In this document: in pieces, positions 1 to 53,020 of the stretch
Layout of the letters: the number at the start of each line of letters is the position of its first letter
Numbering within the stretch: position 1 is the first letter of the stretch
DNA from: Chiloscyllium plagiosum
Lineage: Eukaryota
DNA: 53,020 nt
Assembly: GCF_004010195.1 (NCBI RefSeq)
Contig: NC_057756.1
Coordinates: 7,670,473 to 7,723,492, forward strand
Direction: 5' to 3'
Notes under the pieces: model-generated
Database searches by the model: none
What the model was told of the DNA's origin: nothing
Seen by the model: only the letters and a program-made list of their open reading frames with translations
Made by a program: the position numbers and the translations under genes

Positions 1-880
1 GACCTCAAACTCACTGTCTCGCCTTATGTTCCATATATCTTGATTCGCCTCAGTCCAAAGAATCTACCGATCTCAGTTTTAAATTCACAGGGGCACAGAG
101 TACTCCAAAAAATGTACGACACACTAAGTGAAGGAATTTTCCAAGTCAGTTCTACCTGCTTGACCTAATATCTTGAAAATTCAACCTCTAATGTTTGAAT
201 CTGAAGAAAGACCATCAAGTGAGATAATCCTAAAATGAGACTTGAGTCTATGGGATAATTGAATATGTTGGTTATAGATAACTCGTCCAAAGAGTATGAA
301 ATAGCCCACTTTCCATTTAATTTGTGGTTAATTCTACAATTACCATCTCAGCTTGAAAGCTACACAAACAATCAATGGTAGTTATTATGCTTCGAATTAC
401 CAAAAAACAAGCCTGCAGTTCCATAGTTATTGAATGAGCTTTGCTGTTACAAATCCAGTGCTGGAATTTGCGATCGTTTCTTTAAAGCATGAATCTGTGC
501 AAATAGTCAATTGATTCTACATTAAACCAGCAACACACAAATGCCAAATAAGCTAGAATAAATAAATTCAGACTTTTTGATGTTAATCTAGGGGGAAGTT
601 GTGCTTTCATTTAGATAACAGCGAAGTTGCTATCAGGTTGCAAGAATGAGCAACACAAGGTGCTTTTTTTCAATGTTTTAGGAACATTTCCCTGGAGATT
701 TCTCATCCTTGTTGGNNNNNNNNNNNNNNNNNNNNNNNNNNNNNNNNNNNNNNNNNNNNNNNNNNNNNNNNNNNNNNNNNNNNNNNNNNNNNNNNNNNNN
801 NNNNNNNNNNNNNNNNNNNNNNNNNNNNNNNNNNNNNNNNNNNNNNNNNNNNNNNNNNNNNNNNNNNNNNNNNNNNNNNN

Positions 881-963
881 TCAGTCGCCTGAGGCGGGAA
901 TTGAACCCGGGTCTCTGGCGCTGTGAGGCAGCAGTGCTAACCACTGTGCCACCGTGCCGCCCA
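881..963 (-). mobile_element. HE1-type tRNA-derived SINE, 5' head (remainder in gap 716-880)
   Basis: Reverse complement GGGCGGCACGGTGGCACAGTGGTTAGC...GGTTCAATTCC with pol III A and B boxes. Confidence 0.85.
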
Positions 964-2240
964 CTAATCTTCTGATCATGATTGCGGTGAAGATCCAGAG
1001 GTAAGTGGGCTCCAAGAATACTTACCCATGTTTGGAACAGGCAGATGTGAAAGGCTTTATGGCATGAAGTTTTCCCCATATGTAGAACTGTACCTGCAAC
1101 TGGGTTATTCTGGAGATTATATTATATTGATATTAACACTGCGCTATGAATCCAGTGATCCAGATAATGCTCTGTAGAGTCAGGTCTGAATTAAACTTTT
1201 TAAAAATGCATTTTAAAGACTAATTATGGCCATGAGACATAACATTTTCAATTGTTGCACATACCCATCTGATTCACTCATTGCCTTTAGGGAAAGTTAT
1301 CGGCAAAGTTTACCCAGTCTGGCCAAATGTAACCCAACCCAATATGTGAATGACTCTTTCCTGCCCTCTGAGCAATTAAGGATAGACAGTAAATGTCAAC
1401 TTAACCAACGATGACAACATTCCATAAATAAATGAAAATATAAGCCGAAATTGTATCTGAGCTGATATTCATGTAGCAGTGAGTTAATGGAAACCAAGTC
1501 CATATAATTAAAAATTTTTAAAAAGTCGCATTTTTGTGTAGACTTAATTGGTAAGACAACTATCCATTCTACCAACAATAGCAAAAGGCTGCAATAATTG
1601 CTTACATTTTTGCTTTGGATTGTCTCATTCATTGTAACAGAAATATAATTTCAAATATGAATCTATCATCTAGAGTGATGATGGGAAATGCAGGTGGAAA
1701 GCATGAGGGACGTTGTCTTTCATACATGACAATAAATATGCAAAGACTGCCTTCTGCACAAGACATTGTGAAAAGTCCCATTTACTTTACCAGTTCAAAG
1801 TCCCCTCCCCATCATCTCAAATGTATATACTCAACACCAATAAGCTGCCCCAAAGAAATAGAAAAACTGATCGACTATCACCGAGAGATCTTTGTTAGCT
1901 CCATTTATATTAAATGAATTCTCTGGCTGTTTTTTGAGCTGGAGTCAGAGACTCCATTTTTTGAGGGAAGATGCATAGTACCTTGACCGTGCAAACATGG
2001 GGATGTGGGGTCACTTGCAATAAATTAAGTTAGCCTTAAAAATATCCCATAACCAGTGTTCACTTGGCTAATTGCTTGCTGAAAGAAACAGAAAGTACGC
2101 TCCAGTCTGGAGATAATGACATTGTATAATTTTTAAACATTGTGCCTGAGTTCGAGTGACTCATATAAGTAGAAGCTTGCAAACAGCTTCCACCCTAACA
2201 AACCCACTTAGAATCCTTTATGTTTTAATAAGATTACCTC

Positions 2241-2505
2241 TGCAAGGTTTGTGAAGGTTTGTCGCTCAAGTTGAGGTTTCGGGTGTAGGTTTGCTCGCTG
2301 AGCTGTAGGTTTGATATCAAGACGTTTCATTAGCTGGCTAGGTATCATCATCAGTGGCGAAAGATATCCTGGAGAAAGATATAAATAGAAAGTAGGAGAC
2401 AACAGCTTCGCTTCACTTGGAGGTCGCCACTGATGATGTTACCTAGCCAGGTAATGAAACGTCTGGATATCAAACCTACAGCTCAGCGAGCAAACCTACA
2501 CACTA
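2241..2505. mobile_element. Palindromic Penelope-derived short element with two opposed hammerhead motifs
   Basis: Inverted arms ~2283-2360 and 2424-2501; flanking direct repeat aagattacctc (2230-2240, 2506-2516). Confidence 0.75.
2427..2466 (+). ncRNA. Minimal type I hammerhead ribozyme motif
   Basis: CCA CUGAUGA U GUUACCU-agcc-AGGUAAU GAAA CG UC UGG: conserved core, stem II, short stem I. Confidence 0.7.
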
Positions 2506-2609
2506 AAGATTACCTCACATTCTTCAAAACTCCATTGGTAGGGATACCACCATTCCAAACTTTCCTGATAAGACAACTGTCTCATCCTTGACACATTTTC
2601 TTCTTTTTC

Positions 2610-2910
2610 AAATATTCATTCACAAATGTGGGCATCTCTGGCAGCATTTATTGCTTAATTACCCAGAAACAGTTGATAGTCAATCATATTGCTTTAAGTC
2701 TGGAACACGCATAAACCGGACCAAGTCAGGATGCTAGATTTCCTTCCCAAAATGATGTTAATGAATTGGATCGATTTTCCCAAAAGTTGTCTCATGCTCA
2801 TCATGAGACGCCTCGCACCAACTTTTGTACTTTTTTTCATCATCTACCTTCTGCAAGGTTTGAACCCAGATGAACAGAAAACTGCCTGGGTTACCAGCTT
2901 AGCGATGAGA
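2610..2910 (-). mobile_element. Old SINE, second family (degenerate)
   Basis: Similar to 17380-17730 (attcattcac...gcagcatttattgc...tttccttccc). Confidence 0.5.
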
Positions 2911-3414
2911 GCAAGAGGTGATTGCATTCCATGTTTGTTGTTCAATACTTGCTTATGAATCTGTATAAGGTTAAGCTTGCTTTACACAGAGAATGTTATT
3001 GAAATAAGAGAGATTGATACATATGGGTTAACAGTAAACATGCTATGACTATTTTTAAGTATGTTCTTGAAAGCTTTTAACAATGTTTTTGTGAGCAGGA
3101 AGGAAATGAATGGCATTGATTTGGTCCCCGCAACTTGTTCAGTCCCGCAGGTACTTAACACGGAGGTAAGTCAGGATGGAGACTTTGACCTGCTCCAGAA
3201 GGAGATGGTCACATGATTTTATATATTGCTCTTGTACAATTTTAATTGCACATAATGAGAATTCCAGAGAATACTGAAGAACCGTGTTTGGAGGAGCTTT
3301 TAAAGCACGGCCTCATCGTTTCAGTCCACCAGCTGGGAGTGACCCCAGATGTTTTCATGGATACCTTCTGTACCAGGGATCTCTGATCAAATCAAAGTTG
3401 GTCATGCAGTTGTG

Positions 3415-5540
3415 GAATCACACAGCATGAAAGCAGAACGTTCAGACAAACTAATTCCCACTGACCATGTTTCCAAACTAACTTGGTTTCATCTGCCTGC
3501 ATTTGGCTCATGACCATGCAAACCTATCTATTCAAGAACGTATCCAATTTCAAACAGTGCAGCTGTACCATCATCCGTCACACCTTCTGGAAGTTCGTTT
3601 CACAGAGGAACCACTGTCTGTCTACAAAAAAAAGGCCCCTCATGGCTTTTTAAAAACTCTTCTCCTCTCACCTTAAACATATGCTTCCTAGTTCAGAACA
3701 CACCAACCTTTGCGAAAAGACACCTGCCATTCACCCTAACTATTTCCTTCATGATTTCATAAATCTCTGCACAGTCACCCCACAATCTCCTACAATCCAG
3801 TGGGAAAAGATCCAACCAATAGAGCCTATTGTTACAACTCAAGCCCTCCATTCCCTACAACACGCTGGTAAATCTTCTTCTGAAACCTCTCAAGTTTGAA
3901 AATATCCTTCTTACAAACACGCTGAACAGAACTGCACACAGTACTCCACATGTGGCCTCACCAAAGTCCTGTTCAAACTCCGTGTGTTGTCCCAATTCCG
4001 ATACTCAAACGTCTGAGCAATGAAGGCAAACATGACAAACACCTTTGTAACAACCCTGCCTACCTATGAAGCAAACTTCTAAGAATTATGTACTCGAACC
4101 TCTAAGTCTCTCTGTTATACAACACTACCCAGGGCTCTATCGTTAGTTGTATAAGTCCTTAACACAAATTTAGCTCCATATACCACTTCTCAGTCCATTG
4201 ATCTAGTTGATCAAGATCTGTTTCTAATCTTAGATAACTTTCTTCACTATCTACCACCAGTTTTAGTTTAATCCACAAACTTACTAAACATGCCTGCTAT
4301 ATTCACATCCAAATCCTTTATATAAATGACAAACAAAAGCGGACCCAGTGCTGATCGCCCTGCAACATGGCTGGTCACAGGCCTTCACTCCAAAAAACAA
4401 CAGTCTACCACTTTTCTCTGCCTTCGACTGCAAAACCAATTCTGTATTCAATTGGCATGCTCACTCTGAATCCCATGTGATCTAATTCTACTAATTAGTC
4501 TGCCATGCAAACCAAATCAAAGGCTTTGCTGAAGTCCAACTAAGCAACGTCTACCCCTCTAGTTTCATCAATCTTGTTGGTTACTTCCTCAAAAAACTCA
4601 ATCAAACGTGTGAGACATGATTTCCCTCGAATACAACCACAAATGATTAGGCCTAAAGCTAATCATTCCTTTCTTCGACAAATACATGTAAATCCCAATT
4701 CTCAGAATATCATCCGAACACGTATCCACCACTAATATCAGACTAATAGGTCGGCGATCCCATGGTTTTCCTCACAGCCTTTCTTAAATAAAGGCCCATC
4801 ATTAGCACCCTTCCAGTTGTCTGGCACCTCACCCACAGTTATAGATGATAAGAAGTCTTTCTGCTGGGGCTTGGTAATTTCTTCCCTAACTGTCCTGGGA
4901 TATACTTGATCAGGTCCCGGAGATTTATCCATCCTTGTATTTTCTACGACTGCCACCATTTCAACTTTTGAAATGTGAACTATTTCAAAACATAATATTT
5001 ATTTCCCTGAGTTATCTAGCCTCCATTTCTTTTCTGCAGTAAAAACTGAAGTGAATTATTCGTTTAATATCTCTCCCATCTCCTGAGATTCAACACAAAG
5101 ATGACCTCATTGATCGTTAAGGGTCCCTAATCTCTCTGTCGTTGTGCTTAATGTACTTGTAGAATCATAGAATTTCTACAGTGTGGAAGCATGCCGATCA
5201 AGTTCACACCAACTTTCTAAAATACATCTCACTCAGACTACGCTATATATCCTGAACATTCCAGCCAATTTAGCATGATGAATCCACATAACCTGCGCAT
5301 GTTTTGACTGTGGGAGCAAACCCATACAGAGATGGGGAGAATGTGCAACCTCCACATAGACAGACACCTCAGGGTGGAATCAAAGCAAGGTCCCTGGTCC
5401 TATAAGACAGCACTGCTACTCACTGAACCATCGTATCACCCCGTGTAGAATCTCTGGATTGCCCTTAACCTTATCTGTCAAGGTTACCACATATCGCCTC
5501 TTTACCTTCCTGACTTCCCTCTTAAGAATGCCCCGACATA
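3415..5540 (-). mobile_element. Decayed CR1-clade LINE ORF2 and 3' end, interrupted by a SINE
   Basis: Minus-strand DKSPGPDQVYPR, VPDNWKGAN, PLFKKG motifs of CR1 RT; many stops. Confidence 0.85.
5165..5440 (-). mobile_element. HE1-type SINE (degenerate)
   Basis: Similar to the other SINE copies (gactgtggga...tgcaa.ctccac.agacag). Confidence 0.7.
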
Positions 5541-5659
5541 AGGCAATAAGATCATAAGACATAGAAGTGGAGGAAAGGCCATTCGGCCCATCTACTTCAT
5601 TCTGCCATTTAATCATGGCTGATGGGCATTTCAACTCTACTTATCTGCACTATAAGAAT

Positions 5660-8115
5660 GTGAAGATAAAAAGGTTTAAGGACGCATTTAATGCATAAAG
5701 GAATAATAATAACAAAAGAAATCAGAAAGAGTATCTCAAATACTGTAACAAGGAAGTCCAGGGTGAAGCATGAGGAAAGTATGGCAGATTGCACTAAATC
5801 AAGTAATAAACTGTGCTTCAACCTTTGTAAAATAAAAGATTAGTGGAAATTAGATTGGGGCGCAGAAGCAACAAGCAGGGTAAGCTGCTCATTGAATCAA
5901 AGGGTATAATAGAGTTGCTAAATTACTGAATTGTTTCTAGCTTTATCAAATTAGAAATTGTTGACAATGGCCCAGTTGAGAATGTGGGTGATTAGCAACT
6001 GAGCAATATAGTGACAATTAAGGAAGAGGCGCAGAAATGCTGTAGCATACCAGGTAGCGATTTCATCCCATATTGACGAAAAAGGAAACAAATCAAATTG
6101 TGAAGCCATTGTTAGAACTTTTATAGGCCTCTCCGAAGCCAGGGTTAGTCCCAATGGGATTGCAGTATTGCAAATGTAAAATCATTGTTTTATAAAAGTG
6201 GCACAGAAAACCCAAGATCTATAAGCTTGACCTGTAAGCTTGATATCAATTGTGGGAAAAGTGATGGAGACCGCAGTAAGATGTAAGGAATGCGTTAACC
6301 TTGAGACAAAATATGTTAATGCCAGACAGTCAACATGGCTTTGTCAAGGGCAGTTCAGTTGTGTGGCTACTTTTAGAATCGTGCATACAATTTTGATCGC
6401 CCTTCGACAGGAAAGATGTCTATTATGCAGTAAAAGATTTTAATGGATGCTTCTGGGACTGGACGATTTGAGTTCGAGGGAGAGGCTTAATAAGCTGATG
6501 TTTCTTTCCCTGTAGCATCGGAGGCTGAGTGACTGACCTTATAGAGGTTTATAACATCATGAGGGGCATGGATCGGATGAATAGCCAAGCTCTTTTTCTT
6601 TGGGGGGTGGGGGGAGTTCGTAATTAAAGGGTACAGGTATAAGGTGATACGGAAAATGTTTAAAAAGGATCTGAGGAGAGACCTTTTCAGGCAGACAGTA
6701 GCGCGTGTGTGCAACAAACTAGCAGAGGAAGTGGTGAAGGCTGCTACATTTACAATATTTAAACGTTATCTGAATGTGTATATGAATAGGAAAGGTTGAG
6801 AGAGACATGGGCCAAATATTTACAAATGGGACTCCGTCAGATAGCGATGTCTGGTCAGCATGGATGGGTTAGACAGTGCTGTATGACTCTATGAATCCAC
6901 GCCTGATATTTAATTGAGTTCTTGGATGAGGAGCCACAGATCAAGGATAAGGGTAATTCTGTTGATGTTATGTATTTGGACTTTCAGAAATTATGAGATA
7001 AGGTCTTACACGTTAGATTGGTTAGCAAATTAGAAATATTTGGGATGGATTGATTTTTGGCAGCATTGTTTAGACGTTGCCTGAAAGATAGGTACCACAA
7101 AGTACATATGAATGGGCATTTCTCAGAGTGAAGATGAGCTGAATGTGTTCGTCACTGGGATTGGTATGGGGACCCTTGCTCTTTATCATTTGTATACAGA
7201 GAAGGACTTTGAGAATGAAGACTCTATATTTGCAGATGATAATATGCGAGGGAGAATAACGACTTGTGAGCATGACACTGAGTGACATCAGAGGGATATT
7301 GATAATTTGGCCAAATGGCATACATCTGCCAGACGAATTGCAAAGGAGAAACTTGTGATGGACTGCATTTTGGAAGGAAAAGAAATAGAGACAAGACAGG
7401 CTAAAATGGTGTGACTTTGAGGGGAGTACAGGAACAGAGGGACACTGGGTTCACGTGCATAGTTCTCTGAATTGGGGCAGGCAGGTAGAATCAAACGTTA
7501 AGAAGGCTAAAAGAAAACTTGAGTTGATAAATACAGGCAGAGAGTACAACAGCAAGGAAGTGATGTTGCATGTCGACAAATCATTGGCCAGATTACATTT
7601 GAAGTATTGTGTTCCGTTCTGGGCACCTTATTTAATGAAGGATATTATGGCCCTGAAGAAGGTGTAAAGGAGATTTACTAGAACAACACCACAAATGAGT
7701 GGTGGTAGATGCAAGGGAAGATTTTTAAAAATGGCTTATTTTCGTTTGAACAGAGAAGATTAAGACGTAACCTCATTGATAGGTTTAAAATTGCGAACAA
7801 TTTTGGCAGGTAAAGAAAAATTCTCGGTTTCCACTAGTTGGTTATATCAGTAAATATGGCTCATAATTTCAAAATTTTTAGCAAGAAACCATCAGTGAGA
7901 TCAAGAGAACTTCTTGTCTTAGAGCATTGTTAGGTTGTGGAATGTTCTGCCTGGCAGAGTGGTACAGGCAGATTCCAGATCTTTCAACAGAGCACAATAG
8001 ATATTGAGAGGGCTACGCAGATACGGATGGAGAATTAGACTAGCTAGTTAGCTCTTTCAGGAACCAGTACTACGTTAATGGGTCAATGTCATACTTCTGT
8101 ACTGGAAAGTTCTGC
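5660..8115 (+). mobile_element. Old CR1 LINE ORF2 with a second CR1 3' fragment nested at ~6390-6895
   Basis: Degenerate YLDFQK, FADD and HLKYCVPFWAPY motifs; two CR1 3' ends. Confidence 0.75.
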
Positions 8116-8599
8116 GGACTAGAGTGTAATCATGATAATTCTAATTTTGCGTCACTGCAAGTGCAAAGACAGTGCAACTTGGAACACAACCTGTGATACT
8201 TTCAGATTCTGCAATGGAATTATAAAGAAGTTAGATTTATAATGTACTTCCTATTGCAAAGAATCTCTGGAGCTTGATTTGGACAAAAACGTCAAATGAC
8301 AGAACTGACAATGAAAATGCTTATTGCACCGAATTTCCAAAAATATTTTAGTTACTTAATTTGCTAAGGTACATTTTGAGACATTTTGACATAAAAGCTG
8401 CAGAAGTTGAAAGAATATCAAACAGAAAAATCCACTCTAAGACACCGCAATAAAATTTCAATTTCACAGTATCAATTCCTTGTCAGGTATAATGCTCAAG
8501 GGATTCATCACAATTCCCAATCATTTGAGTTAGTGAGCTTGAAATGGACTCTCGACAGTGAAATTTCTCCATTGCAGGTCTGCACGAGGATTTGATAAC

Positions 8600-8940
8600 C
8601 CTTCAGTAATTAACCCCAGACCTTGGAATTACCAGTCTGCAGCACTAATATGGGAGAACTCTCTACTCTGGATGATGAACAGGATTTGGCCGCCCAAATT
8701 CCATGTTGCAACAGGCTTATAATTCCCTTGCTGCAGTTGCATTTCAATCAGTGTATACTTGAGAACGGTCCATGGAGCGCAAAAGCCTTCATCAATGAGG
8801 TGTGCATGATGAACCTCAATAATCATCACTGCGTCTCACCTTTCCAAAGGCACATTCCACAAGGAGTGCATAATAGTTTCTTCCCCTTGAGCCACATTAA
8901 ATGCATTGTGAGAATGTAGTGAGACTCACAACATGCAGGA
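8600..8940 (-). mobile_element. Decayed Tx1/L1-clade LINE ORF2 C-terminal (zinc-knuckle) fragment
   Basis: Frameshifted minus-strand C..C...EET..LLVECAF..LLRFI pattern. Confidence 0.5.
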
Positions 8941-9779
8941 AGGATCTAGTAGACTGTCTGACTATTTCCCACATTGTGCCTTACTGTGGCTGAAATTCCT
9001 AGCCATTCTGGATATAACTCGGAGAATTTTCTCTTTGAAATAATCTCACAGGACCAACCGTCTTCCCCTTCCATCTCACTCTTCTCTATGGGTCCTTTAT
9101 ACTGTACAACTCACTTTTCTATATCATGACACATTTCTTGATTGTCTGGGTACGTTATAGTGTATTATTAAACCAATGTGGTATCTTTATACACAATCGT
9201 AGATTAAACCTTTCTCTTTCTCATTTTCCTGCACAGCTACTTTATCTGGTCATGTCCATATCTCCCATTAACGTATCCGTGTATATGTAAAAGAATGTAT
9301 ATACTTCCCTGGTCCTGAATCACCAATCTGCAGAGTCGCCCTCCTCTACCACCTTGACTCAGCTCTGCAGGGACATTACGTTGTACTCCCTTCACTGCAG
9401 GGACAAGTCAAAAAATTCTATCTGTCACCTTATCTAACCTTGACATTTTTTCTAATGTAGAGCCATGTTCTGGATGGGAATATGGCTCGTTGAATGTCTA
9501 CATCCGAATTACCTGAAAATGGGTGGGTTCTCTGCTCAAAGGTTAGTATCAGAAACATTTGCAACCCTGAAATTCAACCTGATTAAGGAGACCAATGAAT
9601 TCCCTGCCATCGGATATGGAATGTATCAAGATGGATTCTCCACGTGCAGACAAATGGCGATCAACAAAACCAGAGCAAAACATGGAACTTTAATAGCATA
9701 TTGCTTGGTGTTGTGCTTGAACATTGACTTTTCTAAAATTATTTGCACGTAGTTTGAAATCCTTTTTTGAGAGCATTTG

Positions 9780-10800
9780 ATTTCTAATCCAAAATACAAA
9801 TCTATTTTTCAGAAAGGGAGCACGGATATGGGATTAAATATGAATGCAACTATGAAATGGCTTGCATTGCTTCATTAAAATAAATGTTCATGCAATTCAA
9901 ACTTAATTTCAAAGAGCATTTCTGGACAATACTGGAACAACATGAGTCATGCATTCGAAATCAAGCCCTTTCATTTCCTGAGCCATCAAAATGTGTCTGC
10001 TTTCACTTAAAGCATTCTGTATAACTCTAAACCTCTCTGAAGCTCCCAGAATTGCGGGTGATTGACAGTAGGCTTCAATTGTTTCATACTGGAATTTCTG
10101 ATTATATACTGGAAATACTTCAACTTAAAATTAGAACCTTGGTCAGACTGTATTTCAATTGTTGTCCAAAATGTTTCACACAAATCCAAAGGTAATTTTT
10201 CTCCAATTATATTTTCTACAGCTGTAATCAAATGTATAACCTGTGGAAATCTTGCAACATCCAAGATTGTGGGAATACCGACCACACAAGTCCACACCGA
10301 CCCGCCGAAGCGAAACCCACCCATACCCCTACATTTACCCCTTACCTAACACTATGGGCAATTTAGTATGGCCAATTCACCTGACCCTGCACATCTTTGG
10401 ACTGTGGGAGGAAACCGGAGCACCCGGAGGGTTTCCCTACTACCTGAAATATTTGGCAGAACTGGACAATATCCTTAAGTTGTGTTGACCAGATAAAATA
10501 ATGGTTTATTGATGATTGAGATTACCATCTTGCTCCCTCGTCTGGTACAGAAATTGAATGTGCTACTCGGAATGTCTCCTCACGATATTTTAGGGGTACC
10601 ACTATTGGCTCATTAACTGATCAAAATTTGCCAGCAAGTCTCCGAGGATTTCTTAGTTCCTAATCAGAGTTCCATTTGTAATTTAGCGGCAGTGCAGAGC
10701 ACTTTCATCCTCAGCTGTCTGCGCTAATATATTTAATTTCTGACTGTTCTCCAAGCATATGAAGGCATAGATCTACTTATATAATAATAGAAAAAAAAGG
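9780..10800 (-). mobile_element. Gypsy LTR retrotransposon integrase relic, interrupted by a SINE
   Basis: TILDVARFPQVI...EIQSDQGSNF...HPQ matches the rve integrase core (IxSDQGSNF..YHPQ); outer limits uncertain. Confidence 0.75.
10276..10430 (-). mobile_element. HE1-type SINE fragment
   Basis: caagtccacaccgacccgccgaagc...ggccaattcacctgaccctgcacatctttggactgtgggaggaaaccggag. Confidence 0.85.
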
Positions 10801-11079
10801 TTTTCTTTTCTTTCCTTTTTACAAAACTCTTGAGATCTCTGACACTTCAAAATATCGCCATGTTCCCACAGCACCATTTCTGGCAGAGGTCTGTTCCATT
10901 GTTCCAGCAAGCCAAGTTCCATCAAAGTTTAGCGCAAGCACAAAGAACAACATCTTATTTTTCACTTCAGATCTTGTGGACTCGAGGACTCACCATCAAA
11001 TGCAATCATTTTAGTGCCTGCTTCCATTTTTCAATTTACTTACCCACCCTCACAATCTAGTCCAGTCATGACATCAGTT

Positions 11080-11420
11080 CGTTTCAGCACAAGCTACACA
11101 TTAATTCCTAGTCCTACCTATTATTGTCAATTGTTCAGCTTCACTTCTGTCTTGGCCAGCTATCAATAATACCTTTGTCTGACTGTCTCTTTCTTCTCTC
11201 TCTTTCTGTGTGTGTGTGTGTGTCTCAGGGCTCTGTCTCCAATTTATTCATTTGATTACCCCCCACAAAACAAACTTTGACATAAATACCAATTTCCAGA
11301 GCTGCTATCAGTTCGGATGAAGACTCACCATGCTCGAAATATTAAGGCTACTTCCTTCTCACAGATGCACCCAGACCTATTGAGTTCCACCAGCAATTTC
11401 AGTTTTTGTTTCAACTCTCT
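11080..11420 (+). mobile_element. Degenerate Penelope-type terminal repeat with decayed hammerhead
   Basis: cggatgaagactcaccatgctcgaaat (~11314-11340) followed by cagatgc..cagacct..tgagtt..ccagcaatttc, resembling the other PLE ends. Confidence 0.5.
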
Positions 11421-12246
11421 TAATAATCCTATTCAACTTTCTTGCACTCACAGCAATGCTTACCTTCAGCATTCATTGTTGCAGTTAAAGCTGTAATTTG
11501 ATCTCTGTTACCTTTCTTTGCAATTCCCTTTTAAGATTCATCTCACATACTCCATTGGTTTCCCTTCTAATTTCAAGCATTCCGGTCAAATGTGTCCTGC
11601 TTTATTATAATGGAAACCTTTTCGCCTTCAATTATTCACCTTCAACTTCTGTACCATCCTTTCTGTGTTGAGGAAGAGACATTAGGAGCATCTATCCCAG
11701 TCATCTATTCTTTACCTTAGCTGCTTGCCTCCCTTTGATGCAAATTGCAAACTCCACAACTTAGCTTGTGGCTGTGTTCATTCTCCTGTGTCTTTTGACT
11801 GATGCACTTTCAAATTTTCCATCCATCAGTGCAGTGCAATACACCAGTCAGCAAAGGGTAAACTGCAACACTTTAGTCATAAGATGGACAAACTCCACTG
11901 CAACTCCTCGGCCGCCCCAACCCTTCATGTAAAACCTGACACTTATTTTCTCCAGCTAGTAACCTAAACAGGAAGAAGCAGCATTGCCACGGATCATAGT
12001 GCCAGGAATCAGGAAAAAGGAAGAGTCATAGAGATCAACAGCACAGAAACCGTCCCTTCAGGCCAACACATATGTGCCATGTAAAACCAACCGCCGAGCT
12101 ATTCTAATCCCATTTGGCAACACTTGGCCCTGTGTGGAAATTCATCAAGGACCAAATTCAATTCTCAAAGAACACAAGAAAGACTTAGAACCACATATAA
12201 GATTGACCGTTTGCAGACACAATTAACACATAAAATGGGCAAATTA

Positions 12247-12650
12247 GAACATAGAACATAGAACATAGAACAATACAGCGCAGTACAGGCCCTTTGGCCC
12301 TCGATGTTGCGCCGATCCAAGCCCACCTAACCTATACTAACCCACTATCCTCCATATACCTATCCAATGCCCGCTTAAATGCCCATAAAGAGGGAGAGTC
12401 CACCACTGCTGCTGGCAGGGCATTCCATGAACTTACGACTCGCTGAGTGAAGAACCTACCCCTAACTTCAGTCCTATATCTACCCCCCCTTAATTTAAAG
12501 CTATGCCCCCTTGTAATACCCGACTCCATACGCGGGAAAAGGTTCACACTGTCAACCCTATCTAACCAAGGGAACCCTATCTAACCCCCTAATCATCTTG
12601 TACACCTCAATCAAGTCACCCCTAAACCTTCTTTTCTCTAATGAAAACAC
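12247..12650 (-). mobile_element. Young CR1 LINE 3' end with (catagaa)n tail
   Basis: ORF 12332-12547 TRGHSFKL...FFTQRVVSSWNALP, the canonical CR1 ORF2 C-terminus. Confidence 0.9.
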
Positions 12651-12999
12651 CAAGAAATGAATTCTTTCATTTGGAAAGAGTGAGCAAGACTAAAGGGAAT
12701 TATATCCGATAATGATGAGAAAATGTGTTCCAGGGTAAGTGGAGAATGTGATTGCACCAGGACCCTCTGGCTTTTATTGAAATGTTCTTTTCTAGAAGAA
12801 TGTAGTCAGCAAACTGCAATCAACTATTTTTAATCCTCATACAAAGATTGAGGGTCTGTTTCTGTGCTGTTTAATTCTATCATTGTATGACATTGGAATT
12901 TGACAGAAATCTAACATACGTTGTTCATAGTGGAGTACATTTTGATGTGTCATTCCCCACAGTTTAGTGTTGGCACATTTGCAATTCTTGATATTTACA

Positions 13000-13096
13000 C
13001 GGGTAGCACGGTGGCTCAGTGGTCAGCATTGCTGCCTCACAGTGCCAGGGATCCGGATTCGAATTCAGCCTCGGTTGACTGTATATTCTCCCCGTG
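13000..13096 (+). mobile_element. HE1-type SINE head
   Basis: gcacggtggctcagtggtcagcattgctgcctcacag...gattcgaattc. Confidence 0.75.
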
Positions 13097-13399
13097 TCAT
13101 AACATGACAGATACGACTGCATCCGTTCGCTCGAACTTCAAATAGCTGGGTATTGTTGGAGAAAATATTTCAGTTAATGGTCAGAGTGGAAGTAACTGAG
13201 GTGCTGACCTCAGCATGAAACAACAAACAATTGAAAGTTGCGATTTCGGCGTCGTTATGTGATTGTCCGTATGTGTTTTGGAGGCTTTTCTTAGAGCGCC
13301 ATGCGATCCAATTTAGTGGATAGATGTCTTTCCCGACCGCTATGAACTGTGGGTAGACTATACACCATTATACCACCGCCATCGATACGATTGAATCAC

Positions 13400-13790
13400 A
13401 TGAAACTGACTGAATCAACACGATTTCTCAAAACAGCACGGCATAATTGAAGCTGACTGAAGAAACAGCGATTCCTTAAATAAGAGAAACCTACTCAATT
13501 ACCTGGAAATGACTGAATCGTCTGCAGTTCACAAAACAAAATGAACTGACTGAACGACTTGGAACTAACTGAATGAACATCAGCTCCCAAAGCAATAGCA
13601 ACTAATTGTAACTGACTGATTATAAATCGCTTCCTTAATAACAGGAAGTGACTGAATTAGCTGGAACTGACTGAAGCATCGCTAACCAATTAAATTAACC
13701 AACTGACTGAGCCAATACCAGCTAACTAATATCAATACCAAATGACTGAATCAGTACTAATTGGTTAATCCAATGCCAACTGACTAGTTA
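13400..13790. repeat. Irregular array of about 11 AACTGACTGAA-like motifs with variable spacers
   Basis: Copies near 13404, 13452, 13509, 13544, 13563, 13610, 13648, 13665, 13701, 13741, 13778. Confidence 0.7.
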
Positions 13791-14104
13791 CCAACTATAG
13801 CCATTGACACCTCAACTCTCCCATTCACCAACAAAGCTACACCTCAATATTTTTAACAACAAAGATTTTATTACATGTCAAAGTACAACAGAGAAGACAG
13901 AGCAAAATTGTACGTTGGTACTGAATGTTACTCTCATTTATAGCCAAGAGTTTGAGATTCCTGACACCAGCTGACTAATCCGGTTGCATTAGTACTCAGC
14001 CACCATCTTTGGTCTGTGCTGTGACAGAGGAATGGTGTAGGGTTGAGTGGCGTGAAAACAATGGGTGGAATTGTATTCATATTTTATGTATCATTCCATG
14101 GTCT

Positions 14105-14340
14105 ATTGAGATGAGGAGAAATTTCTTCAGTGGTGATCCTGTGAAATTCTCTGCTGCAGAAAGCAGTTGAGGCCAAAATACTGAATGTTTTCATGGAGTT
14201 AAATCTCGTTCTTAGGACTAAATCGATTAAAAAGTCAGAGGAGAAAGCAGTCATAGGACAATGAATGGGATGACCAACATGATCATATCGAATGGTGGAA
14301 CAGGCATGAAGGGCCTGCTACTAATTTTCACATTTCTTTA
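14105..14340 (+). mobile_element. CR1 3' end fragment
   Basis: gagatgaggagaaatttcttc...gaaattctctgc..cagaaagcagttgaggcc. Confidence 0.7.
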
Positions 14341-15639
14341 TTTGCTTTACTCAAATTGATCAGAACCTTGACAGATGAGTAAAGGTGTCTGTTGTGAACT
14401 GAAAATGCATGAGGAATCAACGAAAGTGAAAGAACCACCTGTCTTCCTAGTGTGTCCGAATTTACACTACTATTAATCTCACTATTACTGAGAATATAAT
14501 TACTGATGTTCTTATGTTTCGTCTTACCTTACTGATAGTCTTCACATATTATTGCTATGATGATTTGATAGTCCAGTGGATATTGTTTTCTGGCATATGT
14601 AATGAAAGAAGTAGGTTTAGTCTTGCACATTAGAGTTTGACATTGAAATTGCTTTAGGCCTTGTATACTCATTATCCTACTTAGTAATTTTCATTGCATT
14701 GGCGTTTGAGTCAACATAGCCCCAGATGTTCGCTCATTCATGAGAGACAGATACTGTTTCTAGAAAAAACTGAGGGCCACCTTAATTAAAGTGAAGGGAG
14801 ATTTTGAGAAGGAGAGTCATTCATGGCACCTTCAGGGTGTTGTGGACATTGAACTGATGCTGTGGCAATTACTTAGTGTCTCAAACGAGCTGCCCAGCCA
14901 AAAGCTAACCAAATCTCCAAATGCTTTACAATCCCGCTGGCTAGACAGAGTGATTCTGTTAAAAGTTTGCAGACTGAAAGCATGAACGTTGCTTGTCTCT
15001 CCACACTTCCTGTCAGACATTCTGAGGTTTATTTGTCCTGTTTTTTAAAGCTTATTTCATTGTAGGTTTCCAACATGTCCTTTACATTGCTTTCAGACAC
15101 ACAGAACATGTTCTATGTTCATGACTTTGTTTGCGATCAAAACCTATGGTAGAATAAATAAAGATGATATCAAGTTGGGGTGTTCACAATTCAGGCACTC
15201 TCAGCTAAAATTACTACAAAGGATGTAAGACCTGTTAGATAATTGCGAGAAACTAAATATCCACATTCCCTTTCACAAAAACGGCGATATTGATTCCAAC
15301 TTAGAGAATTCTGCCAGGGATTTTAATACTAAAGAAGTGTAACAATACCTGTAGGTGAATGAATGAAAGCATTTCTCACCTCTTCTGTGTACCATGCTGA
15401 ATTCGTCTGTAGGTGCACATGCTGGTGAAGCAGAACTAATGCTGAATTCTCTATTCAAAATTCCTCATGATGAAGACAGGCCTGTCCATACCTGTGTAAG
15501 GATCAACAAATTGTTGATGGTAATACACATAAGAAGTAATGGAATCCATGTAAAAATATTCAGCTATTGGGCAAAATGAAACTCTAACAAATTTATACTG
15601 CGCTTTGCTTCTTTTCTTCAGAGTGGGCACAAATGACAC

Positions 15640-16220
15640 AAACTCCGAAAGGTCTGGGGTTGAACTGTTTTAAGACCAATTTGATAATAGCTAACAGATA
15701 CTGCCTCAGGCAGGAGACTTTCAAGTTTAAAAAAGAAACTACTCCTACAGTAGAAGGGGAGTGACCAGTTCTCCCAGCTCAGCTTTTCTCTGGTTTGGTT
15801 TGGTTTTTGGCAATAATGTGGAAAAAGCTGCTGGACTCAAAGAAGCAGGTCCAGGCTGATACTATCTCTCTCTCTCTCTCTCTCTATGACGTCTCCCTGT
15901 AAGATCCTGTGTTTGATTTTACCTTTTGTGCAAATGGGGTGTTTATGGGGAATGTTGCAAATATTTGGAATAACAACATTAAGTTAGTATGATCTGTTGC
16001 ATTGTCGGGTAGGTTAAGTTAGTTCGTTTTCTGTTTTCTTTTGTTTGTGTTTCATTTGGCAATCTTGCAGACAAATTCTGATTTGTTAGAAACTTAGTGG
16101 TTTGACCAGATGATTCTCTCCTCGAATATCCAGTCTACACCTGCTTAAAGCAACAGGCAAAGTTAGGGTCCGGGCTACTTTCTTGAAATGTTTAGAGGGG
16201 GCCTGGTCTCAACATTAACA
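15640..16220 (+). mobile_element. Probable solo LTR (5' limit uncertain)
   Basis: Ends ...taaca; internal (ct)n; resembles a recalled shark interspersed LTR; no TSD identified. Confidence 0.35.
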
Positions 16221-16294
16221 GGTTTACCGACAAATATATGACTCAGACATTTGTGCAGGAGGAAAGTCATTTGCTGGACATTGCACAATGGGCA

Positions 16295-16525
16295 GCACAT
16301 ATTTAGTACTGACAGCTTGACAGTACAGCACTCCCTCAATACTGACCCTCGTATACTGCAGCATTCCCTCATAACTGACCCTTCAACATTTTGGCATTGC
16401 CTGAATAATAACCTTCTGATGTTGCAGCACTGCACAGTTCTGACATTGTGACATTGCAATACACTCTCAGTAATAATTCCCTTCAATTGCAGCACTCCCT
16501 CAGTAATGATCCCACTAACAGTGAA
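16295..16525. repeat. Degenerate 33-bp tandem repeat
   Basis: cagcactccctca.tactgaccct units, same family as 27716-28010. Confidence 0.75.
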
Positions 16526-17379
16526 ATGCTCCAAGAGTCATTGCTTCAGTGTCACTGGGTCAAAAATCTTGATATTCCATCCAAATCAGTATTGTGGGTT
16601 TAAGTGCAGCAAGTTGATGACAATGGGCTCAGGAAGGCTGCCAACGGTCATTTTCTCAAGCGCAGCTCGGAACAGTAGCTGTGTGGCCATGCATCAGCTA
16701 AACTGGATGGTTTCTGTGCCATTTGCAATCATTAAAACAGTGCAGTTTCTATTCCTAGAGCTGGATGAGATTACCATGAAAGTTATCTTTTCAGTGTTGC
16801 CCTTTCCCGACTACCTCTCAGGTTAAACCCGTTGCTCGTTACTTGTCTAGTGAGAGACTGGTCCTTTGGGACTATAGTGACTTCACTTACCAAACTCTTA
16901 TCAGAAAGCCAAGAGACATGATAAAGTAAAATCTACCTGCTAAAGACTGAAGGAGTCAAGGATTTTATACTAGAATTATTTTGTTTTATTCAGTCGAGTA
17001 ATGATCTTCGAACTAATATTCACATTCACCACACTAACCCATGTGTTTTATAACTAATCATCGCTATGTCTGTCACATTACCCTTCAATTCTGTTTTCCT
17101 TCAACACTCAAAACCCTCATTGTCTAGACATCTGAGATCATAGAAAAAAAGAAAACAAATTGCATCCCTTTTATTGAAATCGCCACTAACTCCTCATTTT
17201 AAATACATAATCCTGAGAAGGTTGACACTGGGGAGAGAATCAACTGAACAATCCACTGCTGAAAACCAGCAAGTATGGTTCTCTGATTTGCAGAGAATCA
17301 GGAACTGTGGATAGATTGGATAAGAAATAGGACAAACATAAGAAACCAAACCTCTAAAAATAGATCACTTTTTAAAACA

Positions 17380-17730
17380 TTATTCATTCACGGCTTGAAG
17401 GATTCGCCGGTCAGGCAGCATTTATTGCCAATTTCTCATTGCTCTGAGGGCAGTTGAGAGTCAACAACATTGCTGGGGGTCTGGAATCAAACATCAGCCA
17501 GACCAAGTATGGATGACAGCTTTCTTTTCTCAAGGTTGTTATTGAACCAGATGTTTCGCCAACAATCAATAACGGACTCATGCTTATCATTAAAACCTTA
17601 ATTGCAGGTTTTGTTTTTCTTCCGTATTGAATTTCAAATTCCACCATCAGCCATAGTAGGATTTAAACCGAGGTCCCCAAAACATTACCAGGGTCTCTAC
17701 ATTGACAATCCAGCAATAATACCACTGGGA
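17380..17730 (-). mobile_element. Old tRNA-headed SINE, second family
   Basis: Related copies at ~1130-1420, 2610-2910, 19860-20085; B-box-like remnant near 17660. Confidence 0.55.
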
Positions 17731-18294
17731 CATTGTCTTCCTTTAAGCTGGTTCATCGATTTCCGGTCAGTTATTGTGAACTTAATCTTTAATCAGGTGC
17801 ACCATTACAAAAACGGAGCCTATCAAATTCCTATTAATTATTCAAATTCCACTAAAAATGTCAGGCCTACAAATTAGAATACTCATTAATTAATCAGCAA
17901 TTTATATTTTGATAAGTTTTAGCTTCCTGTGTAATATTAAATAAATAATCTGCTGACCAACTTACATATATTAAGCAAACCAGAAATATTTCGATTGGGA
18001 GTGAATAACAAGCAACGTTATAATCTCTGTTAAACATAATTGTGAACAGTTTAAAGGATTTGTCAATTTTATTTAAGATTACAGCAAAATGGGTCTTAGG
18101 GTTCCACTCGCAGGAATGTTTTGCTTATCGACTATAATCAAATCTAAATATTGGTAGAGGATCTGCTGGACAACTGGGTAAAGGGAAATCCTATTTCCCT
18201 CCATAGCTTCAGACGTTTTGACAACAAGCCCGTGCTAACTTTTAGAATCAGCAACAACGTAAATCTGGGCAGGATTCCACACGAACCGGAGATA

Positions 18295-18630
18295 GATACA
18301 TAGAATTTGGAGACAGGAGCAGGCCATACACCACATTGAGCCAATTCCAACATTCATGGCTGAACATTCAACTCAATGCACTGCTCCTGCATTCTCCCCA
18401 TATCCTTTGATCCCCTTAATTCTAAGAACCATGATTGCATCTTTCCTGAAATTATTTCGTGTTTTGGCCTCAACGGTTTACTGTAGCAGAGAATTCCATA
18501 GACTTACTTCTCTCTGGGTGAAAAAAGTCACCCACATCTGAGTCGTAAATTCCTCATGCTTAGACTGGAAGTTGTGGTCTTTCACTGCCCTGTCATCAAG
18601 AACATATTTCTTCCTTCCACCCTGTCAAGA
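18295..18630 (-). mobile_element. CR1 3' end fragment
   Basis: ggagcaggcca...agagaattccatagactt...ctctgggtgaa. Confidence 0.7.
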
Positions 18631-21039
18631 ATGATAATGCCACAGTGGTGACAACAGCTTAGAAACAGAGAATTATAGCCACCCTCTCACTCTGTTTACA
18701 TTGCAGCACAGAATCAAAAGTTCAGATTAGTTATATATATATAAAAAGTCTTGCATACAATATTTTGTCACGTATTTTACCGATCTTTACTAGTGGTCTA
18801 ACAATGCCTACAAATGTCCTGTGGTTACCTGTGCACCTACTCCGACACACGAGTGGCTTTCTCACCTTTACTTGTTGACGTTGAAACCTGTTTTAAAATG
18901 TCAGTTGTAGGCAGGATTTTTTTTTCACTGTTAGCAGTTTGACGCAGATTTGGTGTTATTTTTAATTTAACCTCAAACGTTCTGTCACAGTTTCACCATG
19001 TCAACTGAAGTAAAATTAACTCATTCTAATCCTCGTGCCTGGAATGACCAGGTCAGGTTTTGAATTCCTGCTTTCACCATCAGGGCTCTTCATGATCATG
19101 CTACTAGGTTATTCATCAAAAAAACTAAGTTAATATTCTGGGCAGATGAGTTTCAGTCTCCTCATGGTGAAATTAAAATTTTTAACAAAATCTGGAATTA
19201 ATGCATGTCCTATACCAATGCCTGACCATGTAACCATTCTCTATTTACATAGAGATTTTATGGCTTCTCCGATGCATGTCAGAGAAGACGAGCTGTCATC
19301 CTAAACTGGTATGTCCACTATGTCACCACAGATACAGAGAAAAATTATTGACCGTGAACTGTCATCTGAAATGGCCAAGGAAGACAAGGGATGATGCATG
19401 CTGGAATTTATCGTGAAACACTCTCCCTTGCAAGACGGAAGAGCACTGATCTGGGGCAATAGACTTGCGCTTGTCGGTTTAATTGTCAAAGCTGTTGGAA
19501 ACAAGTCTAACGGAAACAGGTCCGTGAAAGTGATTAGAGTGAACTCAGCACTGCTTTCTGTGGACAGAGTGCAAAGTTGGTGATCGAGATAGAGTTTGCA
19601 GGTAGCTGAGTTTTAGTTTTGTGCAGGGGATGACATTGATTGCTAACCTGCCGATTACTCTGCAATATCCCTGTTATAATTAATTGCTTTAAAAAGTTCT
19701 GGTATGGCAGATCAGCTTGGCCACGTGGCAGCTATATCCTGCAAAATGTATGGATCAACGGATGCAACATATGTTCTACCTGTATGGAAGCAGAGTTGAA
19801 ATGGATGACCACCCATCCTTCTAAGAGACAAATTGGATTTTTTTTGTAAAAATGTCTGGAAAGAAGAGTTTAATTATGATGGTGAGACCACGATTGATTA
19901 TCAGGTAAACACATACTTGGACTCACTAATATCTTGTAGGGAAGGAGCGCTGCAGTTCTTACCTGGTGTGGGCTAAATATGACTCCAGATTCACAGAATG
20001 ATGGTTGACTTGTAATTGCTGTTTGGGTAGTAAGGGTTGGGCAATGATGACGGCCTGGCCAGCGACACACACATCCTGTGAATAAATATAATAAAGGGTA
20101 TGTCACAATGTCTAATAGTGTCTAATTGAACTCTCATTTTAAATATTGGTGAGGGCAATGCTTCCATTGAGCGCCATCTATCACACGTTTTCACATTCTA
20201 GTCTATCAATATGCTTTTGTAATTTTATGCTATCATCTACAGCGTTCACAAGGCCACCTAATCTTTTGTAAATAGCATGTTTGGAATTGTGACTAGCCGA
20301 GGCCCTCACACGGATTTTTGTGGGACACCAGCCACGTTCTGTCAATTAGAGTACCTACCTGTCACTTGTCACTAACTAATGTCCCAATATCAAAGAATGT
20401 GGGAAATAAATTTCGAAGGTTGGCAAAACAGAAGAGAACATCAGTTAAGAATGCAATAAAGAATAGTATTAATAAAAAGTATCTGGGACACTCAACACAT
20501 CCGGATGCAGTTTACACAATCCAGCAAATATATTTCAGCGTGCATGTGCCTGTTTGAAGCAGGCATTGACAGATTTGTTCATGCCAATGACGGAAAAGAC
20601 TTTGGGAAAATTTTGGGAAAGTTACTTTAAGTAGGATGATCAGATTGGAGCACATTGAATAGAGAGTGTGCTGAGCGCCTGGCTGTTGATTCAATCATCG
20701 TGTGTTTCCAGGAACAAATCCTATTTTCAGACACAAGCCAATTTCAAATCGGCTGCATTGTCAGTTCGATAAATATAAAAGAAGGAAGTACTTACAGAAA
20801 TAAAACTGAATGGGAATCTTGGGAATTTACATGATGTTCAGAGAGAATTTACATGATGTTCAGTATCATGGGGTGTGTGGGGAGAACAAATAGAGTGAGT
20901 CACCTCCCATTGTTTAAAGGAAGGAGAATCAGAGGAGGCAGGTTTAGAAACATTGGGAATCCTGGAATATGGGAACAGGAGGCGGCTATTCATGCTTAAG
21001 AGCTTGCTCCAACTTTCAAGATGAACATGGCTGCTCATT

Positions 21040-21400
21040 CAAATCAGTTCTGGTTTCCAGTTTATCTCTGATGCCCTTTGATCCTTTATACCTAAGAACT
21101 CTATCATATCTTCAATATTTTGTCCCCAGTTCCTTTCTGTGACAGAGAATTCTACGGGTTCACCACACTTTAGGTGAAGAAATCTCTTCTCATCCCAGTC
21201 CCAAAGGCCTACCCCGTATCCTTAGATGCCCTGATTCTGGAGTATCTAGTCATTGGGAATATCCTTTCTGCATTTACACTGTCCAGCCCTTTTAGAATTG
21301 GACAGATTTGTATTAGATCCATTCCACATTCTTCTACTCGCCAGTGAATACTGTGGTAACTGAATCATTTCCTGTTCCTATCTGAGTCCTGAAACTATGG
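21040..21400 (-). mobile_element. CR1 3' fragment
   Basis: agagaattctacgggttcaccacact..ggtgaagaaat, same family as 33860-34200. Confidence 0.65.
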
Positions 21401-22034
21401 GGAAAGTGGCAGAGCCAGGCTACAGAGAAACATCTTCAGGCACATTGCATTTTGGATGCGAAATGTGACATCTGAGAGCTTGATGAAGGCTGATGCAATC
21501 GATTCACTGAAGTTAAACAAGACTGTTAATTGAATGCAGAGGGGAGTGGAGAGAAAGAGGATGAGGAATTTCACGGCCTGCTGGTGGTGAACCAACGGGA
21601 AATGTGTAAGAATCAACAGGAGGACAGAGAGAGGCGGTGATATCAATATTTTGGGAAGCAAAATACAACAAATGGAGGATCTAAATCAGTGCCCAGTGGT
21701 GAGACAGTGAGGATCATGAAATAACGTTGCTTCATTGCACTATCAGTGAACAGTCTATTCCTTAGTTAATTGTTCAAAGTGAAGCACACTTTGTAAAAGT
21801 TACATGCCCCTTATGTGCTTCAAGTCCGCCTGAGTTGCACATGGGAATTGCCTCACATCTTCAACTCTCATATTACACCTCTCACTGTGCGCTTCATTCT
21901 GGCCTTTGGACTTTACAAATCGAAAAATGTATTTTTCTTCTTCAGTTCTTCCTGTGAGAGAGAGGAAATGTAATGTCAGCCATCGTTTCAGCAACGGGAG
22001 AGGAAATGTGATGCCTGGTATTAAAACAACGGTA

Positions 22035-22335
22035 TTAGATTACCTACAGTATGGAAACAGGTCCTTTTCCCCAACAAGTCCACACTGACCCTCCAAAGTG
22101 TAACTCACCCAGCCCCATTCCCTATATTTACCCCTGACTGACGCACTTAACCTGATGCGCAATTTCCCATGGCCAATTCACCTGTCCTGCACATCTTTCG
22201 ATTGTGAAACGAAACCCAAAAAGAAACGAGGAAATTATGCAAAGTCAGAGCAGACAGGCAGCCGAGGCGTGAACTGAACCCTGGACCCTGGTACTGGGAG
22301 GCAGCAGTGCTAACCACTGAGATACTGGGCTGCCC
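22035..22335 (-). mobile_element. HE1-type SINE
   Basis: attagatta tail and ggcagcagtgctaaccactg head. Confidence 0.8.
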
Positions 22336-22537
22336 TGATTCACTGATCCGTCCAGCGTGGATCACAGTTAATTTGAGTGCCTTGTTCGGTTGTTTCCGAA
22401 ACCTGCTCAGAGTCAGTCACAAAGCTGTAGGTCTGGGGTGACCTGTAGGTCTGAACTTAACTGGCTGTGGTTTTCCCAATTAACCATTAAACAAATGATA
22501 GTGACAAAAGAAGAAAAATAATACTCATTGTTTCATG

Positions 22538-24184
22538 ACACAACACCAGGTTATAGTTCAACAGGTTTATTTGGAAGCACTAGCTTTTGGAGCGCTGCTC
22601 CTTCATCAGGTGGTTGTGGAGAATAAATTGTAAGACACAGAATCTATAGCAAAGTTTTACAGTGTGATGTAACTGAAATTATATGTTGAAAAAGACCCAT
22701 TTTTAAAGTCTCTCATCTTTTAGAATGACCATGTAGGTTTCAGTGCTTTCATATGTAAATTGCAATTTTTTTTAAAGTTACATTCTCAAATGCACTTTAA
22801 CAACTGGTCTCATGTCGGCCAAAAGAAGGTATTGAAGGTGTAAACTCCCTGCGAGGCTGTCTGTGCTGCAATGCTCAGAGCCGAAAAACTACTACGCCAT
22901 GTTCTTTGCAGCCTGCAACACATTATCAATGAGGATGAGCACCTCGCCAAGATTTCCCCATATCTCCACTGCTCGCCTTTAAACAGATCATTGTTCATAG
23001 CAAATTACCCAGCATTCAGGACAATACCATACAACCTTGTCACGGTAGACCCTGCAAGACATGTCAGAATGTTCACACGGATACCACCATTACACGTGGG
23101 GACATCTCCCACCATAAAAGTGGCAGGTACTCATGCGACTCAGCCAACATTGTCTATCTCATACGCTGCAGGCAAGGATGCCCTGAGGCATGGTATATTG
23201 GCAAGAAAAAACAGAGGTGACAGCAATGGATGAATAGACACAGTAGAACAATCAACATACAGGAGTGCTCCCCCCCCCCCCCCCCCCAACATTGGGAGAA
23301 CGCTTCAGAGGTCTGGGACATTTGATCTCAGACCTTTGGGTGACCATCCTCCAAGGCGGAATTTGGGACAAGGAACAACGAAAAGTGGTCGTTCGGTACC
23401 CATGTGGAATGCCCTGAACAATGACCTTGGGTTCACGTCACACTAGGTGACCTCATTGTACTATATACGCACACAAACAGATGGATAAACAGACAGAGAG
23501 ATAGACAGACAGACAGACACATACACACACTACGACCCTCTCACAGACTTAAAGGCCTTCATACTCACACTCACACACATACACATACCCTCTCACTGAC
23601 ACTCACAACACCCCAACCACCCTATCCCTACCCTCCCCCCTTCCCCGTCCCGACACACACACACACCCACCCACATGCACACGTACGCATAAAAGTTTAT
23701 AGGGTGAATTTGTACTTGCAGAATTACATTTCACTTTGCTCAAAAATTGCATGAATCCATGTAAGATTCTGCAAATCCGTTTTTTAAGATTAGAATCAGT
23801 CTGACCATTGTGCCACAGACAGCCTCACAGTGAGTTAACACCTTCAATACCTTATCAGGGCAGACAGGACACCAATTGTTAACGTGCACTTGAGAATGTA
23901 ACTTTTAAAAAAGGTTTTGCGATGTACATATGAAAGAACTGAAACCAACATGATCAGTCAAAAGATGAGAGACTTACCAAACAGTCCGGGTCTATTTCAA
24001 TATATAATTTCAGTTACATCACACTGTAAACTTTTGCTATAAATTCTGTGTCCTACGATATTAAACTCTGATGAAGGAGCAGCACTCCAGTAGCTAGTGC
24101 TTCCAAATAAACCTGTTGGATTGTAATCTGTTGTGGTATGATTTTTAACTTTGTACACCCCAGTCTAACAAAGGCATCTCCAAA
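22538..24184 (+). mobile_element. 5'-truncated Penelope-like element with inverted terminal arms and GIY-YIG endonuclease remnant
   Basis: GRYSCDSANIVYLIRCRQGCPEAWYIG (~23122-23202); arms ~22538-22875 and 23805-24145 are reverse complements; 13-bp TSD tcattgtttcatg (22525-22537, 24185-24197). Confidence 0.88.
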
Positions 24185-24493
24185 TCATTGTTTCATGTTC
24201 CCAGATGCTAGCTTTCAATTCCAGCATGTTTTCAAATCCAATTTCGAACCGCTGCCTTAGTGAGGATTGATCACATCTCCTGAGAACACTGACTTATGAT
24301 CACACATTCCAATAGCGACTCACCCAGCATTTCAGTAAGCATTGACCTTGGGCAGTGCCAATCACATCAGATAGAAATATCTACAAGATCCCTCAATTAC
24401 CTTTCATTTCCCCTTACTGTTGATTTTGTGGACCGTTCCCCGCTGGCATCAGGCAAATTTTTCTCAATGGAATAAAAAAAACAATCAATTTAT

Positions 24494-24652
24494 GGGCGGC
24501 ACGGTGGCACAGTGGTTAGCACTGCTGCCTCACAGCGCCAGAGACCCGGGNNNNNNNNNNNNNNNNNNNNNNNNNNNNNNNNNNNNNNNNNNNTCGGTGT
24601 GGACTTGTTGGGCCGAAGGGCCTGTTTCCACACTGTAAGTAATCTAATCTAA
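24494..24652 (+). mobile_element. Young HE1-type SINE spanning a gap
   Basis: Perfect tRNA-like head and taatctaatctaa tail. Confidence 0.88.
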
Positions 24653-24909
24653 TACTTCCAGCTCGAGTGCTGAAATTGAAAACCAGTAGTCACAACAGGG
24701 TGATTGCAGTAGCTCGGATCAGGATCAGTTGAGCTGACCCAGGTTCTAAGGTGAAACAGAAACTGTGAAGACTGAATGTCATATCTAAATATAAAAGATA
24801 ACCGGGTTAAACTGTTTACTGAAGAAAATGCATCTCTGTACCACTGGCATTTGAACTACAGGCTTCTGCCTGGACAGCTGAAGGTGTGAAAACCACGTTT
24901 CTGCATCAT

Positions 24910-25095
24910 GAGAAACCGCACAGAACATTTATAACGCACTGACAGGCAAGCAGATAAAATGGGGCGGGAAATCTGAGGCTGATAAACTTTTCGGTCAGGT
25001 TATTTTTGGTACCTGAATCTGAACTTCACTTCCTCCCCTCTGACTGTATAACTGATAATAGGAAAGGGGCAATTTGCTGAGACTTTATCTCTGCT
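24910..25095 (+). promoter_or_regulatory. Putative haematopoietic-type promoter of the Siglec-like gene
   Basis: Clustered RUNX ACCGCA (24915), GATA sites (24952, 24980, 25053, 25085), GC box (24961) and ETS/PU.1 CACTTCCTC (25027), 270-450 bp upstream of the ATG; motif reading only. Confidence 0.4.
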
Positions 25096-25365
25096 TTGAT
25101 GTGATATCCTGTTAAGTTATATATCCTTACTCCCAGCATCATATTCTATCTTCTTGGAAGGATTAGCAGCAACCCTGGTTTCTAAACGTAATCGAGCTAT
25201 CGGAGGGAACATAGTCCCATTCGCCCAATGCGCCCAGCAACTGATCCTCCCATATTCTGATTCGACTATAATCGATAAGTGATATATCACCAGAGAGGAG
25301 AATCTTTCTGAACTACGGTTCAACTTCAATCAGTCGAAGATAATAGTTCACCGTCTACTGCAGTG

Positions 25366-25411
25366 ATGCAGATTGTAGTGTTCCTTTCTCTCATCCTGTT
25401 ACTTGACAAAG
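25366..25411 (+). CDS. Signal-peptide exon of Siglec-like Ig-superfamily gene: MQIVVFLSLILLLDK
   Basis: ATG, hydrophobic core, phase-1 G|gtacaa donor that joins in frame to the V exon (…DK-A-VHS). Confidence 0.8.
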
Positions 25412-25799
25412 GTACAATAGTATCTTTCAGAATGGGTGGATTTGGCATAACATGTTAATTTCTGAAACAGTTTTATCGTGTGGGTGGAATATTATATGGG
25501 TAGACAATATAAATATACATAATTCGATGAGGAAAAAATGTATATGACCTTCATCCTGGTGTTCATTGGCATTTATTATTCCCTAGTATGCATTTGAATT
25601 TTTCAAATTAAACTTGCATTCTAGTTTGCAGATTATCAATGATAATTTGATGGTTATATTGTTGTTAATGATATCTATATCATAGTGGATGTTTGAATAT
25701 TGAGTTCACAGTACTCATTTGACGTTGAATTAATGGAATAAGTTGTTTTGGTTCTCGTTACAGAGTTCACTGGAAGTCTAACTCATTTTTCTTATTCAG

Positions 25800-26180
25800 C
25801 TGTCCACAGTTCACGATGGTCTTTGAAGCTTCCTTGGAATGTGTATGCAGTGATCAGGTCAAGTGCAGAAATCCCGTGTATGTTTGATTATCCTGATGGT
25901 GGCAGAACTCCACAAATACTGTGGTTAAAGGGAGGTTCCAAACAAGGAACCCGAGGGGTTAGCGTTATCTACAGTACTGAAGATCCAACCAATATTAACC
26001 CTGAATATGAATGCAGAACAGAACTGAAGGGGAACCTGACAATGAAACAATGTTCATTAATAATAAAACACATTAAGGAGAAAGATGAAGGAGAGTATTA
26101 CATCAGGGTGAAGATTACAAATAATGGGACTGCATTAGATGCTTACTCTAACAATATTCCTGTCTCTCTCTCTGTACTAG
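25800..26180 (+). CDS. V-set Ig domain exon, Siglec-like (CD22/MAG/sialoadhesin/Siglec-15 type)
   Basis: Polypyrimidine+cag acceptor, G|gtaggt donor, phase 1-1; RWSLKLP..IPCMFDYP..W..RTELKGN..CSLIIKHI..DEGEYYIRV; B- and E-strand Cys and F-strand Arg as in Siglecs. Confidence 0.85.
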
Positions 26181-27021
26181 GTAGGTTTGATTTTCATTTC
26201 CAGCTTGTACAATGCATTGTTGTACCCTTGCATATTATGTGGTCATTGCTGACTACAGCAACATTAGTTGAATATTCATAATTTCTCTGTCAAAAAGGGA
26301 GCACGCTGCTTCCTGACCGTGACAGCTCCTGGATCTCAGTGTATCCAGAGTGAAGTTAGGGAGGGGTTATTAATACCTTGAGCCAGTGCCTTTGATTCAT
26401 TGGCAATCTCCCTCTGGGTGGTGAGTACGTTCGAAGGAAACTTATAGTTGCTGATGTCTCCATATATCTGTCACTCCTTCACAATACTTGAGGTCATAGG
26501 TTGGGAGCCAATGTTCCAGTGTTGATCCTTGTGGCACACGTCTGGTTACAGACCTCCATTCCAAAAAATAACCCTCCACCACTATTGTCTGTCTCCTACC
26601 TTCAAACCAATTCTGTATCAGCTGAAGAAAAATCTCTGGAGGGAGACCTTGAGCATTGACTAGATTATTACACGATGCATCATGGGGGACCCGCCGTGCT
26701 AACAGTGGCTCTGTAGAACTCTGAAGTACAGCAGAAAGTTACAAGCTTTTACAGGAAACAAGACCTGGGCAAGTCACAGGCTAACCATTAATTACAAGTT
26801 AATCAGGGTCTCTGGGTCAGCCCCACTTGATGCTGCACATTCCTCAAGTGCACAGGATTGAGAGTTATTACCTAACAGGCTGTTAACAGAGATCCTCAAT
26901 GAGAGGAACAACACACATTGGCATTACATTGTAAACTAATTAATGGGGCTGAGCACCTTAAGCAACTGAGCGACATGCTCCAGCAATACATCACAATGGG
27001 GAAACATTGAGCAGGCAACTT

Positions 27022-27521
27022 NNNNNNNNNNNNNNNNNNNNNNNNNNNNNNNNNNNNNNNNNNNNNNNNNNNNNNNNNNNNNNNNNNNNNNNNNNNNNNN
27101 NNNNNNNNNNNNNNNNNNNNNNNNNNNNNNNNNNNNNNNNNNNNNNNNNNNNNNNNNNNNNNNNNNNNNNNNNNNNNNNNNNNNNNNNNNNNNNNNNNNN
27201 NNNNNNNNNNNNNNNNNNNNNNNNNNNNNNNNNNNNNNNNNNNNNNNNNNNNNNNNNNNNNNNNNNNNNNNNNNNNNNNNNNNNNNNNNNNNNNNNNNNN
27301 NNNNNNNNNNNNNNNNNNNNNNNNNNNNNNNNNNNNNNNNNNNNNNNNNNNNNNNNNNNNNNNNNNNNNNNNNNNNNNNNNNNNNNNNNNNNNNNNNNNN
27401 NNNNNNNNNNNNNNNNNNNNNNNNNNNNNNNNNNNNNNNNNNNNNNNNNNNNNNNNNNNNNNNNNNNNNNNNNNNNNNNNNNNNNNNNNNNNNNNNNNNN
27501 NNNNNNNNNNNNNNNNNNNNN
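27022..27521. other. Assembly gap of exactly 500 N (probable scaffolding join)
   Basis: Round size, unlike the other gaps (165, 43, 954, 28 N). Confidence 0.8.
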
Positions 27522-27523
27522 CT

Positions 27524-27529
27524 TTTATT
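27524..27529 (-). promoter_or_regulatory. AATAAA polyadenylation signal of PNLDC1
   Basis: tttatt on + strand, about 75 nt downstream of the stop codon. Confidence 0.65.
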
Positions 27530-27603
27530 GGCGTGAGAGCACAATACATTTCCGTCACCTTCCTGTCTTCCTCAAGAGAATTCGAACAAACCAGAAGTCA
27601 AAC

Positions 27604-27664
27604 CTAAGCAGGTCGGCCCAGGAAGAACACCAGCATTGTGGCAAGAGCCAGCGAGCAACACAGC
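27604..27664 (-). CDS. PNLDC1: PNLDC1 last coding exon: LCCSLALATMLVFFLGRPA* (membrane tail anchor)
   Basis: cccacag acceptor, TAG stop at 27604-27606; colinear with the recalled VCGIVTAWALLAFILGR C-terminus. Confidence 0.85.
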
Positions 27665-30600
27665 CTGTGGGAGGAGCAGAAGACATTAAATAGACAGATG
27701 TTCAATGTGAGGTCAATGCTGAGGGAGCGCCGCACTGTCGGAGGGTCAGTGCTGAGGGAGCGCCGCACTGTCGGAGGGTCAGTGCTGAGGGAGCGCCCAA
27801 CTGTCGGAGGGTCAGTGCTGAGGGAGCGCCGCATTGTCAGAGGGTCAGTGCTGAGGGAGTGGGCACTGTCGGAGGGTCAGTGCTGAGGGAGCGCCGCACT
27901 GCCGGAGGGTCAGTGCTGAGGGAGCGCCATGCTGTCAGACCGTCAGTGCTGAGGGAGCGCCGCACTGTCAGAGGGTCGTATTGAGAGAGCTGTACTTTTG
28001 GAGGGTCAGTACTCTGTGGGGAAGGGGGCTGGATTCCCCTGGAGGAGGTGGCGAATCAGAAAGCAGCAACCCTGCGCCACTGGGAGGGCGGTGGCCACTG
28101 CTGTTACTACAAGGAGAAAGTGAGGTCTGCAGATGCTGGAGATCAGAGCTGGAAATGTGTTGCTGGAAAAGCGCAGCAGGTCAGGCAGCATCCAGGGAAT
28201 AGGAGAGTCGACGTTTCGGGCATAAGCCTGAAGAAGGGCTTATGCCCGAAACGTCGATTCTCCTGTTCCCTGGATGCTGCCTGACCTGCTGCGCTTTTCC
28301 AGCAACACATTTCCAGCTGCTGTTACTACAACCCAACTTGCCAAGATCCAATCAGCCTCTTCTCCCCAAATTAGTCAGGATGTTCGTGGGGCATTGCCAA
28401 CTCCAGCATCATGAGGGGATGGTCTTGTCTCAGGAAGAGCTTGAATCCCCTACTTCCATTCACAATACCTGCCTGAAAGTGCTGGTCACAGTCCCCGAGT
28501 GGGACCAATAGCGATAAGGTTCCACTTGGAAAACAGGATGGGATCGGTAGGTTCGCAAGATCTTCCTGGCCCTGAAACAGAAGGTCATGGGGTCAGACCT
28601 TGGGAATTTAACATTCACCGCGTGTTCTTTATTCACTCACTGACAGGATATGAGTGTGTCACTGGACACACTGACAGAAGTCTCTGTTTACAGAGAGATT
28701 CTCTCCTTGAAAAAGGACATCCCTGATGAAGGGCTTATGCCCGAAACAACGACTCTCCTGCTCCTCAGATGCTGCCTCACCTGCTGTGCTTTTCCAGCAC
28801 CACACTTTTCAACTCTGTTTCGTTCTATCAGGGACAGCGTTTAACAAGGGACTTTCTCCTCTCTCTGTCAAGAGCCCTATTAAAAGAGGAAGTCTCTCTC
28901 TCTGTCTCTCAGGGACCCTATTTAAAAAGGGACTCTCTCCTCTCTATCAGGGACACTGTTTAAGGAGGGAGACTCTCCCTCTGCCAGTACAGTGTTTAAA
29001 GAAGGAATCTCTCTCTCTCAAGGACCCTGTTAAAAGAGGGAGTCTGCCTCTCTCTCTCAGGGACACTGTTTAAAGAGGACACTCACTCTTTCTATCAGAG
29101 ACATTGTTTAAGGAGGGAAACGGACAGTGTTTAAAGAGGTAGACTCTGTCAAGGGCTCTGTTAAAAGAGGGAGTTTTTCTCTCTCTGTGAGGACAGTGTT
29201 TAAAGAGGGAGTCTCTCTCTCTCATTGTCAAGAGCCCTGTTAAAAGATGGAGTCTCCCTCTCTCTCTCAGGGACACTGTTTAAGGAGGGAGACTCTCTCT
29301 CTGCCAGGACAGTGTTTAAAGAGGGAGTCACTCTCTCTCTGTCAGGGACCCTGTTAAAAGAGGGAGTGTCTCTCTCTCTCTGTCAAGAGCCCTGTTAAAA
29401 GAGGGGTTTTCTCTCCCTCTGTCAGGGGCCCTGTTTAAAGAAGGAATCTCGCTCTGTGACGGACCTTAGTAAAGAGGGAGTCCAACTCTCTCTCTCTCTG
29501 CCAGGACAATGTTTAAAGAGGGACGTCTCTCTCTCTTGACACGGGTCCTGTTTAAAAAGGAATGTCTCCCTATGTGAGGGACCCTGGTAAAGAGTGAGTC
29601 CATCTCTCTATCTGTCAAAGGCTCTGTTTAAACAAGAATCTCTCCTGCTGTGTCAGGGATGGTGTTTAAAGAGGGAGTCTCTCCCTGTCAGGTGTCCAGT
29701 TTAAAGGGGGACGACACTGGCTATATTTTCCCCAGCTGACCCCTCCTGATTTTTGACCACTCACCCCTTCCATTCATTTGTGGCGAGCAGGTATTGCCTT
29801 GAACTCTCTTTCCTGACGTCCAGCGAGCAAAATGTGGCAAACTCCTTCGCGATCTCCGCAGGAGTCGAACTCCAGCCTCGACGTACCTTCACCAAAAGGA
29901 TAGGAGGTCGCTCGGCCTGTGGGTCAGGCCCCGAGAGGGACTGGAAAATACAGCATTTACAGCCAGTGTCAACAATCGGCACACCCAGGATAACACTGTG
30001 TTAGAGACGGTGGAAAGCTCCCGCTACACTTAGCTGCCTGTACAGTGATTCATCAAACACACTCAGGACAGAGACAACATTGTGTTAGGAGATGGGACAC
30101 AGAACAATACAGCACAGGAACGGGCCCTTCGGCCCACAATGCTGTGTTGAACAGGACGCCAAATTAAACTAATCCCTGCTGCCTGCCCTTGTTCCATATC
30201 CCACCGTTCCTGCAGACTGAGCTTATCTAAAAGTCTCTTAGAAACGCTCCTGTCGTATCTGCCTCCACCACCACTCTTGGCAGTGGGTTCCACACTCCTA
30301 CCACTCTCTGTGTAAACATCCTGCCCCTCACATCTCCTTTGAACTTTCCCTCCCTCACATTGAACGCATGCCCCCTAAATTTAGACATTTTACTTTGGGA
30401 AAAGCATTCTGACCATCAACCCTATCTGTGCATCTCAGAATTTCATAGACTTTTTTCAAATCGCCCCTCAGCCTCCGTCACTCCAGAGAAAACAACCTGG
30501 GTTTTTTCCTGATTTGGAGATGCTGGCGTTGGACTGGGGTGTTCAAAGTTAAAAATCACACAACACCAGGTTACAGTCCAACAGATTTAATTGGAAGCAC

Positions 30601-33600
30601 TAGCTTTCAGAGTGTTGCTCCTACATCAGGTGGTTGTGGAGGACACAATTGTCAGACACAGAATTTATAGCAAAAGTTTACAGTGTGATGTAACTGAAAT
30701 TATACATTGAAAAATACTTTGATTGTTTGTCAAGTCTCTCATCTGTTAGAATGACCATGATCGTTTCGCTTCTTTCATATGTAAATCACGATTTATTTTT
30801 TAAAAGTTACATTCTCAGGTTAACTTTAACAATTGGTGTCAGCTCAGAAAATATGTTGAAGGTGTTAGCCCCCAGTTAGAGAACACTTCAGTGATCCAGA
30901 ACATTTGACCTCGGACCTTCGGGTGACCATCCTCCAAGGCGGACTTCGGGACAGGCAGCAGCGAGAAGTGGCCAAGCAGAGGCTGATCGCTAAGTTCAGT
31001 ACCCATAGGGAGGGCCTCAACCGGGACCTTGGGTTTATGTCACAGTACAGGTGACCACCATTGCACTATATACACACACACAGACATTCCACACACACAC
31101 ACATACAATCCTATAGACAGACACGCACACAGACACTCCCACACTCACATACGTGGACCCCTTTATACTCTCACACACACACATATACACTCACACAAAC
31201 CCACATGCACACATACACATAGATGTTTGTGGGGTGAATTTGTACTTGCAGAGTTACGTTGTACTTTGCTCAAAAACTGCATGAATCCATGTAAGACTCT
31301 GTTAACTCATTTTTTAGATTAGAATCAATCTAAACATTATGGCACAGACAAACGAACACCAATTGTTACAGTTAACCTGAGAATGTAACTTTTATAAAAA
31401 AAGTTTGTGATTTACATATGAAAGTAGTGAAACTATTATGGTCATTCTAACAGATGAGATACTTAACAAATAATCCAGGTCTTTTTCAATATATAATTTC
31501 AGTTACATCACACTGTAAACTTTTGCTATAAATTCTGTGTCCTATGATCTTATTCTCCACAATCACCTGATGAAGGAGCGTCGCTCCGAAAGCTAGTGTG
31601 CTTCCAATTAAACCTGTTGGACTATAACCTGGTGTTGTGTGATTTGTAACTTTGTTTTTTTCCAGCCTCTCCTTGTAGCTCCTCCTCTCTAACCCAGGCA
31701 GCATCCTGGTAAATCTCTTCTGCACTCTCTCCAAGGCCTCCACATCCTTTCTCTAAGTGTAGCGACCAGAATTGAACGCAATACTCTAAGTGTGGCCTAA
31801 CGAAAGTCTTACAAAACTGCAACATGACATTCTGACCCTTGTACTCAATTTCCTGACCAATAAAGGCAAGCATTCAACACACCTTCCTTACCCCCCCCCC
31901 CCTATCTACTTGAGTGGCTACAGAGTAGATTCAGTAAACAGTAAAGCATCCTCTAGACAAAAACAGAATTAAAGCCTGATGACACGGTCTCCATCAAACA
32001 CTCTCAGGTCAAAAACAGCATGGAGTTAGAGTAAAGCTCCCTCTACTCTATTGAAGTGAAGGTAACGTTTTCCCTACTGTCAAACTGTAAACTTCCCTCT
32101 GCTTCTTTCAACTGAAAGTAAAGCTTTCTCTACTCTTTTGAGCTGCAAGTAAAGCTGCCTCACCACAGTCCCCATCAAACACTCCCAGGAAAGGGACAGC
32201 ACGGGGTTAGATGCAGAGTAAAGCTCCCTCTACACTGTCCCCCATCAAACATTACTAGGACAGGGACAGCACGTGATTAGATACAGAGTAAAGCTCTCTC
32301 TACACTGTCCCCACATCAAACACTCCCAGGACAGGGACAGCACGTGATTAGATAGAGTAAAGCTCCCTCTACACTGTTCCCCATCAACATTCCCACTACA
32401 GGAATAACACAGGGTTAGACACAGATACAAACTCCCTCTACACAATCCCTCCTTCAAACACTCCCAGGACAGGGCCAGCACGGGGTTAGATTCAGAGTAA
32501 AGCTCCCTTTGCTGTGTTCGCCCATCAAATACTCCAGGACGGGACAGCACAGGGTTAGGTACAGAGTAAAGCCTCCTCTACACTGATCCCCCATCAAACA
32601 CTCCCAGGACGGGGACAGCATGGGGTTATATATAGAGTAAAGCTCCCTCTACACTGTCCCCCATCAAACACTCCCAGGACGGGGACAGCATGAGGTTACA
32701 GATACAAACTCCCTCTACACTGTTAATGAATGTGATGTGATAAATCACTTTGCAGTTTTGTCATTCCCTGAATGAAGGTGGACCCAACCTCTGGCGTCTT
32801 GGTTGGTCATGGTGGCAGAGTAGGTTTGTCATGTTGGAGTGAGGCTGCCGTGGAGAGAGCTCAGTTTCTGACATACTGACCCAGGATAGGACAGCTTTAA
32901 TTTGAAGGTTGTGTTGCCTTGTTCTGGGACACACACCAGAGGGAACCGTTCCTCTCCTGATTGACTGTCTGTCCTCATGGTGCCCTTTGAATGGATTTGT
33001 CAAGATCAACGCGGGCTTACAGGGATAGGTTGAGGGGAGTGGGTCTGGGTGGGATGCTCTTCATTTGTGGGGGTGGGTAATGGCCAGAGATCAGTGGGCC
33101 AAAAGTCCCCTTTCTGCTCTGTGGGGATTCTATGAATCCCTTGCTCATCCAAATGAACTCGGAACCTGAGGTGCAGTCTGTGTAAGAGGTCCCTGTTCAT
33201 TCATTTAACCCTTTTAGCTCCCAGGTTCATGTCTGCTGAATCTGCATGACCCCACATCTTTCTGAGGTCAGTCTGCCCTTCCTGTGGCATGCTGCCCAAC
33301 TGCTGATTGGACTTATTCCTGTCTCATGTATCGAGATCCAGTGAAAAGTGTTGTTTTCTGTGTCATCCCAACAAATCACCCCTTGGGTAACAGAATACAA
33401 AGCAGTGTGACAGCTACAGGGAGGCTGCAGAGAAAGACCAACTCTAATAAAAACACTGAAAATCGGTGCAGGAGTAGGCCATTCGGCCCTTCGAACCTGC
33501 CCCACCATTCAATAGGATCATGTCTGACCATGCAATCTCAGTATCCAATTCCCACTTTCTTCCCACACCCATTTGGCGCGGCACGGTGGCTCAGTGGTTA

Positions 33601-36600
33601 GCACTGTTGCCTCACAGCGCCAAGGATCCGGGTTCAATTCCCACCTCAGGCAATTGTCCGTGTGGAGTTTGCACATTCTCCCCTAGTGTCTGTGTGGGTT
33701 TCCTCCCACAATCGAAAGATGTGCAGGTTAGGGTGGATTGGCCATAGTGTTAGGCGCATTCGTCAGGGGTCAGTATAGGGTAAGGGACTAGGTCTGGGTG
33801 GGTTACTCTTCCGACGGTCGGTGTGGACTTGTTGGGCCGAAGGCCCTGTTTCCATACTTGGTCCCTTTAGCTACAAGGGCAATATCCAGCTCCCTCTTGA
33901 ATATATCTAATGAACCAGCCCCAATAGCTTCCTGTGGGAGAGAATTCCACAGGTTCAGAGCTCTCTGAGTGAAGACATTCTTCCTCATTGTTGTCCTGAA
34001 TTGACTTCAGGCTTTTATACGTTTCTATGAGATTATCCCCCTGACCCCTCAGCAAGTACAAGCCCAGAGGATCCAGGCTTTCTGCAGATGTCAGTCCTGC
34101 CATTCCAGGGATCAGTCTGGTGAACCTTCGCTGGACTCCTTCAGGAGCAAGAATGGCCTTCCTCAGACTAGGAGACCAAAACTGCACACAAGGTGTGGCC
34201 TCACCAAGGCCCTGGATAACTGCAGCAAGACCTCCTAACTCTGATACTCAAATCCTCTCGCTACGAAGGCCAGCATTAGCTTTCCCTGCTGTGCCTGCAT
34301 GCCAACCTTCAGCGACTGTTCCACCATGACCCCCCAGGCCCCGCTGCACCTCACTTTTTCCTAAACTGCCACCATTCAGATAACAATCTGCCTTCCTGCT
34401 TTTGCCACCTAACTGAATAACCTCACATGTATCCACATTATACTGCATTTTCCAAGTAGTTGCCCACTCAGCCAGCCTGTCCAAGTCACGCTGCATCCTC
34501 CTCACAGCACACACTGCCACCCAGCTTAGTGTCATCTGCAAATTTGGCGATACGGCATTCAATTCCTTCATCCAACTTGTTAATGTATATTATGAACAGC
34601 TGGGGTCACAGCACTGAACCGTGCGGTATCCCACTCCTCACTTCCTGCCATTCTGAAAAGGACCAGTTTATTTCAAATCTCTTCTTCCTGTCTGCCAACC
34701 AGCTCTCTATCCATGTCAATACATTGAGCTTTAATTTTCCTGACTAATCTCTTGTGCGGAACATCGTCAAAAGCCTTTTGGAAGTCCAGATATACAACAT
34801 TCACTGATTTATTCTTGTCTACTCTACTGGTCACATGCTCAAAACACGCCGAAAGATTTGTCAAGCACAATATCCTTTTAGTGAATCCATGCTGACTAGG
34901 CCCGATTCTGTCACTGCTTTACAAATGCTCAGTTATTACATCCTTAACAATTGACTCCAGCAATTTCCACGCCACCAATAGCAGGCTGCCTGGCCTATAA
35001 TTCCCTGTTTTCTCTTTCCCTCCTTTTTGTAAAAATGGAGTTACATTAGTTCCCCTCCAGTCCTTTGGGACTCTTCCAAGGTCTATAGAATGCTGGGAAA
35101 TGATCACCAATACATCCACTGTTTCTAAGGTCACTTCCTTAAGTACTCTGAGACACAGAGGTCATGTCCAATTTTAATCCCAATCTCCCCAATATCATTT
35201 CCTGACTAATAAGGATTTCCTTCATCTTCTTCCTCATGCTCTACTCTCTGGCCCCTAGCATTTCCGGAAGGTTACTTATGTCCTGCTTAGTGAGAGCAGA
35301 TCCAAAGTATTTATTTAACTGTGATGTGGAGGAGCCAGTGTTGGACTAGGGTGGGATAATGTTAAAAATCTCACAACACCAGGTTATAGTCCAACAGCTT
35401 TATTTGGAAGCACTAGCTTTCAGAGCGACGCTCCTTCATCAGGAAGCTGGGGAGCTAGTGCTTCCAAATAAACCTGTTGGATTATAACCTGGTGCTGTGT
35501 GATTAACTTTGTCCACCCCAGTCCAACACCGGCTCCTTCACCTCATGGCTACCACTAACCGCGTTCTCAAAGTGGAGAGGATTTCAAAGGAAATTGCACA
35601 TCTCGAGACATCAAAGTGCCCCACAGCTCCCTGAAGGAGGAGCAATGCTCCCATAACGAGTGCTTCCAAATAAACCTGTTGGACTATAACCTGGGTGTTG
35701 TGCGACTTTTAACTTTGTTCAAGGTCCGTTCATTAGTCTGATACCAGCGGGGAAGAAGCTGTTCATGAATCTGTTGGTACTTGTTTTCGAACTTTTATAT
35801 CTTCTGCCGGATGGAAGAGGGAGGAAGGGAGTAACCCGGGTTGGGAGGGGTCCTTGATTATTTTGGCTGCTTTCCCGAGACAGCGGTAAGTGTGGATGGA
35901 GTCGGTGGAAGGAAGGCTGGTTAGCGTGATGGGCTGGGCTGGGCTGTGTTTACAGCTCTCTGAGATTTCTAGCAGTCTTAGACAGAGCGATTGCCATTCC
36001 AAACTGCGATGCCATCTGGATAGGATGTTTGCTTGATGCTTCTGTAAGAATTGGTGTTCCAGTGTTTTGGGGAAGGAGAGAGGGCGGTAGGGTGTAGCCA
36101 GAGAGCTCCGTGTGTTTCGGATTGCACCCACATCCCGTTCCCGCGCGCTCCTGGACTCACCGTGAAGGAGACACGTGCTCTGATCATATTGACATTGTTC
36201 TCGTACGGCTTGAGTAGATCCAGATACTCCCCAATCCGTGGGGTTCGGGGATCAAAGAGGCTAGAGGAGGGGGGGGGGGGGGGGGGGAGGAAGAGAGACA
36301 GAAAAGGTCAGTGGGGAAGGAGATGAAGGTGATAGGTCAGGGAGGAGAGGGTGGAGGATAAAGTCCCATCACCATGCTTATGGTGCTGCCCCCCCTCCCG
36401 TCTCCGCGAGGGTCACCTGTTTGCAGGGAGGTTGACAGGGATTGAGTATTGTGGGAGCAGAATGACTGCGTCGGCTGGCACACAGTGTCCAATGGACCAG
36501 TGTGGGAAAGTGTGAGGGTATGCGCTCTGGCAGGAAGGACAGAGAGTAGACTATTTTCCACCCTGTATCTGAGGAAGGACATGCTGGTGTTGGAAGAGGT

Positions 36601-39600
36601 TCATAGGAGGTTAACAAGAATGACCCCAGGGTTGAAGGACTTGTCATTAGAGGTGTGGTTGGGGACTCTAGGTCTGCAGCCAATGGAGTTCAGAAGGATT
36701 AGAGGTGATCTCACTGAAACTGGGAAGCGAGTCTCGTAAGTGTGTAAGAATTGCAGGAGAGAGACACAGAGAGAGAGAGAGAGAGCATGAGTGCGGGAGT
36801 GAGACAGCGAGAGCGTGAGCAAGTGTCCTTGATGCACATGAGAGGGACGGGACAAGTGTCTCTGACTGTTCGCTTGTGATGGCCGGACCTACCTGCTCTG
36901 ATGGGTCAGCAGCAGCTGGGCCAACTGCAGCAAGACTGTAAAGAGGATGGAGACATGTTAATCTTCGCCTTCCGTCTCCCCACCAACCCATCACGTCTGC
37001 TGACAACGCTCCCCCCGCCCTGCCGCCTCTCCCCACAACTCTGGGAGCAGGGAGCCCTGGTTCCTGTTGTGAGAGACCGGGAAGGAGTGCAGACTGAAAA
37101 CCCAGTGTGCAGCGGAGCAGGCTCGCTATCGCACTGCCCTCCATCTCTCGAGACTCAACAGCGGACTGAAAACCTCACTTGTGAATGAAGCCTTCCCTGC
37201 CCCTTGTCCCATGCTCCCTCTCTCCCTCTCTCTCTCCCTCTCTCCCAAGAGGAAACAAGCTGACCGTAGAGTTTTTACAGCACAAAGACCGGCCTTTCGG
37301 TCTGCCACATCCAAGCCAGTCATCAAGCTCCTATTTATTCTAACCTCACAGCCTTGCGTGCTCAGGCATTTTACGTGGTCATATAAATATTTAAGAACCA
37401 TGCAGCACGGAAATAGACCCTTCGGCCCTCATCCAAGCCGACCAGGTTTCCTAAACTGAACTAGTCCCATTTGCCTGCATGTGGCCCATATCCATCTAAA
37501 CCTTTCCTGCCGACATACCCATCCAGATGCCTTTTAAATGTAGTAATTGTACCAGCCTCCACCACTTCCTCTGCCAGCTCATTCCATACACGCACCACCC
37601 CTCACCGTGAAACAGTTGCCTCCCCAGTGCTTTTTAAATCCTTCCCCATCCAACTCTGGGGAAAGGACCCTGGCTATTCACCTTATTTACACCTCTCATA
37701 TTTTTGTTAACCTCTACTAAGGTCACCCCTCAGCCTCACATGCTCCAGCCTATCCAGACTCTCCTTATGACTCAAAGCCTCCAGGGTCAGTAACTTCCTT
37801 GTAAATGTTTTCTGCACCCTTTCTGATTTCATAATATCCTTCCTAAAGCAGGGTGACCAGGACCTGTATGCATTCTTCCAAAAGTGGCCTCACCAGTGTC
37901 CTGTCTCTGTACTCAATGCTCTGACCGATGAAGGCAAGTGTGCCGAATGCCTTCCCTACCACTGCCTACCCCTGACACATTCTCAAGGAGCTACGTACCC
38001 AAAGCCCTCGCTCTCTCGGTTCGATAATACTCCCCAGGGCTCTACCATGAAGTGTATGAGTCCTGCCCTGGTTTGTCTGACCAAAATGCGACCCCTCGCA
38101 TTTATTTAAATTAGACTGTATCTGCCACTCCCTACAGCTGATCAACATCCTGCTGTACTCTGAGGTAACCTTCTTCACACTCTATTATACCACCAATTGT
38201 GCTGTCATCCACAAACTTACTAACCATGACTCCTGTATTCTTATCCAGATCATTGCTAAGTGGACCCAGCACCAGTCCCTGTGGAACACTGCTGATCATA
38301 GGCCTCCAGTCTGACAAACAAGTCACTCCGCTGCTTGGAGCGGAGAGCATGGTTCTGGCTCCATATACCTCCTATATTACACACATGGAGCACTGTGCAG
38401 AGTTCTGTATATCTTGGTAAGATCACATCTGGAACAGTGCGCACAGTTCCGGGTCTCCGTATTTATAAAAGGGCAGAGATTTATTTTATTAAAGGCAAAG
38501 ATTTTGATGCAAGTGCAAAAAAAGTTTGCTGAGACACCCCGGACATGGTGAGGTCAGAGGAAGAGAGAACAGACCAGACCTCTTGAAGTAGGCAGAAAGT
38601 ATGCCCTTTAAGATGAGAAAGGGCACTCGCTATAGCAGGGAGGGGTGGAGATAAATAATATTGGCACACTGAAGGGAGGAGAAAGTGAGGGCTGCAGATG
38701 CTGGAGATCAGAGCTGAAATTGTGTTGCTGGAAATGCGCAGCAGGTCAGGCAGCATCCAAGGAGCAGGAGAATCGACGTTTCGGGCATGAGCCCTTCTTC
38801 AGGAATGAGGAAAGTGTGTCCAGCAGGCTAAGATAAAAGGTAGGGAGGAGGGACTTGGGGGAGGGGCGTCGGAAATGCAATAGGTGGAAGGAGGTTAAGG
38901 TGAGGGTGATAGGTCANNNNNNNNNNNNNNNNNNNNNNNNNNNNNNNNNNNNNNNNNNNNNNNNNNNNNNNNNNNNNNNNNNNNNNNNNNNNNNNNNNNN
39001 NNNNNNNNNNNNNNNNNNNNNNNNNNNNNNNNNNNNNNNNNNNNNNNNNNNNNNNNNNNNNNNNNNNNNNNNNNNNNNNNNNNNNNNNNNNNNNNNNNNN
39101 NNNNNNNNNNNNNNNNNNNNNNNNNNNNNNNNNNNNNNNNNNNNNNNNNNNNNNNNNNNNNNNNNNNNNNNNNNNNNNNNNNNNNNNNNNNNNNNNNNNN
39201 NNNNNNNNNNNNNNNNNNNNNNNNNNNNNNNNNNNNNNNNNNNNNNNNNNNNNNNNNNNNNNNNNNNNNNNNNNNNNNNNNNNNNNNNNNNNNNNNNNNN
39301 NNNNNNNNNNNNNNNNNNNNNNNNNNNNNNNNNNNNNNNNNNNNNNNNNNNNNNNNNNNNNNNNNNNNNNNNNNNNNNNNNNNNNNNNNNNNNNNNNNNN
39401 NNNNNNNNNNNNNNNNNNNNNNNNNNNNNNNNNNNNNNNNNNNNNNNNNNNNNNNNNNNNNNNNNNNNNNNNNNNNNNNNNNNNNNNNNNNNNNNNNNNN
39501 NNNNNNNNNNNNNNNNNNNNNNNNNNNNNNNNNNNNNNNNNNNNNNNNNNNNNNNNNNNNNNNNNNNNNNNNNNNNNNNNNNNNNNNNNNNNNNNNNNNN

Positions 39601-42600
39601 NNNNNNNNNNNNNNNNNNNNNNNNNNNNNNNNNNNNNNNNNNNNNNNNNNNNNNNNNNNNNNNNNNNNNNNNNNNNNNNNNNNNNNNNNNNNNNNNNNNN
39701 NNNNNNNNNNNNNNNNNNNNNNNNNNNNNNNNNNNNNNNNNNNNNNNNNNNNNNNNNNNNNNNNNNNNNNNNNNNNNNNNNNNNNNNNNNNNNNNNNNNN
39801 NNNNNNNNNNNNNNNNNNNNNNNNNNNNNNNNNNNNNNNNNNNNNNNNNNNNNNNNNNNNNNNNNNNNNNGAAGAAGGGCTCATGCCCGAAACGTCGATT
39901 CTCCTGCTCCTTGGATGCTGCCTGACCTGCTGCGCTTTTTCAGCAACACACTGAAGGGAGCACTGGATTAAAACACGATGTAGAGAGAACACAGTGATGG
40001 GTGAGAAGAAGAGGGGGTAGGAGGAGTCGATGGACTGAGTGGTGTGTTTGTGTGATGTGAATGCCATTTTAACCCAAATGTTGAGGAATCTGATCCGCTA
40101 ACCTGTCCCACAGATAAAAGCATCAAATGCGGCTTCATGAGGATAGTCACTTTGAGCTGTAACAGAAAACAGAGAGATGGCGGTTAATTCATTTACCACA
40201 GTGTCTGTCACCCTGACTGATACCTCCCATCTATACACTGATTGACTCAGTCCCTCCTTTTTGTACACCAATACTCTTGGAAAAAGAACTTGACTGTTCA
40301 CCTTGTCTATGCCCCTCATGATCTTATAAACCTTTAAGGTCACCCCTCAACCCCCTCCCCTCCAGGGAAAGAAGCCCCAGCCTATCCAGTATCTCCTTAT
40401 AACCCAAACCTTCCAATCCCGGTAACATCTTTGTAGATCTTTTCTGTACCCTTTCCAATTTAATGCTATCCTCCCTATAACAGTGCTACCAGAGCTGTAA
40501 TGGTATTCTAAAAGTGACCTCACCAATGTCATGTACAGTCGCAAAATGACATCCCACCTCCTGTACCCAATACTCTGATCAACGAAGGCAAGTATGCCAA
40601 ATGCCTTCTTCATCACCCTGTCTACATGTGACACCACTTCAAAGGAAAAAAGTACCTGAACCCTTCGATGTCTTTGTTCAACAACACTTCCCAGGGCCCT
40701 TGACTTGCCTCACTAAAGTGCAACACCTTACATTTATCTAAACTAAACTCCATCTACCACTCCTCGGCCCATTGGCCCATCAGACCAAGATCCTGTTGTA
40801 CTGAGGTAACCTTCTTCACTATCCACTATACCACCAATTTTGGTGTCATCTGAAAACCCACTAACCACGCACCTTTTTTCTCATCCAAAGTGGTGGCAGA
40901 TGGAGTTTAATTCAGATAAATGAGAGGTGCTGCATTTTGGGAAAGCAAATTTTAGCAGGACTTATACACTTAATGGTAAAGTCCTAGGGAGTGTTGCTGA
41001 ACAAAGAGACCTAAAGAGACCTTGGCGTGCAGGTTCATAGCTCCTTGAAAGTGGAGTCACAGGTGGGTAGGATATTGAAGGCGGCGTTTGGTATGCTTTC
41101 CTTTATTGGTCAGAGTATTGAGTACAGGAGTTGGGAGGGCATGTTGCGGCTGTACAGGACATTGGTTAGCCCACTGTTGGAACATTGCTTGCAATTCTGG
41201 TCTCTTTCCTATCGGAAAGATGTTGTGAAACTTGAAAGGGTTCAGAAAAGAGTTACAAGGCTGTTGCCAGGGTTGGAGGTTTTGAGCTATAGGGAGAGGC
41301 TGAACAATCTGGGGCTGTTTTCCCTGGAGCATCGGAGGCTGAGGGGTGACCTTATAGAGGATAACAAAATTATGCAGGGCATGGATAGGATAAATAGGCC
41401 AAGTTTTTTCCCTGGGCTTGGGGAGTCCAGAAGTAGAGGGCATAGGTTTAGGGTGAGAGGGGAAAGATATAAAAGAGGTCTACGGGGCAACCTTTTCACA
41501 CAGTGGGTGGTATGTGTATGGAATGAGCTGCCAGAGGAAATGGTGGAGGCTGGTTCAATTGCAACATTTAGGAGGCATCTGGATGGGTGTATGAACAGGA
41601 AGGGTTTGGAGGGATATGGGCCGGGTGCTGGCAGGTGGGACTAGATTGGGTTGGGATATCTGGTCGGCATGGACGGGTTGGACCGAAGGGTCTGTTTCCA
41701 TGCTGTACATCTCTATGACTCTAAATGGTTGATATGAATGACAAAGGAGTCCCGTTCTCCTTAAACTCTTTGCCCAAGTTCTAGACATCCCCCATGAGAG
41801 GGGACATCAGTGTTCACTCTATCCAGACCCCGAGAATCTTACACATTTCAGTTCAATCACTTCTCCATCCCACATCCAATGGCTAAAGACCTAAGCTGTT
41901 CAACCTGTCCTCGTGGGATAACCCTTTCATCCTGTGAATGAGTGGAAAGAGACTTCCCTGAATTCATTCCAAAGCAATTCTATCTGTTCTGAAATGGGGA
42001 GGGACCAAACCTTATGGAGTTCCCCAGATGTCATCTAACCAACACCCTATTACAGCTGCAGTAAAACTTCCCCAATGTTTTTATCCCATTCCTCTTGCAA
42101 ATGGCCATAACATTTCGTGAGATTTTTCAAGCACTTATCATAGAACCCCTACACAGTGTTGAAGATGGCCATTCGGCCCATCGAGGCCACACCAACCCTA
42201 CAAAGAGCATTCCACCCAGACCTGATCCTCCTACCCTATCGCTGTAATCCTGCGTATCCCATGTCCAATTCACTTGACCTGCACATCTTTGGACTGTGGG
42301 AGGAAACCAGAGCACCCAGAGGAAACCCACACAGACACAGGGAGAGTGTGCAAACTCCACACAGACAGTCGCCCGAGACCGGAATCGAACCTGGGCCCCT
42401 GGCACTTTGAGACAGCAGCGCTAACCACAGCCACTATACCGCCCTGTAATACTCTCTAAGCGATCACGGTACAAATGATAAATTTCGCTGCCAAATTGTA
42501 TGCTCCCTTCATCCCAGTCACTGATATAGTTGAGAAATAATTAAGAACCGATCACTGGTCTTAGTGGTACTCTACCAGGGATAGCTAACCAGCTCAAAAC

Positions 42601-45600
42601 ATAAACATCTGTTCTCCTCTCTGCTTCCTGTAGGTTAAGCAATTCCTTATCTCTGAAAATATCTTAGTCTTGACACTATTCCTTCTTATTGTCTGTAGCA
42701 ACTTTTGATGTGGCTTTAACCAAGGGTAGGGTTTTCACGATGTAGATCTGTACGTCCCTCTCACCTCTTTGTTGCTCACTCTGTCTGTGTCTCTTTTTTT
42801 CCCTCTCCCTCCATCGTGGTTCTCCACCTCACTCATATTTTCTGTCCATCTCCCTATATCCTTCAGGCTATCTGTCTCCCTCCTTCAGTCCATCCAACCG
42901 TCCATCTCCCTCTGTCCTTATCCCTCTGACTTGCCTGTTCCTACATTGCCTGTCCATCCTTCTTCCCATTTCTCTCTTCCTCTCTGCCTCTTTCTCAGTC
43001 CATCTCTCTCCCTCCTTCCTTCCATCCTTCAGGCACTCTGCCTGTATTCCTGATGAAGGGTTTTTGCCCGAAACGTCGATTTTCCTGCTCCTCGGATGCT
43101 GCCTGACCTGCTGTGCTTTTCCAGCACCACTAATCCAGAATCTGTTTTCCAGCATCTACAGTCCTTGTTTTTACCTCCTTCCTTCCCTGTCTATCCATCT
43201 TCTTCCTTCACCCTCCGACTCTCTCATTCTCTAATTCTGCCTATCTCTCTGTGTCTGTCTATCCATCTGTCTGTGTCTTTGTCTGTCTGTCTGCCTCTCC
43301 GTCTGCCTATCTCTCGGACTCTCTGCCTGACAGTCTGTCTCTCTGTTTCCAGACCCTGAAGGGACGGGGAAAGGCAGTGACGTTACTCACAGTATCTCTG
43401 GCAGACTGCAGCGTGGTTCAATGTGGGTCCATGCTGGGCCAGGTCGATGAGCCGGCTAAACGAAAATGGAGCCAAGGACAGTGCAGACGGGTCAGCATTC
43501 AGACTGTGTTTCCATTCAGCATCCTTCCAAACCCTGCCCAACAGGCTGCCTCCCTCCCACAGCCCAGGCCAGGCTATGTGCAGGAACATCACCCCCACCG
43601 CTGCTCAATCTCTCACTCCGGATTCTTCCTGTTTTCAGGAGTCTGCGGAGAGGTTTCCCGGCCTCCACCCTCAGTCATCACCACCTCGACCATGCTTCCT
43701 CCATATTTAAAGGCACATTCACCCCGGACCCCATTCAGATTCGCAGGGACTCCCCGTCTCACATCAGCTTAATGTTAACATTCGGCCAATTAAATGTTCG
43801 CTTCCTCTGTGATCTCACCCCTCCCTCCCTATCTCCGTAACCCCCTCCAGCCCCTACACCCCTCCCTATCCCTGTAACCCCCTGCAGCCCCTACACCCCT
43901 CCCTATCTCTGTAACCCCCTTCAGCCCCTACATCCCTCCCTATCTCTGTACCCACACCAGCCCCTGCACCCCTCCCTATCTCTGNNNNNNNNNNNNNNNN
44001 NNNNNNNNNNNNCCCCTCCAGCCCCTACACCCCCTCCCTATCTCTGTAACCCCCTCCAGCCCCTACAACCCAGTGATTCCTAACTGCTCCGAACCTGGCC
44101 TCTTCCACATCCATTGATTCCCATCGCTCCATTGCAGCGGCCCCTTTAACCTCAGGAATGTCACCCCTGACCCTCTCTGCACTGCTCTCTCTTGTTCCCC
44201 CTATTAAGGGGGTGTCTCACAGCTAACACTGGCCTCTTTGACGAACGTTCGGTCATGCACTGGCACTGCCACCCTAATGCCACCAATTCCCAGGCGGTGA
44301 AAGTTTGACCTCTAACCTCATTGTGACCTGGGTTCCATTTACCTTTCAAGAGCAGCGTGAAGAGCGAAGAGATTAGGAATTCGGAGAGACAGAAACTCCT
44401 GTAAAACAAGAGGAAGGCACCATGTTTACCTGGATTCAACCCTCCAAACCTTCACACACACCCCCCCGTATCTGGGCAGCATGCTCTGTTCTGAAATGGT
44501 ACACTGTCGCATTGCCACCTCTGTCACTGTGGCACTGGGTCAGGATTGTTTGAGATAATTCACTGGCCACACATTGTCCACTATCTTTGCTGCATCTTGG
44601 GTTTGCCTGGTGACCACAAAGGAAGGGAAATGCCAAATTGGCCTTCAAAGCAAGAGGATCCAATATGTGTCTTGCAGAGATTCTTTCACTTGCAATCTAT
44701 TACCAACCTGATTTTCTCAGTCCACCTGCATATTGAAATCCCCCATGATCACTGTAACTTTACCTTTCCTACACCCCTTTTCAATCTCCTGGTGGATCTT
44801 GCACCCTAGCTCCTGGCTACTGTTTGGAGGCCTGTACGTATCTCTAATTAATGCTTTTTTATTCTTGCGGTTCCTCAATTCTACCCACAACAGATTCCAC
44901 ACCATCTGACCCTACTTCCTTTCTTACTGCTGAAGTAGTTTCATTTCCTACTCATTTCCTCTGCCCACCTGCCCATCTTTTTGATAGGATGTACATCCTT
45001 GAATATTCAGCTCCCAATCCTAATCCCCTTGCTGCCGTGATACCCACACGTCATACCTGCCGGTTTCAATCTGCGCCACAAGCTCATTTACCTTATTCCT
45101 TATACCGTATGCATTTAGATAAAACCCACTCAGTCCTGTATTAACTCTCCTCCTGCTCACTGTCACTGGTTTGTCCAGAATGCTTGAAGATTGATAGCTA
45201 ACCCTTTCCATACGCTCTGTCCAATTTGTGTCTGTGCTGAACATTTTAATAACCTCAAGAGTTCTGCACTGTTAACTCCTCCTTTAATTCAAGCTTTCTA
45301 ATTTCCCTGATCACTGCGCCTCCAAAAGTTATGCATTTACCTGCTTTATCTTATTGACTCTGTGCCAATTAGCCCATGACTCAGGTCGGAATCCGGAGAT
45401 TACCACCTTTTCGGTTCTGCTTTTTAATTGAACTTCTAGCTGCTCATGCTCCCTTAGCAGAACCTCTGCCCTAGTTTGTCTATGTTGTTGGAACCTACGC
45501 AGACCACAATCTTGCCCCTCCCACTCCAAGTTCCTCTGCAGCCCAGCTGAGAGATCCTGAACCTGAGCAGCAGGTTGGTAACACAACCCTGGGGACTCTC

Positions 45601-45884
45601 GATCCTGGTCACAGAGAACAGTGGCTCTGCCTCGAACTATTTTATCCCTAATTAAAACATTTCCCTTCTCTTCCCCCTGCTTGAATGGCTCCCTGCACCA
45701 CAGTGTTGCGGTCAGTCGGCTCATCCTCCCTCTGTCCCTACCATTCCTATATCTGGGGACATCTCCCACTCTCTCACTCTGATATCTGCAGCGATTTTCC
45801 TCCCCCCTATCCCACCCCCAACCCCTCTACCGAACAGGGGAGGTCGCTCTCTCCCTCCCTCCCACACTCCTATATCTAGGAAGG

Positions 45885-45918
<34 letters not shown>

Positions 45919-46072
45919 TCTCTCCCCTATAACTGGGGAAGTGCCTCTCTCTCTCTCCCTCACTCACTCACTCTCCCCTATAGCTGGGGAAGTCTCTCTC
46001 TCTCTCCCCCTCTCCCCTATAACTGGGGAGGTCGCTCTCTCCCTCCCTCCCACACTCCTATATCTAGGAAGG

Positions 46073-46106
<34 letters not shown>

Positions 46107-48899
46107 TCTCTCCCCTATAACTGGGGAAGTGCCTCTCTCTCTCTCCCTCACTCACTCACTCTCCCCTATAGCTGGGGAAGTCTCTCTCTCTCTCCCCCTC
46201 TCCCCTATAACTGGGGAGGTCGCTCTCTCCCTCCCTCCCACACTCCTATATCTAGGAAGGTCTCTCTCTCTCTCTCTCTCTCACACACTCCTATAACTGG
46301 GGAGGTTTCTCTCGCTCTGTCTCTCAGTCACAGTCCATGTATCTGGGAAGGTCTCTCTCTCTTTCTCTGTCACAGTCTCTCTATTTGGGCTGGCGGGTGA
46401 ATTCCTTACCTGTCTGGTCCTCTTGCTGATGTGTTTGGTGTCAAACACCGAGGGGAACAGCTTGTGGGTACTGGTCTTAAACTCAACAAAACTCTCTGAA
46501 AGGGAAACAGACGAACAGCTTCAGGCAGGGGGCACAGGGATGGCACAGCTGGAAAAGGACAGGGGAGAGCATGAGGTAGACTGGCACAGTGTGGCATGAG
46601 AGCAGGGAGACGCGAGTGGGAGAGAGGAAGAATGAGAAAGAAAGAATGACAGAAAGGGGGAGATAGAGGAGTGAGGAAAAGGAAAGACAAGAGGGAGAGA
46701 ACAAGGCATGGAATGGGGGGCCGACAGAAGACGGGCCAAGTGGCAAAGTGCTGTTTGACATGTCAAAGATAATCATCCACACAGTACCTGGTAGTGGTCG
46801 ATAAAACTTGTCGTGAAGGTACATCAGATCCAGGAGCATGTTATGTCCAATCAGAGGCTGTGGAGAGGAAAGTATCAGGTACGATAATTCACTCCATGTC
46901 AGCAGGGAACTGGGAAAAGAGGGAATGAAGCGAGAGCGAGAGAGAGAGCGAGCGAGCGAGCGAAATGGGGGGGGGGGGGGAGAGGAGTGACAGGGAAACA
47001 GAGACCGGCAGCCTGTGGGTGAGGAGGGATTGGGGAGAGAGCCTGGAAAACAGGGAGACAGAGAGCGCGGGGAGAGTCAGGGAAAGGGGAAAGTGAGATG
47101 TAGGAGTGAGGGGGCAGAGACAGAAAGGGACAAGGCGAGAAGAAAGAGGAGAGCGAGAGTGCGCAAGAGCATGAGACGATGCGTGAGAGAGCGTGAAAGA
47201 GCAAACTCTCTCTCTCCCCCTCTCTCAGCAGCAAAAATGTGCAACAAAAACAGCATTGAGACCCCTCCCCCCAACTCTTCTTTTAGAGAGACTCGCCCAC
47301 ATATTTCCCCAAGGACAGGGATAGAACGAGGTTAGATACACAGTAAAACTCTCTCCACACTGTCATAGAACGTGGAAGAGCACAGCACAGGAATGGGCCT
47401 TTTCGCCCACAATATTGGGCCAAACAGGACTCCAAATTAAACTAATCCCTTGGCCTGTCCTTAGTCCATTCCTTGCACATTATCTTACCTAAATGTCCCT
47501 TAAACCCCTTTTCGTATCTGCCTCCAGCACCATCCCTGGCAGCGCGTTCCAGACTCCTACCACGCTATGTAGAAAAACATGCCCCTCACACCTCTTTTGA
47601 ACTTTTCCCCTCTCACCTTAAATGCATGCCTCATAGTTTTAGATATTTTAACTCTGGAAAGATGATTCTGCCTGTCAACCCTATTAATGCATTGCAATTT
47701 TACAGACTATCAGTCTCCCCTCAGTCTGCCTCCAGCACCATCCCTGGCAGCGCATTCCAGATTCCTACCACGCTATGTAGAAAAACATGCCCCTCACACC
47801 TCTTTTGAACTTTTCCCCTCTCACTTTAAATGCATGCCTCATAGTTTTAGATATTTTAACTCTGGAAAGATGATTCTGCCTGTCAACCCTATTAATGCAT
47901 TGCAATTTTACAGACTATCAGTCTCCCCTCAGCCTCCGCTGCTCCTAAAAAAAAAATCTAGAGTTTTTCGAGCCTCTCGTTATAGTTCATCCTCTCTAAT
48001 CCAGGCTGCACCCTGGTAATCCTCTTCTGCACCCTCGCCAAAGTCTCCACATCTTTAAATGGGAGGGGGGTGGGGCTGGGGAGAAGGTAGCAAAGAATAC
48101 AAAGAGCTTTAGGGCAGAGGAGATGACTTGGGGGTTGCAGTGAGAGAGAGAGAGAGACTCACTGAGATTCTTGTGGAGAGAGGACGAGAACTTCTTCAAG
48201 GTAGGAATCCTTGCAAGAGGATTCGCACTAAGGTTAAAATTGGAGGCTCCCTGCCTCCATTCCTGATGAAGGGCTGAAACATCGATTTGCCTGCTCCTCG
48301 GATGCTGTGCTTTTCCAGCACCTATCTAATCTAGACTCTGGTTTCCAGCATCTGCGGTCCTCACTTTTGCCTAGCTGTGGTCCTAGCACTGGTCCCTGTG
48401 CTTATTCTGTCTGTCACATCCTGACAACCTGAAAATGCTACATTTATCTCAATCCTGTGTGTCCTACTGGAGAACCAATCCTCCGTCCACACAAACACCC
48501 TACCTCCCAGGTCACGAGGTTCGCTCCTGCCGCTCGGGACATATACCTTTTGGGATCTGATCAGCTCACGGAAGACTCGAGTAAAACCAAGTGCAGCCTC
48601 CAGCACCAGATCCACGCGACAACCATCTCTGAGCGAGTTCTCCAACTGTGCTCTTCTGGAGTAAGTGATCCTGTGAACGACAATCTGGGGAGGGGCGGCA
48701 AGAGAGAGGGGAGGAATGGCGAGTGGGGAGAGGCGGTGAGAGAGGGAGCAAGAGACAGAGAGATGGAGAGTGAGACAGAGAGAGAGACGCAAAGAGACAG
48801 AGAGATGGAGAGAGAACAAGGATGCACAGACAAGAGACAGTGGCAGAGATGTGACAATAAGGGAAAGGGAGACAGGTGGCCAGTGAGGAGAGAGAGTGT

Positions 48900-48947
<48 letters not shown>

Positions 48948-51900
48948 AAGGAGGGGAGAGAGAGAGAGGGTTGAAAGAACAAGAGAGGAGAAGGCAAGTC
49001 AGAAACATCGAACGAGATGCAAGAGAGAGAGAAAGAGACAGCGAAGGAGGAACACAGAGAAGGTTGGGTGGAGGGGGAGAAGAGAAGGGAGAGGGAGATA
49101 GTGTGGGGGGGGGGGAAAAAGAGAGAGAGAAGAGGAGAGATAGAGAGAGAGAGAGAGAGACACACACAGACAGTGAGGGAGAATGCGAAAAGCAGAGAGA
49201 GAGAGAGAGGACGAGGTGGCTTGTGATTGGGACAGAGGTTCCCCTCCCCCACACTACCCCCAACACATCCAACATGACCCCACACACGCTCCCCAGCATT
49301 AGCTCAGCAAGAGGTCCCTTCTCCCTCTCCTCCTTCACACCACCCATCAGCAACACGACTACAAACACCCAGCCTCAACCACCACCATACTTCCCTTGTC
49401 CCTCAGACAACACGTCATCTTGCAATCACTCGCCCACAGGTCATTGAAAGCCCGACTGGGAAGGATTGCACATTCCCATGAAAGGCCAGCTTCAGGCATC
49501 ATGACCCCACATAGACAGGGAGTTTTACCTCGTTCTGATCGTTCACTTCAGTCCAGATATTGGCCAGGGCTCTCCTCAACACCAGCTGCACCTCGAATAT
49601 CTGAAGACCTGTATCAGAGGGAGAACAGATTCATTTATTGAAACCACATCGCTCAATGCTAACCCTCCGACAGTGCGGCGCTCCCTCAGTATTGACTCTC
49701 CGACAGTGCGTCACTCCCTCAGCACTGACCCTCCGACAGCGCGGCGCTCCCTCAGCACTGACCCTCCGACAGTGAGGCGCTCCCTCGGCACTGACCCTCT
49801 CTCAATGTAGTGCTCCCTCAGCACTGTCCCCCCCGACAATGTAGCACTCCCTCAGCACTGACCCTCCAACAGTGTGGCGCTCCCTCAGCACTGACCCTCT
49901 GGCAGCGCAGCACTCCCTCAGCGTTAACTCACTGAGTGGGAGTGGGTGAAGTAATGAACTCAGTGGGGAGCTGTTTGAAGGGGGACAGCAGGGTGAAATC
50001 TGGGACGAGTGGCCTCCTCCTTTACTGAGCCTGAGGAGTGAGGTGGAGTTGGAAATGTGGAATGTACCGAGGACAGGTCATACCTCACAAACCTTACTGA
50101 ATTCTTTGAGGATGTAACAGAACACATTGATGAAAGTAGAGCAGCAAATGTGGTGTACTTGGCTTTTAGAAAGGTGTTTGACAAGGTTCCCCATGGTATG
50201 GTCATTCAGAAAGTAAAGAGGTATGGGATGCAGGGAAATCTGGGTTCAGAATTAGCTGGCCCATAGAAGACAGATGCTGGTGGCAGGCGAAATGTATTCA
50301 GCCTGGATCTCGGGGGCCAGCAGTGTTCCGCATGGTTTGGTTCTGGGACCTCTGCTCTTCGTGATTTTTTTAAATGACTTGGATGAGGAAGTGGAAGGGT
50401 GGCTTCGTAAGCTTGCCGATGACATGAAGGTTTGTGGAGTGGTGGATAGTGTGGAGGGCTGTAGCAAGTTGCAATGGGACATTGACAGGATGCAGAATCA
50501 GGCTGATAAGTGGCAGATGGAGTTCAACCTGGAGAAATGTGAAGTGATTCTCTTGGGAAGGTCGAATTCGAATGCAGAATACAGGGTGAAAGACAGGACT
50601 CTTGGCAGTGTGGAAGAACAGAGGAATCTTGGGCCCCATGTCCATAGATCTCTCAAAGTTGCCACCTAGGTTGATAGGGTTGTTAAGAAGGCGTATGGTG
50701 TGTCAGCTTTCATTCACAGGGGGATGGAGTTTAACAGCTGTGAGGTTATGCTGCAGCTCAATAGAATCCTGGTTGGACCGCACTTGGAATGTTGTGCTCA
50801 GTCCTGGTCGCTTCATTATAGGCAAGATGTGGAAGCTATAGACAGGGTGCAGAGGAGATTTATCAGGATGCTGCCTGGACTGGAGGGCATATCTTATAAA
50901 GAGCCACAGAGGTAGCTAGGGGTTTTCTCATTGGAACGAAGAAGGATGAGATGTGACTTGATAGAGGTATACAAAGGTGTTGAGGGGCATAGATAAAGTG
51001 GATAGTCAGGGATTTTTTCCAATGGCAGAAATATCTCTCACAAGGGGACACAATTTTAAGGTGATTAGAGGAAGGTTTCGTGGAGATGTCAGAGGTAGGT
51101 TCTTTACTCAGAGAATGGTGGGTACGTAGAACAGACTACCAGCGGTGCTAGTAGAGTCAGATACATTAGGGACATTTAAACGACTCTTGATTAGGCACAT
51201 GGGACATAGTACAATGATGGATATGTGGTTAGTCAAATCTTAGAGTAGGACAGAAGGACGACACAACATCGAGGGCCAAAGGGCCTATACTGCACTGTTT
51301 TATGTTCTTACCGGGAACGCTGGGCAGAGTGAGTGAATCTCCCTCCTGGGCGTGGACAACCCATTCCGAAACATCAGTTATCATCACCTTCAGCAGGTCC
51401 TTCAGTATGGAACTGCAAGAACACGTCGTGATGGGAATTATTCCAGGAATGGGACAAAGATTTTCCACACGTGAGAGTGTTCCACAGCTCAGCAACTCCT
51501 TTCAACAATCTCTCAGCTGGAGCAAATTAGCACACAGCAAGATCCCATAAATAGCAACTTGCTGATGACCAGCTGATCTGTTTGACAGGCACTCATTTTG
51601 TGGTAAATCCTAGTACAGGACAAGGGGAGAACCCTCAATGCAGTTTCAGAAACAGTGGGCTCCTTTAATTAGATTAGATTAGATTACTTACAGTGTGGAA
51701 ACAGGCCCTTCAGCCCAACAAGTCCATACCGACCCGCCGAAGCACAACCCACCCATACCCCTACATTTACCCCTTCCCTAAAACTACGGGCAATTTAGCA
51801 TGGCCAATTCACCTGACCTGCACATCTTTGGACTGTGGGAGGAAACTTTAGGGTCACGTCAAGACAGCAGACAGTAACTCTGACACTGTGACACTCCCAT

Positions 51901-52514
51901 ATTGCATAAACCATGACAGCAGAGTGCTAGGGTTGGTCTGGTCATCGGACTGCCACACTCCCTCAGCGCTGACCCGACGGTGCAATGGACCCTCAGAGCT
52001 GACCCTCTGACAGTGCGGCGCCCCCTCAGCGCGAGCCTCCGGCTGTGTGGCACGCCCTCAGCATTGACCCTCCGACAGTGCGGTGACAGGTTTTGCAAGG
52101 AAACACGGCCCAGCCTGATACACAGATCCATGTGGGCGGTGAAGTACCTGGTCTTGCTCTCTCAACTCCATCCTGCTTCCTCAACTGAGGCACACCAATC
52201 TTGATAAACCCCAGGAGACAGTTTGTGGGCAGCACCCCATCCCGAGGACCGTGCACAGAATGGCAGGGGAGAGCGGGGGCAGATACAGGTCTTTGACTAA
52301 GGACAGGATGTGATGCTTCTCCCGGTCAAATTGCCAGCTCCCTGGAGTGTCCTTTCAGACCAGACCCCCCAGCTCCTTCACATGATCCAGGCAGACGGTG
52401 TTCATCCTCCCTGCCTCCTCCTTACTTGTTCAGGCTCCAGCTTCCAGTGGTGAGAAGGCCTCGGAGTCTCGACTCCTGTTCCTCGTTCAGAAATGGGATG
52501 CCCTCCCTGAAAAA
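27604..52514 (-). CDS. PNLDC1: PNLDC1 (PARN-like domain-containing 1, piRNA trimmer); 14 coding exons, 5' exons lie beyond the window
   Basis: Exons join in frame with AG acceptors and GT donors (one GC): FFREGIPFLNEEQE...GLQIFEVQLVLRRAL...LGFTRVFRELIRSQKPLIGHNMLLDLMYLHDKFYRPLPESFVEFK...PHEAAFDAFICG...LSGPDPQAERPPILLV...YRYWSHS...LVFFLGRPA*. Colinear with recalled vertebrate PNLDC1; the C-terminal hydrophobic anchor distinguishes it from PARN. Confidence 0.93.
27716..28010. repeat. 33-bp tandem repeat (gagggagcgccgcactgtcggagggtcagtgct)n
   Basis: About 8 near-identical units. Confidence 0.95.
28113..28318. mobile_element. Palindromic Penelope-derived short element with hammerhead motif
   Basis: Near-perfect inverted arms ~28147-28227 and 28237-28318; 15-bp TSD ctgctgttactacaa (28098-28112, 28317-28331). 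Confidence 0.85.
28228..28258 (+). ncRNA. Minimal hammerhead core
   Basis: CUGAAGA A GGGC-uuau-GCCC GAAA CG UC; stem I 5' arm truncated by the inversion. Confidence 0.55.
28473..28571 (-). CDS. PNLDC1: PNLDC1 penultimate exon (99 nt with GC donor): ARKILRTYRSHPVFQVEPYRYWSHSGTVTSTF
   Basis: tttcag acceptor; YRYWxHS motif; AG|gcaggt donor keeps the homologous frame (a GT donor 4 nt further would end the exon at 28469). Confidence 0.85.
28720..28817 (+). mobile_element. Penelope-type terminal repeat fragment
   Basis: ctgatgaagggcttatgcccgaaac...gatgctgcct.acctgctgtgcttttccagc. Confidence 0.75.
28830..29710. repeat. Degenerate ~38-40 bp tandem repeat (gagggagtctctctctctgtcagggac.ctgtttaaa)
   Basis: More than 20 recognisable units. 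Confidence 0.85.
29765..29940 (-). CDS. PNLDC1: PNLDC1 exon (176 nt): SLSGPDPQAERPPILLVKV...LLATNEWK
   Basis: ttccag acceptor, GG|gtgagt donor; SGPDxxxxRPPIL motif and RRM-like region. Confidence 0.92.
30510..31653 (+). mobile_element. Second, shorter copy of the Penelope-like element with inverted arms
   Basis: Open GIY-YIG C-terminus EHFS...LIAKFSTHREGLNRDLGFMSQYR* (30881-31054); arms ~30545-30838 and 31357-31653; TSD about gttttttcc. Confidence 0.88.
31564..31598 (+). ncRNA. Intact minimal type I hammerhead ribozyme motif
   Basis: CAC CUGAUGA A GGAGC-guc-GCUCC GAAA GC UA GUG. Confidence 0.75.
31980..32725. repeat. ~70-bp tandem repeat (cccatcaaacactcccaggacagggacagcacggggttagatacagagtaaagctccctctacactgt)
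   Basis: About 9 units; an isolated unit near 47305-47365. Confidence 0.9.
33450..35315 (-). mobile_element. CR1 LINE ORF2 3' part with a nested SINE
   Basis: VVYLDFQKAFDDVPHKRL, VPKDWR...GNYRP, GVQRRFTRLIPGMAGL. Confidence 0.9.
33575..33856 (+). mobile_element. HE1-type SINE, near full length
   Basis: tRNA-like head through ggccgaaggccctgtttcca tail. Confidence 0.88.
35322..35720. mobile_element. Minimal palindromic Penelope-derived element (35322-35545) plus a further arm fragment
   Basis: Arms tgatgtggaggagccagtgttggac.../...gtccaacaccggctccttcacctca; same family as 22538-24184. Confidence 0.8.
35411..35445 (-). ncRNA. Minimal hammerhead core, sense to the PNLDC1 pre-mRNA
   Basis: Reverse complement CUGAUGA A GGAGC-guc-GCUCU GAAA GC UA GUG. 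Confidence 0.55.
35725..36060 (-). mobile_element. Rex1/Babar-like LINE 3' fragment
   Basis: RCLGKAAKIIKDPSQPG followed by frameshifted LPSGRRYKS. Confidence 0.6.
36161..36260 (-). CDS. PNLDC1: PNLDC1 exon (100 nt): LFDPRTPRIGEYLDLLKPYENNVNMIRARVSFT
   Basis: ctctag acceptor, ACG|gtgagt donor; YLDxLxPYxNxVNxIRA motif. Confidence 0.92.
36520..36722 (+). mobile_element. CR1 fragment
   Basis: YLRKDMLVLEEVHRRLTRMTPGL...RRIRGDLTET. Confidence 0.75.
36893..36935 (-). CDS. PNLDC1: PNLDC1 exon (43 nt): VLLQLAQLLLTHQS
   Basis: tttacag acceptor, AG|gtaggt donor; phase 1/2 fits; matches VLLKVAHLLL. Confidence 0.85.
37395..38320 (-). mobile_element. CR1 3' fragment
   Basis: SSVPQGLVLGPL, KFVDD motifs and CR1 3' UTR. 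Confidence 0.85.
38679..39950. mobile_element. Young Penelope-like element with inverted ends; interior lost in a 954-N gap
   Basis: Opposed arms 38720-38806 and 39871-39950, each with a hammerhead core; 14-bp TSD cacactgaagggag (38665-38678, 39947-39960). Confidence 0.85.
38771..38806 (-). ncRNA. Minimal hammerhead motif, sense to the PNLDC1 pre-mRNA
   Basis: Reverse complement AUUC CUGAAGA A GGGC-ucau-GCCC GAAA CG UC GAUU. Confidence 0.65.
40103..40156 (-). CDS. PNLDC1: PNLDC1 exon (54 nt): QSDYPHEAAFDAFICGT, ExoIII catalytic His and Asp
   Basis: ttacag acceptor, G|gttagc donor; HEAxxDA motif. Confidence 0.95.
40260..40890 (-). mobile_element. CR1 ORF2 3' fragment
   Basis: VDRVMKKAFGILAF...LVRSLLEY. 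Confidence 0.85.
40891..41725 (+). mobile_element. CR1 ORF2 3' end, relatively young
   Basis: 205-aa ORF 41027-41644 LERVQKR...LRGDLIE...RGHRF...VWNELP. Confidence 0.92.
41740..42720 (-). mobile_element. Old CR1 fragment with a nested HE1-type SINE (42138-42445, -)
   Basis: SINE body gacctgcacatctttggactgtgggaggaaacc...ggaatcgaacctggg; degenerate CR1 flanks. Confidence 0.7.
43030..43175 (+). mobile_element. Penelope-type terminal repeat with hammerhead core at 43046-43081
   Basis: AUUC CUGAUGA A GGGU-uuuu-GCCC GAAA CG UC GAUU. Confidence 0.75.
43391..43455 (-). CDS. PNLDC1: PNLDC1 exon (65 nt): RLIDLAQHGPTLNHAAVCQRY
   Basis: gtttag acceptor, T|gtgagt donor; GPxxxHAxxCxxY pattern. Confidence 0.85.
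43818..44070. repeat. ~37-38 bp tandem repeat (cctccctatctctgtaaccccctccagcccctaca)
   Basis: At least 5 units spanning a small gap. Confidence 0.9.
44343..44398 (-). CDS. PNLDC1: PNLDC1 exon (56 nt): EFLSLRIPNLFALHAALE
   Basis: tttacag acceptor, AG|gtaaat donor; phase 0/2 fits; weaker sequence similarity. Confidence 0.8.
44690..45740 (-). mobile_element. CR1 5' region: ORF1 esterase-like C-terminus and ORF2 endonuclease N-terminus
   Basis: YLNAYGIRNKVNEL, WVELRN..YRPPNS..IMGDFN; IRDKIVRG...KVVISG (SGNH-type ORF1). Confidence 0.85.
45830..46385. repeat. Compound CT-rich tandem repeat, higher-order unit about 188 bp
   Basis: gaggtcgctctctccctccctcccacactcctatatctaggaagg recurs near 45840, 46028 and 46217. 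Confidence 0.9.
46410..46495 (-). CDS. PNLDC1: PNLDC1 exon (86 nt): ESFVEFKTSTHKLFPSVFDTKHISKRTRQ
   Basis: tttcag acceptor, CAG|gtaagg donor; FPxxxDTK motif. Confidence 0.93.
46788..46857 (-). CDS. PNLDC1: PNLDC1 exon (70 nt): PLIGHNMLLDLMYLHDKFYRPLP, containing an ExoII catalytic Asp
   Basis: ccacag acceptor, G|gtactg donor; hallmark GHNxxxD motif of PARN-family DEDDh nucleases. Confidence 0.95.
47365..48055 (-). mobile_element. CR1 3' end with an internal ~209-bp tandem duplication
   Basis: 47517-47724 repeated almost identically at 47725-47932. Confidence 0.85.
48085..48375 (+). mobile_element. Penelope-type fragment with a deleted hammerhead stem II
   Basis: cctgatgaagggctgaaacatcgattt...ttccagcatctgcggtcctcact; left limit uncertain. 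Confidence 0.6.
48547..48684 (-). CDS. PNLDC1: PNLDC1 exon (138 nt): IVVHRITYSRR...LGFTRVFRELIRSQK
   Basis: ccccag acceptor, AAG|gtatat donor; GFxxVF motif preceding the GHN motif. Confidence 0.9.
48690..49215. repeat. GA-rich low-complexity and microsatellite tract
   Basis: (ga)n and (gaca)n runs. Confidence 0.9.
49529..49608 (-). CDS. PNLDC1: PNLDC1 exon (80 nt): GLQIFEVQLVLRRALANIWTEVNDQNE
   Basis: tacag acceptor, GAG|gtaaaa donor; matches FEVQLVLRQALPNIWT of PNLDC1. Confidence 0.9.
49655..49925. repeat. 33-bp tandem repeat (opposite orientation to 27716-28010)
   Basis: (cagcactgaccctccgacagtgcggcgctccct)n; a shorter array lies at ~51950-52085. Confidence 0.92.
50068..51306 (+). mobile_element. 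CR1 RT and 3' end
   Basis: LTNLTEFFE...VVYLAFRKVFDKVPH, SVPHGLVLGPLLFVIFLNDLD, KLADDMK. Confidence 0.92.
51312..51412 (-). CDS. PNLDC1: PNLDC1 exon (101 nt): SILKDLLKVMITDVSEWVVHAQEGDSLTLPSVP
   Basis: ttgcag acceptor, G|gtaaga donor; phase 2/1 fits neighbouring exons. Confidence 0.88.
51667..51847 (-). mobile_element. HE1-type SINE 3' part
   Basis: (attag)n tail, ttacttacagtgtggaaacaggccctt. Confidence 0.85.
52426..52514 (-). CDS. PNLDC1: PNLDC1 exon (89 nt): FFREGIPFLNEEQESRLRGLLTTGSWSLN
   Basis: ttcag acceptor, AA|gtaagg donor; matches the GIPYMNEEQE motif of the PARN/PNLDC1 family. Confidence 0.9.
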
Positions 52515-53020
52515 CTGAATTTGGGGGGGCGGGGGAATAAGAAAAAAGAGCCAAGTCAGGATCATGGCTGCCCCTCGCTTTCACCCAAGAAACAGCCCCC
52601 CTTCGCCGGAGAAGATTACACCTGACTGCGTTCTCAGTGCAGACAATGGTCCCACAGCCCCCGGCCCCAGCAGCAAACTCAACGCCGGTCACGCTCCCAG
52701 GCCCTGGGGCTTTCCCGGCCTCCTCGTCCCAGGCACTGCTCTCATGGTCCCCCACTCTTGGGCAATGGGCCCACTGGGGCCTACTCCAACAGCCATGCCC
52801 CACTCCTCCCTGTCTCACATGACATGGGTTAGGCCTCAATTGAGAACAACAGCCCCACAGGCTCCCCAGCAACGGCATCTGGCAAGCCTTACACTGCCCA
52901 CCACACTCACCCCGGGGCAGAGCCCCATGGCTCGCCCCCTCGATAGCGGCAGAGATCCAAGGGCCCACCCCACCATGACCCCAGGGCCCTGCTTCGGCCA
53001 CAGCAGCAGAGCCCCATGGC

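Follow-up and report, generated by a model that had tools for sequence, protein, structure and literature searches.

Minimal hammerhead motifs in truncated, often inverted and probably Penelope-like repeat ends of a shark genome

Why does a single stretch of 53,020 nucleotides from Chiloscyllium plagiosum (hereafter, the window) carry about 15 minimal hammerhead-ribozyme motifs, and how did they come to sit there? Most of the motifs are decayed, and they lie in truncated repeat ends that are often arranged back to back. A sequence-only reading had put the number at about a dozen in 53 kb and listed 13, giving the low end of each motif and including helix I in some; all 13 are found in the window, and two additions bring the count to 15. 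Expressed as spans from core to cut, family A comprises 2430-2463 (+) and 2321-2354 (-), family B comprises 31567-31595 (+), 35414-35442 (-), 22581-22609 (-), 24068-24096 (+) and 30601-30629 (-), and family C comprises 28228-28255 (+), 28723-28750 (+), 38775-38802 (-), 39869-39896 (+; its first two bases fall in an N gap), 43050-43077 (+) and 48263-48283 (+). One addition belongs to family B (35631-35659, +). The other is a single decayed look-alike (11314-11343, +) whose helix II differs from those of families A, B and C, a possible and for now putative fourth family.

Eight of the 15 motifs have no core mismatch, and six of these eight (6/15 overall) also have an unbroken helix II of at least 4 bp and a palindromic helix III. 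Searching with a strict descriptor recovers the same six, compared with a mean of 0.023 and a maximum of one across 300 dinucleotide shuffles. Requiring a helix I of at least 2 bp leaves four motifs and none in 300 shuffles. Helix I measures 3 bp in the intact motifs at 2430 (family A; 7-bp helix II, ACGU palindrome, predicted cut after 2463) and 31567 (family B; 5-bp helix II, AGCU palindrome, predicted cut after 31595), and 2 bp followed by a U-U mismatch at 38802 and 43050. The sequence-only reading had proposed running the Rfam hammerhead models; no curated hammerhead model matched the window at E values up to 1, and the search returned seven weak miRNA-precursor matches, all under the gathering score and mostly on the palindromes. 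Exact-pattern scans gave 0 loci in viral contigs and 0 in metagenome contigs.

As had been proposed from the sequence, the motifs agree with the minimal-hammerhead consensus published for Penelope-like elements (PLEs; Cervera and De la Pena 2014), and they are new members of that kind. Published PLE hammerheads form many families per genome, mostly as single motifs or opposite-strand pairs, and reach thousands per genome in coelacanth and frog (PMC4209133); the window likewise holds several families, single or in opposite-strand pairs. Shared with them are the CUGANGA box, one unpaired base, a helix II opened by G10.1, GAAA, a palindromic two-base helix III, UH and a short helix I, although in the window helix I extends just 2-3 bp before the first mismatch. 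The stem layout of family C is near that of cnidarian rows in the published alignment. We saw no row of that alignment (Fig. S3) identical to A, B or C, and no cartilaginous fish among its rows or in the text rendering of Table S1. The earlier claim that the stems covary around a conserved core applies between families, where three unrelated stems surround one core; within families the few copies available do not bear it out: two-sided changes were found in 0/8 helix pairs of family B (only six copies) and 0/7 of family C (only four copies), and no compensatory change occurs among the 40 listed of 120 family C contig variants.

We found that most of these motifs reside in inverted insertions. 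Five of the six inverted insertions, together covering all three families, are bounded by target duplications, which are exact at 11, 13, 15 and 14 bp in four cases and an 8-bp T-run in the fifth. All five have a tail of 33-42 nt on one side only. The family A insertion (2230-2516; 11-bp duplication, 2230-2240 and 2506-2516) consists of arms at 2277-2360 and 2424-2507 with a 36-nt tail (2241-2276) on the left arm only; alongside the intact motif it carries the minus-strand copy at 2321-2354, in which the core is intact and two of seven helix II pairs are broken. The larger family B insertion (22525-24197, about 1.65 kb; 13-bp duplication) joins an inverted arm (22540-22879) to a sense piece (22880-24187) with a terminal tail of about 33 nt, and its hammerheads have lost G12 (22581-22609) or carry three core mismatches (24068-24096). 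A second (30502-31663, about 1.15 kb; T-run duplication around 30508-31655) lies within another repeat; it has a 34-nt tail on the left only, a plus-strand remnant of the endonuclease C-terminus (30872-31048), the intact motif at 31567 and a minus-strand motif that has lost A9 (30601-30629). An Ig-domain gene lies at about 25.8-26.2 kb of the window.

Family C supplies the remaining two insertions with duplications. In the fold-back at 28098-28331 (15-bp duplication; 34-nt tail, left only), the arms (28147-28228 and 28237-28318) are identical at 80 of 82 positions; the left arm ends within helix II and the right arm begins just before the core, so that at 28228-28255 core and helix II are intact and the inverted arm replaces the 5' strand of helix I. 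The insertion at 38665-39960 (14-bp duplication; tail on the left only; hammerheads at 38775-38802 and 39869-39896) surrounds 954 bases of N, and we infer that it is one element across the gap. Three further family C copies are on the plus strand: a solo copy at 28719-28815, which begins about 4 nt before the core, has a broken helix III and is flanked by a doubtful 8-bp duplication candidate, and two tailed variants, 43031-43176 (hammerhead intact, 2-bp helix I) and 48244-48372 (3' half of helix II deleted). The sixth inverted insertion, a family B fold-back at 35322-35546 (hammerhead 35414-35442, -), has tails on both arms, and its right arm begins at the helix III palindrome. Nearby is the additional decayed family B copy (35621-35721, +; four core mismatches in the hammerhead at 35631-35659). 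No convincing target duplication was found for 35322-35546 or for the motifs at 43050 and 48263, and the window contains no tandem, head-to-tail hammerhead repeats.

These counts refine the statement that most copies sit in inverted repeats with duplications of 9-15 bp: 10 of the 13 listed motifs are in inverted insertions and nine lie within a target-site duplication, with a range of 8-15 bp. The description of the system as recently active suits family C, whose arms differ at 2/82 and 2/80 positions, but not family B, whose arms differ by 11-14%; only family C looks young, and the phrase overstates the case for the rest.

The link between motifs and Penelope proteins is clearest in family B. 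At 22880-23390 (+) we found the end of a broken Penelope-like ORF, comprising a post-RT region, a C-x4-C-x2-C linker finger and a GIY-YIG endonuclease, interrupted by stops and frameshifts. This remnant is 66-73% identical to its top five shark proteins; its relatives share the finger and carry RVT_1 upstream of the endonuclease. Endonuclease, hammerhead and tail are continuous on one strand (22880-24187). Pfam did not recognise the 93-aa family B remnant; its identity rests on homologues, from which we identify family B as a Penelope-like element with a GIY-YIG endonuclease. The proposed PLE linkage stands for B; for A and C, which are likely Penelope-like elements, no protein link was found. 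None of these families is represented in the window by a full-length element or by RT sequence. Protein searches with short peptides of families A and C (37-47 aa), from copies that are too short or cut by the gap, returned no real relative; two matches to the family A peptide were repeat proteins scoring by summed weak matches and were rejected. A minus-strand stretch at 48095-48232, at first suspected of opening a family C ORF, had no match at E up to 0.01 and an atlas score of 0.78, and is left unassigned.

The family B remnant also has the feature expected of the Neptune type, a CX2-5CxxC linker finger before a C-terminal endonuclease, although this finger is common to Nematis too. Like Neptune elements (Craig et al. 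2021, PMC8557442), family B has two cysteines between GIY and YIG, 5' truncation, an inverted copy and a one-ended tail; the likeness is limited to family B, which is known from fragments. The presence of the finger sets family B apart from Poseidon, which is without it. With PAc, the Poseidon element of the green anole (Frangieh et al. 2024, PMC11167929), the window families share a pseudo-LTR-end hammerhead followed by a tail, fixed 3' ends and RNA reads that do not end at the cut. Family A further resembles PAc in that its helix II opens with an AUG and a 37-codon frame stays open to the end of the tail, but unlike PAc its peptide matched no real protein.

Family C could be followed in public contigs from two sequencing runs, whose species may differ from that of the window. 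Its 3' end is fixed at 38676-38678 against mixed flanks (at least 1632 and at least 1628 contigs), the same point at which the window copy meets its target duplication. The inversion joints have one variable side (38710, 38724, 38734, 38757 and 38795), each in 1-4 contigs per run among the 15 of 54 joints listed. There is also a frequent 5' boundary at 38806, which is the edge of helix I and not the cut site. Loose ends with mixed long flanks occur there in 269 and 283 contigs, and contig depth falls several-fold across 38796-38822. Since this boundary is frequent, truncation is not random. A splice acceptor is not favoured as its cause, given mixed flanks and no preceding AG in the window copy. 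Among 12 joints listed, seven start at 38804 or 38806, and four of these join to 38771-38773, the other strand of helix I. A variant that closes the helix I U-U mismatch accounts for 12% and 18% of the depth in contigs and is seen in 149 of 1831 RNA reads.

Taken together, we favour a reading in which the motifs are passengers in the 5'-truncated 3' ends (pseudo-LTR plus tail) of Penelope elements, an assignment demonstrated for B and likely for A and C, and in which the inverted copies likely arise from two cDNAs; we give this a probability of roughly 0.8. A GIY-YIG endonuclease would nick both target strands 11-15 bp apart, and from each nick cDNA synthesis would begin at one or the other of two fixed positions on the element RNA, so that one arm has a tail and the other none. 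Both cDNAs would stop early and be joined head to head by short microhomology, leaving an inverted repeat flanked by a target duplication, with insertion length set only by cDNA extent (here 0.2 to 1.65 kb). A full-length parent would have its transcript processed by the hammerhead, acting either as a dimer or assisted by the element protein. Two-strand nicking and extension, the two start sites and protein-assisted cleavage come from published work: one-ended tails on inverted Penelope insertions have been described (PMC3846280, PMC8557442), and the anole element cuts and extends both strands, with two start sites that bracket the tail (PMC11167929). The motifs, duplications, one-sided tails and endonuclease link of family B are observed in the window, and the fixed 3' end of family C in the contigs; from these we infer the joining of two cDNAs and the inactivity of the window copies. 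The fold-back at 35322-35546, with two tails and no duplication, is not predicted by a simple two-cDNA model.

The mirror arm could instead come from self-priming, the snap-back of a single strand, which Arkhipova et al. (2013) proposed for such inversions from palindromes at inverted junctions (PMC3846280). The junction at 35453 does fall on an AGCT palindrome, and the joins of 38804/38806 to 38771-38773 (4 of the 12 listed, joint type not given) would fit. We nevertheless doubt this account. Pure snap-back cannot yield the 28228 junction, because the right arm there has core sequence missing from the left arm; the one-ended tail is better explained by two start sites, and the anole protein extends both strands in vitro (PMC11167929). 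The sequence-only reading spoke of non-coding fold-back elements of about 200 bp, which as a separate class would be a non-autonomous group copied as whole units by Penelope enzymes. Two insertions are indeed only about 220-290 bp, non-coding and cleanly bounded by 11- and 15-bp duplications, and trans-mobilisation through pseudo-LTRs has been reported (PMC3846280). Yet every palindrome centre in the window differs, arm lengths run from about 80 to more than 1000 nt within one design, and the contig joints vary on one side, with 1-4 contigs each per run (15 of 54 listed). A separate class is therefore very unlikely, and in length these fold-backs seem to be the low end of the range of ordinary 5'-truncated insertions.

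Could any of these copies still act as ribozymes on host transcripts, for example that of the Ig-domain gene? Core, helix II and a helix I of at least 2 bp are kept in four motifs, and family C is transcribed in one related organism (3292 RNA reads). These reads come from both strands, however, 93% continue into unlike sequence, and no pile-up of read starts or ends appears at the cut or elsewhere, a weak test in RNA of one related organism. For family B, a search of sequencing runs listed no RNA data set, which counts neither for nor against its transcription. In published work cleavage was absent from monomers and weak in dimers, the anole motif requires its protein, and the nearest same-strand pair in the window (28228 and 28723) includes a broken partner. 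Folded alone, four of the six strict motifs have helix II probabilities of 0.84-1.0. For 2430 and 31567 the predicted value drops from 0.84-0.99 alone to 0.00 within the whole element; for 28228 and 35442 it is at most 0.05 in both settings. When each of four inverted insertions was folded as a whole, the prediction paired the motif with its mirror arm, leaving no hammerhead fold. Nor does an inverted layout provide a partner for dimerisation: the second motif lies on the opposite strand and should, by prediction, pair with the first. In two-molecule folding the double hammerhead was not the lowest-energy form for any of four motifs, a result we set aside because the program cannot score the core. 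The inverted copies are predicted not to fold or self-cleave, with the qualification that these are equilibrium predictions and that, where the hammerhead lies in the arm transcribed first (35442, -), its folding could precede synthesis of the mirror arm. Cutting of host transcripts seems to us hardly credible.

The boundary at 38806 raises a further reading of family C, namely that it includes a self-spreading unit of about 130 nt, bounded by the 5' edge of helix I and the end of the tail, and able to form head-to-tail dimers as an early non-LTR retrozyme. Animal non-LTR retrozymes are alike in being non-coding, pseudo-LTR-derived carriers of a type I hammerhead (PMC7229834; bioRxiv 10.64898/2026.07.22.740005), and they occur in one chondrichthyan (bioRxiv 2026.07.22.740005). 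The loose ends, the drop in depth across 38796-38822, the head-to-tail joints of 38805 to 38677 and the window copy at 28719-28815, which begins at the same helix I edge, all point in this direction. But retrozymes form head-to-tail arrays, whereas window copies are solo or head to head; head-to-tail joints are rare (4 and 2 contigs) and confined to the public contigs, which may be from other species, and circularisation by the ribozyme would place the joint at the cut site, 38775/38774, and not at 38805. The boundary could also reflect subfamilies that differ upstream, or joining to AT-rich targets via the local ATT. We consider such a unit unlikely. We hold as similarly improbable the related idea that the family C hammerhead marks an insertion stop, with cDNAs tending to terminate at the 5' helix I edge and not at the cut site, and so producing a discrete hammerhead-plus-tail mini-element of about 130 nt, inserted singly or in a head-to-head or head-to-tail arrangement.

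Under the favoured reading of truncated Penelope ends, the window extends a known pairing of RNA motif and element to shark repeat families, and it is chiefly annotation that benefits: the palindromes resemble miRNA precursors and MITEs, while the motifs escape Rfam. The Penelope hammerhead is dispensable for insertion in vitro. If the family C boundary did prove to be an insertion stop, the ribozyme fold would serve, independently of cleavage, as a structural limit on reverse transcription or on joining, and the units of about 130 nt would be seeds of animal retrozymes. Shark genomes hold very many copies, so their junctions amount to an extensive natural archive of the points, with respect to the ribozyme, at which reverse transcription halts.

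The window is animal DNA rich in repeats, with five N gaps. All 13 of the hammerhead motifs listed by the sequence-only reading are present in it, and we found two more, a decayed family B copy at 35631 and a single look-alike at 11314 (total n=15). Eight of the 15 copies have no core mismatch, and 6/15 additionally retain helix II and a palindromic helix III. A strict descriptor recovered these six in the window, whereas 300 shuffles averaged 0.023 matches each and never gave more than 1; requiring a helix I of at least 2 bp left four, versus none in the shuffles. The motifs agree with the consensus that Cervera and De la Pena 2014 (PMC4209133) print in their Fig. S3. An Rfam search of the window reported no hammerhead.

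The stems had been said to covary. Three unrelated stems do surround one core, which argues for selection on the hammerhead fold in the parent elements. This is not alignment covariation, however: in these few copies we counted two-sided changes in 0/8 pairs across six B copies and in 0/7 pairs across four C copies, the latter count omitting three C sequences that are gapped, deleted or partial. The differences between the two A copies are pair-breaking changes. At 11200-11420 (+), a pyrimidine-rich stretch precedes the decayed look-alike, whose helix II is different; this is possibly a fourth family, and no second copy was found within the window.

The expected linkage to Penelope reverse transcriptase and GIY-YIG sequences stood for family B only. 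There, the end of a broken ORF (22880-23390), the hammerhead and the tail, a short extension beyond the hammerhead-bearing arm, are continuous on one strand. The remnant carries a C-x4-C-x2-C finger, and its GIY-YIG motif has two cysteines between its halves. Among 31 candidates we found 26 relatives, the closest being Chiloscyllium and Hemiscyllium proteins, which marks the window as shark-like; of four relatives scanned, three match RVT_1 (two above the curated cut-off) and one has a weak GIY-YIG match. As Craig et al. 2021 (PMC8557442) define the clades, the remnant belongs to the Neptune or Nematis type and not to Poseidon or Naiad. The architecture of B recurs in families A and C, but protein searches with them found no link to any protein. 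Helix II of family A begins with an AUG that opens a frame to the tail end, as in PAc, the Penelope element of the green anole (PMC11167929), a resemblance only. Four family C copies (28228, 28723, 38802 and 39869) have a loop II AUG that opens a frame through the predicted cut site and tail, and the copy at 43050 has UUG instead; by analogy with PAc, this AUG could be an ORF start. Immediately upstream of the 48263 copy lies a minus-strand open frame (48045-48243), possibly a Penelope ORF start in inverted position; homology searches with it returned no relative.

Five inverted insertions, at 2230-2516 (A), 22525-24197 and 30502-31663 (B), and 28098-28331 and 38665-39960 (C), are bounded by target duplications of 11, 13, 8, 15 and 14 bp, respectively, of which the 14-bp duplication spans a 954-base gap and the 8-bp one is a T run. 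In 5/5, a 33-42 nt extension is confined to one end. A sixth, 35322-35546 (B), has the extension at both ends, and no duplication was found. The fold-backs at 35373-35497 and 28178-28287 score weakly in Rfam as miRNA precursors, an annotation trap, and hairpin small RNAs could possibly originate there.

Recent activity, proposed for the system as a whole, fits family C alone, provided that both arms are made at insertion: its arms differ at 2/82 and 2/80 positions, versus 5/84 in family A and 33/296 and 47/329 in family B, counts that gene conversion between arms could depress. All five differences between the A arms (2277-2360 and 2424-2507) are transversions, odd for neutral decay and possibly reverse transcriptase or sequencing errors.

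Elsewhere, 25742-26278 (+) resembles an exon for an Ig V-set domain, which Pfam matches best to Ig_CD22 (E 4e-8); it points to a CD22/Siglec-like host gene, and the introns of this gene may contain the adjacent B and C copies. A 33-bp minisatellite is dispersed on both strands (27700-27980, 49650-49940, 16280-16400, 51960-52080), three other tandem arrays have units of ~39, 70 and 40-47 bp (28820-29700, 31980-32720, 45830-46380), and a 208-bp tandem duplication of 99% identity (47517-47932) is either recent or an assembly artefact.

Folded alone, four of the six intact motifs form helix II with probability 0.84-1.0, and helix I forms solely in the A motif at 2430. In the four inverted elements folded whole, the mirror arm pairs with helix II, whose probability does not exceed 0.04. 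The inverted layout thus provides no dimer partner and is predicted to block the hammerhead fold.

We aligned public sequencing runs to a family C stretch (38670-38916, sense on the minus strand, predicted cut between 38775 and 38774). Two contig runs from one organism and one study, which may not be the window's species, gave 75,616 (X15) and 55,370 (X17) aligned contigs; these are not copy numbers, but they point to a very large family. The following holds among the rows listed (18/785 loose-end, 15/54 joint, 12/55 of one junction table, 40/120 variant). The 3' end is fixed at 38676-38678, with long, mixed flanks (agreement 0.33-0.35), and additional loose ends lie near 38721. In 269 and 283 contigs, a 5' boundary lies at 38806, the helix I edge, four bases ahead of the core (agreement 0.31, median 255 letters); the predicted cut site does not appear in the rows listed. 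Of eight opposite-strand joints listed, five have one side at 38804-38812 and a variable other side; 4 and 2 contigs contain a head-to-tail joint that links 38805 to 38677. The motif variants listed fall in loop II, N7, two CpG sites and 38772, the last closing a helix I U-U mismatch; one CpG site is G12, the hammerhead's general base (PMC6155905). Joints 38809-38773 and 38806-38771 connect the helix I strands with each other. In 1 contig the joint duplicates just the hammerhead, head to tail, over 37 nt; the remaining joints reach depth 145, kind not given. They are either hammerhead-only tandems or snap-back junctions. Raw RNA reads from a second organism (X19; X20, from the same sample, contributed none) placed 3292 reads on both strands of the stretch, 93% continuing into unlike sequence, which looks like read-through of scattered copies. 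No position collected many molecule starts or ends, a weak test for cut ends in fragmented poly(A) libraries.

The elements are best read as truncated Penelope ends. Frangieh et al. 2024 (PMC11167929) report that the PAc protein nicks and extends both target strands, that PAc has two start sites flanking its tail, that its hammerhead is dispensable for insertion in vitro, and that cleavage by this hammerhead requires protein. Staggered nicks would prime two cDNAs, whose head-to-head joining, a step we infer here, would yield the duplication, mirror arms, one-sided tail and variable centre. The main rival, described in Arkhipova et al. 2013 (PMC3846280), derives the mirror arm from self-priming. 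Neither cDNA joining nor self-priming accounts for why 5' ends favour the edge of helix I. Possible causes are a genuine stop point, upstream divergence between subfamilies, or microhomology to AT-rich targets, compare the preference of the PAc enzyme for ATT (PMC11167929).

The motifs are real, were correctly recognised, and are of a known kind. The motif was described by Cervera and De la Pena 2014 (PMC4209133), who also give numerous families within a genome, ~4,000 copies in coelacanth and ~9,000 in frog, opposite-strand pairs 100-700 bp apart, and monomers that do not cleave and dimers that cleave weakly. Li et al. 2026 (bioRxiv 10.64898/2026.07.22.740005) report one chondrichthyan with retrozymes and, in frog, cleavage of 1/9 dimers. 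A literature search covering mostly titles and abstract openings, with few subscription journals, found no paper on truncation at helix I or on shark Penelope hammerheads, families of which the supplements of Li et al. 2026 may list. The family members, at high density in the window, are probably new, and the 5' boundary at helix I provides one modest lead.
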